Assembly (NCBI GenBank): GCA_016182485.1
Contig: JACPGH010000005.1
Location: forward strand, 64,305 to 128,304
Length of the DNA: 64,000 nt
Reading direction: 5' to 3'
From: Candidatus Kaiserbacteria bacterium
GTDB lineage: Bacteria > Patescibacteriota > Minisyncoccia > Phycocordibacterales > Phycocordibacteraceae
Of the stretch, positions 1 through 64,000 are shown piece by piece. Under the pieces are notes generated by a model. The model was given only the letters and a program-made list of their open reading frames with translations, had not been told where the DNA came from and ran no database searches. Numbering within the stretch: the stretch's first letter is position 1; each line of letters starts with the position of its first letter. A program made the translations under genes and the position numbers.

Positions 1-71
1 GAGTGCGGCCTTCTCCGCCTGCAATCTGTCTTTGAAACGCTCGGATTTCATCTTGATATGATACCAAATAT

Positions 72-1136
72 CTACTCCTCCCGAGAGGTTGCGAGCCGCT
101 CGAGTATTTCCGCGAAGGCCTCCGGATTGCGCGCGATTATGAGCGTGCTCTGATTCCAATATCCGTAGAGAATGATGCTTCTCCTCTCTGAGTCCCGATA
201 TATCCGTACGTCATGGTTCACTATATCCTCGTCCCGGAAACCGGCGGCAACCGCCGGGACTGGAACCGTAGAGGTAGCTGCTGTTGAGGATGCCGTCGCG
301 CTCGCCCCTGCGGCCCTATAGGGCGGATACAGGAGAGCGAGCGCGCTCGGCATGACCGTTTCCCAGCCGAGCATTCCCGAGAGCGTACTGCCGTAGGAAG
401 TAACCGAGAGGATGAAAAAAGGGCTTTGTTCTCCGCCGGCATTGATCACCCCCGCCATGCTGCCTAACGGCTGAATATTGCGCAAGAGAACTCCGGGAGC
501 TGAGACGTTGAGTTGCGAGAATACGTCTTCGGTCGTCGTCGCAGGAGCGAGATAGAGGAACCGAATGGTCCCCGGAGCGAGTCCGCGAGTAAGCGATTGC
601 TCGATAGCTTGCGTTAGCTTTGCGCCGGTTCCCGAGATCTCTTCGCGCTCATCCACGAATATGGGCGCCCGGACGCTCGGCGCAAGGATCACGGGGACGA
701 GCGTCGACTGGTATCGCAGAAATGCGACGGCCGCGCCAGTGCCGCCGGCGAGGATCAGGATGATCCCCGCGATGACGTAGAGTCGATTGCCGCGCCCGCT
801 AGAGGTGCTTGCCAAACGAACGACACGAGGCGCCGAGTCCTGCTCGGCGGCCAGCACCGTTGCCGGCGAGGCTCCTTCTTTTTGTACTTTGTCAGTGAAG
901 TCGCTGGCATAGGTCTCCAGAGGCGCGACGAGCGGCTCTGGTTTCGGCACGGCAGACGGAATTTTCGCAAGAGGCGGGAGGGGAACCGGAGGAACAAGCG
1001 GCTTTTCTTTCGGGGATTCCCTTGTCGACTGCAAGGGGCTCTCTAATGGAGCGAGTTCAGGGGTGCCCCCTTTCTGGAGCATTTCCATATCGCCCGCGAA
1101 CGTGCGAATGAATTTCTTCGGCAATGCCTTCTCCAT
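72..1136 (-). CDS. hypothetical membrane-anchored protein (Pro-rich N-terminus, single TM helix)
   Basis: Long ORF with a hydrophobic segment (LYVIAGIILILAGGTGAAVAF). No recognisable catalytic motif. Confidence 0.4.
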   Translation of the reverse strand: MEKALPKKFIRTFAGDMEMLQKGGTPELAPLESPLQSTRESPKEKPLVPPVPLPPLAKIPSAVPKPEPLVAPLETYASDFTDKVQKEGASPATVLAAEQDSAPRVVRLASTSSGRGNRLYVIAGIILILAGGTGAAVAFLRYQSTLVPVILAPSVRAPIFVDEREEISGTGAKLTQAIEQSLTRGLAPGTIRFLYLAPATTTEDVFSQLNVSAPGVLLRNIQPLGSMAGVINAGGEQSPFFILSVTSYGSTLSGMLGWETVMPSALALLYPPYRAAGASATASSTAATSTVPVPAVAAGFRDEDIVNHDVRIYRDSERRSIILYGYWNQSTLIIARNPEAFAEILERLATSREE

Positions 1137-1198
1137 CGCCTCTATAGTAACGCAGGAAATGCGCGCGAGTATGGATTATGCCCGCGCGCCGCGTCGTC

Positions 1199-1714
1199 TT
1201 AGCCGCGGGAAGAGATAGTGAAGCGACGCTGATCCTCGCACATGTCGGTGAAGGCGTGCGCCGCCTCCTTGAGCTTGCCGGAGGAGGACTTCCCGAACGC
1301 GATCACTTCCACCTGACAGCCTTCATGCAGATCAAGGTACTGGATGAGCGGAACAAAATCGCCGTCCCCGGTGACAAGCACCACCGTGTCGAGTTTGGGA
1401 GCGAGCTTCACTGCGTCGATCGCGAGCCCGACGTCCCAGTCGGCCTTCTTCGCCCCATCGGCGAACACTTGCAGGTCTTTTACTTTCGTCTCGATGCCCA
1501 TCTTCGTGAGCGCTTCGAAGAAATTCTTTTCTTCGCCGCTCTCCGTTTTTATGACATACGCGATCGCGCGCACGAGGATGCGGCCTCCGACCGCCTCTTC
1601 GAGGATGTTGGCAAAATTCACGCGGGCTTTATATAAGTGCTTGGCGCTGTGATAGAGATTCTGCGTGTCTATGAAAACGCCGACGCGCTGAGCTGGATGT
1701 TTGATTACGGCCAT
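1199..1714 (-). CDS. NYN-domain (LabA/DUF88-like, PIN-fold) protein
   Basis: VGVFIDTQNLY...VLVTGDGDFVPL pattern typical of NYN/LabA proteins. Confidence 0.65.
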   Translation of the reverse strand: MAVIKHPAQRVGVFIDTQNLYHSAKHLYKARVNFANILEEAVGGRILVRAIAYVIKTESGEEKNFFEALTKMGIETKVKDLQVFADGAKKADWDVGLAIDAVKLAPKLDTVVLVTGDGDFVPLIQYLDLHEGCQVEVIAFGKSSSGKLKEAAHAFTDMCEDQRRFTISSRG

Positions 1715-1727
1715 GAAATTAGTTGGT

Positions 1728-1822
1728 TAGGCGCTAGGCTCTAGGCGCTAGCAAAATACATTATTAAAAGTGCACCTTCTCATGCTAACACGCAGCTAGA
1801 GCCTAAAGCCTAGTGCCTGGGC
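1728..1822. repeat. two CTAG-rich heptamer tandem clusters (CTAGGCK)n
   Basis: ggcgctaggctctaggcgctagc at 1728-1752 and gctagagcctaaagcctagtgcctgg at 1794-1822. The same family recurs at seven more sites. Confidence 0.6.
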
Positions 1823-1828
1823 TTTGGC

Positions 1829-2095
1829 CTACTTTTTTAAATCCAGCTTCTTCACGAGCGCATTGTAACGGCGCTTATCGTGCGTCTCGAGATAACGCAG
1901 ATGCGTGCGGCGCGTGGCCACCATCTGCAGAAGCCCGCGGCGGGAATGGAAATCCTTGGGATTCTTCTTCAAATGCTTAGCGAGGTCGTCGATCTGCTTG
2001 GACAGAAGCGCTACCTGTACGTCCGGCGACCCGGTGTCCGCGTCGTGCCGGGCGGCATTTTTAATGATTGCCGCCTTTTTCTTGGTGGTAAGCAT
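1829..2095 (-). CDS. rpsO: 30S ribosomal protein S15
   Basis: 88 aa. GDTGSPEVQVALL...HSRRGLL signature of S15. Confidence 0.9.
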   Translation of the reverse strand: MLTTKKKAAIIKNAARHDADTGSPDVQVALLSKQIDDLAKHLKKNPKDFHSRRGLLQMVATRRTHLRYLETHDKRRYNALVKKLDLKK

Positions 2096-2195
2096 GGATA
2101 TCCGACTTTACCACGCCCAACGCTAAAACGCAAGTCCAGCTTTTTAGCTCGTATCACAGGATTAATGTGCGCACATAGCTTGTTATACTCTTCGC

Positions 2196-3134
2196 ATGAA
2201 TGCGGAGACGGCGAAGCGGCAGTTTCTGGAATATATCGAGATCGAGCGCGGGCGCGCCGTGAAAACCGTCGAGAATTATGACCGGTATCTCTCGCGCTTT
2301 TTTACGCAGATGAAAATAGGGGACGTACGCGATATCGATGAAAAGAGCGTGCGCGAATTTCGCCTGTGGCTCAACCGTCAACCCTCTTTCGCTAAAGCTA
2401 CGGAGGGCGCAGCCGGGACATTAAAAAAGCGGACCCAAAATTATTACATGATCGCGCTCCGCGCGTTCCTGAAGTTTCTGCGCAAGCGGGATATCGCGGC
2501 GATTTCTCCGGAAAAGATAGAGCTTGCTAAGCTGCCGGAGCGTCAACTCGATTTAATTACGCCGGCAGAGCTCGAGCGCCTCATGCGGGCGCCTTCTGAC
2601 GCGCTGGAAAAGGAAAAGGACCCGGACAAAATAACCCGATGCGCGCGCGACCGGGCAATTTTAGAGCTCCTCTTCTCTACCGGCCTGCGCGTCTCGGAGC
2701 TCTGCTCGCTCGACAGCGACCTGGATCTCTCGCGCGATGAGTTCTCCGTGCGGGGCAAAGGCGAGAAAGTGCGGGTCGTCTTTCTCTCCCCTGCCGCCAA
2801 AGAGGCCATTCGCGCTTATTTAAAGCTGCGCAAAGATATGGAAGAGGCGCTCTTCGTGGACGGCCGCCCCGAGAAACCGCACCGCATCACTCCGCGCGAC
2901 GTGCAAAGGCATTTGAAAAAATATGTCGTCCGGGCAGGCATTACGAATATTGTGACGCCCCACACCCTGCGTCACGCATTCGCCACCGATCTCTTGCGCA
3001 ATGGCGCCGACATCCGCTCGGTGCAACAGCTCCTCGGCCACGCTTCCATCAACACGACGCAGATCTACACGCATGTCACCGACGCGCATTTGCGCGAGAT
3101 ACATAAAAAATATCATTCGAAAAATCGCAAGTAA
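2196..3134 (+). CDS. tyrosine recombinase XerC/XerD family
   Basis: N-terminal SAM-like domain plus C-terminal HTLRHAFAT...LLGHASINTTQIYTHV catalytic region with R..HxxR..Y residues. Confidence 0.85.
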   Translation: MNAETAKRQFLEYIEIERGRAVKTVENYDRYLSRFFTQMKIGDVRDIDEKSVREFRLWLNRQPSFAKATEGAAGTLKKRTQNYYMIALRAFLKFLRKRDIAAISPEKIELAKLPERQLDLITPAELERLMRAPSDALEKEKDPDKITRCARDRAILELLFSTGLRVSELCSLDSDLDLSRDEFSVRGKGEKVRVVFLSPAAKEAIRAYLKLRKDMEEALFVDGRPEKPHRITPRDVQRHLKKYVVRAGITNIVTPHTLRHAFATDLLRNGADIRSVQQLLGHASINTTQIYTHVTDAHLREIHKKYHSKNRK

Positions 3135-3212
3135 CCATATCCAAGATAATCGACGGTCGTCCATTATTTTGGATATTCCTTTGTTTTAGTATTTTGCAAA
3201 ATACTAAAATGC

Positions 3213-3869
3213 TCACTTTTCTCGTACCAAGAAGTACTCCGCCTTTGGCGATTTTTCGTACATTTCAAGCAGACCCTTGATATCGCCGATCTGCGACTCG
3301 TGTTGCTTGAGCGCTTCGAGCTTTTTCTGCCAAGTGCCAGTGACGTTGGAAACGTATTTTATGTCCGATTTTTTGTACCCGGGCGGTACATAAATAAAAT
3401 ATTTCCATTTCCGGCGCTTGGGCGTTTCGAGCCTGCAAAATTGCAGAAGCTTTTTCACGAATGGTAGTCGCTCGAATACGTAGTTCGAGACCATCGCCAT
3501 CGTAATATGGTCGATGTGGCCCGAGACGCCGCGCGGCTCGTAGGTGAGAAGAGTATCCGGTTTTATTTTCTTTAAAATGCGTTCGATCTTCCGCGCAATG
3601 TCGTGGTATAGGTTATTCGAGAGCGCCCCGTCCTTAAATCCTAAGAAAAATACCTCTTTTACGCCGAGGATTTTCGCCGCTCGCTTAAGTTCCAGGGCGC
3701 GGATATTCCCGAGCGCTTTTGCGCCCCTCTTTCCCCTATATTCGCCCGCCTCCCCCTTCGTCGCGCATATAAGATAGACGTCGCGCTCCTGCGCGAACTT
3801 CGCGATAGTCCCGCCTGGCCCGAAGGCCTCGTCATCCGGATGCGCGAATATGCAAACCAATGGCTTCAT
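3213..3869 (-). CDS. PIG-L/LmbE family deacetylase
   Basis: MKPLVCIFAHPDDEAFGPGGT motif. The track ORF extends upstream, but the start at M98 (3869) fits the family. Confidence 0.7.
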   Translation of the reverse strand: MKPLVCIFAHPDDEAFGPGGTIAKFAQERDVYLICATKGEAGEYRGKRGAKALGNIRALELKRAAKILGVKEVFFLGFKDGALSNNLYHDIARKIERILKKIKPDTLLTYEPRGVSGHIDHITMAMVSNYVFERLPFVKKLLQFCRLETPKRRKWKYFIYVPPGYKKSDIKYVSNVTGTWQKKLEALKQHESQIGDIKGLLEMYEKSPKAEYFLVREK

Positions 3870-3910
3870 GTTGAGACTATACACCTGCGACAAAGATGTA
3901 GAATACCCGC

Positions 3911-4705
3911 ATGAAACTCGCGTCGTGGAATGTGAACGGCCTGCGGTCGCTTGCGCCGCAGCAAAATCTTTTTGCGAAGCAGACGCCGAATTACTGGGAA
4001 ATTTTCCTTCAAGCAGTAAGGCCTGACATCTTCTGTTTGCAAGAGGTGAAAGCGAGCCCGGAACAAATTCCGGAAGCGATGCGCTCCCCTGCCGGATACT
4101 CCTCATTTTTCTCCGCTTGCCGCACGCGCAAGGGCTATAGCGGCGTCGCGCTTTATACAAAGGTTAAACCTTTGTCAGTTGTATATGATCTCGGCATCCC
4201 GGAATTTGACGAGGAGGGCCGCTTTATCGGCGCCGAATACGAAGATTTCTGGCTCCTGAATGTCTATTTCCCGAACGGCGGCCGCGGCCCAGAACGGCTC
4301 GACTATAAATTGCGTTTCTATGACGCCTTTCTTCTCTTTGCCGAAAAATTGCGTAAAAATAAACCGGTCATATTTTGCGGAGACATAAATACAGCCCACG
4401 AAGAGATCGATTTGGCGCGGCCGAAAGAAAATGAACGCAATACAGGCTTTTTGCCCGAAGAGCGCGCGTGGCTCGACGAGGTTGTGGCCGCCGGTTATGT
4501 GGACTCGTTCCGCCATTTCCATCCGCATACGCGGGATGCCTACTCCTTCTGGGATTCCTACACGTATGCCCGCGAACGCAATGTCGGCTGGCGCATCGAC
4601 TACTTCTTCGTCGCGCGCGAATTTATGCCGCGCGTCCAGAAGGCCGAAATCCACTCCCAAATCTTCGGCTCCGACCACTGCCCTGTTTCTATTGTTCTTT
4701 CGTAA
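3911..4705 (+). CDS. xth: exodeoxyribonuclease III (AP endonuclease)
   Basis: SWNVNGLR...CLQEVK...GSDHCPV motifs of the ExoIII/APE family. Confidence 0.85.
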   Translation: MKLASWNVNGLRSLAPQQNLFAKQTPNYWEIFLQAVRPDIFCLQEVKASPEQIPEAMRSPAGYSSFFSACRTRKGYSGVALYTKVKPLSVVYDLGIPEFDEEGRFIGAEYEDFWLLNVYFPNGGRGPERLDYKLRFYDAFLLFAEKLRKNKPVIFCGDINTAHEEIDLARPKENERNTGFLPEERAWLDEVVAAGYVDSFRHFHPHTRDAYSFWDSYTYARERNVGWRIDYFFVAREFMPRVQKAEIHSQIFGSDHCPVSIVLS

Positions 4706-4749
4706 AATCGCTCTTCTGAACCTCGAATTCGTTTCGAAACTCGGAACAG

Positions 4750-4788
4750 CGGGCGAAGTGATGGGCACGACGTGTCCATCACTTCGCC
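4750..4788. repeat. long perfect hairpin (partial repeat A plus palindrome B) between convergent xth and the XRE gene
   Basis: gggcgaagtgatgggcacgacgtgtccatcacttcgccc, about a 19 bp stem. Likely a bidirectional terminator or repeat element. Confidence 0.55.
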
Positions 4789-4799
4789 CAGTCAGCACT

Positions 4800-5192
4800 T
4801 CAGGAAGCATCGAAAGCCTTGATAGTCCTGATCACCCTCTCTCGAGCTTCCGCAGACAACTTCAACAAGAGATTGATCACCTCGGCTTCATTCACGCTTC
4901 TCGTCAGGGAAGGTCTGGATATACCTCTACTCTGGTTCAGACGATGTTCTTTCTCCCCGTTTAGCAGCATAACCTCGAGCTCCGCACTCTGTTTCGGGGA
5001 GAGTCGGTAGCCCCGTGTCAGGGCCGCAAGCTTTCTGTGCGTGGGGCGGTATTTCCCAGACTCTATTTGCGAGAGGCTCACGCGGTTCCGGATGCCGCCT
5101 TTTACTGAAGACATCCGTTCCAGCACCTCAGCTTGGGTCATCTGGTTTGCTTCTCGGATCTGTCTCAGGTGCGTGCCGATCTCATTCATCAA
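4800..5192 (-). CDS. XRE-family HTH transcriptional regulator
   Basis: HTH_XRE-like N-terminus (LRQIREANQMTQAEVLERM...LSQIESGK). Confidence 0.6.
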   Translation of the reverse strand: MMNEIGTHLRQIREANQMTQAEVLERMSSVKGGIRNRVSLSQIESGKYRPTHRKLAALTRGYRLSPKQSAELEVMLLNGEKEHRLNQSRGISRPSLTRSVNEAEVINLLLKLSAEARERVIRTIKAFDAS

Positions 5193-5246
5193 GATGCCTT
5201 CCTCCTCTACTCACAAGGTTCGCAAGGTCCCTTCCCGGTCTGTAAA

Positions 5247-5272
5247 GTGATGGACACGACGTGGTCCATCAC
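5247..5272. promoter_or_regulatory. palindrome B copy (GTGATGGACACGACGTGGTCCATCAC) ~55 bp upstream of the XRE gene start; candidate operator
   Basis: Inverted 11-mer half-sites. The same palindrome occurs at 4762-4786 and 31441-31464. Confidence 0.4.
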
Positions 5273-5418
5273 TCCTCAAAGTAACTAACAAATATATATG
5301 TATATATTTCCGACATCGTTCTCCTATCAGATATACATATAAAGATTAAATATAGCGTGCTATGCACTAACAAAAATATACTGTTGTCAGAATTTCCGAC
5401 ATATGATACTTTGACGAC

Positions 5419-6189
5419 ATGCTGGAGGAAGGACTGGCCAAAGCTGGCTTAAATGCCAAAGAAGCGGCGATTTATCTCGCCGCGCTTGAGTCGGGCCCCT
5501 CGAGCATTCTGCAACTCAGCCGGAAGACGGGTATCAAGCGGCCGACGATATACGAAATGATGCCCTCATTGCTCCGCTCCGGCGTCATAGCGCAAACAGC
5601 CAAGGGGAAGCGCAAGCAATTCGTGGCTGAGCCGCCCGAGAAGCTCTTTGAGGCCAAAAGGCAGGAGCTGAATTCCCTTCGCGAGCTCCTCCCTACTCTC
5701 GAAGCGTTCCGCAATGCGTCTATCGAAAAGCCGGATATTAAGTGGTTTCAGGGTATTGAAAACATCCAAGAAATTTTGTGGGACATGGTGAGCAACACGA
5801 GCGTGAAAGAGCAGCTGCTCGCAATTGAGGGCCAGTTCAACTCTATCTACCAAAAGCTTGGGGACGAATTCTTCCAGAAACTCTTGAGGGAGAAAGCCCG
5901 CCGTAATCTCGAATCGCTCACAATTTCGACCATGAGTCCGCAGGAGCTGGAGAAAACGGTCCGGGACGCTCCCTGGAGCGTCGGCCACCAGATCGAAGTC
6001 CGCCTTATCGAAGATGCGAATAATGACTTCAAACTCAATTTCTTCATATATCAGGATAAAGTAACGATAATTTCTGCCTTGCAGGAGGTAGCGCTAGTGA
6101 TTGAAAACAAGATCCTGTTCAACAGCCTCAAACTTCTCTTTATGACCCTCTGGAAAACAGCGCGAGAAACTCCCTATCGAATCTCGTAA
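5419..6189 (+). CDS. TrmB-like HTH transcriptional regulator (paralog 1)
   Basis: N-terminal wHTH (AAIYLAALESGPSSILQLSRKTGIKRPTIYEMM). Conserved C-terminal LFMTLWKTARE tail shared with five other ORFs here. Confidence 0.6.
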   Translation: MLEEGLAKAGLNAKEAAIYLAALESGPSSILQLSRKTGIKRPTIYEMMPSLLRSGVIAQTAKGKRKQFVAEPPEKLFEAKRQELNSLRELLPTLEAFRNASIEKPDIKWFQGIENIQEILWDMVSNTSVKEQLLAIEGQFNSIYQKLGDEFFQKLLREKARRNLESLTISTMSPQELEKTVRDAPWSVGHQIEVRLIEDANNDFKLNFFIYQDKVTIISALQEVALVIENKILFNSLKLLFMTLWKTARETPYRIS

Positions 6190-6196
6190 TTCGCGG

Positions 6197-6237
6197 CCCG
6201 ACCACTGCCCCGTTTCGATTGCTCTCTCATAAAACAA
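6197..6237. repeat. imperfect direct repeat of the xth 3' end (matches 4670-4710)
   Basis: ccgaccactgccccgtttcgattgctctctcataaaa vs ccgaccactgccctgtttctattgttctttcgtaaaa, about 36/41 identical. Confidence 0.6.
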
Positions 6238-6406
6238 AACCGCCGGATGTTATCCGACGGTTCAATGCGCAGAGCAGGGTTACAACTGTGGGGTAAGGCT
6301 CCCCTAAATACTCACCTGCTTTCTGGGCGCTGCGCCGCCCCGGTGACGCTCCATATGCCTCAAGCTCTCCGCCTTATTATTGAGGCACACCCGCCACCCG
6401 GCTGAA

Positions 6407-6625
6407 TCAGATCTTTTCGACAATCACAGTCGTCACGTAATAGACGTGACGCGCGATTCCTTGCATCATGCTGCGCTCGGTGCGATAGTCCCACGTTCCG
6501 TGGAGCGCCAAGCTCGTAGTCGCAGACACAATCCGCCAGCTGCTGCCAAGCTCCCGAAGACGCTTCTCAAGCTCTTCCTCAGGCGAATCGTTACGCGAAC
6601 CCACGATGATTACTTTCTGTTCCAT
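6407..6625 (-). CDS. hypothetical small protein
   Basis: ORF only (MEQKVIIVGSRND...). No confident family. Confidence 0.3.
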   Translation of the reverse strand: MEQKVIIVGSRNDSPEEELEKRLRELGSSWRIVSATTSLALHGTWDYRTERSMMQGIARHVYYVTTVIVEKI

Positions 6626-6638
6626 GTATGCCTCCTTT

Positions 6639-6800
6639 CTATTCGTAATCTTCATCGTGAGGAACGGGATCCGCTATCCTTTGGGAGGCAAATGGAAATT
6701 CCTTGCACTTTCGGCAATACAGATCTTTACAGTCATACTGGTTAATTGCGAAAGTGAGGCCACCGCCGCAATGTGGGCAACAAGCATCTCCTCGTCCCAT
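6639..6800 (-). CDS. hypothetical zinc-ribbon protein (CxxC...CxxC)
   Basis: MGRGDACCPHCGG...CRKCKE. The track ORF's N-terminal extension overlaps the repeat A copy, so the internal start is preferred. Confidence 0.3.
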   Translation of the reverse strand: MGRGDACCPHCGGGLTFAINQYDCKDLYCRKCKEFPFASQRIADPVPHDEDYE

Positions 6801-6869
6801 TAGACTCTCCTTATCCTGCCTCCCCTTTCGGATGAGGACTTTCGGCCAAAGAACATGAGCGAACATCTT

Positions 6870-6919
6870 CGCTCTTCTGAAAATCCAATTCGCATCAGAT
6901 TTTCGGAACAGCGGGCGAA
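6870..6919. repeat. repeat A copy (reverse orientation)
   Basis: Exact reverse complement of 21684-21733 (ttcgcccgctgttccgaaaatctgatgcgaattggattttcagaagagcg). Confidence 0.7.
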
Positions 6920-6922
6920 TTC

Positions 6923-7240
6923 TCATTCGCCCTTGCCTCCTTTCTCAAGTAGCGCTCTAACAACCTTGACGACCTCTTCAACCGGGTGGCACTCCAGAAA
7001 GTCGCGATACCCGGCGCTGATGAGTGGACCACGCCCTTTCCCATTGAGTTCGGCATTGACGTCAGAAATGTCGATCCCGATGAGTTGGAAGGCGCGCACC
7101 ACAGCCTCCGCATTCTCATATACGGCTCCGCAGTACTCGATTTCCCCTTTGAAGGAACTGACTGAACATCCCGTGCATCCTTGAACGGCATAGCCGAAGG
7201 CGAGGCGCAGAACAAAGAGTTTCTCCTCGATACTAAACAT
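6923..7240 (-). CDS. hypothetical protein
   Basis: ORF only. Confidence 0.3.
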   Translation of the reverse strand: MFSIEEKLFVLRLAFGYAVQGCTGCSVSSFKGEIEYCGAVYENAEAVVRAFQLIGIDISDVNAELNGKGRGPLISAGYRDFLECHPVEEVVKVVRALLEKGGKGE

Positions 7241-7418
7241 AGTGCCATTCTCCCAGTTCCTGCCTGCCCTTTCGGGTCAGGGCTTATGGGTTCAATGTTC
7301 AACGTCTCTGGCACCACAATAGCAGGCGCAACACCTTTTGTCAATATTGGTTATGACACAATTAAATGTCATTGGTGTTTGCATTACATAGGTATTTTGA
7401 TACGCTGTCATATATCCT

Positions 7419-8192
7419 ATGACAGGCAGATCCGTGACAGAAGAACAGCCATTGATTAACCGCCTTGCGGAATGGGGGCTGACGCGGGCGGAGGCCGAAG
7501 TGTATGTCTATTTGCTCCAGCGGCCGACCGAGAGCGGCGGGTCGAAGATCGCCGTGGGGACCGGCCTACACCGGCAGTATGTCTATATCGCCCTAGAGAA
7601 GCTCCTTGCTGCAGGCCTCGTTGAGGCAATTCCATTCGGCAAGCATAAAAAGTACAGAGCCCGCTCCCCGCTCGAGATCGAGAAGATCACGCGCAAGAGG
7701 AGTGTGGCGGCAAGCGACCTGGTGCACGAATTGAATAAGATAAGCGCCATTCATAGCGAACAGGACTTCGAAGTGCTGCAGGGCGCAAATCAAATCCAGC
7801 AATATGAGATGGACTATGTCTATGGATGTACGGAGGGAGAAGAGGAGCTCATTATCGGCGGGCATTCCAAAGGTTTTTTCGACCTAATGGGCGATGGTCT
7901 AGAGGAATATATAGAGGAGAAAGAGCGTAAAGGCATAAAAGTACAATATATTGGCAGCTTGAGCGAGAAGCCGCTCTACGAGCTAAACATTAGCTCGTAC
8001 GGAAATCAGAATTATCGCTATTTAGAGGGGATGCACGAAGGAGTAACGCACTTGGTGATCCGGAAAGATTCAGTTTCCTTTTGGAGTTTTCTCACTCCCC
8101 CGCTGGTCTATGTGATCAAGTCTGCGACTGTGGCAGATGACTACCGGAAATTTTTCCAGCTGCTTTGGGATATCGCCGGCAAACAGGGCTAA
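7419..8192 (+). CDS. TrmB-like HTH transcriptional regulator (paralog 2)
   Basis: wHTH (AEVYVYLLQRPTESGGSKIAVGTGLHRQYVYIALEKL) plus family C-terminal tail (FFQLLWDIAGKQG). Confidence 0.6.
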   Translation: MTGRSVTEEQPLINRLAEWGLTRAEAEVYVYLLQRPTESGGSKIAVGTGLHRQYVYIALEKLLAAGLVEAIPFGKHKKYRARSPLEIEKITRKRSVAASDLVHELNKISAIHSEQDFEVLQGANQIQQYEMDYVYGCTEGEEELIIGGHSKGFFDLMGDGLEEYIEEKERKGIKVQYIGSLSEKPLYELNISSYGNQNYRYLEGMHEGVTHLVIRKDSVSFWSFLTPPLVYVIKSATVADDYRKFFQLLWDIAGKQG

Positions 8193-8249
8193 AGGACATC
8201 CTTCAACCCGCTCGGGATGAGTTTTCCACAGGGATGTCCTTTACAATGT

Positions 8250-8560
8250 CTTTTATCATTCTAAACTTGGCTAAGGAGGAGGCGGTGTGCGGCTAGGCTC
8301 AGGACCGGCTCCATTGGATGTTCTTTAGGAGTTCTTTTAACATCAGACGCTCTGTGAGTAACCTGCCTGCGCCAGCGGCGATCCGCTAACACTACCGGGC
8401 ACGGGACCCGAACGGAAGCGCAATAGTGCTTTTGACAAAAGCCACCCACCATTTCTCCGACTGAGGCACCATCATTTACGCCCCGCTCCTTTTACGCCGC
8501 AGTCACCCGCTGGGTGGCTTTGTTGTTTACTCTGAGCTTTAGTGAAGGAAGCGAACTGGC
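8250..8560. ncRNA. candidate structured ncRNA (unidentified; weak SRP-RNA-like GGAAGC motif)
   Basis: About 350 nt with no credible ORF between a terminator-like hairpin at 8196-8252 and the palindromic repeats. Hairpins include gccacccacc...gggtggc. No family confirmed. Confidence 0.2.
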
Positions 8561-8610
8561 CTTCCTATTTAAACTAAGAATGTTTCGCGTGAACCATATA
8601 TGCGTCCAAG

Positions 8611-8721
8611 TTGTGAAGGTCTGACCTTCACAACTTAATGAAAGCAAATTACATTCGATATATTCGCATGATTTACAAGATATATCGGACTGTGAAGGTC
8701 TGACCTTCACAAGTTAATGAA
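8611..8721. repeat. two direct copies of a 23 bp palindrome, TTGTGAAGGTCTGACCTTCACAA(C/G)TTAATGAA, about 80 bp apart
   Basis: Copies at 8611-8642 and 8690-8721, downstream of cca. Confidence 0.65.
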
Positions 8722-8760
8722 GTTGCTTTTAACTCCCATTATCTATTGAAATCAATCGAT

Positions 8761-10269
8761 TTAGCACACGTGGTGTTTTTCCATTATTTGGCGTACTTCC
8801 TCATTTTCGGCGGCTTCCCGCCTTTTCTTCCCCGCTTCCCCAAGCCTCTTGAGTTCATTCTCGTCCAGCATTAACAGTTCTTCGGTTCTCTTATCTAGAT
8901 AGTCATGCACGTTTCGCGCGGAATCGTCCAAGACTTCTTCGAGCAGTGCATTCAGGACATATCCTATCCTAGGCCCCGGTTTCGCGTGGAACTTCTCCAT
9001 TATCCTGGTGCCATCTGTCTTCAGCATCTTCACAGAGATAGGATCTCGAAGAGCCTGTTCCACCATAGCTTTGTACTTCCTGAATCTAAAAGGCTGTTCC
9101 TTAGGCCGTCCCGTCCCAATCCGGTCGCATATACGGAGGTTAAGCAAGTCCCAAATATTTTCCTGTCCAACATTCGTAACCATTCTGCGTACGGCCGATA
9201 ACGTTATCTGATCAGGATCAGAAAAGAACATGTGCCACCGGACAAGCTTTACTACCTTGTCTATTGTTTCGCGTGGAAAGTGCAGCTCCTCTAGAGCTTT
9301 TTTGGTTACACGTGAACCAACCACGTCGTGTCCATGAAAGGTCCAGTCTTTTTTTTCGTCGGACCATCGGCGGCTCTCGGGCTTCGCTATGTCATGGAAG
9401 AGCCCGGCAATCGTAACGTCGAAGCCGAAGCGCTTATCCGCCCCGTGCTGCATTGTACGGAGATTGTGCTCAAAGACATCGTAGCTATGCGCCTGGTTTT
9501 GCTCGACGCCAATACCTCGCACTAAATCGCCGACTATGAATTCGAGAATGCCGAGCTGGTGGGCGAGCACGAGCGCATTCATCGGCTTCTTTGACTCTAG
9601 AATACGCACAAGCTCATCTCGAATCCTCTCGCGCGAAATTTGGCTTAAATGCTGACTGTTTTGCTTAATGGCAGCGGCCGTGTCGCTCTCTATGCCGAAG
9701 TCGAGCTCAGCCACAAGCCGCACGGCCCGGAGCATTCGCAGGGCGTCCTCATCAAAGCGTTCTCCGGCGTTCCCGACGGCTCGTATTATCTTGTCCTTTA
9801 TGTCCTTTTGACCATCATACGGGTCCACTATTTGTCCTTTATCTGCATCGAGAGCGATGGCATTTATCGTAAAGTCACGCCGGGCAAGGTCTTGGAGAAG
9901 GGAAGTGCCAAATTCGACCTTGTCCGGCCGACGCTTGTCGGAATAGCCGGATTCGGTGCGGTAAGGTGTCACCTCGACTATTGCCAGCCGCTCGTCCTCT
10001 GAACCGGTCTTCACGCCCACCGTGCCGTATTCATTTTCATAAAAAGAATCAGGAAATACGGCCTGGATTTGCTCCGGGGTAGCGTTCGTGGTGAGGTCCC
10101 AGTCCTTCGGCTCGCGGCCGAGGATAAGGTCGCGGACACAGCCGCCCACCAAATACGCTTCAAATCCCTTTTCATGAAGGGAGTTCGATACCCGAGAAAT
10201 CTCTTCCGGGATAGGGAAGCGCATATCCACAATGCTAGCATAGCGTGCTAACTTAGATTCGAGGAACAT
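8761..10269 (-). CDS. cca: CCA-adding enzyme (tRNA nucleotidyltransferase with HD domain)
   Basis: GGCVRDLILGR...DWD head motif plus C-terminal HD domain (LFHDIAKP). The start at MFLESK (10269) is chosen because the upstream ORF extension translates across a tRNA. Confidence 0.8.
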   Translation of the reverse strand: MFLESKLARYASIVDMRFPIPEEISRVSNSLHEKGFEAYLVGGCVRDLILGREPKDWDLTTNATPEQIQAVFPDSFYENEYGTVGVKTGSEDERLAIVEVTPYRTESGYSDKRRPDKVEFGTSLLQDLARRDFTINAIALDADKGQIVDPYDGQKDIKDKIIRAVGNAGERFDEDALRMLRAVRLVAELDFGIESDTAAAIKQNSQHLSQISRERIRDELVRILESKKPMNALVLAHQLGILEFIVGDLVRGIGVEQNQAHSYDVFEHNLRTMQHGADKRFGFDVTIAGLFHDIAKPESRRWSDEKKDWTFHGHDVVGSRVTKKALEELHFPRETIDKVVKLVRWHMFFSDPDQITLSAVRRMVTNVGQENIWDLLNLRICDRIGTGRPKEQPFRFRKYKAMVEQALRDPISVKMLKTDGTRIMEKFHAKPGPRIGYVLNALLEEVLDDSARNVHDYLDKRTEELLMLDENELKRLGEAGKKRREAAENEEVRQIMEKHHVC

Positions 10270-10334
10270 TGTGGTTCCTCTCTTCGTCCCGGTATCGTTC
10301 AAGCAAATACCGGAGCTCGCTCGGCGAACTCTTC

Positions 10335-10406
10335 GCCCCGGTGGTGAAATGGATATCACAGCTGACTTCGGATCAGCTATTCTGGGTTCGAATCCTGGCC
10401 GGGGCA
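10335..10406 (+). tRNA. tRNA-Arg (anticodon TCG)
   Basis: Hand-folded 72 nt cloverleaf: acceptor GCCCCGG/CCGGGGC, D arm GTGA/TCAC, anticodon stem GCTGA/TCAGC with loop CTTCGGA, T loop TTCGAAT. No encoded CCA. Confidence 0.7.
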
Positions 10407-10454
10407 CATTGCGAAAGGCGGCCTCAGAGAGGCCGCCCTGTGAGATGCGCGGAA

Positions 10455-10667
10455 CTAGGCTTTGTCGCGAGGCGGTATCCAGCGCGGTAGACCTCGAGGG
10501 CCTACTGACCAGTAGCCGCCCCTCCGCTCCAACCGATCCAGGCGATCGAACTCCTCCTCTGTAGGCTTGTGCCATGGCCGCAAAGCCAATGCCCCCAAGA
10601 TTCCAAAAAGAACAGGCAGTCCGATGAGGAGAAACAAGAGCACTAGCCCACTCCAGTCCCCAAACAC
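10455..10667 (-). CDS. hypothetical small membrane protein
   Basis: One TM helix followed by a charged tail. Confidence 0.3.
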   Translation of the reverse strand: MFGDWSGLVLLFLLIGLPVLFGILGALALRPWHKPTEEEFDRLDRLERRGGYWSVGPRGLPRWIPPRDKA

Positions 10668-10669
10668 AG

Positions 10670-10888
10670 CTACCTCCCTTCTGGATGAATGCGTCGAACA
10701 AGGCGGCCAGTCTTGTTGATGTGCAGCTGCCGGAGCGCCTTCCCGATCTGCCGACGCTCGTGCCGGATCGCGGAGGGGAAGTCTTTGTGCTTGCCAGACT
10801 GCACCTCCTTGAGCAAATCTACGTAGCAGGCGTTGAGGAACTGCAAGAGTCCTCTTACTGCCGGTTTGTTGAATCCGCTTGGTGGCAT
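10670..10888 (-). CDS. hypothetical protein
   Basis: ORF only. Confidence 0.25.
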   Translation of the reverse strand: MPPSGFNKPAVRGLLQFLNACYVDLLKEVQSGKHKDFPSAIRHERRQIGKALRQLHINKTGRLVRRIHPEGR

Positions 10889-11012
10889 TTCGCCCTCCTC
10901 TCGTGTACTTGCCCCAAATTGGAATATAAAAACTGTAAATAATTTAGCAAGGAAGCGGGCATATTTCTATGGAAATTGTACTTTTCGTTCAAAATCCATT
11001 ATTCTATCTGCA

Positions 11013-11858
11013 ATGCTTTACAGCAAGGACATCGAACTAGAGGATAAAGTCATCGAATCGCTGGCCGCCGGCAGCATGAGCATCAATGCTATCCACTCGC
11101 GTCTCGGGAAAGATACAAAGGTCTCCCTGCGCGCGGTGTATAAGGCGATAGACAAGCTCCGCAAAGCCGGTGTCCTCTTGAAAGCGGGGAAGCGAGTACT
11201 GATTGATCAAGAGTGGGCCAAGCGAGTCGAGGAGAAATTCAACGCCATCGTCCCCGCTTTTCTCTTGCAGAAGGGCGAGCGCGCAGTCTACTCGTTCACC
11301 TCGATAGAGAACTTGGACGCTTTCTGGAAAACCATCGTCTTGCCGCTCGAGCGTTCCGTTCCGAACGGAGAGATCTTTTTCTATAATCCGCACAATTTCT
11401 GGGCGTACATGCCCGCCCGGAAGGAAAGTGAAGATGCGTATTATCGGCACTTTGCCGAAACTAACCGATTCGGCTTCTTCACGGTCGGCGGAGATACTGC
11501 GGCAGATATTGAATTCAAGCGGGCGTATCAAAACGACCGCCTTCAAATTGACTTGCAGCCCATCGCCGCGCTCGGCCGACGAGACCACATTACCGTAGTC
11601 GGACCCTTCATCATCACCGTTCGGCTTGCTAAAGGCATTGCTGAGCGTATCGACGAACTGTATGCGTCTGGGGAAGGGATCGAGTATCTCCTCCTCGCAA
11701 TTTCTCAGACCTGCGAACGCCCGGGGAAGGTCCGATTTGTCCTTGAGAATAACCCCGCTAGAGCTTCAGAACTACGCCGGCTACTGGCTAAAAATTTCTA
11801 CTTCACCTCCTCTGAGTACGGGCATGGAGGCTCCATACCTGCACCTCGTTCGGCATAA
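11013..11858 (+). CDS. TrmB-like HTH transcriptional regulator (paralog 3)
   Basis: wHTH (MSINAIHSRLGKDTKVSLRAVYKAIDKLRKAG), preceded by an AT-rich promoter region. Start at the internal M (MLYSKD). Confidence 0.5.
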   Translation: MLYSKDIELEDKVIESLAAGSMSINAIHSRLGKDTKVSLRAVYKAIDKLRKAGVLLKAGKRVLIDQEWAKRVEEKFNAIVPAFLLQKGERAVYSFTSIENLDAFWKTIVLPLERSVPNGEIFFYNPHNFWAYMPARKESEDAYYRHFAETNRFGFFTVGGDTAADIEFKRAYQNDRLQIDLQPIAALGRRDHITVVGPFIITVRLAKGIAERIDELYASGEGIEYLLLAISQTCERPGKVRFVLENNPARASELRRLLAKNFYFTSSEYGHGGSIPAPRSA

Positions 11859-11895
11859 TAGAATCAAACTAGTTCGTTTCTCTTAGGTCACTCGG

Positions 11896-11966
11896 TGCGG
11901 GTAGCCGGGATCGAACCGGCGCTAGCTGATTGGCAACCAGCTGTTCTACCACTAAACCATACCCGC
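11896..11966 (-). tRNA. tRNA-Gly (anticodon GCC)
   Basis: 71 nt cloverleaf on the minus strand: acceptor GCGGGTA/TACCCGC, anticodon loop TTGCCAA, T arm GCCGG-TTCGATC-CCGGC. No encoded CCA. Confidence 0.8.
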
Positions 11967-12150
11967 GAACACTGTTTATCTTCTCATATTCCTGCAATCT
12001 ATTCAATTCAGAGGCAAACTGGGGCTTGCCAAACTGAAATGTCGTTGGGGAAAACTCAGTGGATATGTGGATAAAAGACACTTGGGGATTTATGAAGAAT
12101 TCTTAATAGTCCGTGAAATACTACGTATATGAGCCATATTTTTAAAGGCC

Positions 12151-12546
12151 GTGGACTTAAGTGACAAAACGCGGAAAGAGATAGGCGCTTTGGGGGAAAA
12201 TGTAGCCGCGGAGTACCTGCGCCGGCGGGGTTTCTCGATCCTGGACCGAAATTTCGTGCGCAAAACCGGCGAACTCGACTTGATCGCTGCAGAGGGAGAT
12301 ACCCTGCATTTCGTAGAGGTAAAAACTGTTTGTACCGATTCCTTTCCTAAAACAGAGACGGGTGAAGATGAATATGATCCGGCAGTCAATCTACACCAAA
12401 ACAAGATCCGGCATGTTGCGCGGACAGGCGAGTGGTATGTCCTTGAGAAAAACTGGGGAGGGGAGTGGCAGGTGGACGGCTGCCTCGTGTGGCTGCGCCG
12501 CCGTGACGGCGTAGCGCGGGTTCGCTACCTGCCGCAAATTGTGTAA
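12151..12546 (+). CDS. YraN-family (UPF0102) endonuclease
   Basis: GE..AA.YL...GF.IL.RN....GELDLIA....L.FVEVKT pattern. Confidence 0.7.
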   Translation: MDLSDKTRKEIGALGENVAAEYLRRRGFSILDRNFVRKTGELDLIAAEGDTLHFVEVKTVCTDSFPKTETGEDEYDPAVNLHQNKIRHVARTGEWYVLEKNWGGEWQVDGCLVWLRRRDGVARVRYLPQIV

Positions 12547-12668
12547 AGTAAAAGCATGCGAAAGCGGGCTGTGCCCGCCGTAGCATAAGCCTCGGCGGGC
12601 CGGCGTATGACGGTAGTACGCATCCTTTGGGAGGATGATGACCGAGTCCGACTCTCGGCGGCCCGACA

Positions 12669-13646
12669 ATGAACATAAATGATAAGATTTATGGAACGGT
12701 TGAAGTGTCCGAGCCGGTTCTGCTTGAAATTCTCAACGGACCCTCGTTAGAGCGGCTCAAAGATATCGACCAATTCGGATATTTCACACCCTATGCCCAA
12801 GAACGGCATTTCTCGCGTTTCGAACATTCGGTTGGCGTTTTCCTGCTCTTACAAAAATATGGCGCATCGCTTGAGGAGCAAGTCGCCGGGCTTATTCACG
12901 ACGTCTCACATTCAGCTTTCTCTCATTGCGTTGACTATGTTCTTGCTGCCAGCAGGGCAGAGAAGCAAGAGCATCAGGACAGCATCTTTGATACGTTCGT
13001 GCGGCGATCCGAACTGCCCGCTATCCTAGAGAAACGTGGCTTCGAGACAGGCAATGTTCTTGACGATTCTCGTCATCCGCTCAAAGAAACGCAGCTACCT
13101 GACTTATGCGCCGACAGGATTGATTACACTTTGAGAGATATCTGCTTGTCAGGCGAGCGCGAAATTGCTCTCTCATTTCTGGACAAGCTCTCAGCTGAAA
13201 ATGGGCGATGGATCTTTATGGATTATACGAGCGCAAGAGAATTTGCAGAGCGGTACGCGTATCTAAATAAGACTTACTGGGCAGGCGTAACGACCGCCGC
13301 TATGTTTTATACAGTCGGAGAATATCTTAAGCACGCGCTTTCAAAAGCGTATATTCTAGAAAACGATTTGTACACAACTGATACCCATGTGCTTGCAAAA
13401 ATAGCCAAACATCATTCGTATGATACTGAACTTATGCTCTTATACGACAAAATGAATAATCGGATACCATTTAAGAACGACCCGACTAACTACGACGCTA
13501 TCGTGAAATGCAAGTCTCGAGCCATTAATCCTCTCTGCCGGTACGAAAAATCAATCAAACGCGTCTCCGAAGTGGATCCAGCATGGCTCGATGTAATCGA
13601 GAGAGAATCGAAGCCAAAAGTGTTCTATCTAAAATTCGAACGATAG
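12669..13646 (+). CDS. HD-domain metal-dependent phosphohydrolase
   Basis: HSVGVFLLL...GLIHDVSHSAFSH motifs (H...HD). Confidence 0.65.
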   Translation: MNINDKIYGTVEVSEPVLLEILNGPSLERLKDIDQFGYFTPYAQERHFSRFEHSVGVFLLLQKYGASLEEQVAGLIHDVSHSAFSHCVDYVLAASRAEKQEHQDSIFDTFVRRSELPAILEKRGFETGNVLDDSRHPLKETQLPDLCADRIDYTLRDICLSGEREIALSFLDKLSAENGRWIFMDYTSAREFAERYAYLNKTYWAGVTTAAMFYTVGEYLKHALSKAYILENDLYTTDTHVLAKIAKHHSYDTELMLLYDKMNNRIPFKNDPTNYDAIVKCKSRAINPLCRYEKSIKRVSEVDPAWLDVIERESKPKVFYLKFER

Positions 13647-13650
13647 GCCC

Positions 13651-14805
13651 TTAAGGTAGACCCGTCGTAATTATCTTCTCGAGTTCCGGGATGCGGGAGG
13701 CGAAGGCGGCGACAGAGTCCGCTATCGGGGCGGCGAGCAGGAGATCGAGCGCCTGACCAGTCTCGCTCGCATATTGAGCGCGGACATACGTAGCGGAAAG
13801 TGCATTTAGCGAGCGGGAGCTCGTCTCACCGGTAACTGTGCTGGTGGTAATGAGGCCGACGAGCTTTCCAGAGCTGTCTGTCACCCCGCCGCCGGAGGAA
13901 CCTTCCTGCGCCGCGGCGGAACCGCCGAGCGCGAGCACGTCGGCGGTATTCGTGCCGAACGTGAACAGCTCCTTCACCGATCCATACACGACGATAGGGT
14001 AAAGCGCGGAGCGGATCTGCTCTGCGTCCAAGAATTGCGCGCCATAGGAGGCAATGGCGACTCCGACGCCTTGGACTGGCGGCGCGGCAGAGAGAGAAAT
14101 GAACGGGAATCGCGAGGGCAGCGGTTCGGAAGTCATACTCTTCGTGACTGCGAGCAGGGCGTAATCATATTGGCCGTCTCCGTCCGCTTCTGCCTCCGTT
14201 ACCACCCTGGGGTTGGTCTTAAGCCAGGCGGGCGAGACGTACACGAGGGAAGCTTGATACATATCTTTTGCCGGGTTTCCCGAGCGGATCCGACAGGACA
14301 CGCTCTGGTCGGCAAGCAGCAGATACTGGGCTATGTGCGCATTCGTCAGAATTATCCCTTTGGGATCGATGAATATGCCTCCGCCGCTCGTCGAACGGAT
14401 GCGACCGCCTGCGGGCGCATAGCACAGAATGTTGACCAGCGCGCCGCGGAGCATTTGCGCGCCCGCGTCCAGAGAGCCGGCATCCGTGGATGCCTCGATT
14501 GGCAAAGATACCGGGGCGGCAGAAACGGTCGTTTCTGCTGGGGGCGGCGCGACTTTAGCCACCGGAGGCTCTTTCTCCTCCTTTTTCTCCACAACTGTGG
14601 TGGAAGTGGCCTGAGTTGAATTGTCAGCCTCCGAAGAAAAGCCTGCGTCCGTGGCCGGCGAACCGGCGAGAGGGGCAGGGGCATAGTACTGTCGAACTGT
14701 CTCCGCCGGATTGAGGAGCTTGAAAATAGCGAGGCCGCCTACGGCAAACAGGAGAAGGGCAAATAGGTACGGCGCGTACCGGCTCCAGCGGGACATGTTC
14801 TTCAT
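13651..14805 (-). CDS. membrane-anchored trypsin-like serine protease (S1 family, no PDZ seen)
   Basis: N-terminal TM helix. GGGIFIDPKGIILTNAHI and GSSGGGV.DSSGKLVGLIT catalytic-region motifs. Confidence 0.6.
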   Translation of the reverse strand: MKNMSRWSRYAPYLFALLLFAVGGLAIFKLLNPAETVRQYYAPAPLAGSPATDAGFSSEADNSTQATSTTVVEKKEEKEPPVAKVAPPPAETTVSAAPVSLPIEASTDAGSLDAGAQMLRGALVNILCYAPAGGRIRSTSGGGIFIDPKGIILTNAHIAQYLLLADQSVSCRIRSGNPAKDMYQASLVYVSPAWLKTNPRVVTEAEADGDGQYDYALLAVTKSMTSEPLPSRFPFISLSAAPPVQGVGVAIASYGAQFLDAEQIRSALYPIVVYGSVKELFTFGTNTADVLALGGSAAAQEGSSGGGVTDSSGKLVGLITTSTVTGETSSRSLNALSATYVRAQYASETGQALDLLLAAPIADSVAAFASRIPELEKIITTGLP

Positions 14806-14906
14806 ACGCTACCGCACTACTTCGCGACTTTCCAGCCGCTTCGAAGTGCGCGGCAAAAATGCTATTTTGAAAGAAGGCCCTACTTCGTAAAGCTACGAAG
14901 GGCAAT

Positions 14907-14977
14907 GCGGGATTAGTTTAGTGGCAGAACTGCAGATTTCCAATCTGCTAGCGGGAGTTCGATTCTCCCATCCCGCA
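14907..14977 (+). tRNA. tRNA-Gly (anticodon TCC)
   Basis: 71 nt cloverleaf: acceptor GCGGGAT/ATCCCGC, anticodon stem GCAGA/TCTGC with loop TTTCCAA, T arm GGGAG-TTCGATT-CTCCC. Confidence 0.8.
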
Positions 14978-14979
14978 CA

Positions 14980-15258
14980 TTATTCCAATATCCAAAGAAC
15001 GCCGTAGACGAGCGCGGCGCAGAGCAAAGAAACAGGCAGGAGCTGATATTCGGTAGCGCGGCCGAGCAGCCACAAAGCGGAGTTCAAGACCATCCCGAAC
15101 GCGAAAACCCCGAGAGCGCTAAATAAGCGATGCGCCGCGCGACGGCGCGAAGAGAGCAAGGGCACAGCATCTGCGTTTTCCAATCCTTCGATATCCGGCA
15201 CATGAGCGACAGCGCGAGGGACTTCTAATTGCGAAAGGGCAGGGGATGCGGTCTTCAT
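14980..15258 (-). CDS. hypothetical small membrane protein
   Basis: Two hydrophobic segments. Confidence 0.3.
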   Translation of the reverse strand: MKTASPALSQLEVPRAVAHVPDIEGLENADAVPLLSSRRRAAHRLFSALGVFAFGMVLNSALWLLGRATEYQLLPVSLLCAALVYGVLWILE

Positions 15259-15325
15259 AGTAATTACATTTTTTATACAGCGTACTCATTAAAATATTAA
15301 AATCAAATTAAGAAAATTCAGAATT

Positions 15326-15353
15326 TTGACAAGCGAATTCAGTTATGCATAAT
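15326..15353 (+). promoter_or_regulatory. sigma70-like promoter (TTGACA, 16 bp spacer, CATAAT)
   Basis: Consensus -35 and near-consensus -10 in an AT-rich spacer upstream of the 15388 gene. Confidence 0.35.
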
Positions 15354-15387
15354 GAAAAGCGGGAAATCTTTCACGGAGGAGGTCCGC

Positions 15388-15651
15388 ATGTGGCAAGATG
15401 TGCTTCGTGCAATCGGCCGGGGACTCGCGGCGGTGGCCACGGCGCTGTTCCTGCCGCCCCTTCAGGCGACCGGCGATGCCTTGGGCGCCTTCGTCCGCCG
15501 GCTCGCGCCATTCGTGGTGCTCGGGATCATTTTCCTGATCCTATGGCACACGAACCCGCAACTGCTGAACACGCTTCTCGAGTTCGGCATTGCGGTCGCG
15601 GTGATCATCGTCGCCTTCTGGGCGATTGGCAGGGGCCACCGCCGACGATGA
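15388..15651 (+). CDS. hypothetical small membrane protein
   Basis: Strong SD (GGAGGAGG) 6 nt before the ATG. Two TM helices. Confidence 0.4.
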   Translation: MWQDVLRAIGRGLAAVATALFLPPLQATGDALGAFVRRLAPFVVLGIIFLILWHTNPQLLNTLLEFGIAVAVIIVAFWAIGRGHRRR

Positions 15652-15756
15652 GCCGCAAGCGAAACGCTTGCCTCCGGAGGAAGGCGGGCGTTCGTTCCAA
15701 TCGCGGCTCTCCCGAGCCGCGATTTGCTTTATCCTGAAAAAGAGTACGCTAATCCC

Positions 15757-16959
15757 ATGGAACCCCTAGCAGCCCGGATTCGGCCGCAGACCTTGGACGA
15801 GGTCGTCGGGCAGGAACATCTTGTCGGAGAAGGGAAGCCCTTGCGGGTCGCGGTCGAGAAGAAACATTTATTTTCTTTTATTCTCTGGGGCGCGCCCGGG
15901 ACCGGGAAGACAACTATCGCGCGCATCTATGCGCGAGCGCTCGATGCCGCGCTGTATGAGCTCTCGGCGGTCTCCGCCGGCAAAGAAGACATTCGCAAAA
16001 TTGTCCAACCGAGAAGTACCTTAGCGAAGCCTATAGGCCAAACTAAGGTACTGGCGGCAGAAATGGCGCAAGAGAGACCGAAAGTCCTTTTTCTGGACGA
16101 GATACATCGCTTCAATAAAGCACAGCAGGATTTCCTCCTGCCCTATGTCGAGAGCGGGGAACTGACGCTTATCGGCGCGACGACGGAGAATCCGTCGTTC
16201 GAAGTGATCGCTCCATTACTATCGCGCTGCCGCGTCTTCGTGCTCGAGCCGCTCTCTGAAGAAGCCCTGCGCGCCATCGTGAAAAGCACCAAACTGAAAG
16301 TAGATAGAGCCGCGTTCGAGTGGCTCCTCGGATACGCGAACGGCGACGCGCGCAAGGCGCTCGGGATGCTCGAAGGCGCGACGAGCTTGTACGGGAAAGT
16401 TTCTGTTGACACCTTGAACCGCGCGCTCGAATCGCCGCACCTGCGCTACGACAAGAAAGGCGAGGAGCACTACGACACCATCAGCGCATTCATTAAAAGC
16501 ATGCGGGCAAGTCAGCCGGATGCGGCGCTCTATTATCTGGCGCGCATGGTCGAGGCAGGCGAGGACCCGCTCTTTATCGCCCGCAGAATGGTCGTGTTCG
16601 CTTCCGAGGATATCGGCCTTGCCCAGCCGACGGCGCTCGTCGTCGCGAACGAAGTCTTCCGCGCTTGCGAGACGATCGGCTACCCGGAGTGCGCCATCAA
16701 TCTAGCCCACGGCGTCGCGTATCTCGCGCAAGCCAAGAAAGACCGCTCAGCTTACGACGCCCTGCGCGCCGCCCAAGCGGATGTGCGCACCTTCGGCAAT
16801 CTCCCGGTCCCGAAAAAAATCCGCAATCCGGTCACGAAGCTCATGAAAGAGCTCGACTACGGCAAGGGCTATGAAAAATACCCCTCGAAGGGACTCGGGG
16901 CAAGTCCCGACGAATCCTATCTGCCGGACAAATTAAAGAAAAAGAAGTACTTGAAGTAG
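15757..16959 (+). CDS. rarA: replication-associated recombination protein A (AAA+ ATPase RarA/MgsA)
   Basis: Walker A (GAPGTGKTT), Walker B (LFLDEIHRFNK) and the RarA C-terminal region. Confidence 0.85.
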   Translation: MEPLAARIRPQTLDEVVGQEHLVGEGKPLRVAVEKKHLFSFILWGAPGTGKTTIARIYARALDAALYELSAVSAGKEDIRKIVQPRSTLAKPIGQTKVLAAEMAQERPKVLFLDEIHRFNKAQQDFLLPYVESGELTLIGATTENPSFEVIAPLLSRCRVFVLEPLSEEALRAIVKSTKLKVDRAAFEWLLGYANGDARKALGMLEGATSLYGKVSVDTLNRALESPHLRYDKKGEEHYDTISAFIKSMRASQPDAALYYLARMVEAGEDPLFIARRMVVFASEDIGLAQPTALVVANEVFRACETIGYPECAINLAHGVAYLAQAKKDRSAYDALRAAQADVRTFGNLPVPKKIRNPVTKLMKELDYGKGYEKYPSKGLGASPDESYLPDKLKKKKYLK

Positions 16960-16984
16960 CGAAACTCATGTGGACTGCACAAAA

Positions 16985-17809
16985 TCAGCGTGCCGATTCT
17001 TTATTACCCTCCACCTCTGCAATAATCCCTCGTAAAATCTCGTTCGCATCTATGACGCGCGAATGATCCTGCATGAATTTGAGGAACGAGAGCAGCATCT
17101 TTTGGATTTCAGAATTGCGGATCTCAATAACCAGCTCTTCTCCGAGGGCCATCAGGTAGATGGATTGTTTAAAAATGAAGACCTGGCTGGCATGGTTAAA
17201 ATATTCGCCTTCTACCACACCCACTCTCGTCGTGCGGCCTTCGAAATCCCTCGCCCACGAGACTCCCAATTCTCTCGCCATTCTTTCAAGCTCCCCGTCT
17301 TGGAATATTGACTCGGCAATGATGTTGTTTTTCTTCAGCGCACGATTGAAACGGTTCGTCTCCTGAAGAGAGAACGTTTTATTCCAATTTACAGCCGCAC
17401 TATCGCCAACGAGAGAATAGAATCTCTCATTCTTGTGCGCAAAGAGCAGTTCGCCCAGCACCTTTCGAATCGAGTCCTGGCCGCGATGAATGATGACCGT
17501 GGCATCCGAAAGGCCGTGCACCTCCTCAGTCCCTTCCGGAATCTTTAGAAGCGTCCGCTTAGCCGCATACAGCACCCCCTCGATATCTCGCTCGGGGGCG
17601 AGCCGCCACATTTTCTTGCCGCTCGTAATATGAGACTCAGCCAAACCGCGCTTTTTCAGATTGTAGAGAATCGCGTAGGCCGCCGTGCGAGACACTCTCG
17701 TTGCACGCGCCAATAAAAGAGGCGTATCAACACCACTCTGGAGGGCAGTGAGTATCTTTTCTTCTTTCTTTGAGAGTCCAAGTAGCTTGAGGGTTTCAGA
17801 AGCGGGCAT
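16985..17809 (-). CDS. TrmB-like HTH transcriptional regulator (paralog 4)
   Basis: wHTH (EEKILTALQSGVDTPLLLARATRVSRTAAYAILYNLKKRGL). Divergent from the peptide/radical-SAM operon. Confidence 0.6.
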   Translation of the reverse strand: MPASETLKLLGLSKKEEKILTALQSGVDTPLLLARATRVSRTAAYAILYNLKKRGLAESHITSGKKMWRLAPERDIEGVLYAAKRTLLKIPEGTEEVHGLSDATVIIHRGQDSIRKVLGELLFAHKNERFYSLVGDSAAVNWNKTFSLQETNRFNRALKKNNIIAESIFQDGELERMARELGVSWARDFEGRTTRVGVVEGEYFNHASQVFIFKQSIYLMALGEELVIEIRNSEIQKMLLSFLKFMQDHSRVIDANEILRGIIAEVEGNKESAR

Positions 17810-17991
17810 ACCGGAAGGGTAGCAAATGGGGCAATTCTGTCAAGTTATTTAGACACATATATACTCTGAAATTGCTATTTAGAATAAGACTTTTCTATCA
17901 GTAATCACTCTATGACAGGATTATTTTTTACTGTCAACTGCAAGACGAATACACTTAATTCAGACCGATCCTTGAAAGGAGGTGAACGCCC

Positions 17992-18063
17992 ATGCCGACG
18001 GCCAACTCGGGTTCCGCCGGGAAGAGCCGCAAGGCTCTGCCGGCCAAGCGCCCCTCCAAGTAG
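17992..18063 (+). CDS. 23-aa peptide MPTANSGSAGKSRKALPAKRPSK (candidate precursor peptide 1)
   Basis: SD GGAGGTG 8 nt upstream. Near-identical to the peptide 100 bp downstream. Confidence 0.5.
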   Translation: MPTANSGSAGKSRKALPAKRPSK

Positions 18064-18166
18064 GGCGCGGGGAACCTGTCAGCTCCGGGCTGACCGAGTG
18101 CGCGCGCCACTTGGGAACAGAAGTGCGCGCAGCATTCAAAACACCAAGAGAAAGGAGGTGATGTCC

Positions 18167-18238
18167 ATGGCCACAGCCAACGCCGGTTCCGCTGGCAAGA
18201 GCCGCAAGGCTCTGCCGGCAAGACGCCCCTCCAAGTAG
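18167..18238 (+). CDS. 23-aa peptide MATANAGSAGKSRKALPARRPSK (candidate precursor peptide 2)
   Basis: SD AAAGGAGGTG upstream. The alternative start at 18161 gives MSMATAN.... Confidence 0.5.
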   Translation: MATANAGSAGKSRKALPARRPSK

Positions 18239-18244
18239 GAGACG

Positions 18245-18275
18245 GGCGGAAGCGGGGACTTGTCCCCGCTTCTTT
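18245..18275 (+). terminator. hairpin plus T-tract (partial terminator/attenuator) between the peptide genes and the radical-SAM gene
   Basis: ggaagcggggacttgtccccgcttctttgtt. Confidence 0.4.
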
Positions 18276-18297
18276 GTTATCAACCCAGACTGCTACT

Positions 18298-19656
18298 ATG
18301 GAGAGGACAATGGAAGGCCAACCGAAGCAGAAACTCGAGAGCCAAGAAGCGCTGTCAGAACTGACGTTGCAGACCGAGCTGCGCGAGAGCGGGGAGTACG
18401 CCTACGCCCCGTCCGCATCGCACTGGTACTGGAACATGGTGGACGGCAAGCCGTTCAGCGACACGCAGAAAGCGGAGCTTCTCCTGGCGCAAAAAGACGA
18501 GCTTCCGTATCTGGTCTCCGCCTTGTTGGAGAGGACCTGCAATCTCCGCTGCGCGCACTGCATCTACCAAGACGAGCAGAGCAGCAGGAAGGCGTCGGAG
18601 GAAGGCCAGCTAGCGGCGGTCGTCGAGCACATAATCCGTACGATGCCGCAAGGCCCCGCAGAGCAGAGGGCCAAGTTCATGTCCGCCGGCAGAATCCTGC
18701 GGCCGTGGCACCTCGACATCTTCAAGAAACTTCGCGAGAGCCGGCCGGACGTGCAGCTTGGCGTCATCGACAACGGCACGTACACGAAACTGTTGCGCAC
18801 ATGGCCAGAAGGATTGCAACTGGACTGGCTCGACATCTCTGTGGACGGCACCGAGGCGAACCATGACAAGCAGAGAGGGGAGTCCTCATACGCCGCGGCT
18901 ATGGAGGGACTGCGGCATGCGCGCGAAATCACTCGCTCTCGTGAAGAGGGCGGATATGTGGCATCGCTGCTGACGCTCACCAACATCAACGCGGGCGACG
19001 TCTTGCAAGTAGCCAATACTCTTCTCAATGAGAAGGCCGGCGAACCGCTGGCAGACAAGCTGAACCTCACGACCATGGGGCCGACCAACGCGATCAATGC
19101 GCGCCTCGAGATAAGTCAGCTCGACTTCGCGCAGGCGTGGGACGGACTCAAAGAGGCGTGTGCGAAATACAACACGCCAGGCAACGAGCGTGTCTCGCTC
19201 GGCCTGTACCGCGTCGAGGACGTGGAGAAGCTCGCCGCAGTGGTCGGAGAAGGGAAATTCTTAGAGTCCTTTCCAGCCGACGAGGACAAGGCGCGCGAGC
19301 GGGTCACGTTCCGAGGCAACTTCGTCGAAACGCATGTCGACGGCGTGCCCGTCTCCTACCTGCCCATCTCGATCTGGCCGCCTGAAGAATTCTTGATCGA
19401 TGCGGATGGGGCATACCGCCTCGCCTACGAAGGCCAGTTCACGCTCGAGGAGCTGCGTGCGGGCTCACAAGAAAGCTGGGACGGCCACAGCGCGCGCGAC
19501 TACACCGTCACGCAGCTCACGCCAGAGACGGACTTCCGCGCTGTGTACGAGCAAGCCGTGGATATCTACTGGCAACGCTTCGGCCACGCAAAGCTCGATC
19601 AGGAATTCGCCGCGTTCGCGCGAATACGCGAAAAGGCCCGACAAGAGGGCAGGTAA
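18298..19656 (+). CDS. radical SAM enzyme (CX3CX2C; no obvious SPASM cysteines)
   Basis: LLERTCNLRCAHCIYQ radical-SAM cluster motif at about residue 85. Only one other Cys, so a SPASM/twitch domain is unlikely. Start could be 18298 or 18310 (SD GGAGAGG). Confidence 0.7.
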   Translation: MERTMEGQPKQKLESQEALSELTLQTELRESGEYAYAPSASHWYWNMVDGKPFSDTQKAELLLAQKDELPYLVSALLERTCNLRCAHCIYQDEQSSRKASEEGQLAAVVEHIIRTMPQGPAEQRAKFMSAGRILRPWHLDIFKKLRESRPDVQLGVIDNGTYTKLLRTWPEGLQLDWLDISVDGTEANHDKQRGESSYAAAMEGLRHAREITRSREEGGYVASLLTLTNINAGDVLQVANTLLNEKAGEPLADKLNLTTMGPTNAINARLEISQLDFAQAWDGLKEACAKYNTPGNERVSLGLYRVEDVEKLAAVVGEGKFLESFPADEDKARERVTFRGNFVETHVDGVPVSYLPISIWPPEEFLIDADGAYRLAYEGQFTLEELRAGSQESWDGHSARDYTVTQLTPETDFRAVYEQAVDIYWQRFGHAKLDQEFAAFARIREKARQEGR

Positions 19657-19671
19657 AAACATGGATGTAAC

Positions 19672-19708
19672 GGTCCCGCATTCATCGCTGAATGCGGGAC
19701 TTCTTATT
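19672..19708 (+). terminator. rho-independent terminator
   Basis: gtcccgcattcatcgctgaatgcgggac + ttcttatt. Confidence 0.5.
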
Positions 19709-19729
19709 GGTTAGAGCGAAAAGGCCGAT

Positions 19730-19918
19730 ATGGTATACTCGAATCGTATGACTTTAGCTCAAGTCAAAAAACTCGTGCGACAAACGGAGAAGGCGGCGAA
19801 GCTCGTCTCGCGCAACCGCCTCCTCATCGAGACGTATTTGAGCATGCGAGAGGCTAAAGAAGGGAAAGTAACCTCGCATAAATCAACGAAAGCATTGTTC
19901 AAGCGCCTGCATATATGA
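19730..19918 (+). CDS. putative antitoxin of a RelE/ParE-type TA pair
   Basis: 62 aa basic protein. Its stop overlaps the toxin start (ATGA). Confidence 0.4.
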   Translation: MVYSNRMTLAQVKKLVRQTEKAAKLVSRNRLLIETYLSMREAKEGKVTSHKSTKALFKRLHI

Positions 19919-20190
19919 TCCCCGAGCGGCGAATCGATACTACGCCGCACTTTGATCATGCACTCACGCACTTTCTCAAAGCTCACCCAGACCTGCGGGA
20001 GAAGACACTTGTCCTCATTGATCGACTCGCAATAGACCCTTTTGACCCACGCAACAAGACGCATCGGTTATCAGGCCCGCTCAAGTCGCTGTGGGGAGCG
20101 CATATTTCATTTCAGTATCGCCTCATATTCGCGATTTCGGACGACGCCATTTTGTTAATAAACACAGGTTCGCACGATGAGGTGTATTAG
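19915..20190 (+). CDS. RelE/ParE-family toxin (mRNA interferase)
   Basis: C-terminal LSGPLKSLWGAHISFQYRLIFAISDD..LLINTGSHDEVY resembles the RelE/ParE/YoeB family. Confidence 0.65.
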   Translation: MIPERRIDTTPHFDHALTHFLKAHPDLREKTLVLIDRLAIDPFDPRNKTHRLSGPLKSLWGAHISFQYRLIFAISDDAILLINTGSHDEVY

Positions 20191-20201
20191 CAGAGCCTAA
20201 T

Positions 20202-20984
20202 TTAAGCATCGAGCGTCATCCACTGGAGCGCGAAGATGCTTTTCAGCGTTCGGGCGATGCCGGCGCTCTCAATAATGAGCCCGAGCTGGTCCTGAAAGGA
20301 CATGATGCCGATTCTGTCCGGCCCGTAGAGATTGACCTCGACCAAGAGAGGGAATTGTTCCGGGTCGATGAGTTTGGTGGTGCGTAAGGACTTGTTATCT
20401 ATGCCCTTATAGTCCCGGATTATCGGCAGATCCGGCGCGATCGCTTCTACCCAGATCTTTTTCTCCAGCCGCTTCGGCACATAGTATTCATCGAGAAATT
20501 TCTGATCGAATTTATGGATCATTTCTTCCGAAACCCACGTCTGCATCTTTTGATCCGGAAAGCGGAGCGTGTCTTTGTACACGTCTTTAATTCCTTCGAT
20601 GCCTTCGAAATAGCGAATGCGCGGCTTTTTCTTCAGCGTGTTCGTGATGGAGAGCAATTCAGGCAAAATCTTCTCGATCGAAGATTTCTTTTCGTCGAGC
20701 AATTCGACTATTTTCCGCGGGTCCTCCGCTATGTATATGATTTTCTTTTGTCTTTTGGCCGTACTCACGAGTCCGGAACGCTTGAGCGATTCCACGGTGT
20801 CATAAAGGGTCGTCCGTTTCAGCTTAGACTTCTTCACGAGCTGGCCCATGTGAGCCTCGCCAAGCTCGAGGAGAGCCAGGTAGGCCGCAGCCTCCTTGTC
20901 GTCGAGCCCGGTGCCTTTCAAATCAGAAATCGTCATGGTTTTGGTATAAGTGTCGTCCTTTAGGTCAACTTTTACATCATACAC
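20202..20984 (-). CDS. TrmB-like HTH transcriptional regulator (paralog 5)
   Basis: wHTH (KEAAAYLALLELGEAHMGQLVKKSKLKRTTLYDTVESLKRSGL) plus the family C-terminus. Start may be the internal M (20936). Confidence 0.6.
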   Translation of the reverse strand: MYDVKVDLKDDTYTKTMTISDLKGTGLDDKEAAAYLALLELGEAHMGQLVKKSKLKRTTLYDTVESLKRSGLVSTAKRQKKIIYIAEDPRKIVELLDEKKSSIEKILPELLSITNTLKKKPRIRYFEGIEGIKDVYKDTLRFPDQKMQTWVSEEMIHKFDQKFLDEYYVPKRLEKKIWVEAIAPDLPIIRDYKGIDNKSLRTTKLIDPEQFPLLVEVNLYGPDRIGIMSFQDQLGLIIESAGIARTLKSIFALQWMTLDA

Positions 20985-21132
20985 AAAGCCAGTATTTATG
21001 CAACTTTCTAGGCACTATTGGCCGGAATATGACCCATTTATTGACATTACTACTCCACGGTGTCATAATGGCCTCAGGAAGTTGAACATTGATCCGTAAG
21101 TCCTGAGCCGCAAGGCCAGGCAGGACGAGGAG

Positions 21133-21633
21133 ATGGCAATGAAGATCCTGGTGATTGATGACAAGATCGCGAATCAGGAGTCCGCCCGCACCACGCTCGC
21201 GGGACACGACCTGACAGTTCTCGGCACTACCGTCGAGGCCGGAGCCCTGTTCAGCAAGTACAGCAAAGTGAAGTTCGACTTCGACGTCGTGCTGACCGAC
21301 CTCATGATGCCGGTCGATCACAAGGGCTACGCCGGCCAGTCCACGCCCTTCGGGCCTGACGGCACGGCGGTCGACCCTGCGTCCTGCGTCGGCGAAAAGC
21401 CCGTCGGGCTCGGGTTCGCTCTGCTCGCTGCCAAGAAAGGCGCGAAGTTCGTCGCCGTGGTGACGGGTATCGGCCATCACTCCGACCCGATCGTCGCCCA
21501 GTTCGATTTCTTCGGATACGGAGAAAGCACGATTCGCGTGGAGGACGCGAAGGTGATGCTCGTCAACGGTGGCGGCACATCCGAGCACGTGAAGGACTGG
21601 GGAGCGGTCTTAGAAGCGCTCATTAAGAAGTAG
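21133..21633 (+). CDS. CheY-like receiver-domain protein (single-domain response regulator, atypical C-terminus)
   Basis: MKILVIDD...DVVLTDLMMP receiver signature. The overlapping minus-strand ORF 20977-21588 is judged spurious. Confidence 0.6.
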   Translation: MAMKILVIDDKIANQESARTTLAGHDLTVLGTTVEAGALFSKYSKVKFDFDVVLTDLMMPVDHKGYAGQSTPFGPDGTAVDPASCVGEKPVGLGFALLAAKKGAKFVAVVTGIGHHSDPIVAQFDFFGYGESTIRVEDAKVMLVNGGGTSEHVKDWGAVLEALIKK

Positions 21634-21667
21634 CCTCCAGCGTGGAGCAAACCACGTTAAAAAGCTC

Positions 21668-21733
21668 GGGCGAAGTGCAATGCTTCGCCCGCTGTTCCGA
21701 AAATCTGATGCGAATTGGATTTTCAGAAGAGCG
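21668..21733. repeat. hairpin (gggcgaagtgcaatgcttcgccc) plus repeat A copy (21684-21733)
   Basis: 50 bp identical to the reverse complement of 6870-6919. About 150 bp upstream of the NYN gene. Confidence 0.7.
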
Positions 21734-21881
21734 GATGGGGTTATCTACAGCGGCAAGACTTCATGTTGACCTCGTGTGTGGATAGGTTATACTGGCTATG
21801 AAAATCACCGGCGCCTCCCGCAAGGGATTGTGCCGGTTTTTCGTTCTCCAATAACGAGAATCACATGCTACCATCATTTGC

Positions 21882-22550
21882 ATGAGAGAAACCGAACGTG
21901 TCGAGATTCTCATCGACGCAGGGAACTTCTATCATCTTGCGCTTAAGAAACTTGGCGTCGCGGAAATAGATTTCGATTATGAGGCCTTTGTTTCTTTTCT
22001 CATGAACGGCCGCACGCTCGTCCCTGAAGGGAAGCGATTATATGTCGGTACCGTACGCGAAAAAGAAGGCGATTTGAGGACGAAGAACGCGATGGCCGAA
22101 CAGCGCCGGTTCTTGTCAGTGCTCCTATCGGCGAAATGGCAGATAAAGACCAGCAAACTCCGATCGCGCATTGAAGAGATAGCTGTTGATTCGCGCATGC
22201 AGGAGTACAAAACTCTGACTGCCGCGGGTGTTCAAACGATTCACGTTGAACGCATGCGCGAAAAGGGTATCGATGTGAAAATCGCGACTGATCTCATCGT
22301 CGGAGCAGTAGACGATAAATATGATACTGCAATTGTCATCAGTTCAGATACCGATTTAGTTCCCGCCATTGACTGGGTTCGGATGCGAAAGAAGAAACGC
22401 GCCGAGTACGTAGGATTTTCAATTCCCGATGCTCGCGGCAACGCCTATGCGTCGAAGCCGACGTTTGCGCTCATCGCGCGGACGGATGTCCAGCGCATCC
22501 TAGTTGAATCGGACATACGGCGTTTTATTAAGCAAAAACTCATGCCATAG
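21882..22550 (+). CDS. NYN-domain (LabA/DUF88-like) protein, second copy
   Basis: IDAGNFYH...GIDVKIATDLIVGAVDDKYDTAIVISSDTDLVPAI. Confidence 0.65.
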   Translation: MRETERVEILIDAGNFYHLALKKLGVAEIDFDYEAFVSFLMNGRTLVPEGKRLYVGTVREKEGDLRTKNAMAEQRRFLSVLLSAKWQIKTSKLRSRIEEIAVDSRMQEYKTLTAAGVQTIHVERMREKGIDVKIATDLIVGAVDDKYDTAIVISSDTDLVPAIDWVRMRKKKRAEYVGFSIPDARGNAYASKPTFALIARTDVQRILVESDIRRFIKQKLMP

Positions 22551-22557
22551 CGCAACG

Positions 22558-22607
22558 CTTCGCCCGCTGTTCTGAGAACCGATCGAGTTCGGGATTCAGA
22601 AGAGCGG
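22558..22607. repeat. diverged repeat A copy immediately after the NYN gene stop
   Basis: cttcgcccgctgttctgagaaccgatcgagttcgggattcagaagagcgg. Same orientation as 21684-21733. Confidence 0.6.
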
Positions 22608-22824
22608 AACACGAAACAGAAGAGCCGCGACAGGGTCGCGGCTCTTGAAGCAAGCATCGCCTGGCATGCCGGCGGGATGAGGGGATTCCTAGTCGACCCC
22701 GGAGAAGAACTGCCAGATGGGCGCACAGCGCGCCCGCCAGGTATAGAGGTGAATGACCGCGTCAACCAACGCTGCGCATGCGACGAGTGCGAGCAGAGCA
22801 TGGAGCCTCGTCATAGCCGCCTAC

Positions 22825-23010
22825 TCATGCCGACGGGGTGGATGGTTTCGCTTCGTAGACTTCGATGAAGCCCTGGCAGGTGCAGGGCACTTCGACGGAA
22901 CGGAGAGTGATGTAAAAGGCCCCGTTCCTCTTGGCGACGACGACGCCGTCGCACTCGGTGATCGTCTCACCGCGCTTGATGTGAATACGCTCGCGCCTCA
23001 TCTGACCCAT
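22825..23010 (-). CDS. hypothetical small protein
   Basis: ORF only (61 aa, 4 Cys). Confidence 0.25.
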   Translation of the reverse strand: MGQMRRERIHIKRGETITECDGVVVAKRNGAFYITLRSVEVPCTCQGFIEVYEAKPSTPSA

Positions 23011-23076
23011 AGGACCTCCTTAGGGAGCAGTCTGCATAGACTTTAATACGAAATTCATCTTTACAGAAGAGGCCTG

Positions 23077-23595
23077 CTACAGTTGCGCGAGATAGCGTTC
23101 GAGTATGGTAGACTCGTCGAGATCGTCGCGGCCGAAACGCTCTTTTTGCGCGCGCATGAGCGGGATGAGTTCTTCGGCGCTTTTCCATTCAAGCTCGCTC
23201 TTTCCCTCGGCATCGGAGAGGTCGCGCCTTTCACCGGCGTCCTTTTGGTACGTGCTGAGAAAGTAGAGCGTCGTTTTCTGGAATGGCTTCTTGCCTTCGC
23301 GGTCATTACCGGCATAGGCAGTAGCCACGATAGCGCCGAGATAGCCATCGAGGGAGGCGGCGGCGTTAAATTCTTCCGCGAGCCCGCGAGCGAGAGCATG
23401 TTCCAGAGTCTCGTTCGGCTCGAGCGTCTCGCGCATCAAAATATAGAAATCGGTAATGGCCTCTCCCGCCCAGAACCCTTTCGCCGCGTCAGCAGGGAAG
23501 TGGTGGACGCGCACTAACCCTTCGGCATTCCGCATGACAGCTCCTACGGAAATGTGCTGGGCATGGCCCTCGTGACCAGCGTAGTAGTTGTTCAT
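23077..23595 (-). CDS. putative Nudix-family hydrolase
   Basis: Degenerate Nudix-box-like segment (ETLEHALARGLAEEFN). Start taken at the internal M (MNNYY); the upstream ORF part overlaps the divergent gene. Confidence 0.4.
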   Translation of the reverse strand: MNNYYAGHEGHAQHISVGAVMRNAEGLVRVHHFPADAAKGFWAGEAITDFYILMRETLEPNETLEHALARGLAEEFNAAASLDGYLGAIVATAYAGNDREGKKPFQKTTLYFLSTYQKDAGERRDLSDAEGKSELEWKSAEELIPLMRAQKERFGRDDLDESTILERYLAQL

Positions 23596-24313
23596 GCGGA
23601 TAGTATACAAAATGAAACAAAATGTGTTCGATGCTACAGTACGTGTACGAACAATGCCAAGCAACGAGGGGGCTCCAATGGAGAAGGCCGAGCAGATGGA
23701 AACGCACGAGGAGAAGGCGGTGCGTTTATCACGCGCTCTTGAGGAGTCTAGAGACCCGGAGTTTATAAAGCAAAACCTGCCGGAACTCTTCGACATTTTG
23801 GAGAACGAGCTCGGCTTATCGCTACTCAAGGGGAAAGAGGTAAATGCGATATATAGGCGCTTCATTGAAGGCGGGTGCCTCGTGCGTGTGGAAAAATTCA
23901 CACGCATTATGGAAGCGCTCGAATTGAACCATGGCTTCAAGGTCGGCGAGCGCATGGGCGACTCGCACTATGCCAATGCCGTCATCCCGGATCCGGAGGG
24001 CATTAGGCTCGCCTTCGCGGAGGGACAAATGTCCGGGTCGCTCCGAGTCGCCATGGGACTCGGAAAGTCACTGGTCGGATTTCAAACAGCAGCTGACCAT
24101 ATAACCGTATCCGCCGTCGATTTCGCCGAGGAGGATCCGCGCGACACTGGCAAGCGCGGGCATCTCTGCCGGCATGTTGAGGGAGAAATAATGGGGGAGG
24201 ATATTCGCGGCGTCGTGATGCGCATACCTCGCGCGGTGGTTAGCGAGTCTCTACTGACAGACGAGGAGTCAGAAGGAAACGGGCAATTCGTATTTCGCGG
24301 ATTTTTGACTTGA
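23588..24313 (+). CDS. hypothetical protein
   Basis: ORF only. The likely start is the internal MPSNEG at 23654. Confidence 0.35.
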   Translation: MFMRIVYKMKQNVFDATVRVRTMPSNEGAPMEKAEQMETHEEKAVRLSRALEESRDPEFIKQNLPELFDILENELGLSLLKGKEVNAIYRRFIEGGCLVRVEKFTRIMEALELNHGFKVGERMGDSHYANAVIPDPEGIRLAFAEGQMSGSLRVAMGLGKSLVGFQTAADHITVSAVDFAEEDPRDTGKRGHLCRHVEGEIMGEDIRGVVMRIPRAVVSESLLTDEESEGNGQFVFRGFLT

Positions 24314-24332
24314 ATTGCGAACCGCGAATAGC

Positions 24333-24359
24333 GCGGCCCCGACGCACCGTCGGGGCCGC
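24333..24359. terminator. GC-rich hairpin terminator, followed by a CTAG-repeat cluster at 24363-24392
   Basis: gcggccccgacgcaccgtcggggccgc. Confidence 0.5.
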
Positions 24360-24386
24360 GTTGGCTAGAGCCTAGCACCTAACTGG

Positions 24387-24662
24387 CTAGCGGATCGCCT
24401 CCTTGAGCGCCTTCGCCGGGCGGAACTTCGCCGTGCGGGTCGCCGCGATGCGGATCGTCTCGCCGGTGCGCGGGTTACGACCCTCCCGCGCCGGGCGCGC
24501 CTTGGTCGCGAAGATGCCGAGTCCGGCGACCGATACCTCGTCGCCAGATTTCAGACTGGAAACGATACAATCTATCACCGTCTCAACGGCGCGCTCCGCG
24601 TCGGCCTTCGTCGAGCCGAGCGTGCTGTGCACCTTGTCAATTATGTCTGCTTTGTTGGCCAT
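24387..24662 (-). CDS. hup: HU-family DNA-binding protein
   Basis: MANKADIIDKV...GLGIFATKARPAREGRNPRTGE.I.I typical of HU/IHF. Confidence 0.85.
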   Translation of the reverse strand: MANKADIIDKVHSTLGSTKADAERAVETVIDCIVSSLKSGDEVSVAGLGIFATKARPAREGRNPRTGETIRIAATRTAKFRPAKALKEAIR

Positions 24663-24823
24663 GGGAATGTTTAATCGGGTAATGAAATAAGTATAGAATG
24701 CGCCGCTTTTCGCGCAATACCCTTGCCAACTCCCAGTGGATAGCGCGGAATAAAAAACAACAGGCTCCCTCCGCTTCGCCGTTCCGCGAAGCTTCAGGGA
24801 GCCGAGGACGTGCCGGGGCGGAA

Positions 24824-25114
24824 TCATTCTTTTTTCCTGTCCGGCACGCATGTTTCTCCGTCAAAACGGCTGTACTCCGGGTAATTCACCCGGCAGTACT
24901 CGTTCAGAAGCTCGTCCACTAGGACACGAGCCTCCTTGGAGCTGACCTTTTCTGGTAAACGGCGAGCTCGCTCGCACTCTACCAGACGGCCCGCAAGTTC
25001 CGGATGCTCCGAGCAGACAGTGCGGGGCGCCGCTAGGGCGAACGATACCGGCCTTGTGAGCGTTCCTGCGAGCAACAGCACGCAAAGGGATATTGGCAGG
25101 CGGTGGCGGTACAT
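24824..25114 (-). CDS. hypothetical secreted small protein (signal peptide, Cys-rich)
   Basis: MYRHRLPISLCVLLLAGTLT signal-like N-terminus. Confidence 0.3.
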   Translation of the reverse strand: MYRHRLPISLCVLLLAGTLTRPVSFALAAPRTVCSEHPELAGRLVECERARRLPEKVSSKEARVLVDELLNEYCRVNYPEYSRFDGETCVPDRKKE

Positions 25115-25169
25115 GACACACCTCCGTGATCTGGGGAATGGAACGAACTCTGACAAAATACAAGCACAC

Positions 25170-26699
25170 TTACCGTGCGAATTCAACCACCCTATTCTCG
25201 CGGATTATGTTTACCTTGATCTCGCCCGGGTAACGGAGTTCCTCTTGGATACGTGCCGCGATATCCCTGGCGAGCTTGTGCATCGCGATGTCGGAAACCT
25301 TGCCGGGATTCACGAAAACGCGGATCTCGCGGCCGGCGGAGATGGCATACACTTTCTCCACTCCACCGAACGTCGTGGCCAGGCGCTCGAGATCGCCCAG
25401 GCGCTCGAGATAGCGGTCCACCGTGTCGCGCCGGGCGCCCGGCCGGCCGGCCGAGATCGCGTCTGCGACCTGTACCACGACCGCTTCGGGCGTTTCGTAG
25501 GGGAAATCCTCGTGGTGCGACTGCATAGCGAGAATGACGCGCTTGTCGACGCCGAATTTCTCGAGGAGCCGCCGGCCGATCTCGACGTGCGTGCCCTGCA
25601 CTTCGTGGTCCACCGCCTTGCCGATGTCATGGAGGAGCGCTCCGGCCCGCGCGATAGCGGGATCAGCGCCCACTTCGGCGGCGAGCATGCCCGCGATATG
25701 CGCCATCTCTATCGAATGCTGGAGCACGTTCTGGCCGAAACTCGAGCGAAAATGGAGACGGCCTAGCAGAGCGATCAGCCGCGGATCGAGGCCGAGGACG
25801 CCGCATTCGTACGCCGCCTCTTCGCCTTTCTGCTTCACTATCTCGGCGATCTCTACCCGCGTCTTTTCGACTGTCTCCTCTATTTTCGCCGGCTGGATGC
25901 GGCCGTCGGCTATCAACTTCTCGAGCGCGATCTTGGCGATAGCGCGACGCAGAGGGTCGAAGGAGGAGAGCGAGATCCGGTCAGGCGCGTCGTCGATAAG
26001 GACGTCCACGCCGGTCGCGCGCTCGAAAGCCTTGATGTTGCGGCCCTCCTTGCCGATGATCTTTCCCTTCACGTCCTCGGAAGGGAGAGGGACCGAGAGC
26101 GAGACGACATCGGCATTCACCGCATTTCCCAAGCGGTGGATGCTCGAGATGAGGATCTCGCGCGCCTTGGCCTCGAGCCGTTCCCGCCCGTGGGCGGCAA
26201 GCTTCTGCAAGCGCAGGAGGATAGCTTCCTCGTGTGTCCGCTCGATTTCCGAAAAAAGCTGCTCGCGCGCTTTCTCCTCGGTCAGGTGCGCAACCTTTGC
26301 CAATTCTTTGATACGCTCTCCCGCCAGGCGTTCTGCTTCTTGTTTGAGCTTGGAAGCTTCTAGTTCGCGAGTGCGCACCTCGTCTTCTTTCTCGTCGAAG
26401 TCGCGCTGGCGGGAGTCTAGGAATTCCTCCCGCGAGGCAATGTGCTCCTCTCTTGCCGTCAATTTCTCTTCTCGCTCCTCGACAGTCGCCAAGCGCTCGG
26501 TCTCGATGACCTCTCCGCGAAATTCCGCATCGGTGATGATCTTCGCCGCCTGCTCCTTCGCCTGGAGCAGTTTGCGCTTCGTTTCGATCTCGACGGAGCT
26601 GCGCTGGGCAAGGCCGATCAAGACGCGCAGCACATAACCCAAAACGACGCCGCCCACGCCTGAAAGCGCGAGCATTACCAATATTATGTTGAGTGACAT
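25170..26699 (-). CDS. rny: ribonuclease Y
   Basis: N-terminal TM helix, coiled-coil region, KH domain, and HD domain (HSIEMAHIAG...LLHDIGK). Confidence 0.9.
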   Translation of the reverse strand: MSLNIILVMLALSGVGGVVLGYVLRVLIGLAQRSSVEIETKRKLLQAKEQAAKIITDAEFRGEVIETERLATVEEREEKLTAREEHIASREEFLDSRQRDFDEKEDEVRTRELEASKLKQEAERLAGERIKELAKVAHLTEEKAREQLFSEIERTHEEAILLRLQKLAAHGRERLEAKAREILISSIHRLGNAVNADVVSLSVPLPSEDVKGKIIGKEGRNIKAFERATGVDVLIDDAPDRISLSSFDPLRRAIAKIALEKLIADGRIQPAKIEETVEKTRVEIAEIVKQKGEEAAYECGVLGLDPRLIALLGRLHFRSSFGQNVLQHSIEMAHIAGMLAAEVGADPAIARAGALLHDIGKAVDHEVQGTHVEIGRRLLEKFGVDKRVILAMQSHHEDFPYETPEAVVVQVADAISAGRPGARRDTVDRYLERLGDLERLATTFGGVEKVYAISAGREIRVFVNPGKVSDIAMHKLARDIAARIQEELRYPGEIKVNIIRENRVVEFAR

Positions 26700-26791
26700 A
26701 CGCCCGTTTCAATTATCCGCCGCGCCGGCACGGGCGCGGAGGTCAAGAATCAATAAATTCCCCGAACAGCTCCGACTGTAGCACAAAATTA

Positions 26792-27391
26792 TTATTTATA
26801 CACTTGGTCCACCAAGCCGTACTTCTTCGCTTCTTCTGCGGTCATGAAGAAGTCGCGCTCGACGTCTTTTTCTATCTTCTCGAACGGCTGACCGGTATTC
26901 TTCGCGAGAATTTGGTTCAAGCGCTCGCGCAGCTTCACGATCTGCTTCGCGGTGATCTCGATATCGGTCGCTTGACCTTCGGCGCCGCCGTGCGGCTGAT
27001 GGATCATCACCTCGGCATTCGGGAGCGCGAAGCGCTTGCCCTTCTCCCCGGCAGAAAGGAGGATCGCCGCGCCCGAAGCCGCCATGCCCACGCACACAGT
27101 CGAAACCGGCGGTTTGACATGATTCATGGTATCCACCATCGCGAGCGTAGAGGTCACCGACCCGCCCGGCGAGTTGATGTAGAGATAAATGTCCTTCTTC
27201 GGATCCTCCGCTTCAAGAAACAGGAGCTGGGCAATGACCAGATTCGCCGTATCGTCGTCGATCGGCCCGCCGAGAAATACGATGCGCTCCTTAAGGAGGC
27301 GGGAGTAGATGTCGTAGGCGCGCTCGCCGAACTGGCTCTTCTCGACGACCATCGGCACGAGCATGGAAGCACGCGGTGATGTGGTTTTCAT
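26792..27391 (-). CDS. clpP: ATP-dependent Clp protease proteolytic subunit
   Basis: INSPGGSVT...[10 protein letters not shown]...MIHQP catalytic Ser/His/Asp context. Confidence 0.9.
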
Positions 27392-27433
27392 AATATTAGT
27401 ACGCTACCTAAAACCCCGCAATAAATCAAATTC

Positions 27434-27730
27434 CTAAGGGGTAAACCCGGCAGGAATTTGATTTTGCTCCGCGATCCGCTTGCCCCATGTGTAGAAGGCG
27501 CCGATGATGATCATGAGCATAATGACGATTATGGAGAGCACGGCGCCCCACGATTGCCGCTTGGATGAGGGTACGCCCGGTGCCAAATCTGATTTGGCAC
27601 CGGGCATTGCGGGCGTCGTGGTTTTCATGGGTGCAGAAACGGAAACTGGAGCTGAGGGAGCCTGAGGGAGCGCGTCTTCCGTCATCGAGACGCGCAACTC
27701 TTCTTCGGGTTTGAGGAGGAACGATGCCAT
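27434..27730 (-). CDS. hypothetical small membrane protein
   Basis: C-terminal TM helix. Confidence 0.3.
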   Translation of the reverse strand: MASFLLKPEEELRVSMTEDALPQAPSAPVSVSAPMKTTTPAMPGAKSDLAPGVPSSKRQSWGAVLSIIVIMLMIIIGAFYTWGKRIAEQNQIPAGFTP

Positions 27731-27790
27731 GGCATAAGTATAGCAAACCCCGCCTGTTCCTAAGAACAGGCGGGGTGCTTTTTTCAGAAA

Positions 27791-28309
27791 TTATTTGCCC
27801 GATTTCTCTTGATACATATTGTGCGCCCGGTCAAAAGCCGCTTCCGCTTTGCCGCCGAAGCCGGTCACTTCAACAACCTTGTTCTGAAGATTTTTGTACG
27901 TCTTGTAGAAATGCTCCACTTCTTTGAGCGTATGCTTATTGACGTCCTTTAGGTCCTGCACCTCCTTCCATCGAGGGTCATCAACCGGCACCCCGATAAC
28001 CTTATCGTCGGCATCGCCGCCGTCGATCATGTGCATGATGGCGACCGGTCGGACGCGCACCAAGATTCCCGGCGCAAGCGGATAAGTCGTAAGTACGATG
28101 ACGTCGAGCGCGTCGCCGTCATCCCACAATGTTTGCGGCACGAAGCCGTAATCGACGGGGAATTGCTGGGTAGTATAAGAAACTCGATCTAGCGCGATGA
28201 GGCCCGTTTTCTTGTCAATTTCGTACTTATTCATCGAGCCTTTCGGGATCTCGACGATAACGCTCATTTCTTCTTTCGTGCCCGGCTCAATATCGTGCAG
28301 TAAATTCAT
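27791..28309 (-). CDS. ppa: inorganic pyrophosphatase
   Basis: Family I PPase motifs (DYGFVPQT..DGDALDVIVL). Confidence 0.9.
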   Translation of the reverse strand: MNLLHDIEPGTKEEMSVIVEIPKGSMNKYEIDKKTGLIALDRVSYTTQQFPVDYGFVPQTLWDDGDALDVIVLTTYPLAPGILVRVRPVAIMHMIDGGDADDKVIGVPVDDPRWKEVQDLKDVNKHTLKEVEHFYKTYKNLQNKVVEVTGFGGKAEAAFDRAHNMYQEKSGK

Positions 28310-28319
28310 ATGAAAATAA

Positions 28320-29262
28320 AATAGCAGACTGAGGCGCTAGGCGCTACTCGCCTCGCTGAAGTCCGGCGAAGCGGGAGCTTTAGCAGTAATGCAAATCCTC
28401 AATCAACCAACGAGACCCTCGCGGGCTGAACAGAGGAGCAAACGCACGGAACCATCCGGCGTTTGTCCAACCGATTAACCAAAGAACAAAAAGAACTGCT
28501 TGCCCGTCGCGCGAAGCGCGAGCAGGGCTGGAGCCCATTTACGGCTGGGCTCCCCGCACCGGTGTCGCCGCTTAACGGCAGGCGACACGTGCCGTCCACT
28601 TGATTTCTATTTCGTCAGCCGGCAAGTGAATAAACCCGGCTCCTGACTCCCCGCGGATAAGCGGGAAGATACCCTTAGCCCGGCCTGCCCTGAACTTGTC
28701 GAAGGGCAAAGGGCGTCGGGGTATGTCGCCGTCGCATGCGCTTCGTCCCTAGCGTGTTCGCGCTATAGGCGGGACGTCGCCGCACGCGCGGGCGGATGTG
28801 CACTGCAACGGGCTCGCTTAGAGCCCGCTCCACGGATTTTTCATCCGTGCACCTCCTTTCTCGCCGATTTAACCCTCGGGCGCGGGGTTCGCCGCGACGC
28901 GAACTACTTCTTCGCGCGCCTTCAGGGAATCGCTCACCCTTCTTCGCTTTTGAGCTACGAAGGGCGCAGTGCGATCCCTCGTACCGTACCGATCCATACA
29001 ACAAGTAAAGAGGTTTAACCTCTTTACTTCGTCGCGGATGCAGTCCGGCAACGAGGAACAACATTGCAGTAGCCGCTCCGCCCGCTGGCGGACGCGACGA
29101 TTGTTCTGCCTTGTCCCTGGCTACCTATGGGTTCTGTCAGAGAACCACTGGCTTGCTAACACCCTAGCATACTCTGTCTACTTTGTCAAGTAGTTTTTGA
29201 GACCGCAACATGCGCTACTTGAGATAAGCAGCAAATAAGCCAAATTATCGGGCAGGCAGCAG
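28320..29262. other. about 0.95 kb GC-rich ORF-poor region; candidate large structured ncRNA(s), unidentified
   Basis: No credible ORF; the track ORFs here are Arg-rich low-complexity. Many stable hairpins. Contains hairpin C (29003-29029) and is bounded by a CTAG repeat at 29263-29300. Confidence 0.25.
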
Positions 29263-29301
29263 GAGCTAGATTCTAGCAGTCACCTAGCGCCTAGAGCCTA
29301 G

Positions 29302-30711
29302 TTAATCGTCCTTCGCTTTGTCGCGGTCTTCTTCTTTGTCGGCGACGGTCTCGTCGCTCGCGGGAAGCTCGGTCAGTTCTTCTTCGGCAGGCAGGGCGGT
29401 TATCTCGGACGAGTCGTCAGTGATTATTTCAGAGGCTTCAGTAGGCATCGCGCCCATTGCTACAGCGGGCTCTTCGCCGGTACTTCCTGCGTCAGTACTT
29501 CCTGTGTCAGCATCTTCGACACCTTCGGTACTTACGGCACTTCCTGCGTCAGCACTGACAGCTTCGCCGCCGCCAGCCGAAACGATATCGATGTTCCAGC
29601 CGGTCAGCTTCGCGGCCAGCCGCACATTCTGCCCGCCGCGGCCGATGGCGGGCGACTGCTCGTCTTCGGTGACCGTAACCTTTGCGCGGTGGTCGGCCTC
29701 GTCTAGCGCGACCTCGAGCGGCTTGGCGGGGGAGAGCGCTTGCCGCACGAATTCGCGCGCGTCGGAATTCCACTCGATGATGTCGATGCGCTCGCCGCCA
29801 AGCTCGCTCATGACTATCGAGACGCGCACGCCGCGCTGGCCGACGAGCGACCCGACCGGGTCGACGTGCGTATCGAGCGAGACGAGGGCGATCTTCGTGC
29901 GGCTGCCAGGCTCGCGCGCGATAGCTTTCACTTCGATCGCGCCCGAAGCCAATTCCGGCGCTTCAAGTTCGAAAAGTTTAATGACAAATTTCGGATGCGC
30001 GCGCGAGAGCCGCAGATAGACGCCGCGGAAACCTTCGTCCACCGAGTACAAATAAGCACGGATGCGCTCGCCGATACGGTAGCGCTCGCCCGGGATCTGT
30101 TCTTCATAGGGGATAATACCGGTCGTGCGCCCGAGATCCACGAAAATCGCCCCGCGCTCCATGCGTTGGACGATCCCGGATACGATCTGACCCTTCTTCT
30201 CGCTGAATTCTTCCATCATTGATAGCTTTTCAGCCTCGCGGACTTTCTGGATGACGACCTGCTTGGCCGTCTGCGCCGCAATGCGGCCGAAATCGTCCTG
30301 CGGCTCTAGCGGGAAGATGATCTCTTCGCCCACTTGCGCGCCGCGCTTGATGAGCCGCGCGTCGGCGAGCAGGATGTGCTTCTCGGGGTCGAAGCGCGGC
30401 AATTCGCCCTCCTGCAGTTCTTCCTCATGCTCGTAACGGCTGGCTTCGAGTTTCTGGTTTCTGGTTTCTGGTTCACCGGCTTCCGAAGCAAATCGCACGG
30501 TCGTTTCGTCGACGACGGTCTTCACCTGCTCGAAGGCGATAGTGCCCGTGTTGAGATCGAGCTTGGCGCGCACTACCTGCCCGCGCTTGCCGTATTCGCG
30601 CTTATAGGCAGTCGCCATCGCCGCCTCGATAGCTTCTATCATCGTTTCTTTGCTGATGCCCCGGTCCTCGAACTCGCCGAGTACTGCGTGGATTGTTTTT
30701 AGGTCAATCAT
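29302..30711 (-). CDS. nusA: transcription termination/antitermination factor NusA
   Basis: N-terminal domain, S1 and KH domains, acidic C-terminal tail. Confidence 0.9.
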
Positions 30712-30823
30712 GGTCGCTATGGATTATGTATGTACTTACAGCACTAAATCTCTTTGATAACGAAAGCCCCGCCGGGGCTTTCAGATGCGCCAATGCTACC
30801 AAAAGCGCTCTGTCCGCGCAACT

Positions 30824-31012
30824 TCATTCGAATAGCTGCGCATGTGACCCTGTATCTACAAACACAATGATGCGTCCGCCGCGTATCTCATACATCAGCA
30901 ATAAATCGTCTTTAATATGGCATTCGCGATAGCCAGCAAATTCACCCGAAAGAGCATGGTCTCGATACTTTTCCGGCAGAATCTTACCGGAACACAGGTA
31001 TTCTGTTACCAA
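30824..31012 (-). CDS. YafQ/RelE-family toxin (annotated from a TTG; homology extends about 25 codons upstream into the antitoxin 3' end with no canonical start)
   Basis: ILPEKYRDHALSGEFAGYRECHIKDDLLLMY matches the YafQ core. The upstream in-frame FNRSFRKLKK matches the YafQ N-terminus. Confidence 0.5.
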   Translation of the reverse strand: MVTEYLCSGKILPEKYRDHALSGEFAGYRECHIKDDLLLMYEIRGGRIIVFVDTGSHAQLFE

Positions 31013-31056
31013 CTTAAAGTCATATGCGAGGTTGGAGGTAAGCCTTCCAGATTTTT

Positions 31057-31338
31057 TCAGTTTCCGGAATGAGCGGTTGAAAATATGCCGAGATCCTTGA
31101 AAAGTTCTTTGGTGCTGGTGTACTTCTTACCGTTCTTGATAGCATCGGCGACCTCGCGGTCCCATTTTGCCCGCAATGCGGCAGGATTCTTGGTGGGCAT
31201 AAAGGGCAGGCCTTGCTCCGTCACCACCTGATTCAAGAAAAGCTTCACGCCACTAGATAAGTCCAGCCCAACTCCTTCGAGCGCCTTCTTGGCGGCCTTC
31301 TTGGTTTTTTCTTCAATTCTGACATTCAACGTAGTCAT
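31057..31338 (-). CDS. DinJ/RelB-family antitoxin
   Basis: LNVRIEEKTKKAAKKALEGVGLDLSSGVKLFL..V..QGLPF matches the DinJ pattern. Confidence 0.65.
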   Translation of the reverse strand: MTTLNVRIEEKTKKAAKKALEGVGLDLSSGVKLFLNQVVTEQGLPFMPTKNPAALRAKWDREVADAIKNGKKYTSTKELFKDLGIFSTAHSGN

Positions 31339-31440
31339 GCGCCTATGATATACAATGTGCGCTCATCGTCAATACACACTGAAACGCGACGCTACTTTGA
31401 GCGTCCACGCGATCGTGCGGACATGCACCAGGCTGCCACA

Positions 31441-31464
31441 GTGATGGACACGTCGTGTCCATCA
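31441..31464. promoter_or_regulatory. palindrome B copy (GTGATGGACACGTCGTGTCCATCA) ~100 bp upstream of dinJ; candidate operator
   Basis: Perfect inverted repeat shared with the XRE locus. Confidence 0.4.
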
Positions 31465-31482
31465 AACCCACCTCCATTAAAG

Positions 31483-32424
31483 CTAGTCTGCTTTATATTG
31501 GGTTTCTTTGGCGGAGTCCCAGAGCATTTTAAAGAGTTGGCGCTGGTTACGCGCAAGTACGGGATCATAGATTTCTACTAAATAGTGCGGCTTCTCGCGC
31601 GTGCGGACCATCAGAATATAGTCTCCCGCAACCCAGAGAGAAGAATCGAATTCATTTCCCGGCGGGAGCGGCCGCACGCGGCGTTCCCCGTGTCTTTTCT
31701 CCATTTCTCCTTCGATATCTGCGCGATTCGAGAAAAAACGGACTTTTACAGAGGGATCGAACTTCCAACTGGATTCGATAAATTCCTCATATTGCTCGGT
31801 AAAGGAGTGGTCCTGATAACCCCACCAGGTATTGTCGTATCGCTTGCCATTTTTCATCCACGTCTCCATCTGTTTATGCAAGTAGTCGCTTAAATCGCGC
31901 TCTTGAACGAATTTGATCTTTGGGATCGAATAGTTCTGGCTCATCGCCATCTCAGAGAGCTCCGCCGAGAGGGAAGCGGCTAACCGCATCTTATCCCGAA
32001 TCTCCCGCTCTTCCTGCTCAACCGCTCTCATAATGGCATCCGGCCCTTCTGACGCTAAATAAGTGATCTTGCCGCTCAGAGGACTGGGAAATTCGCCGAG
32101 AGCGGCCTTGGACCCGCACAAAATCATGAACGGAGGAGGGTAGCGTGGAGTTAGTGATAAAACTGGTTCGAGAGGTTCGAGTGTAACCCGTACGCATCCA
32201 CTATCAGTGAGCCAGCAGGCTACCGCTTTTTCACCGTGTATCTGTACTTGAGAGACGAACAGGCGAGAGTCAGGACTAGGAGGGCTGACCATAGGGGCAC
32301 AGAAGGCGTACACAGGAGCATCATCGAAGACAGGCTGGCTACAAGAGACGAGCTGCAGGAGGCTTGCTACCGAGCTCATGACAAGTTGGATAGGTTGCTC
32401 AAAATTGAGCAGTACTATCTGCAC
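31483..32424 (-). CDS. TrmB-family C-terminal-domain protein lacking a recognisable HTH (paralog 6, possibly degraded)
   Basis: C-terminus (LFKMLWDSAKETQYKAD) matches the family tail. The N-terminal ~110 aa has no wHTH. Confidence 0.4.
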   Translation of the reverse strand: MQIVLLNFEQPIQLVMSSVASLLQLVSCSQPVFDDAPVYAFCAPMVSPPSPDSRLFVSQVQIHGEKAVACWLTDSGCVRVTLEPLEPVLSLTPRYPPPFMILCGSKAALGEFPSPLSGKITYLASEGPDAIMRAVEQEEREIRDKMRLAASLSAELSEMAMSQNYSIPKIKFVQERDLSDYLHKQMETWMKNGKRYDNTWWGYQDHSFTEQYEEFIESSWKFDPSVKVRFFSNRADIEGEMEKRHGERRVRPLPPGNEFDSSLWVAGDYILMVRTREKPHYLVEIYDPVLARNQRQLFKMLWDSAKETQYKAD

Positions 32425-32614
32425 ACTGCTGGTTGGGAACCGGCAGTCGTAAAAGAGGCGGTACAGCCCATAAGAGAAGAGATCGAGAAGTTGCGCCCGC
32501 TCGCTTCAAAGCTGAAGGCGCTCGCTACAGCGCTGTAAGACAGACAGGCCAAGAGCCTGACTTGCGTAAACGTGCGGAAAACGCGCCGGAGCGAAGCTCC
32601 GGCGCGTTATACTT

Positions 32615-34381
32615 TTGACAATGCAAGTATCCGAAGCCGAGCTCAAGGAGTTTATTCTCGACTCGGGGCTCGTGCCTAAAAAAGAAATTGACGCCGCCGC
32701 CGAAGAGGCGGCGAAGCGCGAGCAATCGCTCGGCGATATCCTCGTCTCCCGCGGCTCGCTTTCTGAAGACGCCCTGCGGCGCATCCAGGCGTACGTGCTC
32801 GGCATCCCGTTCGTGAACCTGAAGGACCATCGCGTGCCCGTAGAAGTGCTCGCGCTCATTCCCGAGCCCATCGCGCGCACGCATAACATCATCGCGTACA
32901 AGAAAGACGAGACCGCCCAGTCTCTTGAGGTCGCCATGCTCGACGTTGCCGATCTCGCCGCGATCGACTCGGTCCGCAAGAAGACCGGCCTTAAGATATT
33001 GCCGAGGCTCACCGACACCGAGAGCATCAAGGCCGCGCTCTTGCAGTATCAGAAATCGCTCAAGGACGAGTTCGGCGACATCATCTCGGCCGAAGCGGGA
33101 AAAATCCGCCATATCACGGAAGGCGGAAAGGATCTTTCGGGCGACGACTTGAAAAAGATGGCGGAGGATCTGCCTATCGTGCGCATCGTGGATACGCTCC
33201 TGCGGCACGCGATAGTCCAGGACGCTTCCGACATCCATATAGAACCGATGGAAACCGAGGTATTGGTCCGTTACCGCATCGACGGCATCCTGCACGATGC
33301 CATGACCCTGCCGAAGATCGCCGCCGCCGGCATCGTCGCGCGCATCAAAGTGCTCTCCAATCTGAAGCTCGACGAGAAGCGGCTGCCGCAGGACGGCCGC
33401 TTCAAAATGGAGACCGAATCGGACCGCGTTTCCTTCCGCGTCTCGATCCTCCCGACCTTCTTCGGCGAGAAGACGGTGATGCGTCTGTTGCGCGAGACTG
33501 GCGAAGGCTTCACGCTCGAGATGCTCGGGCTCCACGGCGAGACGCTCGAGAAGATCCATCAGGCGCTCAAGCAGACGACCGGCATCATCCTAATCTCCGG
33601 CCCGACCGGTTCCGGTAAGACGACGACCCTATATACGATGCTCGACATCCTGAACCAGCCGGGAGTCAACATCTCGACCATCGAGGATCCGATCGAGTAT
33701 CAGATGAAGCGCGTGAACCAGTCGCAAGTGAGCCCCCAGATCGGCTTTACCTTCGCGAACGGCCTGCGCTCTCTCGTGCGTCAGGACCCGGACATAATAA
33801 TGGTCGGCGAGATCCGCGACGGCGAGACGGCCTCGCTCGCCATCAACGCCGCGCTTACGGGCCACCTCGTGCTTTCTACGATCCACACTAACAGCGCCTC
33901 TGGCGCAATTCCGCGGCTCATCGATATGGGAGTGGAGCCGTTCCTTCTCGTTTCCACTATCCGCGTGATCGTCGGCCAGCGCCTCGTGCGCCGGCTCTGC
34001 GAAACCAAGGAGACCTACGCGATGGACGCGGCGATGCGCGCTAAGATCGCGCGCGAAGAAGAATTCGCGAGCGCGTTCCGGGCTCTGACCGAAGAGAAGC
34101 TCGTGAAAGCGGGGGCAACGCTTGACTCGCTTCAGTTCTACCGCCCGACAGCAAGCCCTGACTGCGCAGACGGGTATAAGAGCCGCATCGGGATCCATGA
34201 GGTGCTCGCCGTCTCGCCCGCGATCCGCGACATCATCCTGCACTCCGGCACCTCCGACGCGCTCGAGGCGCAGGCGAAGAAGGAAGGCATGCTGACGATG
34301 ATCGAGGACGGCCTCTACAAAGCCGCGCGCGGCATCACTTCGATCGAGGAAGTGCTGCGCACCGTAACCGAACAAACATGA
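32615..34381 (+). CDS. pilB: type IV pilus assembly ATPase PilB (GspE family)
   Basis: N-terminal GSPII_E_N domain, Walker A (GPTGSGKTT) and the GspE ATPase core. Confidence 0.85.
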   Translation: MTMQVSEAELKEFILDSGLVPKKEIDAAAEEAAKREQSLGDILVSRGSLSEDALRRIQAYVLGIPFVNLKDHRVPVEVLALIPEPIARTHNIIAYKKDETAQSLEVAMLDVADLAAIDSVRKKTGLKILPRLTDTESIKAALLQYQKSLKDEFGDIISAEAGKIRHITEGGKDLSGDDLKKMAEDLPIVRIVDTLLRHAIVQDASDIHIEPMETEVLVRYRIDGILHDAMTLPKIAAAGIVARIKVLSNLKLDEKRLPQDGRFKMETESDRVSFRVSILPTFFGEKTVMRLLRETGEGFTLEMLGLHGETLEKIHQALKQTTGIILISGPTGSGKTTTLYTMLDILNQPGVNISTIEDPIEYQMKRVNQSQVSPQIGFTFANGLRSLVRQDPDIIMVGEIRDGETASLAINAALTGHLVLSTIHTNSASGAIPRLIDMGVEPFLLVSTIRVIVGQRLVRRLCETKETYAMDAAMRAKIAREEEFASAFRALTEEKLVKAGATLDSLQFYRPTASPDCADGYKSRIGIHEVLAVSPAIRDIILHSGTSDALEAQAKKEGMLTMIEDGLYKAARGITSIEEVLRTVTEQT

Positions 34382-34499
34382 TCCCGTTAGAAATCGCGGA
34401 CGCCATTTTATGAAACGCTATACTATAATTGTCGTATGACTAGTTTCTTTAGCAAAAAATGCGGAGTTGAGAGATGGTCCGCGTCCTATTTCTAACGGG

Positions 34500-35717
34500 A
34501 TGAAATTCCGCATCACAGTACGAAAAGAAGGCGTTCCCGATGAAGTGCGCGCCGTCGAGGCGGCCTCCCGCTTTGAGGTGTACGATCACGTGAGGAGCGA
34601 GGGCGGTTTCGTCGTCTCTATCTCGCCGCGCTATAGCTGGTCCTGGAGAGAACTTTCCCGCTTCAATTTTACGATCGGCACGGGCATACGGCGCATCGAG
34701 GTCGTGCGTACCGCCAAGAATCTGGCGGCTATGCTTTCGGCCGGCCTTTCCATCTCGCGCGCGCTCAGCGTCATCGAGCGGCAATCGGGCAATAAGCGGC
34801 TGAAGGCAGTCGCCGAAGGCCTGGCGGAATCAGTAAAAAAGGGTTCTTCATTCCATGAAGCGCTGGCCGGATACCCGCGCGTGTTCTCGCCGCTTTTCAT
34901 TGCGATGGCCCGGGCAGGCGAAGAGTCGGGGACCTTGGCCGATTCGCTCAAGGTCATCGCGCTTCAAATGGAGCATTCCGAGGAGCTCGTGAAGAAGATA
35001 AAAGGAGCGATGATTTATCCGATAATCGTCATATCTGCGGTTATCACCGTCGGCATCCTGATGCTCATCTACGTAGTGCCGACTCTCACAAACACGTTCA
35101 CTTCGCTCGGGGTCGAGGTGCCGCTCGCGACCCGCGTTATTATCGCGTTGTCGAATTTCCTCGTCGGGAATCTCGCCCTCGCGCTTTTTGCGCTCGCAGC
35201 CCTTATTACGGGACTTATCGCGTTCCTGAGATCGAAGCCGGGAAGAACGACCGTGCTCGCCGTAGCGCTCCATCTGCCAGTCATCAAGGACCTCGTACGC
35301 GAAACGTACACGGCGCGCGCGGCCCGGACGCTCTCTTCGCTACTGTCCGCCGGCGTTCCGGTGCTCGAGGCTTTATCCATAACGAAGGAGGTGGTGCATG
35401 CCTCCGCGTTCGCCCGCGTCGTTGAGCTCGCCGAAGAGCACGTGCGGAAAGGGGAACCGCTCTCCGCTTCTTTCAGCCAGCATACGAAGCTCTATCCCAT
35501 TCTCATGAGCGATATGCTCGCCGTAGGCGAAGAGACTGGGAAGGTAGCCGAGATGCTGAAGCAGATCGCCGAATTCTACGAAGAAGACGTCGCGGGAAAA
35601 ACAAAGGACCTCTCGGCGATCATCGAGCCGCTCCTCATGCTCTTTATCGGCGCGTTCGTCGGCATCTTCGCCGTCTCGATGATCGCGCCGATCTACCAGA
35701 TCTCATCGGCGATATAA
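34500..35717 (+). CDS. pilC: type IV pilus inner-membrane platform protein PilC (GspF family)
   Basis: Two GspF repeats and three TM regions. Confidence 0.8.
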   Translation: MKFRITVRKEGVPDEVRAVEAASRFEVYDHVRSEGGFVVSISPRYSWSWRELSRFNFTIGTGIRRIEVVRTAKNLAAMLSAGLSISRALSVIERQSGNKRLKAVAEGLAESVKKGSSFHEALAGYPRVFSPLFIAMARAGEESGTLADSLKVIALQMEHSEELVKKIKGAMIYPIIVISAVITVGILMLIYVVPTLTNTFTSLGVEVPLATRVIIALSNFLVGNLALALFALAALITGLIAFLRSKPGRTTVLAVALHLPVIKDLVRETYTARAARTLSSLLSAGVPVLEALSITKEVVHASAFARVVELAEEHVRKGEPLSASFSQHTKLYPILMSDMLAVGEETGKVAEMLKQIAEFYEEDVAGKTKDLSAIIEPLLMLFIGAFVGIFAVSMIAPIYQISSAI

Positions 35718-35721
35718 AGAT

Positions 35722-36099
35722 ATGCGCTCGAAGGGATTCACACTGATTGAAGTCACGGTCGCGGTAGCGATTATCGCCATCGTCATCACGGGAGTGAGCG
35801 CTGTGCTCGCGCGCCTGCCGATGAACGCCAGGCAGGCGCGCGACCAGAGCCTCGCCCTTACGATGGCCCGAACGCAAATCGAGCGGCTGCGCGGAGCCGG
35901 ATACGGCGCGCTCCCGGCAAGCGGACCGTTCACCGATCCGCTGCTTGCCTCGCTCCCAGGAGCGGCGGCCTCGACGGCCGTGAGTTCGTACAGCGCGCGG
36001 ACCAAGCAGGCGAGCGTGTCCGTGTCGTGGCTCGAGGCGGGGCAGATTGCAGCGGTCGTGCTTACGACCCTCGTCACTCAGGATGCCGGACTGCCATGA
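35722..36099 (+). CDS. type IV pilin (short leader MRSKG|FTLIEV)
   Basis: Canonical prepilin cleavage/methylation motif. Confidence 0.7.
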   Translation: MRSKGFTLIEVTVAVAIIAIVITGVSAVLARLPMNARQARDQSLALTMARTQIERLRGAGYGALPASGPFTDPLLASLPGAAASTAVSSYSARTKQASVSVSWLEAGQIAAVVLTTLVTQDAGLP

Positions 36100-36725
36100 C
36101 GCTGGAAACTAGAGACTTGATACTGGATGCTGGCAAGACGGAGGGAACAACCAGAAACCAGCACCGAGCGGCCAGCCGCCAGGGGTTTACGCTCGTGGAA
36201 ACGAGCATCGTCATTGCGCTCACGGTATTCGAGCTCGCCGCGCTCACGAATCTCTACATCCTTTTCAATTCGACGTACGGGTATGAGGAGGCTTCGATCG
36301 CCACTGCCGGCAGCTCGAGCGCGGCAATGAGCGCCTTCGGCGAAGCCGTCTTGCCCGCCCGACGAATACTCTCTTCCCGCGATTTTACCGGCACGGTCTA
36401 CGAATCTGCTGCCGCGACTCTTGTGCTTGAGGTGCCGGCAGTCGACAGCGCCGGCGGTCTCATTCCAGACACGTACGACCACATCGCGTTCTATACCTCC
36501 GGAAACTCGCTCTACCGACTCACTGAGTCGGCGCCCGGCAGTATCCGCCGCTCTGGTCTTACTCTGCTTTCCTCGACTCTCGCGTCGCTCTCATTCGCAT
36601 ATGACAATCCTGCCGTTGAGAGCTCGACGAGCGTCGCGGCGGACCTCTCGACACGAGCGCAATTCAAACAGCAGGCAGTCGAGAGCCGTCTCTCTGGCAT
36701 TTGGTACTTGCGCAATTTGCCATGA
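36096..36725 (+). CDS. pilin-like protein with a long leader (cleavage predicted at ...RQG|FTLVETSIV)
   Basis: ATGA overlap with the upstream pilin. 29-aa leader with an LxxxDLILDAG motif. Confidence 0.5.
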   Translation: MTLETRDLILDAGKTEGTTRNQHRAASRQGFTLVETSIVIALTVFELAALTNLYILFNSTYGYEEASIATAGSSSAAMSAFGEAVLPARRILSSRDFTGTVYESAAATLVLEVPAVDSAGGLIPDTYDHIAFYTSGNSLYRLTESAPGSIRRSGLTLLSSTLASLSFAYDNPAVESSTSVAADLSTRAQFKQQAVESRLSGIWYLRNLP

Positions 36726-38107
36726 ATCTGGAGCCTGGAAACTTGATACTGGAGGCTGGCGGAAAGAGGCCCAGTAACCAGCAACTAGCAACTAGCAACC
36801 AGCGTGGCTACGTTCTCTTGCTTACACTGGTTTTTATGGGCATCTTCGCAACAGTCGCAACTGCGCTCGTAGGTTCCGTAATTTCTTACGGGAAAGTAGA
36901 GCGATCTAGAGTAGCGAGCGCTCAAGCGCTCGCCATTGCGGAAGGCGCGCTCGATCTCGCCGTCGAGCGATTAAATGACGATCCATTCTACGGCGGCACT
37001 GCTGAAACGTCCCTAGGAGAAGGGACATTCACGATCGAAGTCGCGACCATCGACCAAGAAACAAGGCGGGTCACCGCCACCGGTTATGTGCCGAGCAGCG
37101 GGGAAAGGAGGGCAATGAAGACAGTCCGAGCGAATGTCGGGATAGTGGATTCCCGCATCTCATTCCATTACGGAATACAGTCGGGGAACGGCGGTTTCGA
37201 GATGCGCAACAATTCGATAGTAAGCGGAAATATTTTCTCGAACGGAAGAGTGGCAGGCGACGGGACCAATAATATGGTGTACGGGGATATCATTTCCGCG
37301 GGCGCGAACGGCCTCGTCTACGGCGTGCATGCGACCGGAACCGTGCGCGCGCACTCGATCGGAAACGCATCGGCCAACACGATTATTGACACGGATGCTC
37401 ATTACTATGAGACAAAGGTGAATACGACTGTGGCCGGGACTTCTTTCCCGGGCAGCGCGGATCAGACGAGCGCCCCGCTGCCTATATCCGACGCTCAGAT
37501 CGCTTCTTGGGAAGCGCAAGCGGCCGCTGGAGGAGTCGCGAGCTGTTCGGGAGGCCAGTATACGATTTCTTCCGGAGCAATCTCGCTCGGACCCGTTAAA
37601 ATCCCCTGCGATCTCGTGATAAGCAATAGCGCCGTCGTTACCGTACGAGGCCATATCTGGGTAGCGGGGAATATCTCGGTGCAGAACTCCGCCAAGGTGA
37701 AAATGGACCCGTCGCTGGGATCGAAAAATGTCGCCATCATCGCCGATAATCCGGCGAACCGCTTGACGAGCAGTATAATCACCGTCCGGAATACAGCCAC
37801 GTTCGAGAATTCCGGAACTCCCGGCTCGTTCGTCTTCCTAATTTCGCAGAACAACAGCGCGGAGCTGGGCGGCGCCGTCGTGGCCTTCGAACTGGGCAAC
37901 AGCGCTTCCGCGCTCGTCGCATACGCCGCGCACGGGCTCATTCCGCTTGCCAATTCTGTGTCGCTCAGAGAGGTGACCGGCTACAAAATTACGCTCGCAA
38001 ATTCCGCGAGCATCGTGTACGACACCGGCCTCCCTAGCTCTGTTTTTGAATCGGGTCCGGGCGGGAGCTGGAGCTTCGTCCCAGGCACGTACGCGATAAC
38101 GCGCTAG
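36722..38107 (+). CDS. large pilus-associated protein (PilX-like N-terminus; Gly/Asn-rich repetitive body)
   Basis: ATGA overlap. Leader MNLEPGNLILEAGG...QRG|YVLLLTLVF is paralogous to the previous gene's leader. Confidence 0.45.
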   Translation: MNLEPGNLILEAGGKRPSNQQLATSNQRGYVLLLTLVFMGIFATVATALVGSVISYGKVERSRVASAQALAIAEGALDLAVERLNDDPFYGGTAETSLGEGTFTIEVATIDQETRRVTATGYVPSSGERRAMKTVRANVGIVDSRISFHYGIQSGNGGFEMRNNSIVSGNIFSNGRVAGDGTNNMVYGDIISAGANGLVYGVHATGTVRAHSIGNASANTIIDTDAHYYETKVNTTVAGTSFPGSADQTSAPLPISDAQIASWEAQAAAGGVASCSGGQYTISSGAISLGPVKIPCDLVISNSAVVTVRGHIWVAGNISVQNSAKVKMDPSLGSKNVAIIADNPANRLTSSIITVRNTATFENSGTPGSFVFLISQNNSAELGGAVVAFELGNSASALVAYAAHGLIPLANSVSLREVTGYKITLANSASIVYDTGLPSSVFESGPGGSWSFVPGTYAITR

Positions 38108-38193
38108 CTATTAGGCTCTAGGCTCTAGGCGCTAGCAGCCCCAGATCAGGAATAAGCTAGAGCCTAGCGCCTGTCCGAGTGCCTAGAGCCTGC
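38101..38193. repeat. two CTAG-heptamer clusters
   Basis: gcgctagctattaggctctaggctctaggcgctagc ... gctagagcctagcgcctgtccgagtgcctagagcc. Confidence 0.6.
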
Positions 38194-38205
38194 TACTATT
38201 AAGGA

Positions 38206-38982
38206 ATGCTTATCGTCGCGAATTGGAAGGCATACGTGGAGGACCTCGCCCGCGCGAAAAAGCTTTTGGCCGTCTCTAAGCGACTTGCGCGACAAAGCCA
38301 GGCGACTATCGTACTCGCTCCCCCCGCGCCGCTCTTAGGCGCGCTCGCGCTGAACAACCGGTCTAACGTGGCCTTCGCCGCGCAAGACATATCGGTGACG
38401 ACTGGCGGCGCGCAGACCGGCGAGATAACCGCCGGCGCATTCGAGGCGGTCGGCGCCGCCTATGCGCTTATCGGACACTCCGAACGCCGCGCGAGAGGAG
38501 ATACGGCCGTTTCAGTTGCGGAGAAAATTTCCCACGCGCTCGCTCAAGGTTTGAGGCCAATTCTATGCGTCGGCGAACCTGAACGGGATGCCGAGGGACG
38601 GTATCTCTCGTTCATACGCGAAGAACTGACATCCGCCCTGTCTGCTGTCGCGCCCAGGGAGCGCGCGGAAATAATTGTCGCCTACGAACCGCTCTGGGCG
38701 ATCGGTAAGAGTGCCGACGCAGCCGCGAGCGCGAATGACCTCGGCGAAATGACCCTCTATATCCGCAAAGTGCTCGCCGAACTGCTCCCGGGCCGTCCTT
38801 CGCCGGAGGCTTCGGCGAGGCGAGGCAAAAGCTCGCGAGAATCGCTCGTTCTCTATGGCGGCTCCGTAGAGCCGGACAATATTCGCGACCTCGCGGCAAG
38901 CTCCGGCCTGGATGGGTTTCTTATCGGCCACGCCTCGGTGGATCCCCGACTATTCGCGGCTTCGGTAAAGCAGCTCGCGTAG
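38206..38982 (+). CDS. tpiA: triosephosphate isomerase
   Basis: VANWK, IGHSERR and AYEPLWAIG motifs. Confidence 0.85.
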   Translation: MLIVANWKAYVEDLARAKKLLAVSKRLARQSQATIVLAPPAPLLGALALNNRSNVAFAAQDISVTTGGAQTGEITAGAFEAVGAAYALIGHSERRARGDTAVSVAEKISHALAQGLRPILCVGEPERDAEGRYLSFIREELTSALSAVAPRERAEIIVAYEPLWAIGKSADAAASANDLGEMTLYIRKVLAELLPGRPSPEASARRGKSSRESLVLYGGSVEPDNIRDLAASSGLDGFLIGHASVDPRLFAASVKQLA

Positions 38983-38983
38983 C

Positions 38984-40153
38984 ATGAGGAGCGTCATATC
39001 CATCCCGCGCTTCGAGCACATCCCCATCCTCGTACGCGCGGCGCTCAACGTTCCGATCAAAGACGGGAAAATACTCGACGACTATCGCTTGCGCCGGGCC
39101 CTCACTACGGTCCGCTTTCTCACGCATCGCCGCGCGCGCGTAATCTTAATCGGCCATGTCGGAGAAGCCGGCCTGCCGGCAGGCAGGCAGGGGACGGAAA
39201 CGCTTGCGGATGTCGCGCGAGCGCTTGGTTCCCACATTCCCCACGTATCATTCTGCAAGGAATCGGTCGGGGCCGCCGCGCGAGCGGCAGCGCGCGCGCT
39301 GCCGAGCGGGCACGTGCTCGTACTCGAGAACCTGCGCCGACACCGGGGAGAGACAGCGAACGACCCCGCCTTCGCGCACGCGCTCGCGGAGCTCGCGGAC
39401 GTATTCGTCCAGGACTCCTTCGATGCCAGCCATAGGCCTCACGCCTCGATCGTCGGCATACCGAAAATATTGCCTTCATACGCCGGCCTCCTGCTCGAAG
39501 AAGAAGTGCATGAACTCGAGAAAGCGCGGACGCCCAAGCATCCTGCGCTCGCCGCGATCGGCGGCATGAAATTCAGCACGAAAGAACCGGCGCTGGAATC
39601 GCTAGTCGAAACGTACGACCATGTGTTCGTCGGCGGCGCGCTAGCGACGGATTTTTTGAAAGCGGCGGGCATGGAGATAGGGAAGTCTCTCGTATCAGCC
39701 GCTCCGGATGCGGCAATTAAGACTCTCCTTGAGAATAGGAAGCTCGTCCTGCCGATCGACGCCTGGGTCGTACCGGCTCTTGAGGAAGGGAAACCCGATG
39801 CGCATCGATATGCGCGGCTGTCCTCGATAGAAAGCGTGCGTCCGGATGAAGTCATTCTGGATCACGGCCCCGGCACTGCGGCGCTTCTCGCCGGCCTCGC
39901 GCAGAAAGCGCGCGCTGTCCTATGGAACGGCCCGCTCGGCAATTATGAGAACGGATTCAAGCAGGGAACTCAGGATTTCGCCCGAGCTGTGGCTGACTCG
40001 AGCGCCCGGTCGGTCATTGGCGGCGGCGATACGATCGCGGCCATCGAGGATCTCGGTTTGTTGCCAAGATTCTCGTTCATCTCCACCGGGGGCGGCGCCA
40101 TGCTCGAATTCCTCGCCCGCGGCACGCTCCCAGGCATCGAGGCGTTGAATTAA
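38984..40153 (+). CDS. pgk: phosphoglycerate kinase
   Basis: PGK N- and C-domain motifs (...GGGAMLEFL). Confidence 0.9.
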   Translation: MRSVISIPRFEHIPILVRAALNVPIKDGKILDDYRLRRALTTVRFLTHRRARVILIGHVGEAGLPAGRQGTETLADVARALGSHIPHVSFCKESVGAAARAAARALPSGHVLVLENLRRHRGETANDPAFAHALAELADVFVQDSFDASHRPHASIVGIPKILPSYAGLLLEEEVHELEKARTPKHPALAAIGGMKFSTKEPALESLVETYDHVFVGGALATDFLKAAGMEIGKSLVSAAPDAAIKTLLENRKLVLPIDAWVVPALEEGKPDAHRYARLSSIESVRPDEVILDHGPGTAALLAGLAQKARAVLWNGPLGNYENGFKQGTQDFARAVADSSARSVIGGGDTIAAIEDLGLLPRFSFISTGGGAMLEFLARGTLPGIEALN

Positions 40154-40249
40154 CAATTGGCGCGACCCGTTTCGTTTTTATATGCACTGCGAGCGGAATT
40201 CATCGAGGCCTAAGTTTTAATGTGCATACTAAAAAACGGAAAGGAGGGC

Positions 40250-40564
40250 ATGATGGCCCTTAGTTTGTTTCTCGCGCGGACGCCCGATGGGGGAGTGTAT
40301 GCGGTGAACACGAATCTCTCGACCATTGAATTGGTCCGAGGCTGGCTTGAGGAGGCGGGGAGCAAGGACGAGGTCGTGTGGTTCGAGTCATTCGCGCCCA
40401 CCGCCGAGTCGGACGAGCGCATGAACATCGTCGCCGAAGGATTGGCCGCTCTCTGCCAACTCGGCCCCTTCGCCGACGGGCTCGACCGGCTCCTCACCCG
40501 GCTCGCGCGAGGCGCAATGGATGTGGAGCGCCTGCGCCTCACAATGGCTAATCCCGGGCCTTAG
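40250..40564 (+). CDS. hypothetical protein
   Basis: ORF only. Confidence 0.3.
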   Translation: MMALSLFLARTPDGGVYAVNTNLSTIELVRGWLEEAGSKDEVVWFESFAPTAESDERMNIVAEGLAALCQLGPFADGLDRLLTRLARGAMDVERLRLTMANPGP

Positions 40565-40634
40565 GGCCCGGTTCTTTTTTCTATCCACAAAGATGGACGG
40601 TCGTCGTATATCGTTGATAAGTAAAGAAGCGGGG

Positions 40635-40991
40635 CTACGCTGCGGAAACCGAGTCGCTGAATTTTTGCGGAATGAGGTGGATGTGTACGTGCGGTACGTC
40701 TTTGCCAACGATAGAGAGCCGCACGTAATCGGCGTCATATTTTTCTTTCAATTCTTTGGCTAACGTGCGCGCCACCTTGAAAAGATCATTCGCGATATCA
40801 TCCGGCAATTCCCAAAACCACCGGTAATGCGCCGAGGGGACGACGAGCGTATGGCCCGGCCGTACGGGCCGATAGTCGGGAAACGAGACTATCTTGTCAT
40901 CCTCGTGATGCGCCTTCTCGCTCGGCACTTCGCCCCGCACGATCTTGCAGAAAATACAGCTTGCTTCGGAAGAATTTGTGAGGTCATCCAT
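40635..40991 (-). CDS. HIT-family (histidine triad) hydrolase
   Basis: HVHIHLIP triad. Start at MDDLTN. Confidence 0.7.
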   Translation of the reverse strand: MDDLTNSSEASCIFCKIVRGEVPSEKAHHEDDKIVSFPDYRPVRPGHTLVVPSAHYRWFWELPDDIANDLFKVARTLAKELKEKYDADYVRLSIVGKDVPHVHIHLIPQKFSDSVSAA

Positions 40992-41036
40992 TCCAGTAGG
41001 ATACCGCAATCCATTCTTGGTACAATCGAGTGCACG

Positions 41037-42788
41037 ATGTTCCAATTACATGACCCGCTCGATTCCGTGATCCGAGAAGAACTCTCCGCCTACGACGACC
41101 TCACTGCCGCCCTGCTCGCCCGCCGCGGCATCGCTACCAAATTGGAGGCCGAGAAATTCCTGAACCCTTCCTATGACGCGCATCTCTTCGATCCGCTTCT
41201 TATGACCGACATGCCGCGAGCCGCCGAGCGGCTCGCGGCGGCTATTATTTCCGGAGAGAAAATCGCGGTTTGGAGCGACTACGACTGCGACGGGATTCCA
41301 GGCGGCGTTCTGCTGCACGATTTCCTGAAAAAAACCGGCGCGCACTTTGAGAATTACATTCCGCATCGGCACGAAGAAGGGTACGGCATGAACGTAAACG
41401 GGGTTGAGAAGCTGGCAAAGGAAGGCGTGGCGCTCATCGTCACGGTAGATTCCGGCATCGTGGATGTCGAACCGATCGCGCACGCGAAAGAATTGGGAAT
41501 GGACGTTATCGTGACGGACCACCATTTGCCTCGCCGCGCCGAAGCTTCAAGCGGGGGCGGGCCGAAGATTATTTTGCCGGACGCGTACGCAATAGTGAAC
41601 CCGAACGCCCGTCCCTCTGAAACATATCCGTTCAAAGAGCTTTGCGGCGCGGCTGTCGCGTGGAAACTAGTGTGCGCTACGTTACGTGTCGAGCCGAAAT
41701 TGAGAGAGCGGATACCGCTAGGATGGGAAAAGTGGCTTCTCGACATGGTCGGGCTCGCGACTATCGCCGACATGGTTCCGCTTGTCGGCGAGAACCGCGT
41801 ACTCGCGACCTACGGCTTGAAGGTCTTGCGCCGTTCGCCGCGCCTGGGCCTGCAAAAATTGTGCCGCGCGATGCGGGTGGACCAGCGCGAGCTTACGGAA
41901 GACGATATCGGCTTCATGCTCGCGCCGCGCGTGAACGCGGCGAGCCGCATGGGCGATGCGCGAGACGCGTTTCGTCTCTTCACGACTGCGGACGAGGCGG
42001 AAGCCGAGGCGCTCGCGAAAAAATTGGAGCAGGCGAATAGACAGCGCAAGGCCGAGTCCGGCGCGATTACTCGCGCCGTGCATACGCGGCTCAAAGAGCG
42101 AGAGGTGCGGAGCATAATCGCTCTCGGCGATCCCGCATGGCGGCCCGCATTGCTCGGGCTCGTTGCCGGCACTATTGCAGATGAGTACGAGCGTCCGGTG
42201 TTCTTGTGGGGAAGAGAAGGGAACTTGAGTCTTAAGGGTTCGGCGCGGAGCGGGGGCGCGACGCATATCGTCGAACTTATGCGTTCAACTGAAAATACGT
42301 TCGCCGAATTCGGCGGGCATGCGGCAGCCGGCGGTTTTACCGTTAAAGATACCGAAGTCTTTTTCCTTGAAGACCGTCTGGTCGCGGCGCATGCGCAGCT
42401 TATGAAATATGTAACGGCCGACACCGAATTAGCTCTGCGCGCCGACCTTGTTGTCGCACCCGAAGAACTGGACAGTTCATTCCTCACGCGTATGGAAAAG
42501 CTCGCCCCTTTTGGAGTGCAGAATCCTAAACCAGTGTTCCTATTGCGCGGCATATCCGCGCTCGCTATTTCACACTTCGGAAAAAATGAAGAGCATTTAA
42601 AAGTTAAGATCGGCCCCTCATCTCACAGCCTCGATGCGGTCACTTTCTTCGCGAAGGATTCTCTCCTGCGCACCGCGCGCGAGATGGCGCTCGGCAAGCG
42701 GGCGAACGTTCTCGCGCACATCGAGCGCGACGGCTTCAAACGCGGCAATCTGGTCCGCTTGCGCCTGCTCGACATAAAGCTCGTGTAA
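41037..42788 (+). CDS. recJ: single-stranded-DNA-specific exonuclease RecJ
   Basis: DHH (VTDHH) and DHHA1 motifs. Start at MFQLHD. Confidence 0.85.
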   Translation: MFQLHDPLDSVIREELSAYDDLTAALLARRGIATKLEAEKFLNPSYDAHLFDPLLMTDMPRAAERLAAAIISGEKIAVWSDYDCDGIPGGVLLHDFLKKTGAHFENYIPHRHEEGYGMNVNGVEKLAKEGVALIVTVDSGIVDVEPIAHAKELGMDVIVTDHHLPRRAEASSGGGPKIILPDAYAIVNPNARPSETYPFKELCGAAVAWKLVCATLRVEPKLRERIPLGWEKWLLDMVGLATIADMVPLVGENRVLATYGLKVLRRSPRLGLQKLCRAMRVDQRELTEDDIGFMLAPRVNAASRMGDARDAFRLFTTADEAEAEALAKKLEQANRQRKAESGAITRAVHTRLKEREVRSIIALGDPAWRPALLGLVAGTIADEYERPVFLWGREGNLSLKGSARSGGATHIVELMRSTENTFAEFGGHAAAGGFTVKDTEVFFLEDRLVAAHAQLMKYVTADTELALRADLVVAPEELDSSFLTRMEKLAPFGVQNPKPVFLLRGISALAISHFGKNEEHLKVKIGPSSHSLDAVTFFAKDSLLRTAREMALGKRANVLAHIERDGFKRGNLVRLRLLDIKLV

Positions 42789-42841
42789 CACGAAGTTAGG
42801 ACATCCGATGTCCTAACTTAAGGGAAATCAGACGCCCCAAT

Positions 42842-43285
42842 ATGAGCGTGTATACTCTTAAAATGCAATTCACTATCCACGCCGACGGGGGCGCGAGAGG
42901 AAACCCGGGGCCGGCCGGTGCGGGCGCTATTGTCCGTGACGAACTCGGCAATGCGGTTGCGAGCGTCTCGCAGTTTCTCGGGCATCAGACGAATAATTTT
43001 GCGGAATACGAAGCGGTGATACTTGCATTTGAAAAATTAGCGGCGCTCGTTCCGGAAGGGAAGCGCGGCGGAACCGATGTAATAGTAAAAATGGACAGCG
43101 AACTAATCGTGAAGCAGATGCGCGGCGAGTACAAGGTGAAGCATCCGAATTTAAAAGCGCAGCATGCGCGGCTGCTGCAGTTAATCGGCGCGTTTAAATC
43201 CGTAACGTTCGCGCACGTTCCGCGCGCGCAAAACTCCGACGCCGACGCGCTCGCCAACGCAGCCATGGACCGCGGTGTTTCATGA
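42842..43285 (+). CDS. rnhA: ribonuclease H (type 1)
   Basis: DGG.RGNPG...E..A.......D.ELIV.Q catalytic-residue pattern. Confidence 0.7.
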   Translation: MSVYTLKMQFTIHADGGARGNPGPAGAGAIVRDELGNAVASVSQFLGHQTNNFAEYEAVILAFEKLAALVPEGKRGGTDVIVKMDSELIVKQMRGEYKVKHPNLKAQHARLLQLIGAFKSVTFAHVPRAQNSDADALANAAMDRGVS

Positions 43286-43343
43286 AAATATCAATTCTTA
43301 TCACGGGTGTTTCCGGATCCGGAAAATCAGCGTTTACTAAACC

Positions 43344-45092
43344 ATGAGCATTCTCGTCGCTGTCGTTTCCGGATTCGCGAGCGGAGTGTTCCTCCGCTCG
43401 CTGTTCTTTTTTGGTTCGACTCCGCTCACCACAAGTGACTGGCCGGTGATAGCGTTTTTGTTTTTGCTGGCGACGATTCTTATCGTCGTCCCGAGTCTTT
43501 TCGAGGGACCGCCTCGGACCATTTTCAAACTGGGCGCGTTGTTCTGCATTTTTGCCGCCCTTGGCATGCTGCGTGCCGCGCTCGCTGAGACGCCGTTGCC
43601 GCCAGCCTTCGCAAGCCGCGTCGGCGAGCGCGTCTCGTATGACGGGATCGTAGTTTCGGATCCGGATGTGCGCGACAAGAATCAGCGCGTCGAGATCCGC
43701 GTGGCGCAAGGTAGCGAGTCCGTCAAGGTACTCGCCGTCGCGCCGCGCTCGCCGGCCGTCGCGGTGGGCGAGCGCGTCTTTGTATCCGGCACGCTCGAAG
43801 TGCCCGAACCATTTGCCGCCGACGGCGGGCGTATATTTCGCTATGATAAATATTTGCAGCGCGACGGAGTACGCTTCTTATTAAACTTTGCTTCAATTCG
43901 CATCGAGTCTTCTGCGCCTTGGTACTCCGTGCCGGCGGCGCTTGCCAAAATAAAACACGCGTTTCTTAACGGTGCGCGGACTACGCTGCCCGAACCGTAC
44001 TCCGCGCTTGCGAGCGGCATAGTTATAGGAGGCAAATCAAGCCTCGGTCCGGAGCTCAAGGACGCGTTCACCCGTTCAGGACTTATCCACGTTGTCGTGC
44101 TTTCGGGCCACAACGTGATGATAGTCGCGAGCTGGGCGATCGCGTTTTTCCTGTTCGGTTTCGCGCGCGCGGAGCAGCTGATCCGCAAACGCATTCCGAG
44201 CGGCGCGGGCCCCGTTACAAATCGTATTTCTAACGGGGCGGGCATTGCGGCCGGAGCGATCGCGCTCGTTTTGTTCGTCGGCATCGCAGGCGCTTCGGCT
44301 ACTGCGATCCGCGCCGCCCTCATGGCCCTCTTGGCTCTCTACGCCCGCGCGACCGGCCGCTCCTACGCGGCCGGTCGCGCGCTCTTCGCCGTCATCTTCC
44401 TCATGCTCTTATGGAATCCGCTTTATCTCGCGTTCGATCCCGGCTTCGGCCTCTCGGTCGCCGCGACTGCCGGCCTCATTTGGCTCGCGCCTGTTATCGA
44501 GGAGCGGCTCGTCAGGATGCGTGTGCGGAGAGTAGGCCAAGTGCAGCGACGTCCCCGAGCACCTAAAGGTGCGAGGGGTTCGAGCGAAACGCTCTCCGCG
44601 CATGCAACTGGCGAGCCGCGTCCATCGTGGCGAAACGCTCTCGAAAATTTTTCTTCCGAGCGAGCGCCTTCGTTCTGGCTCAACGCCGTCGCGACGACCC
44701 TCTCCGCGCAGATCGCGGTCCTGCCGCTCCTGCTGTATCAAACCGGCAACCTGTCGTTGGTCGCTATTCCCGCGAATTTGATCGCCGCGCTTCTCATTCC
44801 GCTCGCGATGGCTTCTGCTTATCTTGCCGGCTTCGGCGGCGTGTTATTCTCCGCAATTTACCCTCTGCCTGCAGTTTTGGGCCTGCCCGCCTATCTCGTT
44901 ACTGTCGGGCTCATATGGATCGCGCAAACGAGCGCGGCGCTTCCGTTTGCCGCGCTCGCTCTGCCCGCTTTTCCGTTCTGGCTCGTGCTCGCCGCCTACG
45001 CCCTGCTTATTTATTCGCTCTGCCGGCTGGCGGATTCAAAACGCTTTTCCACGATGCCCCGATTGAGATTCGCGAAGAACGCCTCGATGTAG
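43344..45092 (+). CDS. ComEC/Rec2-family DNA internalisation protein (membrane competence domain)
   Basis: Multi-TM protein with the ComEC competence-domain motif (SGLIHVVVLSGHNV). No MBL domain in this ORF. Confidence 0.7.
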   Translation: MSILVAVVSGFASGVFLRSLFFFGSTPLTTSDWPVIAFLFLLATILIVVPSLFEGPPRTIFKLGALFCIFAALGMLRAALAETPLPPAFASRVGERVSYDGIVVSDPDVRDKNQRVEIRVAQGSESVKVLAVAPRSPAVAVGERVFVSGTLEVPEPFAADGGRIFRYDKYLQRDGVRFLLNFASIRIESSAPWYSVPAALAKIKHAFLNGARTTLPEPYSALASGIVIGGKSSLGPELKDAFTRSGLIHVVVLSGHNVMIVASWAIAFFLFGFARAEQLIRKRIPSGAGPVTNRISNGAGIAAGAIALVLFVGIAGASATAIRAALMALLALYARATGRSYAAGRALFAVIFLMLLWNPLYLAFDPGFGLSVAATAGLIWLAPVIEERLVRMRVRRVGQVQRRPRAPKGARGSSETLSAHATGEPRPSWRNALENFSSERAPSFWLNAVATTLSAQIAVLPLLLYQTGNLSLVAIPANLIAALLIPLAMASAYLAGFGGVLFSAIYPLPAVLGLPAYLVTVGLIWIAQTSAALPFAALALPAFPFWLVLAAYALLIYSLCRLADSKRFSTMPRLRFAKNASM

Positions 45093-45610
45093 TTCTTCTT
45101 ATCCGCAGGCACGTAGTCGACCATATACGCATGCTCCCAGAGGTCGAGTGCGAGCAGGATCGGCAGACCGGCGAGCTGCCCGAGCTCATGATCGGCGACA
45201 AAAACGGTGTGGAGCGTCTTCGCCCTTGGGTCTGCGTAGACCACTACCCAGCCGACGCCTCGACTGCCGGCAACTTCTATTACATGTTCACGGAAATTCT
45301 CTCCGCTTCCATACTTTTCTATAACTGATAGGGCGAGCGCTGAACTGGGTTCCGGTGCCATAGGTCCGCCCTCAAACTGTTCGAAATAGTATTCATGCAT
45401 GCGCATGCCGTTAAATTCAAACGAGAGCCGCCGGCGCAGTTCTGCGATCACATATTGATCGGAGCCGCCTTCTTTCAGTTTCTGGATCTGCTCGATGATG
45501 AGATTCACATGCTTCACATACCCTTCGTACAAACCGAGGTGCACCTTGATCTGCTTTTCGGACAGGCCCTCGAGAGCCGGCAGGTTGAATGTTCTTGGCG
45601 AGTAGGTCAT
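45011..45610 (-). CDS. Fe/Mn superoxide dismutase
   Basis: LP.L.Y.......H...H metal-ligand motifs and DLWEHAYY-like C-terminus (DLWEHAYMVDY). Confidence 0.9.
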   Translation of the reverse strand: MTYSPRTFNLPALEGLSEKQIKVHLGLYEGYVKHVNLIIEQIQKLKEGGSDQYVIAELRRRLSFEFNGMRMHEYYFEQFEGGPMAPEPSSALALSVIEKYGSGENFREHVIEVAGSRGVGWVVVYADPRAKTLHTVFVADHELGQLAGLPILLALDLWEHAYMVDYVPADKKNYIEAFFANLNRGIVEKRFESASRQSE

Positions 45611-45625
45611 ATAAAGTAATCTATC

Positions 45626-46048
45626 ATGAAGCGGATGCCGCGCGAGATCCCAAAATCTTTCTTGCTTATTATCCTCCTCGCGCTGCTCGCTGCGAATTTA
45701 TTTCTAGCCGGAATGTTTTCCGCCTCGACGCGCATTGTCGAATTTGCGGCAGGGAAGGGTAAAGCGGCTCTTCTCCAAACAGGAAGCGGTGCGACTCTTC
45801 TTATAGATACCGGAGCAGACGCGAGTATTCTCCGCGCTATGGGCGAATCACTGCCGCCCTGGCGCCGGCGCCTCGATGCAGTCGTGCTCACTGGCGCCCC
45901 TTCTGGCGGCCTGTCGGCCGTGCTCGAGCGATATTCCGTCGAGAACATAATCCGCTTCGGCACGCGGGAGATGCCCTATGGCGCCCGTTTGAAAATCGAT
46001 GATTCTATAGCCGAGATCGACGGCCCGGGAAAATTCTCGATCAAATGA
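45626..46048 (+). CDS. hypothetical membrane-anchored protein resembling an MBL-fold (ComEC C-terminal-like) fragment
   Basis: ALLQTGSGATLLIDTG... resembles the start of a metallo-beta-lactamase fold without the HxHxDH motif. Confidence 0.35.
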   Translation: MKRMPREIPKSFLLIILLALLAANLFLAGMFSASTRIVEFAAGKGKAALLQTGSGATLLIDTGADASILRAMGESLPPWRRRLDAVVLTGAPSGGLSAVLERYSVENIIRFGTREMPYGARLKIDDSIAEIDGPGKFSIK

Positions 46049-46283
46049 CGCCCGCTTTCTTGAGCGCGGCGAAAGCGCCGTTCTTCTTTATGGTCTTCAG
46101 CCCTTTCACAGAGACGTCTACGATGACGGTCTTTTCGAGCTCCGGAACATAGAGGCGGCGGCGCTGGAGATTGGCCTTCCGGCGGACTTTGCCGGTCGGA
46201 TTGAATTGCGTCGCGCGCGTGCGGTTACTGTATCGGCCGCCGATCTGCGTCGACTTGCCCGTAATTTCACACTGTCTTGCCAT
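46041..46283 (-). CDS. rpmB: 50S ribosomal protein L28
   Basis: MARQCEITGK....G...S....T...F.PN L28 pattern. Confidence 0.85.
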   Translation of the reverse strand: MARQCEITGKSTQIGGRYSNRTRATQFNPTGKVRRKANLQRRRLYVPELEKTVIVDVSVKGLKTIKKNGAFAALKKAGVI

Positions 46284-46323
46284 AATTGCCGCATGCTACC
46301 ATAAGCTTCTGCATAGGTAAACC

Positions 46324-46974
46324 ATGACCCCGGAAATCACCCTTTCCCTCATTATTCTCATTCTCTCGGTCATCGCGCACGAAGTGGCGCACGGGTATGC
46401 CGCTAACGCGCTAGGCGATCCTACCGCACGGCTCGCCGGCCGGCTCACGCTGAACCCCTTGCCGCACATCGATTTCTTGGGATCGGTCATCCTGCCCGCT
46501 CTGCTCGTCTTCTCGGGTTCGCCGATCTTGTTCGGCTGGGCCAAGCCGGTGCCGTACAATCCGTACAATCTTCGCAATCAGCGATGGGGAGAAGCGTTCG
46601 TTGCCGTCGCGGGCAGCGCGACCAACCTCCTGCTCGCCGTTATATTCGGCCTCCTCGTCCGGTATGGATCCGCGGGCGGCATGTTTTTCGTTCCGGGAAG
46701 CCCGGCTCTCTCGCTTGCCGCGACCATCGCATTCGTGAATCTCTTCCTGGGGCTCTTCAATCTGATCCCATTTCCACCCCTCGACGGCTTCACGGTCCTG
46801 CGCTGCGCGCTCCCTTGGAGTCTTTCTCGCGGCCTACTCTCCTTCGAAAGCTCCGTCCGGGGATTGGGCGCCATCTCGCTCATACTTTTCATCCTCATTT
46901 TCGCCTCTGTCCTCGCCAGGCCGTTCTACGGCCTCGTGCTCCTGCTCTTCGGCCTCCTCACGGGAGCGGCTTGA
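46324..46974 (+). CDS. M50-type (site-2 protease-like) zinc metalloprotease
   Basis: HEVAH (HExxH) inside a TM helix. Polytopic membrane protein. Confidence 0.6.
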   Translation: MTPEITLSLIILILSVIAHEVAHGYAANALGDPTARLAGRLTLNPLPHIDFLGSVILPALLVFSGSPILFGWAKPVPYNPYNLRNQRWGEAFVAVAGSATNLLLAVIFGLLVRYGSAGGMFFVPGSPALSLAATIAFVNLFLGLFNLIPFPPLDGFTVLRCALPWSLSRGLLSFESSVRGLGAISLILFILIFASVLARPFYGLVLLLFGLLTGAA

Positions 46975-47170
46975 CGCCCCAGATTTAACTTCTCGGCCGA
47001 TCGGTGATAATCTTTATAATAGAATCCGCAGTGAAAGGAGGTGGCGACATGCGAGTGGGCGCCTATGGGCGGATACCGATGCCCGTAACGCCGTCGAACG
47101 AGCGCGTCGACCAGCTGTGGCTGCGCTGGTTGCGCGAGAAGCTGCGCCGACGGAAACGAGCGCAAGCTGC

Positions 47171-47201
47171 CAAGACGGCCCGCCCCTAGGCGGGCCGTCT
47201 A
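47171..47201. terminator. hairpin terminator
   Basis: gacggcccgcccctaggcgggccgtc. Confidence 0.45.
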
Positions 47202-47266
47202 TATTGATAAGTCATTTTTGCTCGGGGCCATTTGACTAAGTATATACCGGCGTATATACTGCCCGC

Positions 47267-47521
47267 ATGACGACAACGATCCAAAAGTGGGGGAACAGCT
47301 ATGCCGTGCGCCTTCCCAAGACCGCCGTGCGTAAGCTTAATCTGCGGGCTGGTCAGTCCGTGGAGATTCGGGAAGCCGCTCACGGCAACGCGCCTTTCCT
47401 CTCCATTATTCCCACGCGACACCGTGTGCCGCCCCTTTCGGAAATGCTCGCGCGCATCACGAAGAAAAACCGCCATTCCGTCACCGATTGGGGCGAAGCG
47501 GTCGGGCAAGAGATATGGTAG
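47267..47521 (+). CDS. mazE: MazE/AbrB-fold antitoxin
   Basis: IQKWGNSYAVRLPK ... TDWGEAVGQEIW matches MazE end to end. Confidence 0.7.
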   Translation: MTTTIQKWGNSYAVRLPKTAVRKLNLRAGQSVEIREAAHGNAPFLSIIPTRHRVPPLSEMLARITKKNRHSVTDWGEAVGQEIW

Positions 47522-47859
47522 CGAAGCGCCCGCGCGTTCCTTGTCGCGGCGATATCATGTGGCTTGACTTCAACCCGGTTCGCGGGCATGAACAGGACGG
47601 AAGACGCCCGGCGCTTGTAATTTCTCCGGAGAAATACAATGTGGCGGCGGGACTCGCGCTGGTATGCCCCGTAACCTCTAAAACAAAAGGGTATCCTTTC
47701 GAGGTTGAATTCAAAATAAAGGCCGCGCAGGGAATAATACTCGCCGATCAGATCCGCGCGATAGACTGGACAAAGCGCCGCGCGGAGAAGCTCGGGACCG
47801 TATCAGAAGCGGTCATAACAACGGTGCAGGACTGCGTGAGAAAGCTCATCTTGGATTAG
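47516..47859 (+). CDS. mazF: MazF/PemK-family endoribonuclease toxin
   Basis: RGDI.WLDF.P..G.EQ.G.RPALVIS...VCPVTSK; start overlaps the mazE stop. Confidence 0.75.
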
Positions 47860-47977
47860 GTATTGACATATTTAAATAGAGTGTAGTATACTTTAAATTA
47901 GAAGTGCGGCTCTGTCAAAAAACGTTGTAAGTACGCCGCCCGGCGTTCACCGGGCACTGTCCCTGAGGAGGGGCATC

Positions 47978-48421
47978 ATGAAGAAGTTCGCCGCGCAGTT
48001 CACGCTCGCGTTCGCGTTCGTCATTGGGATCGCCGCGCTCGTCGCGCCGGCGCCCGCCGCGGCCGCCCAGGAGTGCGAGATCCGGTTCTGCTGGACCCAG
48101 GGCTACGTCGCCCCGGCCGGGCTCCTGGCGGCCAACCGGGTCCCCGTGCGATTCAACCTTCTCGATGACTTCGGCAACGTCATCGGCCAGATCCTGGTGT
48201 CGTCGGTCGCGATGAGCGACTTCCTGTCGCTCTACTCGACCTTCGGAATGCCGCCGATCGAGGTGGTGACGAAGCCCGTCTTCTACAGGGACGGGACGAT
48301 CGGCGCCGGGTGGGTTCTCAAGCCGGTGTGCCTGTATCCGGCAGAGGGGCCGACCGGCAGCCTCTGTGGCTGGCACGAGCCGGAGCCGACCGAGCCGCCC
48401 GTCCCGGACGGCAAGGGGTAG
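47978..48421 (+). CDS. secreted Cys-containing hypothetical protein (signal peptide); markedly higher GC than neighbours
   Basis: MKKFAAQFTLAFAFVIGIAALVAPAPAAAA signal peptide. About 70% GC with GC-rich third positions. The overlapping minus-strand ORF is judged spurious. Confidence 0.4.
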   Translation: MKKFAAQFTLAFAFVIGIAALVAPAPAAAAQECEIRFCWTQGYVAPAGLLAANRVPVRFNLLDDFGNVIGQILVSSVAMSDFLSLYSTFGMPPIEVVTKPVFYRDGTIGAGWVLKPVCLYPAEGPTGSLCGWHEPEPTEPPVPDGKG

Positions 48422-48572
48422 CACAGTTCCCGAAGGGGTCGTCTCGCCATCGGCGGACGACCCCTTCACTCTTTAGTGCCGAAAAGTGTTTCGAGATTAA
48501 AGAGTGATTAATTAAGTGAGTTTGAACAGCACGATGAAATTCGCGCGCTTCCTACTGGTATACTTATGCGCA

Positions 48573-49013
48573 ATGGAATACCAGGTGCCGCAGTTCATCG
48601 AAGTAGAAGACAAGATCGTCGGGCCGCTGACGCTCAAGCAGTTCATCTACCTCGCAGGCGGCGGGGGACTGTGCATCGTTTTCTTCGTGTACTTGCATCT
48701 CATACTCGCCCTTCTCTTCTCGGCGCCGATCGTCGCGCTCGCCGTCGCCCTCGCGTTCTACAAGAAAAACGGCAAGCCTTTCGTGGAGATAGTCGAGGCC
48801 GGCTTCAATTATTACGTTACCGGCAAGTTGTTTCTCTGGAAGCACGAGGAGCCGACCGCCAAGGAGAATAGCGCTGCCGCCGCGGCGGCGGCGGCGCAAG
48901 AGTCGGCAAGCCGCGCGAAGAATCCCAGACTTACGCGCGGCAAGCTCACCGAACTCGCTTGGGCGCTTGACGTCAAGGCGCTCGGCGGCACCCCGCAGAG
49001 CCGCGAACAATGA
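48573..49013 (+). CDS. PrgI-like small membrane protein (conjugation/T4SS-associated family)
   Basis: MEYQVPQFIEVEDKIVGPLTLKQFIYL N-terminus and two TM helices are characteristic of PrgI-family proteins. Confidence 0.45.
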   Translation: MEYQVPQFIEVEDKIVGPLTLKQFIYLAGGGGLCIVFFVYLHLILALLFSAPIVALAVALAFYKKNGKPFVEIVEAGFNYYVTGKLFLWKHEEPTAKENSAAAAAAAAQESASRAKNPRLTRGKLTELAWALDVKALGGTPQSREQ

Positions 49014-49642
49014 TCATGCCTACGAGAGCCCCCGGAGCCACCCAGCAGTTCGTCCCGGTCAAAGAGATACGGAACGGCGTTGTCGTTCTTAAAGACGGAG
49101 GCTATCGCGGCATCCTTATCTGTTCCTCCATAAACTTCGGCCTGAAGTCGGCCGAGGAGCAGCACGCGATCACGGTAGGCTTCCAGAACTTCCTCAACAC
49201 GCTCGATTTCTCGATCCAGATAGTCGTGAATTCGCGCAAGATGGACCTCCGCCCATACCTCTCGCTTCTTGAGCAGAAAGGCGCCGATCAAAAAAGCGAA
49301 CTGATGCGGATACAGCTGCGCGAATACATGGCGTTCATCCGCTCCTTCACCGAACAGGCGAATATCATGACGAAATCTTTTTATATCGTCGTGCCCTATG
49401 CGCCGCATGTCTCCGCTACGAGCGCCCTCAATATTCTAGGACGTAAAGGTCCCAAAAACACGGCCGAGACGACCTTCGAAGAGGATCGCGCACAGCTGGA
49501 ACAGAGACTCGCGCTCGTCGCGGGCGGCCTCGGCGGCACCGGCGTGCGCGCCGTCCCGCTCGGGACGGAAGAGGTCATCGAACTTCTATATCGATCCTTC
49601 AATCCGGGGGAGTTGGAAAATCCAATAAGGCTAGATAGTTAG
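49010..49642 (+). CDS. VirB4/TraC-like N-terminal domain protein (probably the 5' part of the split VirB4 gene)
   Basis: VPVKEIRNGVVVLKDGGYRGILICSSINFGLKSAEEQ resembles the VirB4 N-terminal region. Overlaps the PrgI-like stop. Confidence 0.45.
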   Translation: MIMPTRAPGATQQFVPVKEIRNGVVVLKDGGYRGILICSSINFGLKSAEEQHAITVGFQNFLNTLDFSIQIVVNSRKMDLRPYLSLLEQKGADQKSELMRIQLREYMAFIRSFTEQANIMTKSFYIVVPYAPHVSATSALNILGRKGPKNTAETTFEEDRAQLEQRLALVAGGLGGTGVRAVPLGTEEVIELLYRSFNPGELENPIRLDS

Positions 49643-49668
49643 GCTCTAGGCGCTAGGCTCTAGCTCAA
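49641..49668. repeat. CTAG-heptamer tandem (left flank of cassette)
   Basis: ttaggctctaggcgctaggctctagctc. Confidence 0.6.
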
Positions 49669-49678
49669 TACAAAAACC

Positions 49679-50137
49679 ATGAAGATTTCGCACGACGAAC
49701 TTGCTAAGTTTCTGGATGCAGCAAACAAGTCGACATACGCAAATAAAGACGCGCCGAAATCAGCGTCTTTGAGACCGTCCTCGGAGGACTACCATTTCGA
49801 GCTGGGGGACCTTGCCTATCATGACACCTACTTTGGTGCGCGCGATTTTATCGGGGAAGAAGTTGTGTACAAAATCTCGAAACCAGTGTGGGGTATGAAT
49901 TATTACGGCTATTTATTGAATCCCGACATATCTGCTGATGAAGTCTACACGGTTCTTCGTTCGGCATTATACAGCGATACATTACCAGTACGAGGACCTC
50001 GAGAGCACATTCGAGGAACTAGTAAGTATGCGAATCAAGTTGATGGAACGCTAAATAGATTTTCGGGCGAAGAAAAGATCTATTTTGATACGGAATTGGT
50101 GTACTGCTGTTGGTATCACGGCGGAAGTATTGAATGA
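49679..50137 (+). CDS. hypothetical protein (DUF5680-like?)
   Basis: ORF only; family assignment tentative. Confidence 0.3.
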   Translation: MKISHDELAKFLDAANKSTYANKDAPKSASLRPSSEDYHFELGDLAYHDTYFGARDFIGEEVVYKISKPVWGMNYYGYLLNPDISADEVYTVLRSALYSDTLPVRGPREHIRGTSKYANQVDGTLNRFSGEEKIYFDTELVYCCWYHGGSIE

Positions 50138-50138
50138 T

Positions 50139-50510
50139 ATGCAAACATTTCGGGATCTCGTCGTTTGGCAGAAGGCGGTCGAACTTGCTAAACAAATATA
50201 TATCCTGACACATCAGTTTCCCACGGAAGAGCGATTCGGTCTGGCTTCGCAAATGCAACGAGCCGCCGTCTCGATTCCCTCGAACATCGCTGAAGGAAAG
50301 CTGCGCGGGTCGTCGAAAGAATTTATACACTTCCTGCGTGTTGCCTTCGGGTCTGGTGGCGAACTTGAGACACAGATAGAAATCGCAAAGCGCTTACCGA
50401 GAACGGCAGCATTGAATTTCGCGTCGGTAGAAGCACTTCTCGATGAAATAATGCGGATGCTGAATGCTATGATTTCTGGTAGCGGGCATAAGCTAGCGCC
50501 TAGAGCCTAG
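50139..50510 (+). CDS. four-helix-bundle protein (family typically found in 23S rRNA intervening sequences)
   Basis: FRDLVVWQKA.EL...IY.LT..FP..E.FGL.SQ..RAAVSIPSNIAEG signature. Confidence 0.6.
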   Translation: MQTFRDLVVWQKAVELAKQIYILTHQFPTEERFGLASQMQRAAVSIPSNIAEGKLRGSSKEFIHFLRVAFGSGGELETQIEIAKRLPRTAALNFASVEALLDEIMRMLNAMISGSGHKLAPRA

Positions 50511-50518
50511 CGCCTGTA
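50491..50518. repeat. CTAG-heptamer tandem (right flank of cassette, inverted relative to the left flank)
   Basis: aagctagcgcctagagcctagcgcctg. Confidence 0.6.
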
Positions 50519-50521
50519 TTT

Positions 50522-52336
50522 ATGGCCTTATTAGACTTTCTCAACCGCAAGAGACAAGAACCGGAGATCGTACCGGTCCTTCCGAAAGACATTTACCGGC
50601 AGGGCTCGCTCAATCTAGTGGATACCATCGCGCCTACGGCGCTCAAGATCTCTCCAAGAGAGCTCGAGCTGGGCGAGAAATTCGTACGCGCGTTCTACAC
50701 CATCTCGTATCCGCGCTTCCTGACCGACAGCTGGTTCTCGCCGGTCATCAACCTCGACAAAGTGCTCGACGTTTCCATTTTTATTCATCCGATCGAGACG
50801 GGACAGGCGCTGCGCGCATTCCAGAAAAAGGTCGCTGAAGTCCAGAGCCAGATCAACGAGCGAGAATCCAGAGGCCTCGTGCGCGACCCTCTGCTCGATA
50901 CTGCGTACCAAGATCTGGAAACGCTACGCGACAGTCTCCAGCAGGCGCAGGAGAAGCTGTTTGAAGTCGGGCTCTACCTTGCGCTCTATGGAGATTCCAA
51001 AGAAGAAATAGACAAGACCGAGGGCGACATACGCGGCATACTCGACGCTAAGCTGGTCTACACGAAGCCCGCGCTCTTCCAGCAAGAGCAAGGCTTTCGT
51101 TCCTGCCTGCCTCTCGGCTCCGACGAGCTCATGGTGCATTCGAAATTGAACTCTTCGCCCATCTCCTCTTTCTTCCCGTTCGTCTCGTTCGACCTCACTA
51201 GCGACCGCGGCATCCTCTACGGCCTGAACCGCCACAATTCCTCGCTTATCCTCTTCGACCGTTTCTCCCTCGAGAACTACAACTCCGTCGTGTTCGCGAA
51301 ATCCGGCTCCGGCAAGAGCTACGCGACCAAGCTCGAGATCCTGCGCTCCTTGATGTTCGGGACCAACGTCATCGTTATCGATCCCGAACGAGAATACGAT
51401 CAACTCGTGGAAGCCACCGGCGGACGCTCCTTCCACATCTCGCTCTCCTCGGAGCACCACATCAACCCGTTCGACTTGCCGCCGATCCGGGAGGATGAGA
51501 ATCCGCGCGACATCCTGCGCTCGAACATCATCACGCTCGTCGGCCTTTTCCGCATCATGCTCGGCGGCCTCTCGCCAGAGGAGGACGCCATCATTGATCG
51601 GGCCATCAGCGAGACATACGCGCTCAAGGATATTACCGGAGACGCCGACTTCTCCGGCGCCGAACCGCCGCTGCTCTCCGATTTCGAGCAGGTGCTCTCG
51701 GGCATGGAAGGCAGCGAGTCGCTCGTCGAGCGGCTCTCGAAGTACACCCGCGGCACGTGGGCGGGGTTCTTGAACCAGCCGACCAACATCGATATCAATC
51801 AGCAGTTCGTCGTCTTCTCCGTACGCGACATGGAGGACGAGCTCAAGCCCGTGGCGATGTACATCATCACGCACTATATCTGGAACGCGGTCCGCCACGA
51901 GCTCAAGAAACGCCTGCTCATTATCGACGAGGCGTGGTGGATGATGAAGAGCGAAGACACCGCTTCCTTTCTCTACTCGGTCGCCAAGCGCGGGCGCAAG
52001 TATTATCTGGGCGTCGCCACCATCACGCAGGACGTCGAGGACTTCTTGAAAAGTCCCTACGGCCGCCCGATCCTCACTAACTCCTCCCTCCAGCTTTTGC
52101 TCAAGCAGTCGACAACGACTATCGACGTGCTGCAGCAGACTTTCAATCTTACCGACGAAGAGAAGTATCTCTTGCTCGAGGCCGGGGTAGGCGAGGGGCT
52201 TTTCTTCGCCGGCTTAAAGCACGTCGCAATCAAGGTCGTCGCGAGCTATACCGAGGATCAGATAATCACCTCCGATCCCTCGCAGCTTCTCGCGATAAAG
52301 GCGGAGAAGGACCGCCATGCCGCAGAGAAACAATAA
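50522..52336 (+). CDS. VirB4/TraC-like conjugal-transfer ATPase (C-terminal two-thirds)
   Basis: Walker A (KSGSGKSYATK), Walker B (LLIIDEAWWMM), and an upstream YPRFL VirB4 segment. Confidence 0.75.
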   Translation: MALLDFLNRKRQEPEIVPVLPKDIYRQGSLNLVDTIAPTALKISPRELELGEKFVRAFYTISYPRFLTDSWFSPVINLDKVLDVSIFIHPIETGQALRAFQKKVAEVQSQINERESRGLVRDPLLDTAYQDLETLRDSLQQAQEKLFEVGLYLALYGDSKEEIDKTEGDIRGILDAKLVYTKPALFQQEQGFRSCLPLGSDELMVHSKLNSSPISSFFPFVSFDLTSDRGILYGLNRHNSSLILFDRFSLENYNSVVFAKSGSGKSYATKLEILRSLMFGTNVIVIDPEREYDQLVEATGGRSFHISLSSEHHINPFDLPPIREDENPRDILRSNIITLVGLFRIMLGGLSPEEDAIIDRAISETYALKDITGDADFSGAEPPLLSDFEQVLSGMEGSESLVERLSKYTRGTWAGFLNQPTNIDINQQFVVFSVRDMEDELKPVAMYIITHYIWNAVRHELKKRLLIIDEAWWMMKSEDTASFLYSVAKRGRKYYLGVATITQDVEDFLKSPYGRPILTNSSLQLLLKQSTTTIDVLQQTFNLTDEEKYLLLEAGVGEGLFFAGLKHVAIKVVASYTEDQIITSDPSQLLAIKAEKDRHAAEKQ

Positions 52337-52946
52337 ACTACCGCCGCGGCCGCCGACCGTAACCTGGAAAAATGCGGTTCCCTTAGTGGCAGTGGCCGCC
52401 GTGTTCGACGCGGCGCGCATGTTCTTCGAGATGTTCTGGCTCTTCGGCCCAGTACTGCTCGGAGCTTACTGCACCGGCAAAGTGAGCGAATACGTAGGAA
52501 TGCTTGGGGGCGCGACCGTGGCGGCCTGCGGCGCCGGCGCCACCATCGTGGGCTACGTTTTTAGCCCTCATCTCGTTGTCTTTGGCTCCATAATGGCTAT
52601 CGCTGTCGGAATTTTTGGCTGGCTCACGGTGATGCTTCTGCTCGCGATGTTTAACGCCCGGATTTTCAAGACAGTCGCGAACGGCTGGCTCTGGTCCCTG
52701 CTCGGCCTCGGCGTCAGCGTCATACCTATTGTAGGCGCAATTCCCTCAATTACACTCTCTTTGCTCAAGCTATATCATGCGCAAATAAAAAAGGATCGCG
52801 CAGGACTCAAGGAGTGGCAAAAAACTACGCAAGAGATCCTCAAAAAAGTGGAGCGCGCCCGGCAAGAAGCGGAACTTGCGCGCTTATATCAAGAACAGGC
52901 CGCCGCCGAGGAAGAAATCCCCGAAGAGAGGCCGAAAGCCGCCTAA
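52317..52946 (+). CDS. hypothetical polytopic membrane protein (T4SS-module-associated)
   Basis: Four or more TM helices, charged coiled C-terminus. Confidence 0.4.
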   Translation: MPQRNNKLPPRPPTVTWKNAVPLVAVAAVFDAARMFFEMFWLFGPVLLGAYCTGKVSEYVGMLGGATVAACGAGATIVGYVFSPHLVVFGSIMAIAVGIFGWLTVMLLLAMFNARIFKTVANGWLWSLLGLGVSVIPIVGAIPSITLSLLKLYHAQIKKDRAGLKEWQKTTQEILKKVERARQEAELARLYQEQAAAEEEIPEERPKAA

Positions 52947-52969
52947 CCGCGCCCGGAGAGATATATACT

Positions 52970-53971
52970 ATGCACATGTACTCTCGCGCCCTGCGAGCCA
53001 CTGCGCTCCTTTCTCTCGCCCTCTTTCTCCCGGCACTGGCAGCCGCGCAGTTCGTCGGCGGGCCGAGCACGGCCCCGTTCTCTATCTCTCTCAGCCCGCG
53101 ATATCCCGCTCCCCAATCCCAGGCCGTTCTCTCGCTTCTCTCAAGCTCGATTAATCTCGCGAATGCGAAACTGTCGGTAACTGTCGCGGGCAAGACAATA
53201 TACGAAGGCGCCGCGCAGCCGGTCGCTATCCCGATCGGCAACACGGGAGAAATAACTTCGATCACTGCCGTCATTTCTGCCGGCGGCCGGAATTATAGCC
53301 AATCCATCCAAGTCCAACCACAGGACGTGGCGCTCATAGTTGAACCTGTCTCCTCGGCGCCGCTTCTCTATCCCGGGAAGCCTATGGTCCCCCTTGAAGG
53401 GAGCGCGCGGATGGTGGCCATCGCGAACCTGCGCGATGGCAGCGGGCGAATGCTCGCGCCGAATACGCTCTCGTACTCCTGGACCGTGGACGGAACGAAT
53501 CTCGCAAGCGCCTCGGGCATAGGGAAGAGCTCGCTCATGGTGGTTTCTCCTTTGCAGTACCGGCAGAGAACGGTATCCGTAAGAGTCGAGAGCCCGGATG
53601 GGAAGCTCTCGGGCGGAGCCGAGCATTCTCTTTCTCCAGCGCAGCCGGTCGCGCGCATTTATCGGAACGACCCTCTCCTCGGCATACTTTTCAACCGCGC
53701 GCTTTCCGGTAATTTCGCGATAACTACTTCAGAGGAGAGCCTTTATGCAGCGGTGTTTTCCCTCCCGGTCACAAGCGGCGCGCCGCTCCTGCAATGGTTT
53801 TTGAACGGCAAGGCGGCCCAGTCCGGGAGCAGCATAACCTTGCGGCCGGGCGGCAACGGGGAAGGGACGGCGTCTCTCTCCCTGACAGCCTCCGCGGCCG
53901 ACACGAAAGCGACAGCGACCCTGCCCCTCTCCTTCGGCACGCCGGCCGGAGGGAATCTTCTCGGCCTATGA
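52970..53971 (+). CDS. hypothetical secreted protein
   Basis: Signal peptide MHMYSRALRATALLSLALFLPALAAA. Confidence 0.4.
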   Translation: MHMYSRALRATALLSLALFLPALAAAQFVGGPSTAPFSISLSPRYPAPQSQAVLSLLSSSINLANAKLSVTVAGKTIYEGAAQPVAIPIGNTGEITSITAVISAGGRNYSQSIQVQPQDVALIVEPVSSAPLLYPGKPMVPLEGSARMVAIANLRDGSGRMLAPNTLSYSWTVDGTNLASASGIGKSSLMVVSPLQYRQRTVSVRVESPDGKLSGGAEHSLSPAQPVARIYRNDPLLGILFNRALSGNFAITTSEESLYAAVFSLPVTSGAPLLQWFLNGKAAQSGSSITLRPGGNGEGTASLSLTASAADTKATATLPLSFGTPAGGNLLGL

Positions 53972-54702
53972 AGAAAATCATTATTGTTGCCGCCCTATTC
54001 CTCCTAAGTCTGGCCCCGCATGCCCTCGCGGCAGAAAGCGGCTTTGTGGCGCTCGCCCCAATTACGGGTCTCACGGATCAAAGCACGACCGCGCTGGTGA
54101 ATTCAGGCGATCTTTCCGCTTTCTTCAACAATCTATACAAATACCTCATCGGGCTCGCGGCCATTCTTGCGATCATTCAAATCATGTATGGCGGCATTAG
54201 GATCGCCACGAACCAAGATAACGTGAGTCTGGTAACGGATATGAGAGGACGCATCGTGCAGGCGCTCTTCGGTCTCGTGCTCGTCCTCTCGCCGGCGATA
54301 GTCTTCTCGATCATCAATCCGCGCATTTTGGATCTCTCTATCGGCCTCTCGCCGCTGGACTTGCCGGCGCCAGTGTCGAGGTCCTCGGACGGGACATCGA
54401 CAACAACTATTTCCGCAGAGGATAGAACCGTTCGGGAAGCAATGGGGGGCAGAGTGGTTTGGAGTTTTACAATCAATAATGCCGCGCAAACGGGACGCCA
54501 GGCAACTGGAGCGATCCTCGACGACAAACAACAGCAGTGTACACGGGATACCGGAGGTACCGGTATTATCTTGCCCGACCCTCAAACTGGCGGAGGTGCT
54601 TTCGCTTATGTCTGTCAGACATGTCCTCCCAATACAACCATGGTCTTGCTCTCGCGCGGGCGCCCAGGTCCTGGGCCACGCGGGGCATGCCAACCGAATT
54701 AG
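53968..54702 (+). CDS. secreted/membrane protein with signal peptide and two TM helices (possible TrbC/VirB2-like pilin) and a Cys-rich tail
   Basis: MKKIIIVAALFLLSLAPHALA plus two hydrophobic helices. Topology resembles T4SS pilins. Confidence 0.3.
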   Translation: MKKIIIVAALFLLSLAPHALAAESGFVALAPITGLTDQSTTALVNSGDLSAFFNNLYKYLIGLAAILAIIQIMYGGIRIATNQDNVSLVTDMRGRIVQALFGLVLVLSPAIVFSIINPRILDLSIGLSPLDLPAPVSRSSDGTSTTTISAEDRTVREAMGGRVVWSFTINNAAQTGRQATGAILDDKQQQCTRDTGGTGIILPDPQTGGGAFAYVCQTCPPNTTMVLLSRGRPGPGPRGACQPN

Positions 54703-54707
54703 CTGCT

Positions 54708-56012
54708 ATGCGCCGCACACTTATCATTGCCGGAATACTTCTGCTCATCATCGGAGCCGGTCTTGCGTACTTCTATTTCTTCGAGAAGCCTCGAGGTATC
54801 GCTGTCGTGCCGCAAGGAGCGGTGAATTTCCCGACGGCCGGGCAGCGGGAACCTACAGCTGGCGGAGGCGCCTCGACCGCCTCAACCCAGACCGCCGCGC
54901 CGGAAGCCGTATCCTCGCGCCTCACGAGGATTAGCGGCGGGCCGGTAGTGCCCGGCGAAGCGGTCGTCGACATTCCGGCCAAAAACGCGAGTCCCGTTGG
55001 AGATCAAATTTCCAACGGGGCAAGCAGCTCCCCCTCCTCGACCTCGCTCGGGGTAAACGACGTCGCAGTTTCGTACATCGAACGGCAGAGCGGGAACGTA
55101 TACGTCTACGTAAAAAGCGCCGGCACGGTGGCGCGCAAAACGAACAAAACTCTCCCAGGCATTCAGTCAGCGCTCTGGGTTCCCGATGGTTCGACCGCCT
55201 TCGTGCGCTACCTCTCGGGCGCCGACTTCTCGAGCGTCAGCACGTATGCATTGCCCGTAGATAACGGGCTATCCGCCGACAGACAGGGATTCTTCCTCCC
55301 GCAAAACCTCGCGGACATCGCCATAGCCTCTTCGAGCCCCGTTGGAAATCCGATTTCCAACGGGGCGAGCATACTCACTCTCGCCTCCGGCGTGAACGGC
55401 TCCGTCGCTTCGCTCGGCAAAATTGACGGTTCGCGCACTTCGGACGCGTTCACTACGCCGCTCTCGGCTCTGCGTATCGCCTTCGCGGGCAAGAACCAAT
55501 ACCTCGCTTTCACCAAGCCGACCTCGTCCTTGCCCGGGTATGCTTTCTTCGTAGATAAAAATGGCCGTTTCTCCCGCGTCGCCGGGCCAGCCAATGGACT
55601 CGTAGCCCTTCCGAGCCCGTCGGGGAAGCACGTGCTCATAAGCTATATCCAAGACGGCTCGATGCAGCTCGCCCTTATTACGGCGGCCACCGGGGAAACG
55701 ACGACCCTGCCTGTGGCGACCATCGCCGATAAATGCGTGTGGACGGCCGATGACTCCGCTGTCTACTGCGGAATCCCCGTATCTCCGTCTGCTATTTATC
55801 AATACCCGGACGACTGGTACCAGGGCGCCGTCGCGTTCTCGGATAGGATCTGGAAGATCGATGTCACCGACCGTTTCGCGCAACTGGTGTTCGACTTTTC
55901 TCTAGAGACCGAGAGCGCGCTAGATGCGCAGGCAATGGCTATCAACCCCTTAGGGACTATGCTCGTATTCGTTAACAAGAACGATGGCTCGCTCTGGGCT
56001 TATTCGCTCTAG
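54708..56012 (+). CDS. membrane-anchored repeat-containing hypothetical protein
   Basis: N-terminal TM helix. Internal repeat (PVGDQISNGASSS / PVGNPISNGASIL). Confidence 0.4.
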   Translation: MRRTLIIAGILLLIIGAGLAYFYFFEKPRGIAVVPQGAVNFPTAGQREPTAGGGASTASTQTAAPEAVSSRLTRISGGPVVPGEAVVDIPAKNASPVGDQISNGASSSPSSTSLGVNDVAVSYIERQSGNVYVYVKSAGTVARKTNKTLPGIQSALWVPDGSTAFVRYLSGADFSSVSTYALPVDNGLSADRQGFFLPQNLADIAIASSSPVGNPISNGASILTLASGVNGSVASLGKIDGSRTSDAFTTPLSALRIAFAGKNQYLAFTKPTSSLPGYAFFVDKNGRFSRVAGPANGLVALPSPSGKHVLISYIQDGSMQLALITAATGETTTLPVATIADKCVWTADDSAVYCGIPVSPSAIYQYPDDWYQGAVAFSDRIWKIDVTDRFAQLVFDFSLETESALDAQAMAINPLGTMLVFVNKNDGSLWAYSL

Positions 56013-56764
56013 ACTTTAGCGGCTAAAGCACCCGCTTCTTTATCGAGCGTGCGGCGTACGTGCCATTCCTGGACCACGCCGGCGAGATTGGTCGTGATGA
56101 AATACAACGCCACCGCGCCGGAAGTCGTGTATGAGATGGTGCCGATGAGGAACGGGAAGACATACTTGAGCTGCATCCCCATCATCTTCTGGAAATCCCC
56201 TTGAAAGCCGCCCGTCCCGGGCGTCGGCTTCATCGTGCCGGAAAGGGCTGCTTGAGCCTGGAAAAATTGCGTTACCGCCGCGAGGACCGCCAGAACGAGG
56301 CTTTTGCCCGCGACTGAAATGAGGCCGAGAAATTGCAGAGAGACTAATTGCGGCACGGGGGTGAAGGCGTAGAGGCGCGCGGCATTGATCGCCGGAAAGG
56401 GCTCGTAGAAGAAGACCCAGTAGAGAGCGAGCAGGATGGGGATCTGTATGAAAAGCGTCAAAATGCTCGCGAACGGGTTTACGCGCGCTTCGCGATAAAG
56501 CGCGAGCGTCTGCACCGCTTCTTTTTCCTTATCTCCCTTATGTTTCTCCTTGAGCTCTTTGAGGCGCGGCTCGAGCTCTTTCATCGCGCGCTGGGTGCGG
56601 GCGGCGGAGAGCGAGAAGGGAAGTAAGACGAGCCGGATAACGATAGTGACAAGGATAATGGCCACGCCCACGTCGCCGTTCGGAATTACCGCTACGAGCG
56701 CGACCAGGGCGTTGTAAATCGGATTATAGAAAACCGCGTGGAAGAACGTTGAGACCCAGGCCAT
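56009..56764 (-). CDS. yidC: membrane protein insertase YidC (short form)
   Basis: Five-TM core with the conserved R (VIRLVLLPFS). Confidence 0.8.
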   Translation of the reverse strand: MAWVSTFFHAVFYNPIYNALVALVAVIPNGDVGVAIILVTIVIRLVLLPFSLSAARTQRAMKELEPRLKELKEKHKGDKEKEAVQTLALYREARVNPFASILTLFIQIPILLALYWVFFYEPFPAINAARLYAFTPVPQLVSLQFLGLISVAGKSLVLAVLAAVTQFFQAQAALSGTMKPTPGTGGFQGDFQKMMGMQLKYVFPFLIGTISYTTSGAVALYFITTNLAGVVQEWHVRRTLDKEAGALAAKV

Positions 56765-56779
56765 CTCGCTATAGTACGG

Positions 56780-57094
56780 TTAACGGTCGGTTTTTGAAAG
56801 CAGTCCTATCAATTCTGCCCGGATCTCGCTGGCCGTCATATCTAGAACCGAGGCTTTTGGGTAGATCAAAAGGGAAGGGGGCAGGGCAGAGAGCGCGCGG
56901 AGAGCTCCCAGGACTCGACGTTTGAGGCGGTGGCGAGTGACTGAGAGCCGGGCGGTCTTTTTAGGGACGATGACGGCATAGCCTGTGGCTCCTCTGGGCA
57001 CTATGACTTGGAAATGCGCGGAGGAGAGCCTCAAGGCGCCTTTAATAGCCTTGGGGAAGGCGGTTCTCGAGAGCCGCTGGCTCCTGGGGAACAC
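56780..57094 (-). CDS. rnpA: ribonuclease P protein component
   Basis: Basic about 100 aa protein; RNR-like motif (RHRLKRRV). Confidence 0.75.
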   Translation of the reverse strand: MFPRSQRLSRTAFPKAIKGALRLSSAHFQVIVPRGATGYAVIVPKKTARLSVTRHRLKRRVLGALRALSALPPSLLIYPKASVLDMTASEIRAELIGLLSKTDR

Positions 57095-57096
57095 GG

Positions 57097-57231
57097 TTAG
57101 ACCGCGAGGCGCGTGCGCCCCGCGCGGCGGCGACGGCGGACGATCTTCCTGCCAGAGCTGGTCTCTGCCCGCGCGCGAAAGCCGTGGGTTCGGGCGCGTT
57201 TACGCTTCTTGGGTTGGTAGGTGAAAGACAT
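57097..57231 (-). CDS. rpmH: 50S ribosomal protein L34
   Basis: Hand translation gives [21 protein letters not shown]...GRKIVRRRR, the L34 signature. Not in the ORF track (<60 aa). Confidence 0.8.
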
Positions 57232-57326
57232 TGTTGAGTCAAGACGCTGCTATGCACACGATAGTAACAGGTTTTAAACAAATTGCCACAGTGTTGCTTT
57301 TCCCGAGCCAGCGTATAATCCAGGCA

Positions 57327-58682
57327 ATGGATCGAAGCAATCCGAGAGAACTCTGGGAATACACGCTGACCCAAGTAGAGCTCTCGATATCTCCCGCTAA
57401 CTTCAACACCTGGTTCCGCAACAGTTTCATACACAAAATAGGAGAGGACGGCGTTATTTATATAGGAATCCCTAGTCAATTCTTTAAGGATTGGTATTTG
57501 AAAAAGTTCCATACTCTTCTCTTAAAGATTTTCCGAGATATCTCGTTTGAGTTCCGGAATATCGAGTACGTCATCGTGAAGGACGAGCGGCGCAAGGCCG
57601 CGCCCCGGGAGACAAAAAGCGTCCCGGGGGCCATGGAACTCCCGCTCAACGAGTTCTACATCAACAAAAGCGACAATTTGAACCCGCGCTACACCTTCGA
57701 TACGTTCGTCATCGGGTCGTTCAACAGCCTTGCTTACGCGGCCGCTCAAGCGGCGCTTGAGCATCCCGGCATAATCTACAACCCGCTCTTTGTCTACGGG
57801 GATACCGGCCGCGGCAAAACGCATCTTATCCAGGCAATCGGCAATCATTTTAAAAAGCAGTACCCGGGCCGCAAGGTCTATTATCTGACATCCGAAAAAT
57901 TCACGGTCGATTACACCGACTCCGTGCAGGCGGGGACTGCGAATCGTTTTAAAGACAAATATCGCCAATACGATCTTCTTATCATGGACGATGTGCAGTT
58001 CCTGTCGAAAAAAGAGAAGACCGAGGAGGAGCTTTTCCATCTATTCAACGCGCTTCACGACGCGAATAAACAGATTATTTTTTCCTCAGACAGGTCGCCG
58101 GCCGCTATCCCAGATATCGCCGAGCGCCTGAAGGGCCGTCTAGCGAGCGGAATGACTGTAGATATAGGCGAACCGGATCCTGAGTCGCGCATGGCCATTA
58201 TCCGCAAGAAATCAGCCTCGCACGGCATCCTCCTCTCGGAGGAGGTTGTAGAGTACGTCGCGACCTCGGTATCCGGCTCGATTCGCGAGCTTGAAGGGAT
58301 GGTAAATAGCATAATTTGCCATGCGCAGGCGCGGGGCTCTACGCCAAACATCTCGGAAGTGCGGCAGTCAATCCGTTCTTTCATGCGGCCGCAGAAGAAC
58401 ATATCAGTGAAGAATGTCGTCGACCGGGTCGCTAGTTTCTATGGTATCGATGAAGAAAGCATCTATGAGAAGACCCGCCGGAGAGAAGTGGTGCGCCCGC
58501 GACAGGTCATCATGTACCTGTTGCGGGAAGATTTCAGTATTTCGTACCCGACTATCGGCACGAAGATAGGCGGGCGCGATCATACGACGGTTATCCACTC
58601 CTGTGAAAAAATAAAAAAAGAAATCGTGGTGGATAACGAGCTCGCAAAAGAGATTCAGAACATACGCACCCTTCTCGTATGA
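57327..58682 (+). CDS. dnaA: chromosomal replication initiator DnaA
   Basis: AAA+ Walker A (GDTGRGKTHL), Walker B (LLIMDDVQFL), C-terminal DnaA box-binding domain. Start at MDRSNP. Confidence 0.9.
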   Translation: MDRSNPRELWEYTLTQVELSISPANFNTWFRNSFIHKIGEDGVIYIGIPSQFFKDWYLKKFHTLLLKIFRDISFEFRNIEYVIVKDERRKAAPRETKSVPGAMELPLNEFYINKSDNLNPRYTFDTFVIGSFNSLAYAAAQAALEHPGIIYNPLFVYGDTGRGKTHLIQAIGNHFKKQYPGRKVYYLTSEKFTVDYTDSVQAGTANRFKDKYRQYDLLIMDDVQFLSKKEKTEEELFHLFNALHDANKQIIFSSDRSPAAIPDIAERLKGRLASGMTVDIGEPDPESRMAIIRKKSASHGILLSEEVVEYVATSVSGSIRELEGMVNSIICHAQARGSTPNISEVRQSIRSFMRPQKNISVKNVVDRVASFYGIDEESIYEKTRRREVVRPRQVIMYLLREDFSISYPTIGTKIGGRDHTTVIHSCEKIKKEIVVDNELAKEIQNIRTLLV

Positions 58683-58794
58683 ACACCTTCTCGGACTTTT
58701 CCACTCGTTCTGAATTATCGCCCACTGCTTTCTACCTAGTCCTTGCTGTATTTTTTGAACTTATACACCTATCCCCACTCCTAATAAATTCCGT
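58683..58794. promoter_or_regulatory. dnaA-dnaN spacer with DnaA-box-like 9-mers (candidate oriC segment)
   Basis: ttatccccac and ctatcccca (TTATCCACA-like, one mismatch) in an AT-rich spacer. Confidence 0.3.
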
Positions 58795-59895
58795 ATGAAT
58801 ATTTCAATAAATAAAAAGATATTCTCTGAGGCTGTGCATAAAGCTTCCAGATTCTCCGAGCGCAAGACCGGAACACTGCCAATCCTTTCTTCCATCCTCA
58901 TTCTCTCAAGCGATGAGGGGATCAAAATGCGTGCGACTAATTTAGAGATCGGCATCGATCTGAAAGTCGAAGGAGAATCTAAATCGCACGGGGTCGCGGC
59001 AGTTCCTGCGACCGTCCTCGGACAGATCGCCGGTTCCTTAAGCGGAGACGGGAATGTAACCCTGGAACATACCGGAGAGCTAGTGTCGTTCAATAGCGGG
59101 ACTGGCAAGAGCCTTATAAAGACCATTCCGTACGAAGATTTCCCCTCGATCCCGTTTCCAGAAAATCCTAAGAACAGGATAGTATTACCGGGAGTCCTTC
59201 TCCAATCCCTCCTGTCTTCTATAGTCTCGTGCGCCTCTGCTTCTACGGTCCGTCCCGAATTGGCGAGCGTTTATCTCTCTGTAGAAGGCGGGGTCCTGAC
59301 GGCGGTAGCGACTGATTCTTTTCGTTTAGCGGAGAAGAAGGTGCCGTTGTCGCAAAAAGGCACTCAAGGGAAATTCCTAATTCCTGCCAAGAACGCGGCG
59401 GATATTGCGCAGACGCTTCCGGACGAGGATGTGATAGTCTCTTTCGACGAACATCAGGTAGCGTTCGTGAGTACTAAGGGAATGATAGTGTCGCGCCTCA
59501 CGAACGCCACCTATCCGGATTACCGGCAGATCATACCCAAGGAATCAATCGTAGAAGCAAGTGTCCTTCGGAAGGATTTTGAATTGGCGCTCAAGCGCAG
59601 CAGTATTTTTTCGGATTCGTTCCAGAAGGTGAAATTGACGTTCGATCCGAAGAAGAACGCACTCTCTCTTTACTCACGCAACGCCGATATCGGAGAATCC
59701 ACGGAAACGCTTCCGGCAAAAGTCGAAGGGAACGCGCTTGAAATATCCTTTAATCACCATTATCTCTCGGCGGCTCTGGGGCTCACGCAAGCCGAAAGCC
59801 TCTCCTTCTGCGCGGCCGGCCCCGGCCGCCCGCTCATCATCAAAGGCCTCGGCGACACATCTCTTCTGTATCTCGTCTCCCCGATGAATCAATGA
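58795..59895 (+). CDS. dnaN: DNA polymerase III beta sliding clamp
   Basis: Three-domain clamp, length 366 aa, N-terminus typical (MNISINKKIF...). Confidence 0.9.
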   Translation: MNISINKKIFSEAVHKASRFSERKTGTLPILSSILILSSDEGIKMRATNLEIGIDLKVEGESKSHGVAAVPATVLGQIAGSLSGDGNVTLEHTGELVSFNSGTGKSLIKTIPYEDFPSIPFPENPKNRIVLPGVLLQSLLSSIVSCASASTVRPELASVYLSVEGGVLTAVATDSFRLAEKKVPLSQKGTQGKFLIPAKNAADIAQTLPDEDVIVSFDEHQVAFVSTKGMIVSRLTNATYPDYRQIIPKESIVEASVLRKDFELALKRSSIFSDSFQKVKLTFDPKKNALSLYSRNADIGESTETLPAKVEGNALEISFNHHYLSAALGLTQAESLSFCAAGPGRPLIIKGLGDTSLLYLVSPMNQ

Positions 59896-59958
59896 GTATG
59901 AAGTCGGTTGTAATTTGCGGGAGTCGCCGTCATATCAACTCCGGAAGAGTTAATACCT

Positions 59959-60320
59959 ATGAAAATAATTCTCGGTTCATCCTCAAAATATCGAAAGCGA
60001 GTTTTGGAAGAAAATGGATACAAGTTCGGGATAATGATTCCGGACATAGACGAAAAGAAAATAAGAACCGAGGATCCTTACGAATTGCCTCTAATGATCG
60101 CTGAAGCTAAAGCGGCTGCACTCATTCCGAAAATTCCCGACCCAGCTCTCTTGATCACTTCAGATCAAATCGTCGTTTGTGATAGGCAGGTGTATGAAAA
60201 ACCACAAACGGAAGAAGAAGCGAGATCCTTCCTTCAAAAATACAGTTCAGGATATCCTCGACAGCGTCATTGGCTTGCCCACAGATCTTCTTAAGAAGCT
60301 ACTGGACGAAGTCGAGCCTT
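59959..60320 (+). pseudogene. Maf-like nucleotide pyrophosphatase, apparently degraded (N-terminal ~95 aa in frame 1; Maf-like C-terminal tail in frame 3)
   Basis: N-terminal Maf motifs (ILGSSS.YR..VL). A +2 frame after residue ~95 reads ...DSVIGLPTDLLKKLLDEVEP*, resembling the Maf C-terminus. The middle ~70 aa are missing. Confidence 0.45.
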
Positions 60321-60329
60321 AGAGATTGT

Positions 60330-60358
60330 GAAGTAAAGAGGTTTGACCTCTTTACTTC
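60330..60358. terminator. perfect 13 bp-stem hairpin C (GAAGTAAAGAGGTTTGACCTCTTTACTTC) between convergent maf-like and PBP genes
   Basis: Same hairpin at 29003-29029. Confidence 0.5.
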
Positions 60359-62534
60359 AGGGCGCCGCGGTCGTAGTCGTGCCAACGGAAGCCGCGTCAA
60401 CAGAAAGCGGCACGGGGAGCATAACGCCGCCGGCGAAGAGGTCCGGGCGCGCGGCGTACCACGCCGACACCGCATATTCCCAATAATTGAACTGCGGATC
60501 TGCCCAAGGGTTGTCCGGAGAAGGCCCTTGCGGATCGTTCTTATTCACCCAATAAAGCTCGCTGTGGGGAACTACCTGCCCCTGTGCATCGGGGATGCGC
60601 CAGTCGCCCCGCAGCATCGGCGGCACGGAGGCATAGATAGGACTGGGCTCGCCGAAATAGGCAGGCGGATATTTCGAGAGAGCATAGGACATCGCCTCTT
60701 TCCACATCGGCGCCGCGATGAGCCCGGCGAGCGATTTAGCCGGCGTGTTGTCGTTGTTGCCTACCCACACGCCGATAGCAATTGAGGGCGTGAAGCCCAC
60801 GGTCCAGGCATCGCGGGAGTTGTCCGTAGTACCGGTTTTGACGGCGACTTCATGTCCGGGGATGTCGAGCACGCCTCCCGGCCGATATTCGGGGATGCGC
60901 GCGATCGGGTCGGAGAGCATTGCCGAGATATCCCGCGCGATGTTCTGCGGAACGACCTGGACCGGCTGCTGCGTATACTTCGCGAGCACATTCCCCTGCG
61001 CGTCCGTGACCTCAAGGATTCCGGTCGGCTTGTTTAAGACGCCGTCGTTGCCGAAAACGCTAAATGCGCCGACGAGATCGAGAAGCCGTACTTCGCCGCC
61101 GCCGAGGACAAGCGTAAGCCCGTATTGGCTCGCGTTGCCGAGCGTCGTAAGCCCGAAGGATTTGGCGAGGTTGACCGCCTCCGTTATCCCGGCCATATAG
61201 AGCACCTTGATGGCAGGAATGTTGATGGACTGCGCGAGCGCCGTCTCGAAGGTCATCGGACCGCGGTGCGCGTTGTCGTAGTTCTTCGGCGCGTAGCAGG
61301 GATAGGTGTTGTTGAACGTATCCGAGGGATTGCAGGCCGTGGAAAATTGCGTCGGCACGTCGAAGACCACCGTATTGCGCGTAAATCCGCGCATGAGCGC
61401 GAGCGCATAAATAAACGGCTTCATGGTGGAACCGGGCTGGCGCAGCGCGAGGGTAGCGTTGTATTGCCCGTCTATCTCCTTGTCAAAGAAATAGCGGGAA
61501 CCTACCATCGCAAGGATTTGTCCCGTCGCGGGCTCGACCGCGGCAAGAGCCGCGTTTTTGGCGCCGCCATTGGCCTGATTCTTTAGCGCGGTCTTATTCG
61601 TGATCTCCTCCGCTTTCACTTGCAGGTCCGCGTCGAGCGTCGTCGTTACTTTGAGGCCGGACATAAGGGCGTTAGGCCCGTACATCTCCTCGAGCTGACC
61701 CAGAATATAAAATACGAAATGAGGGGCAATGATGGCATTTTTTCCGGTGGTAGAGAAAGCGATGTCCTCGGCTTTCGCGGCCGCGAGAGCCGCGTCGTCG
61801 ATGAAGCCAAGCGCGCGCATACGCTCAAGAACGACATCCCGGCGCGCATCGAGCTCCGCTCGATGCGCGCCATAAGGCGAGAAGTAGCTCGGCGCCTGGA
61901 TCATGGCGGCGAGGTACGCCGCCTGAGCGGGGGAGAGATCTTTTGCGCTTATGCCGAAGTACGCTTCAGAAGCGGCCTCGATGCCGTAGAGCGTGCCGCC
62001 GTACGGGATGTCATTCAGATAGGCTTCGAGGATCTGGTCCTTCGCGTACATCTGCTCGAGCTTGATCGCGAGGACTAGCTCCTGGATCTTGCGCGTGAAG
62101 CTCTTCTTGTTGGTGAGGAGAACATTCTTCACCACCTGCTGGGTTATGGTCGAGCCGCCCTGCGAGAGACTTCCGCCGAGAATGTCAGCGATGATGGCCC
62201 GGATTATCGAGGTGATACGAATGCCGCCGTGCTGATAGAAGCTCGAGTCCTCGATCGCAATGGTGGCCTGAATGGCGTTCGGGGAGATGTCCGCTAAAGG
62301 AACGATCTCCCGTTTCGCGTCCCGGTTGTAGTCATAGAGAAGCACTTGCCCGGTGCGGTCATAGATCTTAGTGGACTGGTCTACCTGCCGGGACGCGAAG
62401 GAATTGATGTCGGGCGTCGAGGTAAGCGCCACGTCGAGAAGCATGATGCCGGCGAGAAGGAAGCCGCAGCCGAGCAGTACCAATATAGAAACGACGACCG
62501 TATGTCGTTTCGGCATACGCATTGGGAAACGCAT
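60357..62534 (-). CDS. class A penicillin-binding protein (transglycosylase + transpeptidase)
   Basis: GT51 motifs (EDSSFYQHGG), transpeptidase SxxK (STMKP), SxN, KTGT. Confidence 0.85.
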   Translation of the reverse strand: MRFPMRMPKRHTVVVSILVLLGCGFLLAGIMLLDVALTSTPDINSFASRQVDQSTKIYDRTGQVLLYDYNRDAKREIVPLADISPNAIQATIAIEDSSFYQHGGIRITSIIRAIIADILGGSLSQGGSTITQQVVKNVLLTNKKSFTRKIQELVLAIKLEQMYAKDQILEAYLNDIPYGGTLYGIEAASEAYFGISAKDLSPAQAAYLAAMIQAPSYFSPYGAHRAELDARRDVVLERMRALGFIDDAALAAAKAEDIAFSTTGKNAIIAPHFVFYILGQLEEMYGPNALMSGLKVTTTLDADLQVKAEEITNKTALKNQANGGAKNAALAAVEPATGQILAMVGSRYFFDKEIDGQYNATLALRQPGSTMKPFIYALALMRGFTRNTVVFDVPTQFSTACNPSDTFNNTYPCYAPKNYDNAHRGPMTFETALAQSINIPAIKVLYMAGITEAVNLAKSFGLTTLGNASQYGLTLVLGGGEVRLLDLVGAFSVFGNDGVLNKPTGILEVTDAQGNVLAKYTQQPVQVVPQNIARDISAMLSDPIARIPEYRPGGVLDIPGHEVAVKTGTTDNSRDAWTVGFTPSIAIGVWVGNNDNTPAKSLAGLIAAPMWKEAMSYALSKYPPAYFGEPSPIYASVPPMLRGDWRIPDAQGQVVPHSELYWVNKNDPQGPSPDNPWADPQFNYWEYAVSAWYAARPDLFAGGVMLPVPLSVDAASVGTTTTAAP

Positions 62535-62543
62535 CGCCCTATG

Positions 62544-62661
62544 TTACCATTCTTCCCTTTCGAGCTTGGCCCCGCCGTCTTCCCGAGGGTCAAATTCGTC
62601 TTCTTCAAGCCCCAATTCCTCGTCTTCTATATCCAAAACTTCTTTGTCATCGTCGATCATA
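62544..62661 (-). CDS. putative 38-aa highly acidic peptide upstream of the PBP gene
   Basis: Hand translation: MIDDDKEVLDIEDEELGLEEDEFDPREDGGAKLEREEW. Not in the track (<60 aa). Speculative. Confidence 0.2.
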
Positions 62662-62725
62662 GGGCTATATGTACCAAAAATCTTTTTCCGCGCAAGGGGG
62701 TCTCATTTAGCCTGGGGATAGAGGG

Positions 62726-63325
62726 CTAATGCGAGCGAGCTAGAGCGGTGATGCCGATCGCGATCGCGTCGAGTTCGTCGTCGAGGCGCTTCTTGCCGGC
62801 CGGCGGACGCGGAAGCGCGAGGAGTTTTGGGATCATCCGGGCGATCGCGGCTTTGTCCGCGTTGCCGTAGCCGGTGACGGCGCTCTTCACTTGCTGAGGG
62901 GAGCACTCAAGGACGGGAAGCGCGGCGGCGCCGGCCGCCGCGAGGATGGCGCCGCGCGCCTCCGCGACGCCGATGGCTGTCTTCTTGTTGATACTGAAAA
63001 AAAGCGTTTCGATAGCGAGCGAATTCGGCCGATACTTTTTGATGGCGCTTGTAACCGCTTGAGAAACGCGCGCGAGGCGGGTCGCGCGCGCGCCGGCGGC
63101 AGGCACGACACAGCCGCTCATAAGGAGAGTCGGCCGGGATGGATCGCCCTCGACGACCGCGATGCCGCAACGGTCATATCCCGGGTCGATCGCGAGAACG
63201 CGGGAAATCGGCGACCGGGCGATTTGACGAGCCTTTGGGTCCGCATACCGCGGCTCCGGGTTGCGAGGGCGCCGAGCCAAAGCTCTCGCAAATCGCTCGG
63301 TCGCCTCACTCTTGCGTGCTTTCAT
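62726..63325 (-). CDS. ruvC: Holliday junction resolvase RuvC
   Basis: VLAIDPG...GIAVVEG and the acidic catalytic pattern. The N-terminal ~40 aa extension is uncertain; no canonical start is adjacent to the conserved core. Confidence 0.75.
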   Translation of the reverse strand: MKARKSEATERFARALARRPRNPEPRYADPKARQIARSPISRVLAIDPGYDRCGIAVVEGDPSRPTLLMSGCVVPAAGARATRLARVSQAVTSAIKKYRPNSLAIETLFFSINKKTAIGVAEARGAILAAAGAAALPVLECSPQQVKSAVTGYGNADKAAIARMIPKLLALPRPPAGKKRLDDELDAIAIGITALARSH

Positions 63326-63860
63326 AGCCGCGCGCGTTCGTGAATACCTGCTGGACGTCTTCGTGGTCGTCGAGGGCGGTCAAGAGGGAGGAAAGTCCTT
63401 CCTCGTCTGCCCCCGATAGCTCAAAGAGGGGCTCGTTCGGCGTATATAAGCCCGAACCCTTCGTGAAAGCCCAGCTCGCGGCGCCCGGGCTCGCGAGCGC
63501 TACTCCGTGCTGCGAGAGCAGGTGTTTTATTTCTTGAGTGGTGCGATTTTTATTGTCCGTAAGTGCCTCGACTAAAATCGCAATACCGCCCGGGCCGTAC
63601 GCCTCGTACAGGATTTGCTCCAGATCTCCGGAATCTTTAGAAATGCCTTTCGCGACGGCGCGCTCGATATTCTCTTTGGGCATGTTCGCCGCCTTCGCGC
63701 GGGCGATGACCGCCGCGAGCGCCGGCACCGTCACGGAGCCGCCCGCTTTCTTCGACTCCACCGTGAGCAGGCGCGCGAAGCGGGAAAAAACGCGGCTTCT
63801 CGCGGCGTCCGCCGCACCCTTCTGCCGTTTAATCTGCGCCCATTTGCTGTGTCCGGACAT
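63306..63860 (-). CDS. yebC: YebC/PmpR-family protein (short form)
   Basis: MSGHSKWAQIKRQKG canonical N-terminus. 184 aa is shorter than the typical ~240 aa. Confidence 0.75.
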   Translation of the reverse strand: MSGHSKWAQIKRQKGAADAARSRVFSRFARLLTVESKKAGGSVTVPALAAVIARAKAANMPKENIERAVAKGISKDSGDLEQILYEAYGPGGIAILVEALTDNKNRTTQEIKHLLSQHGVALASPGAASWAFTKGSGLYTPNEPLFELSGADEEGLSSLLTALDDHEDVQQVFTNARGYESTQE

Positions 63861-64000
63861 ACAAATAGTAAACAGTAAGCAGTTTGCAGTAGGCAGTCAG
63901 AAAATGCAATTACAAATCCTCGGGCCGTATGTCAGCAGCTTTTAGTATTTCGTGTAGAGTGCCCTTCGGCAAATCGCGAGTGTGAATCGGCACGCTAATG

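Follow-up and report, generated by a model that had tools for sequence, protein, structure and literature searches.

A 27-kb region of a Candidatus Kaiserbacteria genome holds five TrmB-like proteins, probably old paralogs, and one other winged-helix protein

Why should 27 kb of a Candidatus Kaiserbacteria MAG (CPR/Patescibacteria group) hold so many copies of one kind of regulator? Six ORFs in this stretch, here named A to F, had been read as paralogs of a TrmB-like winged helix-turn-helix (wHTH) family that expanded recently and may ride on small mobile cassettes, which raises the questions of how many of them belong together, how old their divergence is and what they might regulate. Our literature search found no paper linking TrmB with CPR or Patescibacteria. 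The window that we analyzed is the whole stretch of DNA, 64,000 nucleotides long, in which the region lies. Identical proteins at NCBI are named as those of Candidatus Kaiserbacteria, which gives the source. All six ORFs are present at the coordinates and on the strands of the original prediction (Table 1), and only the start of E was revised: its ORF reaches a GTG at 20984, but the gene most likely begins at the ATG at 20936 because gene calls in independent assemblies and orthologs begin there.

Table 1. Genes and sequence blocks of the region, in window coordinates
Feature	Coordinates	Strand	Description
A	5419..6189	+	TrmB-like regulator, full-length, 256 aa, locus tag HYV30_02325 at NCBI; wHTH, predicted coiled-coil helix and C-terminal PLD-like domain; PF01978 43.8 bits
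Relic copy of Exo_endo_phos gene 3' end	6198..6234	+	Encodes ..DHCPVSIALS(stop); immediately 3' of A
Second conserved block 5' of B	7338..7359	+	TTGTCAAT-N5-GTTATGACAC; TGTCA/TGACA half-sites; kept between the window and L017
Candidate operator of B	7405..7425	+	Perfect palindrome CTGTCATA-N5-TATGACAG overlapping B's ATG
B	7419..8192	+	TrmB-like regulator, full-length, 257 aa; PF01978 42.9 bits
C	11013..11858	+	281 aa, probable N-terminal wHTH; separate Pfam-less family
D	16985..17809	-	TrmB-like regulator, full-length, 274 aa; HYV30_02405; PF01978 24.0 bits
Conserved non-coding blocks 5' of D	17813..17937	-	Alignment of three genomes (window, L007, L008)
Two tandem small peptide genes	17992..18238	+	Strong GGAGG ribosome-binding sites; kept in L007 and L008
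First small peptide gene	17992-18063	+	MPTANSGSAGKSRKALPAKRPSK
Second small peptide gene	18161-18238	+	MSMATANAGSAGKSRKALPARRPSK
Radical SAM gene	18274-19656	+	Radical_SAM Pfam match
E	20202..20936	-	TrmB-like regulator, full-length, 244 aa from ATG; PF01978 49.8 bits
F, homologous part	31483..32106	-	Wing strand, predicted coiled-coil helix, PLD-like domain; equals ortholog residues ~53-250
F, 5' ORF extension	32107..32424	-	107 codons, non-homologous, in place of HTH

The count that emerges is five members of one TrmB-like superfamily (A, B, D, E and F) and one other wHTH protein (C). Four of the five, A, B, D and E, are homologous along their whole length, and each combines a TrmB wHTH with a long predicted coiled-coil helix and a C-terminal domain of roughly 150 aa. 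A aligns with E at 29% identity (244 aa, 81.6 bits), with B at 26% over 249 aa and with D along the full length in phmmer, and the A-type subfamily profile matches the D-type (98.9% probability, 235 columns) and F-type profiles (99.6%, 240 columns). The C-terminal tail that had been attributed to all six is found in A (LFMTLWKTARE), B (FFQLLWDIAGKQG) and F (LFKMLWDSAKE) but is absent from C, and it is no chance resemblance in A, B, D and E, whose homology spans the full length. A, B and E exceed the gathering cut-off of the Pfam TrmB model (PF01978, 25.6 bits); D falls just below it, and most of its orthologs carry a precomputed PF01978 match. The Pfam scan found no PF01978 match in C, and the domain is absent from F. 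These matches and the full-length homology bear out a TrmB-type wHTH family in several copies, with the domain in A, B, D and E but not in C, and the original six paralogs become five because C is no demonstrable superfamily member.

The start of C at 11013 agrees with its homologs, whose alignments begin at residue 1. The sole Pfam match of C is sub-threshold (HTH_11, 19.4 bits), and among 47 scanned members of its widespread family (593 representative clusters at E <= 0.001; an ortholog at 50% identity) no Pfam match was better than E 9.6e-5, four hitting FUR and two TrmB, all weakly. Profile comparison is ambiguous. Against the pooled superfamily profile, hhalign gave C a probability of 64-73% (E ~3-6e-5, 185-238 columns); against single subfamily profiles the values were 6-35%, with D-type and A-type alignments confined to the HTH (40-53 columns) and an F-type alignment of 162 columns at 5.7% probability. 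The superfamily HMM matched C at E 0.12, and a single-sequence AF2 model of C was unusable (pLDDT 38). Judged by these comparisons, C would be a neighbor from a different, uncharacterized wHTH family and not a demonstrated member of the TrmB-like one.

F agrees with the claim that one copy keeps the family C-terminus and lacks the HTH. Its C-terminal ~205 aa are shared with the superfamily (hhalign against the family: 87% probability, E 4e-6; local HMM match at positions 74-248, E 9e-5), and it belongs to a fifth subfamily, in which its relatives are ~250 aa long, 50-58% identical to it and carry the PF01978 HTH. Tblastn alignments of F orthologs begin at ortholog residue 52-58, and no frameshifted or other HTH remnant was found in any frame. 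F is, from its sequence, a 5'-truncated copy that has lost its first ~53 residues; because these comprise the three HTH helices, it would be unable to bind DNA as its relatives do. The extension that replaces them is probably not native coding sequence: it has no Pfam match and no homolog besides the identical P0122, and its codon-usage score is -0.14, whereas that of the homologous part is +0.23. The same structure of F recurs in a separately assembled Logan contig, L078, which matches the window without a difference from 31154 to 32545.

The AF2 model of A (pLDDT 93) consists of a wHTH, a 28-residue helix (residues 74-101, with block-mean pLDDT 81-95 across residues 71-110) and an alpha/beta domain. 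Foldseek matched it over its full length to TrmBL2 (5bpd, 5bpi, 5box, 5bqt; E 8e-13 to 1e-11) and to TrmB (3qph; E 2e-10), and matched its C-terminal domain to the PLD nuclease NucT (6ehi; E 1.7e-5, target-normalized TM-score 0.64-0.67). TM-scores to TrmBL2 over the full length are only 0.35-0.39, low values that probably reflect domain orientation. The family profile matches the TrmBL2 sequence at E 1e-10, a hit that covers residues 5-153 and so extends beyond the HTH. In alignment A2 (140 sequences) R41 of A is invariant (100%) and Y45 nearly so (99%), and in the phmmer alignment to 3qph Y45 falls on TrmB Y50, a DNA-contacting residue of the recognition helix (PMC4158304); F is without this segment. 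The same paper describes the TrmBL2 architecture as a wHTH followed by a coiled coil and by an effector-binding domain that is truncated and lacks the sugar site, and the sugar-binding subdomain of TrmB with its G320/E326 (PMC4158304). PF11495, the TrmB effector domain, is absent from the Pfam matches listed for the six at E <= 1 and from the domains precomputed for their homologs; a link to this domain is suggested by similarity of the modeled fold.

Candidate regulatory DNA lies next to B and D. B adjoins the CCA-adding enzyme gene, as does its 66% identical ortholog in L017, a related genome. L017 has TGTCATATGTCGTATGACAG at the position equivalent to the palindrome over the start of B, and of the window's 18 TGACAG/CTGTCA hexamers 3 lie at this palindrome, for which we infer an operator role. 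The role of the second block farther upstream is ambiguous because it overlaps a promoter-like match on the opposite strand. TTGACA-like hexamers occur in the candidate operators, which may be no more than promoter elements; a generic promoter scan revealed no excess of sites.

The D subfamily is the most conserved: the L008 and L007 MAGs contain orthologs 75-79% identical to D, and the range across related genomes is 66-79%. In four genomes (the window, L007, L008 and L016) D and the peptide/radical-SAM operon form a divergent pair, a linkage that is not present in L017 or L015. The two peptide genes contain an 82-nt direct repeat (84% identical) and form, with the radical SAM gene, the putative target operon of D. 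On the D side of the divergent pair, a promoter-like block, TTGACA-N16-TACCCT, ends 3 nt before the ATG, and its TACCCT hexamer ends 6 nt before. About 110 nt upstream of D, TTGACAGTAAAAAATAAT is conserved as DNA despite differing reading frames and would therefore be regulatory rather than coding.

A has orthologs at 45-52% identity, which sit elsewhere among unrelated neighbor genes. Directly after A, 37-42 nt from the 3' end of the gene upstream are repeated: 6198-6234 is a direct repeat of 4671-4707 (family D5, 86% identical, confirmed by blastn and tblastn), and the XRE-A pair is thereby bracketed. This arrangement suggests that the XRE-A pair was inserted later, and no other place has such a signature. 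Accessory genes do lie beside some copies, as had been noticed: the XRE gene, the peptide/radical-SAM operon and toxin-antitoxin genes (YafQ and RelB in the region). The AT-rich spacer described for every copy precedes A to E (GC 0.40-0.45 in the 240 nt ending 10 nt inside each gene) but not F (0.55, with the window at ~0.55), and the low GC upstream of A to E is ordinary intergenic composition.

Could the copies have arisen by recent, lineage-specific local duplication, carried on small mobile cassettes? The accessory neighbors (XRE, YafQ, RelB and the radical-SAM operon), short repeats at gene ends, the bracketing of XRE-A and the unrelated contexts of A orthologs all speak for it, as does density. 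We nevertheless consider it very unlikely. The window copies are only 13-29% identical to one another, and each is much closer to an ortholog in another genome (50-83%), with identities of 52% for A, 66% for B, 79% for D, 83% for E and 58% for F. An NJ tree places A, B, D and E each with orthologs from other genomes (bootstrap 94-100) and F within its subfamily clade (bootstrap 45 for the narrower preset F group); window copies were never sisters in 100 bootstrap replicates. The orthologs of B, D and E and the TrmB-like genes beside pilB are found in the same conserved core neighborhood in related genomes, a shared block with the CCA enzyme, HU, RNase Y, ClpP, NusA and PilB. Orthologs of E (75-83% identity) adjoin the HU, RNase Y and CCA genes, and the order in L017 is PilB, TrmB-like, NusA, PPase, ClpP, RNase Y, D, HU, MgsA, trypsin, UPF0102, CCA, B, with similar arrangements in L016, L012, L008, L018 and L020. 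That this neighborhood has been kept argues for vertical inheritance and not for mobile cassettes, which are at odds with the conserved positions of B, D and E and have an insertion signature at XRE-A alone. The search of the neighbors revealed no integrase or transposase, and viral contigs yielded no close relative of A or E. The density itself is real, with five members in 27 kb, but only moderately unusual: 28 unselected metagenomic loci have ~0.18 extra copies per 10 kb, one of them with 4 in 8 kb, and syntenic relatives have 2-3 per 13-21 kb. For B, D, E and F these data already contradict a recent expansion, and multi-copy TrmB-like regulators are typical of this bacterial group rather than the product of a recent or mobile expansion.

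We instead favor, with a probability of about 0.75, the reading that the region holds five old, vertically inherited paralogs of a bacterial TrmB branch with the TrmBL2 architecture, F being truncated and C belonging to a different family. A, B, D, E and F would have diverged anciently within this one branch and would occupy a core housekeeping block common to Kaiserbacteria-like CPR genomes, with local rearrangements. Their predicted architecture joins an N-terminal wHTH with a DNA-contacting tyrosine to an amphipathic helix and a non-catalytic PLD-like alpha/beta domain, and the long helix is predicted to mediate dimerization through a coiled coil. Most likely they would act as dimeric DNA-binding regulators of their own and adjacent genes, B perhaps binding the conserved palindrome over its own start and D perhaps controlling the divergent small-peptide/radical-SAM operon.

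The fold by itself does not guarantee specific regulation, because TrmBL2 in Thermococcales is a non-specific, nucleoid-associated chromatin protein. The window proteins could likewise be chromatin-like coats with little sequence specificity: their best structural and sequence matches are TrmBL2, they equal it in length and share its lack of a sugar-binding subdomain, D is highly conserved, and D- and F-type genes adjoin HU in L008, L016 and L012 and lie one gene off in L017. We think this unlikely, since five deeply diverged paralogs in a small genome fit better with diversified specificities, conserved palindromes adjoin B, and D and the operon are kept as a divergent pair in four genomes. 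That the proteins are DNA-targeting enzymes rather than regulators, with a C-terminal domain active as a PLD-family nuclease or phosphodiesterase, seems most improbable. The match to NucT, with a TM-score reaching 0.67, would fit such an enzyme, but neither the His nor HxK(x)4D is conserved among the 140 aligned sequences; the most His-rich column of the domain is 44% His, and because no column is dominated by His there is no conserved HxK motif. PADLOC matches are weak and confined to the HTH, and the equivalent domain of TrmB and TrmBL2 is regarded as non-catalytic. For F two readings compete, a young pseudogene and a partner protein that lacks the HTH. We regard it as possible, if doubtful, that F is a functional protein made from an internal start, whose heterodimers with a full-length partner would be unable to bind DNA. 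Its ~205 codons are open, with no stop or frameshift, and it reaches 58% identity to its orthologs; both the wing strand and the predicted coiled-coil segment are kept, and the structure is unchanged in the independent assembly. Against this, the window contains no full-length F-type partner, the internal start has no recognizable promoter or ribosome-binding site, and the upstream extension lacks homologs and has atypical codon usage. A hint of relaxed constraint is that F lies 5-11 identity points farther from outgroups than does P0123, its nearest relative; truncated relics are also common.

Among known systems, NucT (6ehi) resembles the window proteins in the fold of the C-terminal domain, but theirs is without the HKD catalytic motif and follows a wHTH and a predicted coiled coil in one protein. 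TrmB and TrmBL1 (3qph; NCBIfam NF040851 and NF047390) share the PF01978 domain, the predicted coiled-coil helix and, at the fold level, the N-terminal effector subdomain. Unlike TrmB (~340 aa), however, the window proteins (244-274 aa) end ~80 residues earlier, after the PLD-like subdomain, are missing the sugar-binding subdomain and score 13-30 bits against NCBIfam cut-offs of 500-650. Genes annotated as 'Helix-turn-helix domain-containing protein' on Azospirillum and Cupriavidus megaplasmids match A at 24-25% identity over 95-98% (E ~4e-15); they are very distant, uncharacterized and proteobacterial, and the architecture is therefore not confined to CPR. The closest counterpart, as both the best structural and the best sequence-profile match, is TrmBL2 of Pyrococcus and Thermococcus (264 aa, compared with about 256-274 aa), which has the same TrmB-type wHTH with the conserved tyrosine and, as predicted for the window proteins, a long coiled-coil helix and a PLD-like domain with no sugar-binding subdomain. 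The two differ in that identity is ~16-17%, TrmBL2 is archaeal whereas the window proteins are bacterial (CPR), and the latter occur as several diverged paralogs per locus, which the Pfam C-terminal model misses. Non-specific, filament-forming DNA binding is a feature of TrmBL2, whereas the window proteins are known from sequence and model.

All six ORFs that the original prediction described as TrmB-like paralogs are present in the window (table below), which belongs to a Candidatus Kaiserbacteria (CPR/Patescibacteria) MAG; A and D are identical to NCBI entries HYV30_02325 and HYV30_02405, located on a contig of 175,952 bp. The start of C at 11013 is confirmed by homologs that align from residue 1, and that of E is most likely the ATG at 20936, where independent gene calls and orthologs begin. 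Against the 25.6-bit cut-off of the Pfam TrmB model (PF01978), A, B and E scored 43.8, 42.9 and 49.8 bits and D, at 24.0 bits, fell slightly below; in the same search of the six ORFs, C had only a sub-threshold HTH_11 match and F no match at all. Full-length alignments connect A to E (29% identity, 244 aa), to B (26%, 249 aa) and, with phmmer, to D. A family HMM trained on A, B, D and E together with homologs of A matches F at profile positions 74-248 (E 9e-5) and found no further members in the 64 kb; with hhalign, F matches the family at 87% probability (E 4e-6). When subfamily alignments were compared (D-type, F-type, and A-type including B and E), the F-type and A-type profiles matched at 99.6% over 240 columns and the D-type and A-type profiles at 98.9% over 235. 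Judging from these pairwise, HMM and subfamily-profile matches, A, B, D, E and F are members of a single superfamily. Their shared tail (F-K-x-x-W, after a V-E-I/N strand) closes a common ~150-aa domain and is not a chance motif. The proposed family thus stands for five of the six ORFs, C belonging to another, unannotated one; the five TrmB-type N-terminal HTHs reduce to those of A, B and E, which pass PF01978, and D just under it, without C.

Coordinates of the six ORFs and neighboring features in the window, with identity of the ORFs to their best orthologs
Feature	Position	Strand	Remarks
3' end of Exo_endo_phos gene	4671-4707		original of the repeat
~60-nt element, four copies	4708-4766, 6869-6919, 21674-21735, 22549-22608
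27-nt palindrome	4757-4783, 31440-31466		variant at 5246-5273
A	5419-6189	+	52%
Repeat of 4671-4707	6198-6234		relic
Palindrome of B	7405-7425
B	7419-8192	+	66% (L017)
CCA-adding enzyme ORF	8761-10701	-	TTG-started
tRNA-Arg(TCG)	10335-10407
C	11013-11858	+	50%
D	16985-17809	-	79% and 75% (L007 and L008)
'hyp108' ORF	17912-18238		108 aa, rejected
Peptide genes	17992-18063, 18161-18238	+	two tandem, 23-25 aa, very basic, near-identical
Hairpin	18248-18273
Radical SAM gene	18274-19656
E	20202-20984	-	83% and 79%
HU gene	24387-24851
F	31483-32424	-	58%
Open frame antisense to F extension	32161-32538	+	125 codons, lacks ATG start
GC-rich hairpin	32580-32608		13 bp

The AlphaFold model of A, with a 140-sequence alignment as input, has a pLDDT of 93; residues 13-54 (helices) and 57-70 (wing) form a wHTH, which is followed by a helix of 28 residues (74-101) and an alpha/beta domain spanning 106-255. 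Its best PDB matches in Foldseek are full-length and fall on archaeal TrmBL2 (5bpd, 5bpi, 5box and 5bqt; E 8e-13 to 1e-11), followed by TrmB (3qph, E 2e-10), and the family profile matches the TrmBL2 sequence up to residue 153, beyond the HTH (E 1e-10). In the recognition helix R41 is conserved at 100% and Y45 at 99%; the latter aligns with TrmB Y50, named as the DNA-binding tyrosine in a review of TrmB (PMC4158304) in which the coiled-coil helix is described too. The C-terminal domain alone matches the PLD-family nuclease NucT (6ehi; Foldseek E 1.7e-5, target-normalised TM-score 0.67), but its alignment columns include no His-dominated column or HxK motif, and we therefore rejected a catalytic PLD enzyme. 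The Pfam effector-domain model PF11495 is absent among the matches of these proteins. A, B, D, E and F are TrmB-family proteins of TrmBL2-like architecture, not sugar-sensing TrmB proper. A defense role was also rejected, PADLOC matches being weak and limited to the HTH.

C has a family of its own: an exhaustive phmmer search recovered ~270-aa proteins in 593 representative clusters (50% identity) at E <= 0.001. Among 47 aligned members scanned against Pfam, no match was better than E 9.6e-5, and the weak matches were to FUR (4/47) and TrmB (2/47). C matched the pooled superfamily profile at 64-73% probability over 185-238 columns, and the individual subfamily profiles at 6-35%, the supported alignment covering the HTH region only. 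Because of its own phmmer family and these HTH-limited matches, we assign C to another, unannotated family of wHTH proteins; it is at best a very remote relative. A single-sequence AlphaFold model of C, made with no alignment, was unusable (pLDDT 38). This large, uncharacterised family, which has no Pfam model, is a candidate new domain family. In a related genome, a second paralog, 31% identical, is flanked by ClpP and RNase Y (L008 2356-3180).

The HTH-less ORF with the family C-terminus proved to be a truncated copy. The 75 relatives found for F are ~250 aa long and nearly all carry PF01978; F is 50-58% identical to them, but only from their residue ~53 onward, which places the homology junction at window position ~32106. 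What F keeps is the wing strand (GKITYLASEGPDA) together with the coiled coil and the entire C-terminal domain; the three HTH helices are missing, and a search of all frames over the 1.1 kb upstream recovered no remnant of them. Upstream, its ORF is extended by 107 codons that have no homolog or Pfam match and show atypical codon usage, a score that lends weak support as a known shadow ORF scored equal to real genes. Region 32100-32630 has no match elsewhere in the window or in the compared loci. Over 31154-32545, across the junction, the window is matched at 100% identity by L078, a Logan assembly made independently, so the junction is not a MAG assembly artefact. F lies 5-11 identity points further from outgroups than its nearest relative and contains no internal stop codons. 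Either F is a pseudogene of recent origin or it is a protein that does without an HTH; we slightly favor decay. The plus-strand frame antisense to the extension has no homolog, Pfam match or phage match, and the GC-rich hairpin beyond it lies 12 nt upstream of the pilB ATG (32621).

The original prediction read the cluster as a recent lineage-specific expansion, possibly riding on mobile cassettes, and the age of the copies does not support this. Paralogs within the window are at most 29% identical, and every copy is closer to an ortholog elsewhere (50-83%). In an NJ tree, A, B, D and E each group with foreign orthologs (bootstrap 94-100) and F falls inside its own subfamily clade, although a narrower preset F group reaches a bootstrap of only 45; no pair of window copies are ever sisters. 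Gene order is likewise kept in related genomes. L017 reads PilB, TrmB-like, NusA, pyrophosphatase, ClpP, RNase Y, D, HU, MgsA, trypsin-like protease, UPF0102, CCA enzyme and B ortholog, and L016, from another Kaiserbacteria, reads Exo_endo_phos, CCA, UPF0102, protease, radical SAM, D, HU, RNase Y, ClpP, pyrophosphatase and TrmB-like. L012 holds two members around ClpP, RNase Y and HU; in L018 and L020, E orthologs lie between HU, RNase Y and CCA and adjoin a full-length F-type gene; a scan of genome contigs found two related loci of D. The same housekeeping genes neighbor A-F in the window, with no integrase or transposase among them, and searches with A and E singly found no relatives on viral contigs. 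Mobile cassettes thus find no support apart from the XRE-A pair discussed below.

The unusual density claimed for one family holds in part. The window carries five members in 27 kb, syntenic relatives 2-3 per 13-21 kb, and 28 metagenomic loci around E-like genes (277 kb) five extra copies in all, so the clustering is real and above average. Four members in 8 kb are reached at one of these loci; on L026 (Ga0172380_10003085, 3170-11190), an unrelated metagenomic contig, four TrmB-like paralogs lie within 8 kb, denser than in the window, and tight clusters of the family therefore occur elsewhere. The clustering is an old, inherited property of the lineage's core block.

The pair formed by the XRE gene and A looks like an old insertion with an attL/attR-type signature and no integrase present. 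Directly after A, the 3' end of the upstream Exo_endo_phos gene recurs as a 37-42-nt copy that encodes ..DHCPVSIALS and the stop; in L016 Exo_endo_phos directly adjoins CCA, and orthologs of A have unrelated neighbors. The relic covers the last 11-12 codons and stop of that gene and, with the original, brackets about 1.5 kb. Two repeated elements were also noted. The ~60-nt element has an internal hairpin and each copy directly follows a stop codon; 6870-6919 and 21684-21733 are 100% complementary over 50 nt, and this core has no zero-mismatch match in 80 compared loci. Its nature may be REP- or MITE-like, or the copies may serve as a shared terminator. The 27-nt GC-rich palindrome AGTGATGGACACGTCGTGTCCATCACT, for which no occurrences are expected by chance, occurs between convergent genes, a short way downstream of F, and upstream of A, and is probably a bidirectional terminator or REP-like element.

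In the window, L007 and L008, D and a conserved peptide/radical-SAM unit are oriented divergently; in L016 the gene divergent from D is a radical-SAM gene. The tandem peptides, MPTANSGSAGKSRKALPAKRPSK and MSMATANAGSAGKSRKALPARRPSK, each have a strong AAGGAGGTG ribosome-binding site, and their core (N-[SA]-G-S-A-G-K-[SG]-R-K-A) is kept in L007 and L008; together with the hairpin and the radical SAM gene they look like a RiPP precursor-plus-maturase unit. The overlapping 'hyp108' ORF is probably spurious: it has poor codon usage, the gene calls of an independent assembly omit it, and the underlying conservation is DNA-level or due to the small peptide genes. Blocks of the D-proximal intergenic region are conserved as DNA in three genomes. 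At B, a perfect palindrome (CTGTCATA-N5-TATGACAG) spans the start codon, and both it and a second upstream TGTCA/TGACA block are kept at the L017 ortholog; its layout is that of a classical autorepressor operator, which by analogy would be its function. These candidate sites hold TTGACA-like hexamers and could be promoter elements instead; a generic promoter scan found no excess of sites and did not pick up the conserved blocks that immediately precede A, B, D and E.

Most genes checked (25 nt 5' of A-E, ClpP at 27391, NusA at 30711 and others) lack a Shine-Dalgarno motif, and in several a -10-like hexamer stands just 6-12 nt ahead of the ATG, such as TACTTT-GACGAC-ATG (A) and TACCCT-TCCGGT-ATG (D); only for the small peptide genes are perfect GGAGG sites noted. 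mRNAs that are leaderless or have a very short leader may be widespread in this organism. The tRNA gene lies within the long CCA-adding enzyme ORF, whose Pfam homology begins at residue 182, so that the gene must truly begin downstream of this tRNA, on the minus strand at position ~10200 or below.

A D-type or F-type gene lies immediately beside HU (Bac_DNA_binding) at L008 10001-11210, L012 6001-7173 and L016 10001-11150; in the window HU is 3.4 kb from E (20202-20936) and 6.6 kb from both D and F. TrmB-like regulators and this nucleoid protein may be functionally linked.

The results add new members to a known family, in a phylum that has received little study; one of the copies is truncated, and one neighbor had been wrongly assigned to the family. 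To our knowledge, regulation in CPR/Patescibacteria is almost unstudied, and the literature we searched held no paper linking TrmB to CPR/Patescibacteria terms. A far broader reading, also undescribed in that literature and in our view improbable, is that Kaiserbacteria-like CPR bacteria rely on a radiation of TrmBL2-architecture proteins as their main set of transcription factors or nucleoid proteins. Paralogs would have long been anchored in a core block alongside HU, RNase Y, ClpP, NusA and the type IV pilus ATPase, members would be dedicated to modules such as the small-peptide/radical-SAM operon, and HTH-less derivatives such as F would act as anti-regulators via heterodimerisation. TrmBL2 is a non-specific chromatin protein, and for this reason a nucleoid role of A, B, D, E and F stays a rival to specific regulation, hinted at by how often D- and F-type genes lie next to HU.

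As members of a known family, these genes show that small CPR genomes hold several old, syntenic TrmBL2-like paralogs whose clustering is no evidence for mobility or recent expansion. The testable pairings of D with the peptide/radical-SAM operon and of B with the palindrome at its own start codon offer a way into the annotation of thousands of proteins now labelled 'hypothetical' or 'HTH domain'. Azospirillum and Cupriavidus megaplasmids carry distant relatives that align over the full length (24-25% identity, 95-98% coverage) and whose annotation says no more than HTH protein. In architecture A, B, D, E and F resemble TrmBL2, which has 264 aa and lacks the ~70-residue sugar-binding part (PMC4158304).

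What the first reader, a model, noticed from the sequence alone, without database searches (positions are those of the whole stretch)
6870..22607. Repeat A: exact 50 bp repeat at two distant loci plus a diverged copy, flanking a NYN-domain gene as direct repeats
The sequence ttcgcccgctgttccgaaaatctgatgcgaattggattttcagaagagcg occurs at 21684-21733. Its exact reverse complement occurs at 6870-6919.

In both cases the unit lies in the 5' leader of a downstream gene, in the same orientation relative to that gene. The genes are the NYN-domain gene 21882-22550 and the zinc-ribbon ORF 6639-6800. The upstream copy is preceded by a short hairpin (gggcgaagtgcaatgcttcgccc).

A diverged copy (22558-22607) sits immediately after the NYN gene stop. 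The NYN gene is therefore bracketed by direct repeats of A.

Perfect 50 bp identity 15 kb apart implies recent mobility or gene conversion. The conserved leader position suggests a cis-regulatory RNA or promoter module.
Basis: seen in the sequence. Interest (0 to 1): 0.55.

Follow-up and report, generated by a model that had tools for sequence, protein, structure and literature searches.

The report
Gene-end RNA hairpin repeat family
The 50-base repeat is real, but it is one copy of a small family of two- to three-hairpin elements that sit just behind stop codons and between small genes in a group of tiny uncultured (Patescibacteria/CPR) bacteria. It most likely punctuates messenger RNAs and does not mark a mobile NYN gene.

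Summary
Observation confirmed. The 50-mer occurs exactly at 6870-6919(-) and 21684-21733(+), with a diverged copy at 22549-22610(+). I found a fourth copy at 4705-4789(-) and a weak fifth at 48432-48510(+).

Each copy is a module of adjacent hairpins: P1, P2, sometimes an upstream P0 plus A-tract, and sometimes a downstream P3 plus GUUCUUU. About 25 homologous copies occur in related Patescibacteria MAGs and metagenome contigs, some as co-oriented arrays between small ORFs.

All three helices covary, including between subtypes with no sequence similarity. G·U pairs far outnumber A·C, and orientation follows the genes, not replication. This points to an RNA-level element.

Copies start 0-45 nt after the stop codon of functionally unrelated genes. 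P3 is present only when another cistron follows.

There is no transposase, no integron integrase, no TIR/TSD and no Rfam match. The NYN gene is a conserved core gene with its own conserved promoter and leader, and its relatives lack the element.

Best reading: a REP-like gene-end and intercistronic "punctuation" element, acting in termination, processing or mRNA-end protection and homogenised by gene conversion. The function is inferred, not shown. It is a new member of a known kind and of moderate interest.

The parts
21641..21663 (+). P0 hairpin (CGTGG-agcaaa-CCACG) plus TTAAAAA tract upstream of copy c2. Read on the minus strand, the A-tract becomes a U-tract after P1.
   Evidence: Sequence. 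P0 covaries in homologues: CGTGG/CCACG, CGTAG/CTACG, CGTGC/GCACG. The minus-strand terminator scan flags P1 plus AGCTTTTTAA.
21668..21737 (+). Copy c2: P1 (21668-21690) immediately followed by P2 (21690-21733). It starts 9 nt (P0) or 35 nt (P1) after the stop of the CheY-like gene (21133-21633). It has no P3.
   Evidence: R1 84.9 bits. RNA fold -37.8 kcal/mol, z -4.9. Position table.
22549..22610 (+). Copy c3: degenerate P1 (5' arm missing; the NYN stop codon TAG overlaps its start) plus an intact P2 (22565-22606) with a different, still paired apex.
   Evidence: R1 53.4 bits; fold; alignment A1.
6844..6932 (-). Copy c1, intercistronic form. P1 is at 6913-6932, with the TGA stop of orf105 in its loop. 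P2 is at 6870-6913. P3 is at 6857-6874 and shares 5 nt with the P2 3' arm. GUUCUUU is at 6848-6854. A Shine-Dalgarno site and the ATG of the zinc-ribbon ORF (6800) follow.
   Evidence: R2 76.2 bits; R1 73 bits. P3 is flagged as terminator-like. Folds.
4705..4789 (-). Copy c4. It has a long P1 (4751-4789) carrying a nested 25-nt palindrome, then P2 (4709-4751). It begins 10 nt after the stop of the HTH_31 gene (4800-5192, -) and abuts the stop of the convergent ExoIII gene (3911-4705, +).
   Evidence: the repeat finder I17; sequence; R1 68.4 bits; fold -46.9 kcal/mol, z -7.0.
48432..48510 (+). Weak, diverged fifth candidate with the same P1|P2 layout (GAAGGGGTCGTC..GACGACCCCTTC | ACTCTTTA..TAAAGAGT). 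It lies 10 nt after the stop of a secreted 147-aa ORF (47978-48421) and before the next co-oriented gene.
   Evidence: R1 22.5 bits, E 0.002; sequence and ORFs; fold z -6.6.
6407..7344 (-). Host operon of c1: promoter-like site 7344-7316, orf105 (7240-6923), c1, zinc-ribbon ORF (6800-6639), orf82 (6655-6407). The canonical terminator follows just downstream at 6263-6237.
   Evidence: Promoter and terminator scan; ORFs; Pfam.
21766..21841 (+). NYN's own promoter (TTGACC-16-TATACT, 21766-21793) and conserved leader hairpin with U-tract (21808-21841). These separate c2 from the NYN ORF and are not part of Repeat A.
   Evidence: alignments A3 and A4; homologous loci L022, L025, L026, L032-L034.

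Best explanation
Repeat A is the most conserved stretch (the 3' arm of P1 plus all of P2) of a multi-copy, transcribed, gene-end and intercistronic hairpin module. The module is found in one lineage of Patescibacteria; the window's NYN protein is listed by NCBI under Candidatus Kaiserbacteria.

The full module is P0, an A-tract, P1, P2, P3 and GUUCUUU. It is read in the sense of the flanking genes and begins within about 0-45 nt of the upstream gene's stop codon.

Most likely mechanism (inferred):
- P1 and P2 fold in the mRNA directly behind the stop codon. They define and protect the 3' end of the upstream cistron, either by hairpin-dependent termination without a U-tract or by blocking 3' exonucleases.
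- In copies of the c2 type, the A-tract plus P1 also reads as a canonical terminator for converging transcription.
- Where another cistron follows, the module is extended by P3, which would cap the 5' end of the downstream message after processing or attenuate read-through. P3 competes with the base of P2 for 3-5 shared nucleotides.

The element is general-purpose and not tied to a gene family. The perfect identity of the copies at 6870 and 21684 reflects concerted evolution (gene conversion) between paralogous copies, not transposition.

Shown: the copies, their structure and covariation, strand bias, positions and distribution. Inferred: transcription of the element, the termination/processing/stability function, and gene conversion.
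For: (1) Family. There are 4 strong copies in the window. Homologues occur in two GTDB MAGs and 10 metagenome contigs. The covariance models add diverged copies that form co-oriented arrays: 5 in 2.4 kb of L010, 3-4 in L002, and 2 each in L005, L015 and L020.

(2) Structure. In A2, 14 of 19 P2 pairs show changes on both sides (89.5% of cells paired). P3 shows 4 of 7 (97% paired) and P1 shows 5 of 8. No shuffle out of 500 reaches the observed covariation score, and slid-partner controls fall to 36-56% paired (A1). 'Type B' copies share no stem sequence with type A but keep the same three abutting helices and GUUCUUU.

(3) RNA strand. G·U versus A·C counts in P2 are 28:2 (A1) and 19:4 (A2). The predicted origin region (ORFs read as dnaA and dnaN by their N-terminal sequences, my reading, at 57-60 kb) puts the minus-strand copies (c1, c4) and the plus-strand copies (c2, c3) on one replichore in opposite orientations. 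Orientation therefore follows transcription.

(4) Position. 17 of 22 copies have a same-strand ORF ending no more than 130 nt upstream. In three of them the stop lies inside or overlaps the start of P1. Every P3-bearing copy is followed by a Shine-Dalgarno site and a start codon 40-90 nt after P2. Most P3-less copies are followed by a convergent gene or by a gene with its own promoter.

(5) The upstream genes are unrelated in function: CheY-like, HTH_31, NYN, orf105, a secreted protein and a membrane protein.

(6) c2 and c4 are the only structures where their transcripts must end. Strong hairpins right after stop codons, often without a U-tract, are common in this window.

(7) The element is 87-92% identical between genomes whose genes are 66-73% identical.
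Against: - No expression data exist, so transcription and any 3' or 5' ends at the element are not shown.
- On the sense strand P1-P2 have no U-tract, so intrinsic termination is not demonstrated.
- In L005 and L021 a canonical terminator follows P2 by 8 nt, so P1-P2 cannot be the only terminator there.
- The role of the conserved GUUCUUU is unexplained. Pairing with the Shine-Dalgarno site is predicted in only 3 of 9 leaders.
- The invariance of the P2 base in type A copies is partly an artefact of the exact-match search pattern used to find them.
- Several copies lie at rearrangement junctions, which also fits a DNA-level role.
- Only 64 kb of the source genome was seen, so the genome-wide copy number is unknown.
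Confidence: 0.5

Rival explanations
1. Cis-regulatory leader or attenuator. The module is a 5'-UTR switch in which the base of P2 and P3 are mutually exclusive. It would control transcription read-through or translation of the downstream small genes (zinc-ribbon, lipoprotein, small membrane proteins), perhaps in response to a protein or to translation of the upstream ORF. P3-less copies would be decayed remnants.
For: - P3 overlaps the P2 3' arm by 3-5 nt in all subtypes, and the overlap covaries.
- The MFE and centroid folds flip between full P2 and upper P2 plus P3.
- P3 plus GUUCUUU is scored terminator-like.
- The element-then-zinc-ribbon unit recurs in three genomes.
- Stop codons lie inside P1 in c1 and L010a.
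Against: - About half of the copies lack P3 and any downstream co-oriented cistron, yet still keep covarying P1 and P2.
- Apart from a short AUUG on the 3' side of the P2 apical loop, there are few conserved unpaired nucleotides of the kind seen in ligand-binding aptamers.
- The mismatches in the P2 base are not conserved between subtypes.
- The downstream genes are unrelated in function.
- Anti-Shine-Dalgarno pairing is inconsistent, 3 of 9.
Confidence: 0.25
2. DNA-level element. It would be a recombination or insertion hot spot, or a cassette boundary (integron-attC-like or MITE/REP-like), that mobilises or shuffles small genes. NYN and other modules would have been inserted at it.
For: - Co-oriented arrays of small ORFs are separated by the repeat (L010, L002).
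- The segment downstream of the orthologous copy varies between genomes: nothing in L005, a putative MNT/HEPN toxin-antitoxin pair (my reading of the translations) in L014, and NYN plus c3 in the window.
- L020 is L005-like upstream and 99.4% L001-like downstream, and the switch lies at the element.
- Homology to L022 covers exactly 21739-22549, between c2 and c3.
- Exact 50-nt identity implies DNA exchange between copies.
Against: - There are no RYYYAAC/GTTRRRY core sites and no TIR or TSD.
- The only recombinase in the window is Xer-type. The integron-integrase model scores 126.6 bits against a cut-off of 265.
- No transposase, RAYT or reverse transcriptase was found.
- The G·U bias favours the mRNA-sense strand.
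- NYN is a core gene, and its relatives lack the element.
- The mosaic contigs may be assembly chimeras at a repeat.
- Other insertions here are flanked by duplicated gene 3' ends, not by the element.
- No hits were found in viral contigs.
Confidence: 0.12
3. Operator DNA for the TrmB-like regulators. Several TrmB-like paralogues (three in the window) are encoded divergently next to element-bearing operons.
For: The TrmB-like genes at 5419-6189, 7419-8192 and 20202-20984 each diverge from an operon that ends with or contains a copy. L001, L005 and L018 show the same association.
Against: - The copies lie at operon 3' ends or between cistrons, not at promoters.
- Stem covariation and the G·U bias are not expected for a double-stranded DNA operator.
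Confidence: 0.03

Closest known systems
REP/BIME elements (repetitive extragenic palindromes of Enterobacteria and Pseudomonas)
   Same: Short imperfect palindromes. They are multi-copy and extragenic, and lie at gene 3' ends or between cistrons. They are transcribed with the operon, and some copies sit within a few nt of stop codons. They are thought to stabilise upstream mRNA or attenuate read-through, and they undergo concerted evolution.
   Different: Here the unit is two to three abutting hairpins of about 70-150 nt, and the architecture is kept across subtypes with unrelated sequence. No GTAG-type head, no inverted BIME pairing and no RAYT gene were seen in 64 kb. Copy number looks low, 4-5 per 64 kb.
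Intrinsic (Rho-independent) terminators, including bidirectional and U-tract-less or tandem-hairpin forms
   Same: GC-clamped hairpins directly after stop codons, at places where transcripts must end. The A-tract plus P1 forms a canonical terminator on the opposite strand. P3 plus GUUCUUU passes a simple terminator scan.
   Different: There is no U-tract after P1 or P2 on the sense strand. The sequence is conserved between genomes far above the level of neighbouring genes. P3 occurs where read-through is needed, not where termination is needed.
MIRU (mycobacterial interspersed repetitive units) and other intercistronic repeats
   Same: They lie in the intercistronic regions of operons and are oriented with the operon. 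The upstream stop codon can overlap the repeat, and a ribosome-binding site for the next gene follows.
   Different: MIRUs are tandem direct repeats with little hairpin structure and carry short ORFs. The ATG in the P3 loop here is not in a conserved frame.
Integron attC sites and cassette arrays
   Same: Co-oriented small promoter-less ORFs are separated by structured repeats whose structure is better conserved than their sequence.
   Different: There are three hairpins, not one. There are no R''/R' core sites and no integron integrase. The strand that folds is the mRNA-sense strand.
Processing-site plus stem-loop modules that set differential mRNA stability within operons (for example B. subtilis cggR-gapA cleaved by RNase Y, or Rhodobacter puf intercistronic hairpins)
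   Same: A hairpin ends the upstream segment and another hairpin starts the downstream segment. An RNase Y gene is present in this genome (25170-26699).
   Different: Those sites are single-copy and operon-specific. No cleavage has been shown here.

Membership tests
IS element terminal repeat / MITE | Terminal inverted repeats flanked by a target-site duplication; a transposase in the element or elsewhere in the genome | tested here: not met
   Flanks of the four copies share nothing beyond the hairpins. No transposase, RAYT or reverse transcriptase was found among ORFs scanned against Pfam and NCBIfam. No hits in viral contigs.
REP/BIME | Extragenic imperfect palindrome, co-transcribed, at gene 3' ends or between cistrons | tested here: met
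   Positions and orientation; hairpins. Transcription itself was not tested.
REP/BIME | High copy number and an associated RAYT (Y1 transposase) gene in the genome | not testable with these tools
   Only 64 kb of the genome is available. It holds 4-5 copies and no RAYT.
Intrinsic terminator | GC-rich hairpin followed directly by a U-tract on the transcribed strand | tested here: inconclusive
   Sense strand: no U-tract after P1 or P2. P3 plus AUGUUCUUUG of c1 passes the scan. Antisense strand: P1 of c2 plus AGCUUUUUAA passes.
Integron attC / cassette array | R'' (RYYYAAC) and R' (GTTRRRY) core sites bracketing a single bulged hairpin | tested here: not met
   Neither motif is found at the element ends. 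GTTCTTT does not fit GTTRRRY. There are three hairpins, not one.
Integron attC / cassette array | Integron integrase (IntI) nearby | tested here: not met
   The only tyrosine recombinase (2196-3134) scores about 236 bits on the XerD, XerC and XerA models, and 126.6 bits (cut-off 265) on TIGR02249 integron integrase.
Riboswitch or ligand-sensing leader | Conserved unpaired nucleotides forming a binding core; association with functionally related genes | tested here: not met
   Loops and internal mismatches vary between subtypes, apart from a short conserved AUUG at the P2 apex. The flanking genes are unrelated.
Any Rfam 15 family | Match at the family's gathering score | tested here: not met
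   The window gave only tRNAs. Permissive scans of c2, L010, L002 and L005 gave only sub-threshold, inconsistent hits.
DNA uptake sequence (DUS/USS-type inverted pairs) | Core 8-12-mer strongly over-represented throughout the genome | tested here: not met
   Element 8-10-mers occur essentially only inside the copies.

The most novel reading that the evidence does not exclude
The module is a previously undescribed CPR-specific RNA 'operon punctuation' switch made of three abutting helices, in which the base of P2 and P3 exclude each other. Termination of translation at a stop codon inside or next to P1, or an RNase or RNA-binding protein, would decide whether the downstream small-protein cistron is expressed. 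Because the module is repeated, it would also serve as the homology at which small-gene modules are exchanged between strains by natural transformation.
Probability: 0.15. Interest if true: 0.6.

Novelty: new member of a known kind. Interest (0 to 1): 0.35.

Why it matters
Almost nothing is known about how Patescibacteria (CPR) bacteria, with their tiny genomes, end, process or stabilise transcripts. This is a covariation-supported RNA motif that is not in Rfam and recurs behind stop codons and between small-protein genes in several uncultured genomes.

If it works as proposed, it would mark transcript boundaries for annotation and give a handle on operon structure in organisms that cannot be cultured. 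It also explains assembly breaks and possible chimeric joins in MAGs.

On the negative side, it removes the suggestion that the NYN gene is a mobile cassette.

Tried and rejected
- IS end or MITE: no TIR or TSD and no transposase.
- Integron attC: no core sites and no IntI.
- NYN-specific leader or cassette: the CM found no element in six NYN loci of relatives, and NYN has its own conserved promoter and leader.
- Leader peptide: the P3 loop nearly always contains ATG, but its frame relative to GTTCTTT and the resulting peptides differ between copies. Rejected.
- GUUCUUU as an anti-Shine-Dalgarno sequence: pairing probabilities support it in only 3 of 9 leaders. Left open, but weak.
- Self-cleaving ribozyme or aptamer: there is no conserved internal-loop core, and the G·G and C·A mismatches of type A are perfect pairs in other subtypes.
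- Uptake sequence: the element words are not over-represented.
- Rfam: nothing. GP20-b scored 17.9 bits over P0 only and did not recur in orthologous loci.
- DGR template/variable repeat: the differences between c2 and c3 are not adenine-specific (read directly from the sequence).
- Phage origin: 0 hits in viral contigs.
- Homologue search with the 53-aa zinc-ribbon protein found nothing, so the breadth of the leader could not be extended that way.
- Distant CheY-like loci (33-41% identity) gave only marginal CM hits.
- Literature searches found no description of such an element.


Full report
**1. The observation**

The 50-mer occurs exactly once on each strand, at 21684-21733 (+) and 6870-6919 (-). 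No further match appears with up to three mismatches, and none appears in 100 dinucleotide shuffles (I1). The hairpin before the + copy and the diverged copy after the NYN stop are both present.

Two things were missed. A fourth full copy lies at 4705-4789 (-), found through the repeat finder I17. The minus copy also has its own preceding hairpin, GGGCGAAtgagaaTTCGCCC.

An independent public assembly of the same organism (L028) starts exactly at base 21684 and is otherwise identical. An exact repeat breaking an assembly graph would produce this.

**2. Anatomy**

Every copy is a pair of abutting hairpins (z-scores -3.9 to -7.0). P1 is GC-rich with a variable loop and length. P2 has the base CGCUGUUCYGA...UCAGAAGAGCG and a variable but paired apex.

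- Copy c2 has in addition an upstream hairpin P0 and a UUAAAAA tract.
- Copy c1 has a third hairpin P3, GAGCGAAgaugUUCGCUC. Its 5' arm re-uses the last 5 nt of P2. P3 is followed by GUUCUUU, a Shine-Dalgarno site and the zinc-ribbon ATG.

**3. Relatives**

One exact-pattern scan of GTDB genomes and one of JGI metagenomes returned 2 and 10 true homologues, plus unrelated chance matches.

A covariance model of P1+P2 (R1) and one of P1, upper P2, P3 and GUUCUUU (R2) found only the four copies in the window, plus a weak fifth at 48432-48510.

In the fetched loci the models also found diverged copies that form co-oriented arrays between small ORFs: five in the 2.4-kb contig L010, three to four in L002, and two each in L005, L015, L020 and L021.

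'Type B' copies have entirely different stem sequences: GGUCGAGC..GCUCGACC, CCCACCAAAGUUUUCAA..UUGAAAGUUUUGGUGGG, and GGGCGAAAugUUUGCCC. They keep the same three abutting helices, the P2/P3 overlap and GUUCUUU.

The window's NYN protein is 100% identical to an NCBI entry named Candidatus Kaiserbacteria. The loci share synteny with the window at 65-80% DNA identity. Distant relatives give only marginal hits.

**4. RNA or DNA?**

- Covariation is strong. In A2, 14 of 19 P2 pairs, 4 of 7 P3 pairs and 5 of 8 P1 pairs change on both sides, with 86-97% of cells paired. No shuffle out of 500 reaches the observed covariation score, and slid-partner controls collapse (A1).
- One caveat applies. The invariance of the type A P2 base is partly imposed by my search pattern. 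The copies found by the models do vary there, with compensation.
- G·U pairs outnumber A·C 28:2 and 19:4 in P2, so the gene-sense strand is the one that folds.
- The ORFs I read as dnaA and dnaN lie at 57-60 kb, so all copies are on one replichore. Copies c1 and c4 point the opposite way from c2 and c3. Orientation therefore follows transcription, not replication.

**5. Position**

- Of 22 copies, 17 have a same-strand ORF ending within 130 nt upstream, and usually within 45 nt. In c1, c3 and L010a the stop codon lies inside P1 or overlaps its start.
- All P3-bearing copies are followed by a Shine-Dalgarno site and a start codon 40-90 nt after P2.
- Most P3-less copies are followed by a convergent gene or by a gene with its own promoter.
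- The upstream genes are unrelated: CheY-like, HTH_31, NYN, orf105, a secreted protein and a membrane transporter. This argues for a general-purpose element and against a specific riboswitch.
- Copies c2 and c4 are the only structures where their transcripts must end.
- On the opposite strand, P1 of c2 plus AGCUUUUUAA is a canonical terminator.
- Strong hairpins right after stop codons, often without U-tracts, are common in this window.

**6. The NYN 'bracket'**

- NYN has more than 1000 homologues at about 60% identity across Patescibacteria.
- In close relatives it sits in the order RarA (recombination-associated ATPase) gene, NYN, then the convergent HU and RNase Y genes. The models find no element there.
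- Homology between the window and L022 spans exactly 21739-22549. That stretch is NYN's own promoter (TTGACC-16-TATACT), a conserved leader hairpin and the ORF.
- So c2 is the end-module of the CheY-like unit, at the same position as in L014. In L005 and L020 a type B copy follows that gene. Copy c3 is a partly degenerate copy behind NYN.
- Nothing indicates that NYN is a mobile cassette.
- The window holds no transposase, RAYT, reverse transcriptase or integron integrase. The recombinase at 2196-3134 is Xer-type.

**7. Mechanism**

The umbrella reading I commit to is an RNA-level punctuation module.

- P1 and P2 end and protect the upstream cistron.
- P3 appears only when a cistron follows. 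It would cap or attenuate the downstream message.
- The base of P2 and P3 are near-isoenergetic alternatives. MFE and centroid folds differ on which one forms.

The closest analogues are REP/BIME elements and intra-operon processing or stability hairpins.

The 50/50 identity of c1 and c2 suggests gene conversion, because related copies in other genomes (L002a, L010a) with the same apex type differ from them at 1-3 positions.

What remains unexplained:
- the conserved GUUCUUU, for which anti-Shine-Dalgarno pairing is predicted in only 3 of 9 leaders;
- the ATG in the P3 loop, which has no conserved frame;
- the canonical terminator that follows P2 in L005.

**8. Rivals**

- A 5'-UTR switch for small genes remains plausible for the P3-bearing copies.
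- A DNA recombination-site role is suggested by arrays, by variable cargo downstream of the orthologous copy, and by a mosaic contig that switches parent at the element. It lacks every defining feature of attC, MITE or IS elements, and the mosaic could be an assembly artefact.
- Uptake sequence, ribozyme, DGR and TrmB-operator readings were examined and set aside (section 'tried and rejected').

**9. Verdict**

The repeat is real and non-random. It belongs to a conserved, structured, probably RNA-level family of gene-end and intercistronic elements in a Patescibacteria lineage, and it is not in Rfam. It is a new member of a known kind (REP-like or terminator-like intergenic repeats). Its function is untested and its interest is moderate.

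Noticed in passing
window 21766-21841; also L022 5900-5975, L025, L026, L032-L034 upstream of NYN: The NYN gene's real leader is a sigma-70-like promoter followed by a 5'-proximal hairpin (CCGGCGCCUCCC-GCAA-GGGAUUGUGCCGG) and a U-tract. It is near-invariant where NYN DNA is only 69-76% identical. In Liptonbacteria, Wildermuthbacteria and another Patescibacteria locus it is kept with compensatory changes (CCUG../..CAGG, CCCG../..CGGG, and different apical stems with GNRA or UUCG loops). It is not in Rfam. It is a candidate conserved attenuator or leader of Patescibacteria NYN (LabA-like) genes, and may be more interesting than Repeat A.
   Followed up: partly
window 4671-4707 and 6198-6234: A 37-nt direct repeat (86% identical) is the 3' end of the ExoIII gene (…DHCPVSIVLS*) duplicated as an in-frame remnant (DHCPVSIALS*). 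The two copies flank a 1.49-kb segment (4708-6197) that carries copy c4, the HTH_31 gene and a TrmB-like gene. It looks like the footprint of a one-sided-homology (homology-facilitated illegitimate) insertion.
   Followed up: partly
L022 5800-5845 and 6680-6730: In a relative, the NYN module is flanked by two diverged copies of the last ~48 nt of the RarA gene. The copy after NYN resembles the RarA ends of other genomes (L025 and the window) more than L022's own current RarA end. This is the same type of footprint as at ExoIII in the window.
   Followed up: partly
window 4757-4781, 5246-5270, 31440-31464: The 25-nt perfect palindrome AGTGATGGACACGTCGTGTCCATCA occurs three times. One copy is nested in the P1 stem of c4, just after the HTH_31 gene. 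One lies 54 nt upstream of that same gene. One lies next to a small 93-aa gene I read as antitoxin-like. It may be an operator for the XRE-type regulator.
   Followed up: no
window 17990-18071 and 18165-18246, with 18274-19656: Two tandem 82-nt repeats (84% identical) each encode a ~23-aa lysine/proline-rich peptide (MPTANSGSAGKSRKALPAKRPSK). They lie directly upstream of a 460-aa radical-SAM protein and diverge from a TrmB-like gene. The layout looks RiPP-like, though the peptides contain no cysteine.
   Followed up: no
window 1727-1753, 1794-1818, 38111-38137, 49639-49665, 50492-50515: Short runs of a heptamer-like unit (TAGGCKC)n occur at five intergenic sites on both strands. They contain the most over-represented 10-mers of the window (CTAGAGCCTA, 10 times).
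   Followed up: no
window 44206-44244, 54988-55026, 55333-55371; 29003-29030 and 60330-60357; 8612-8642 and 8691-8721: There are further families of repeated intergenic hairpins: CCCCGTTGGAAAT..ATTTCCAACGGGG, AAGTAAAGAGGTTTRACCTCTTTACTT, and TGTGAAGGTCTGACCTTCACAA twice. This genome re-uses several gene-end hairpin sequences, not only Repeat A.
   Followed up: no
L020 3878-7970 versus L001 3485-7577; L020 upstream versus L005: Contig L020 is 99.4% identical to L001 from the first base of the P1 3' arm/P2 onward. Upstream it is L005-like (96% just upstream of the element) and only 85-87% similar to L001. This is either a recombination junction at the element or a chimeric metagenome assembly at a shared repeat.
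   Followed up: partly
window 5419-6189, 7419-8192, 16985-17809, 20202-20984: There are four TrmB-like regulator paralogues (22-30% identical to each other). Each is transcribed divergently from a small-gene unit, and three of those units end with or contain a Repeat A copy. The same pairing is seen in L001, L005, L018, L029 and L031.
   Followed up: partly
window 56009-59895; 32615-35717; 43344-45092: The window appears to contain the replication-origin region. I read these ORFs as yidC, rnpA, dnaA and dnaN from their N-terminal sequences; they were not scanned. It also contains competence machinery: ORFs I read as PilB- and PilC-like type IV pilus genes (same basis), and ComEC (Pfam hit). 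Natural transformation is therefore plausible in this organism.
   Followed up: no
window 1199-1714 (-): A second, shorter NYN-domain gene (171 aa; Pfam E 1e-35) lies 20 kb from the first. No Repeat A copy is next to it.
   Followed up: no

What the first reader, a model, noticed from the sequence alone, without database searches (positions are those of the whole stretch)
16985..19710. Candidate RiPP-like module: two tandem near-identical 23-aa peptide genes, a radical-SAM enzyme, and a divergent TrmB-like regulator
Two 23-codon genes (MPTANSGSAGKSRKALPAKRPSK at 17992-18063; MATANAGSAGKSRKALPARRPSK at 18167-18238) each carry a strong Shine-Dalgarno sequence (GGAGGTG). The two copies are near-identical.

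A hairpin with a T-tract (18245-18275) sits between peptide 2 and the next gene.

That gene is a 450-aa radical-SAM protein with a canonical TCNLRCAHC cluster motif. It has too few other cysteines for a SPASM/twitch domain. A clean terminator follows at 19672-19708.

A TrmB-like wHTH regulator (16985-17809) is transcribed divergently across a 180 bp AT-rich spacer. The spacer contains a TGACAG-N12-CTGTCA inverted repeat (17913-17936).

Duplicated short peptides, a partial attenuator-like hairpin, and an adjacent radical-SAM maturase make up the classic RiPP operon architecture. The peptides are Lys/Arg/Ala/Gly/Ser-rich with no Cys. Thioether or sactipeptide chemistry is therefore unlikely. Epimerisation, C-methylation or C-C cross-linking of a short cationic peptide are the plausible chemistries.

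I do not recognise the peptide as any named RiPP class.
Basis: partly seen in the sequence, partly recalled or inferred. Interest (0 to 1): 0.85.

Follow-up and report, generated by a model that had tools for sequence, protein, structure and literature searches.

The report
Radical-SAM enzyme with conserved A-N-x-G-S peptides
Two unannotated 23-residue peptide genes and the radical-SAM enzyme next to them form a conserved, undescribed peptide-modification module of tiny uncultured (CPR/Patescibacteria) bacteria; the peptides share an invariant Asn-x-Gly-Ser motif that is probably what the enzyme modifies.

Summary
Two 23-codon genes with GGAGGTG ribosome-binding sites, a terminator-like hairpin, a 448-aa radical-SAM (rSAM) gene, a second terminator and a divergent TrmB-type regulator are all at the stated coordinates.

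The rSAM belongs to no curated family. Its relatives (31-71% identity, Patescibacteria metagenomes) nearly always follow one to three small genes for peptides carrying [A/G/T]-[A/S/T]-N-x-G-[S/T] near the N-terminus: 25 of 28 assessable loci strictly, 27 loosely, against 0 of 20 control rSAM loci. Third-codon positions vary freely, and Ser uses both TCN and AGT codons, so the peptides are translated. Three of six sampled sister rSAMs, far more distant, carry the same motif.

The enzyme's fold is closest to peptide-modifying rSAMs (SuiB, SkfB, ChlB, anSME). It has only the CX3CX2C cysteines, so no auxiliary cluster. No SPASM or PqqD/RRE match was found, and no conserved Cys H-donor.

The regulator is a true TrmB-type protein but belongs to a wider family that also occurs without the cassette.

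The chemistry is unknown. My leading guess is an Asn-to-Ser/Thr (i to i+3) link. No paper or curated model was found.

The parts
16985..17809 (-). TrmB-type transcription regulator: N-terminal winged helix plus a PLD-like effector domain
17838..17855 (.). Conserved imperfect inverted repeat TGTCAA-N6-TAGACA, the candidate operator
   Evidence: It is conserved in L001, L003, L026, L027, L029 and L060. Distant loci carry the palindrome AGTCAATAtTTTTGAC at the equivalent place. Its function is inferred.
17913..17936 (.).
   Evidence: It is present in the window. The left arm differs in L001 (TGCAAG), L003 (TGGCAT) and L026 (CGACAC).
17924..17955 (+). Conserved box TTTTTTACTGTCAA with a putative promoter of the peptide operon: TTTACT, 17 nt, TACACT
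   Evidence: The box and its spacing are conserved in L001, L003, L026, L027 and L060. The generic sigma-70 scan did not call it, so the promoter reading is inferred from conservation.
17978..17984 (+). Shine-Dalgarno sequence GGAGGTG of peptide gene 1
   Evidence: Read directly from the sequence.
17992..18063 (+). Precursor peptide 1, MPTANSGSAGKSRKALPAKRPSK; motif T-A-N-S-G-S
   Evidence: Not annotated in GenBank: the regulator is HYV30_02405 and the rSAM HYV30_02410.
18154..18160 (+). Shine-Dalgarno sequence GGAGGTG of peptide gene 2
   Evidence: Read directly from the sequence.
18167..18238 (+). Precursor peptide 2, MATANAGSAGKSRKALPARRPSK; motif T-A-N-A-G-S
18248..18279 (+). Terminator-like hairpin between the last peptide gene and the rSAM gene; a probable partial terminator
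   Evidence: dG -22.8 kcal/mol, z -3.1. An equivalent hairpin followed by a T-rich tail occurs in about 16 of 23 related loci, with differing stem sequences.
18310..19656 (+). Radical-SAM enzyme, 448 aa: single CX3CX2C cluster, Cys-less C-terminal domain, probable peptide maturase
19672..19708 (+). Intrinsic terminator that ends the operon
   Evidence: 13-bp stem, z -5.0.

Best explanation
This is a dedicated peptide-plus-maturase module of CPR/Patescibacteria bacteria. The window is 100% identical to a Candidatus Kaiserbacteria MAG.

**Expression (inferred).** A promoter in the 182-bp spacer drives two near-identical 23-residue peptides. A leaky terminator after the second peptide lets a fraction of transcripts continue into the rSAM gene, so peptide is made in excess over enzyme. 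The divergent TrmB-type repressor probably binds the conserved TGTCAA-N6-TAGACA repeat.

**Recognition (inferred).** The enzyme carries one [4Fe-4S]/SAM site and no auxiliary cluster. It recognises the invariant N-x-G-S/T motif directly, without a long leader and without a detectable RRE.

**Catalysis (inferred).** The enzyme uses the 5'-deoxyadenosyl radical to abstract a hydrogen atom inside that motif.

**Shown here:**
- the genes and their layout;
- the strict co-occurrence of motif peptides with this enzyme family;
- selection on the peptides at the protein level;
- the enzyme's fold relationship to peptide-modifying rSAMs;
- the absence of auxiliary-cluster cysteines.

**Inferred:** that the peptide is the substrate, that the motif is the modified site, and the regulation.

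**Chemistry (my guess, about 0.3).** The Asn side-chain carbon is bridged to the Ser/Thr at i+3 across a Gly-containing turn. This would be an oxygen analogue of the NxxC Asn-Cys beta-thioether.

**Alternatives, about 0.2 each:**
- epimerisation;
- oxidation or dehydration of the Ser/Thr (formylglycine-like or viperin-like).

The role of the cationic, Pro/Lys/Arg-rich product is unknown.
For: **Co-occurrence**
- 25 of 28 distinct assessable loci have at least one small SD-preceded ORF with [A/G/T..]-[A/S/T..]-N-x-G-[S/T] upstream on the same strand. Two more have looser forms. None of 20 control loci with unrelated rSAMs has one.
- The peptides track the rSAM, not the regulator. Regulator homologues of 77%, 66% and 53% identity that lack the rSAM have no such peptides.
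- Three of the six sampled sister rSAMs, which score only 100-170 bits against the family profile, carry the same motif: ATANCGSK and TGANCGSK in L066, WANSGSIK in L067, AAANTGSKGG in L069.

**Translation**
- Third-codon positions of the Ala, Gly and Ser codons have about 1.9 bits of entropy. Ser is encoded by both TCN and AGT.
- pep1 and pep2 differ by 4 synonymous codon differences and 3 replacement changes (read from the alignment).

**The motif is the functional unit**
- It is repeated two or three times within single peptides in L010, L013, L015, L042 and L069. The tails vary from Pro/Lys/Arg-rich to acidic.

**Enzyme**
- The only PDB sequence hits are SkfB and anSME.
- No curated family claims it.

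**Operon logic**
- The hairpin between the precursor genes and the enzyme gene recurs in about 16 of 23 loci.
- No Rfam family matches the region.

**Precedents, from review PMC8326336**
- NxxcA links Asn20 to Cys23 (i to i+3) at the Asn C-beta.
- anSME attacks Ser/Cys C-beta.
- Proteusin epimerases work with the rSAM cluster alone and without a leader.
Against: - No experiment or expression data exist. Modification of the peptide is inferred only from gene linkage.
- To my knowledge, the rSAMs known to make peptide cross-links (SuiB, NxxcB, TqqB, sactisynthases, PqqE) use SPASM or twitch auxiliary clusters. This family has none, which weighs against an oxidative cross-link.
- Epimerases of both known types use a conserved Cys donor, which is also absent here.
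- No RRE, protease or exporter is conserved nearby. How the peptide is bound, processed or released is therefore unexplained.
- One family locus (L017) shows no peptide within 1.5 kb. One peptide copy (second copy in L007 and L008) has Ala in place of Asn.
- Two sister rSAMs (L068, L070) sit in oligopeptide ABC operons without a motif peptide, and a third (L071) has none in its 195-bp upstream gap.
Confidence: 0.8

Rival explanations
1. The peptide is the precursor of an intracellular, peptide-derived cofactor or of a modified small protein, as with PQQ, mycofactocin, or anSME acting on sulfatase. It would not be a released bioactive natural product. The enzyme-peptide relationship is the same; the purpose differs.
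For: - No exporter, leader peptidase or immunity gene is conserved near the module.
- The peptide sequence is fairly conserved rather than hypervariable. In the clade with at least 48% enzyme identity it runs motif, then [KR], then a C-terminal P-x-x-[KR].
- There is no leader peptide.
Against: - Known peptide-derived cofactor pathways need further enzymes, such as peptidases and oxidases. None is conserved here.
- Several divergent copies per locus, and tails ranging from polycationic to acidic, fit poorly with one defined cofactor.
Confidence: 0.1
2. The small ORFs are cis-acting leader peptides. Their translation controls the downstream hairpin and so rSAM expression (attenuation). They are not substrates.
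For: - A terminator-like hairpin starts 10 nt after the pep2 stop codon. A terminating ribosome could therefore mask its 5' arm.
- Similar hairpins recur in related loci.
Against: - An invariant N-x-G-S/T motif is kept at the amino-acid level, with free synonymous change, across enzyme identities from 71% down to distant sister families.
- Loci hold up to three copies, each with its own SD, and some single peptides repeat the motif internally.
- Some peptides lie 300-1300 bp from the rSAM, with other genes in between (L002, L036, L007).
- Regulatory leader peptides do not normally conserve such a motif.
Confidence: 0.05
3. The rSAM acts on a non-peptide substrate, such as a nucleotide or sugar (as viperin, BlsE and MoaA do). 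The cationic peptides are merely co-regulated partners, for example nucleic-acid-binding micro-proteins.
For: - There are weak pVip hits (24.8 bits).
- The enzyme lacks the auxiliary clusters typical of peptide cross-linkers.
Against: - The pVip, BlsE and MoaA models score far below their cut-offs.
- The top structural matches are peptide or protein maturases.
- The conserved short motif tracks the enzyme over deep divergence and is repeated within peptides, which is what a substrate recognition site looks like.
Confidence: 0.05

Closest known systems
NxxcA/NxxcB ranthipeptide system of Streptococcus orisratti (rSAM beta-thioether between Asn and Cys at i+3)
   Same: Both have a short precursor gene directly upstream of an rSAM. 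Both peptides carry a four-residue motif that starts with an essential Asn and has the partner residue at i+3 (N-x-x-C versus N-x-G-S/T) (for NxxC; here).
   Different: The partner residue here is Ser/Thr, not Cys, and the window peptides contain no Cys. The enzyme here has no SPASM domain or auxiliary-cluster cysteines. No leader peptide is evident. The NxxcB-related model WgkB scores 24.9 bits against a 650-bit cut-off. The organisms are CPR bacteria rather than streptococci.
Anaerobic sulfatase-maturating enzyme (anSME, AslB)
   Different: anSME has two auxiliary clusters in a SPASM domain, and this family has none. TIGR03942 scores 23.7 bits against a 349-bit cut-off. The sulfatase motif (C/S)-x-(P/A)-x-R is absent. 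The substrate here is a 19-60-residue peptide rather than a folded sulfatase.
Proteusin rSAM epimerases (PoyD, OspD)
   Same: They are peptide-modifying rSAMs that contain only the rSAM [4Fe-4S] cluster, and their activity is leader-independent.
   Different: Those enzymes have a strictly conserved Cys H-donor and an RRE, and act on long nitrile-hydratase-like precursors. This family has no conserved Cys outside CX3CX2C, no PqqD/RRE hit and tiny leaderless peptides.
SuiB/StrB (streptide), SkfB and ChlB RiPP maturases
   Different: Sequence identity is 10-16%. Those enzymes carry an N-terminal RRE and SPASM or twitch clusters. This family has three N-terminal helices only, plus a 175-residue C-terminal region with no Pfam match.
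TrmB family regulators (Pyrococcus/Thermococcus TrmB, TrmBL2)
   Different: This is a bacterial (CPR) branch with an unknown effector. The window copy scores just below the Pfam cut-off (24.0 against 25.6 bits). It controls variable cargo rather than sugar-metabolism genes.

Membership tests
Radical SAM superfamily | CX3CX2C cluster motif and a partial TIM-barrel rSAM fold | tested here: met
RiPP biosynthetic module (generic) | A short ribosomally encoded precursor gene is co-conserved with a dedicated modifying enzyme | tested here: met
   25-27 of 28 loci against 0 of 20 controls. Three of six sampled sister-family loci also have it.
RiPP biosynthetic module (generic) | An N-terminal leader is recognised by an RRE (PqqD-like) domain | tested here: not met
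   The motif begins 2-9 residues after Met. No PF05402/PqqD hit appears at E<=1. The N-terminus of the model has three helices and no beta-sheet.
RiPP biosynthetic module (generic) | A demonstrated post-translational modification of the peptide | not testable with these tools
   This needs co-expression or reconstitution followed by MS and NMR.
SPASM/twitch rSAM subfamily | A C-terminal Cys-rich motif that binds one or two auxiliary [4Fe-4S] clusters | tested here: not met
   Only three Cys are conserved. The window protein has four Cys in total. No SPASM (PF13186) hit appears for the whole protein or for the isolated C-terminal 175 residues. The N-terminal core does resemble SPASM-lineage enzymes. 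The hairpin FLIDADGAYR looks like a Cys-less SPASM hairpin, which is my inference.
Sactipeptide/ranthipeptide systems | Donor Cys residues in the precursor | tested here: not met
   The window peptides have no Cys. Cys is not conserved in the family.
Proteusin/epipeptide rSAM epimerases | A conserved Cys that serves as H-atom donor | tested here: not met
   No conserved Cys lies outside the cluster motif. The requirement is taken from PMC8326336.
Anaerobic sulfatase maturase (TIGR03942) | Model score above the cut-off, and a (C/S)-x-(P/A)-x-R substrate motif | tested here: not met
   23.7 bits against a 349.45-bit cut-off. The peptides carry S-A-G-[KR] or other sequences, not the sulfatase motif.
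Housekeeping rSAMs (MoaA, RlmN, HemW, NrdG) and viperin | NCBIfam equivalog score above the cut-off | tested here: not met
   No model reaches its cut-off. Viperin scores 24.8 bits against 180, and NrdG2 14.5 against 131. MoaA, RlmN and HemW are not among the 25 best hits shown, of 35. pVip in PADLOC scores only 24.8 bits over the core.
TrmB family transcription regulators | An N-terminal TrmB-type winged helix plus a C-terminal PLD-like effector domain | tested here: met

The most novel reading that the evidence does not exclude
The A-N-x-G-S peptides and their Cys-less, SPASM-lineage rSAM may define a new RiPP class largely confined to CPR/Patescibacteria. In this reading a single-cluster enzyme performs a peptide modification not yet described, for example an Asn-to-Ser/Thr ether or other i-to-i+3 bridge made without an auxiliary cluster. 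It would act on a leaderless, motif-directed substrate.

The resulting short cationic peptides would serve in the episymbiotic lifestyle, as a signal or as an effector against hosts or competitors. The link of some sister enzymes to oligopeptide ABC transporters hints at peptide traffic. The ligand-binding TrmB-type regulator hints at sensing.
Probability: 0.45. Interest if true: 0.8.

Novelty: new variant of a known kind. Interest (0 to 1): 0.7.

Why it matters
CPR/Patescibacteria make up a large share of bacterial diversity, have minimal genomes, and are thought to live on other cells. Very little is known about the molecules they make.

This module is compact: one enzyme and one 23-residue peptide. 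It recurs across Kaiser-, Taylor-, Adler- and Uhrbacteria and related lineages, and it is invisible to current annotation. The peptide genes are not called, and the enzyme is labelled 'hypothetical'.

It offers three things:
- a directly testable case of rSAM peptide chemistry in an enzyme that descends from the SPASM lineage but has lost all auxiliary-cluster ligands;
- a substrate recognised through a four-residue motif rather than a leader, which is attractive for enzymology and engineering;
- a handle on a conserved, regulated peptide product of organisms that cannot yet be cultured alone.

A simple search rule (this rSAM family plus an upstream N-x-G-S/T small ORF) would let others annotate the system.

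Tried and rejected
- **Peptide families.** Pfam and NCBIfam scans of the window peptides and of eight further family peptides gave nothing, even at E<=10.
- **Enzyme C-terminus.** The isolated C-terminal 175 residues of four enzymes gave no Pfam hit at E<=10.
- **RNA and defence libraries.** Rfam found nothing in 16500-20500 at E<=1. PADLOC gave only weak core-level pVip and Csa3-HTH similarity.
- **Literature.** Three targeted searches (radical SAM with RiPP/Patescibacteria, with precursor peptide/Candidate Phyla Radiation, and with Parcubacteria) found no description of this system. The text of the 15,000-member rSAM-RiPP compendium does not mention Patescibacteria; its supplements were not searched.
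- **Structure library.** The afdb50 library was unavailable. A taxonomic survey through AlphaFold DB was therefore not possible.
- **Charge complementarity.** Enzyme and peptide net charges showed no consistent covariation across loci, so I dropped the idea.
- **Regulator as an RRE partner.** I considered that the regulator might present the peptide to the enzyme. I rejected this because its fold is TrmB-like with a DNA-binding wHTH and because it occurs without peptides.
- **The 108-codon ORF 17912-18238.** It contains pep2 in frame and overlaps pep1. I rejected it as the real gene because pep2 has its own SD and ATG.
- **GC content.** The cassette has 60-62% GC against 47-52% next to it. Other parts of the window reach the same values, so I draw no transfer conclusion.


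Full report
**1. The observation**

- Two 23-codon genes lie at 17992-18063 (MPTANSGSAGKSRKALPAKRPSK) and 18167-18238 (MATANAGSAGKSRKALPARRPSK).
- Each sits 7-8 nt after GGAGGTG.
- They are 20/23 identical. Reading the alignment, they differ by three replacement changes and four synonymous codon differences.
- A hairpin at 18248-18273 (11 bp, tail TTTGTT; dG -22.8 kcal/mol, z -3.1) separates pep2 from a 448-residue ORF (18310-19656) that carries TCNLRCAHC.
- A 13-bp terminator follows at 19672-19701 (z -5.0).
- A 274-residue gene is transcribed divergently (16985-17809) across 182 bp of 37% GC.
- The repeat TGACAG-N12-CTGTCA is at 17913-17936.
- Rfam finds no known RNA in the region.

**2. The organism and the annotation**

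The rSAM and the regulator are 100% identical to HYV30_02410 and HYV30_02405 of a Candidatus Kaiserbacteria MAG. Both are labelled 'hypothetical protein'. The locus tags are consecutive in NCBI's usual steps of five (my knowledge). The two peptide genes are therefore not annotated.

**3. The enzyme**

- Pfam gives only a borderline Radical_SAM match: 29.6 bits against a cut-off of 29.5.
- No NCBIfam model comes near its cut-off. The best is 31 bits, for PTO1314, NirJ, AhbC and other SPASM-lineage models.
- A word-indexed search found 66 homologues at 34-71% identity. All the names given are Patescibacteria lineages.
- An exhaustive profile search of 1.84 billion cluster representatives found only 84 clusters at E<=1e-30 and 155 at E<=1e-10.
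- In an alignment of 19 members, the only conserved cysteines are those of CX3CX2C. The window protein has four Cys in all.
- No SPASM or PqqD match appears. The C-terminal 175 residues match no Pfam family.
- An AlphaFold model from that alignment is confident: pLDDT 90.9, pTM 0.89.
- The only PDB sequences found by profile search are SkfB and anSME, at E about 1e-3.

The enzyme is therefore an orphan offshoot of the peptide- and protein-modifying SPASM lineage that has lost every auxiliary-cluster ligand. The conserved hairpin SIWPPEEFLIDADGAYR resembles the SPASM hairpin without its cysteines. That last point is my inference.

**4. The decisive test: do the peptides travel with the enzyme?**

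Scans of GTDB genomes and JGI metagenomes returned 35 loci encoding family members.
- Among 28 distinct loci with at least 300 bp of upstream sequence, 25 have one to three small SD-preceded ORFs on the same strand with [A/G/T..]-[A/S/T..]-N-x-G-[S/T] within 12 residues of the start.
- Two more have looser versions: LNCGS/INTGS in L010 and FQNSGS in L043.
- One locus (L017) has none.
- None of 20 loci with unrelated rSAMs, recovered by the same scans, has such an ORF.
- The whole 64-kb window, in six frames, holds four matches to the loose pattern. Only the two peptide genes have the peptide-gene form.

Examples:
- MTANTGSAGKGRETIPATRPSR
- MCEAAANAGSAGKGRKATPVTPPSH (two copies)
- MRKACDAAANTGSAGRSGRGQPPPR
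- MAGANSGSAFRGTPQAPVKLPRKQRVRKARAVKK

Across 39 motif instances the third codon positions of Ala, Gly and Ser are near-random, at about 1.9 bits. Ser uses both TCN and AGT codons. Selection therefore acts on the protein.

The motif is repeated inside single peptides in L010, L013, L015 and L042. In some of these each repeat keeps an in-frame SD and ATG.

Peptide type follows the enzyme clade. The clade with at least 48% enzyme identity ends in P-x-x-[KR]. The 35-39% clade has long Pro/Lys/Arg tails.

**5. Deeper relatives**

Sister rSAMs score only about 100-170 bits against the family profile. They also lack extra conserved Cys and share a hairpin EFIINSDGxVxLP. None belongs to a curated family.

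Three of the six looked up carry the same motif upstream:
- L066: MATANCGSKNLGKEF... and MTGANCGSKGLGKEF..., with a divergent HTH regulator.
- L067: MNKHEAWANSGSIKAPSV.
- L069: MAAANTGSKGGNMAPRK-NTLNGGISNAGTKGGVNSPRK and MAAANTGSKGGVNTPRK-FNSAAANSGSKGGDIAPRK, beside a TrmB gene. Each peptide holds two units that end in PRK.

The other three:
- L068 and L070 lie inside oligopeptide-type ABC transporter operons, with no motif peptide in view.
- L071 is flanked by three TrmB genes, and no peptide was found in the 195-bp upstream gap.

The invariant N-x-G-S/T, and not the tail, is thus what co-evolves with the enzyme.

**6. The regulator and the spacer**

- The 274-residue protein has a weak TrmB hit (24.0 bits against 25.6). 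Most of its 161+ homologues carry PF01978.
- A member of the family lies near the rSAM in 27 of 36 loci, duplicates included, and is mostly divergent upstream. Several loci, including the window at 20202-20984, have a second paralogue downstream.
- The family is wider than the cassette. Homologues of 77%, 66% and 53% identity lie without the rSAM and without motif peptides.
- In L060 the same intergenic boxes precede unrelated cargo, next to the same mgsA gene. The regulator with its divergent promoter looks like a reusable control unit.
- Two features are conserved. One is TGTCAA-N6-TAGACA at 17838-17855; distant loci have the palindrome AGTCAATAtTTTTGAC in its place. The other is TTTTTTACTGTCAA at 17924-17937, with TACACT 17 nt after TTTACT.
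- I read these as operator and promoter. That is inference. The generic sigma-70 scan did not call that promoter.

**7. Operon logic**

A stem-loop followed by a T-rich tail lies between the last peptide gene and the rSAM gene in about 16 of 23 loci, with differing stem sequences. This fits a partial terminator that keeps precursor transcripts in excess of enzyme transcripts, as in many RiPP operons (my knowledge).

No protease, exporter or immunity gene is conserved. The only other recurrent neighbour is an uncharacterised 117-130-residue protein in eight locus entries (five distinct loci), absent from the window.

**8. Mechanism**

What is shown is a strict, deep and specific genetic linkage between motif peptides and a single-cluster rSAM of the peptide-maturase fold group.

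I infer two things:
- the peptide is the substrate;
- the N-x-G-S/T motif is the site of hydrogen abstraction by the 5'-deoxyadenosyl radical.

The chemistry cannot be read from sequence.

*Leading guess, about 0.3: an Asn-to-Ser/Thr bridge.*
- Asn at i, Gly at i+2 and a hydroxyl residue at i+3 are what a tight turn would need to bring the Asn side chain next to Ser/Thr. This rests on established beta-turn propensities.
- The pattern parallels NxxcA, where an rSAM links Asn C-beta to Cys at i+3 (PMC8326336).
- Against it: the known cross-linking rSAMs use auxiliary clusters, which are absent here.

*Epimerisation, about 0.2.*
- It has a single-cluster precedent in the proteusin enzymes.
- Both known epimerase types need a conserved Cys donor, and this family has none.

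*Radical oxidation or dehydration of Ser/Thr (anSME-like or viperin-like), about 0.2.* This remains possible.

*B12-dependent or HemN-like methylation.* This is unlikely, because no such family matched in the Pfam or NCBIfam scans.

**9. Rivals**

- **Attenuator leader peptides.** These do not explain the conserved motif, the multiple copies, or the peptides that lie far from the enzyme gene.
- **A non-peptide substrate.** This does not explain the linkage.
- **A peptide-derived cofactor or modified micro-protein.** This remains possible. It changes the purpose, not the enzyme-substrate relation.

**10. Novelty and verdict**

No curated protein family, RNA family or paper in the searched library describes this system. 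It is an rSAM-plus-precursor module, which is a known kind. It has an unusual combination of features:
- largely CPR-restricted;
- leaderless and motif-directed;
- no RRE;
- no auxiliary cluster;
- unknown chemistry.

I rate it a new variant of a known kind, interest 0.7.

Noticed in passing
window 19730-20190 (+): A two-gene toxin-antitoxin-like pair lies directly after the rSAM terminator. It consists of a 62-aa ORF with no family hit, overlapping by 4 nt a 91-aa YafQ/RelE-type toxin (PF15738, 36.6 bits).
   Followed up: partly
window 20202-20984 (-) and 20977-21588 (-): A second TrmB-type paralogue lies downstream of the module. It scores 49.8 bits on PF01978 and is 26% identical to the first regulator. 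An overlapping 203-aa ORF with no family hit precedes it. Several related loci also have a second paralogue after the rSAM.
   Followed up: partly
L060 2900-4010 (Kaiserbacteria-like contig, regulator 77% identical): The regulator, its conserved intergenic boxes (TGTCAAGTTTTTTGGACA and TTTTACTGTCAA) and the neighbouring mgsA gene are all present. The promoter drives unrelated small genes instead of the peptide-rSAM cassette. The cassette is therefore a presence/absence cargo at a shared regulated site.
   Followed up: partly
L002 2119-2475, L006 5316-5666, L007 5432-5794, L008 3636-4028, L036 1084-1437: A conserved 116-130-aa protein with no Pfam match and a C-terminal GGSFxGxP(W) occurs in the clade with about 50% enzyme identity. 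It lies either between the peptide genes and the rSAM or just after the rSAM. It is absent from the window. It may be an accessory component.
   Followed up: partly
L013 3708-3881, L014 3609-3752, L015 3727-3915, L042 ~70-258: In the distant clade the motif unit is tandemly repeated in frame two or three times. Each unit keeps its own Shine-Dalgarno-like sequence, read as R/K-E-E, and its own ATG. One ORF could therefore yield nested peptides or one multi-site peptide.
   Followed up: no
L069 1268-1384 and 1496-1606: A sister-family locus encodes two peptides, each made of two A-A-A-N-x-G-S-K-G-G...P-R-K units. This suggests multi-core precursors cut after Arg or Lys.
   Followed up: no
L068 452-7158 and L070 2013-4116: Two sister rSAMs, also Cys-less, are embedded in Opp/Dpp-type oligopeptide ABC transporter operons (ABC_tran with oligo_HPY, SBP_bac_5, BPD_transp_1). 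No N-x-G-S peptide gene is in view.
   Followed up: partly
L007/L008 second peptide (L007 3677-3736); L037 1974-2033: Two motif variants were seen. MTAATGTAGRGASSQPVKR has Ala in place of the otherwise invariant Asn, plus Thr for Ser. MTANTGTAGKGGNVQPLKR has Thr for Ser.
   Followed up: no
window 17912-18238 (+): A 108-codon ORF contains pep2 in frame and overlaps pep1 in another frame. It is Arg/Pro-rich and is probably an artefact of the GC-rich stretch.
   Followed up: partly
window 13651-14805 (-), 15724-16959 (+), 21882-22550 (+), 23077-23955 (-): The neighbouring genes are a trypsin-like serine peptidase, the MgsA/RarA AAA+ ATPase, a NYN-domain protein and a NUDIX protein. Only mgsA is syntenic in the closest relatives.
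   Followed up: no
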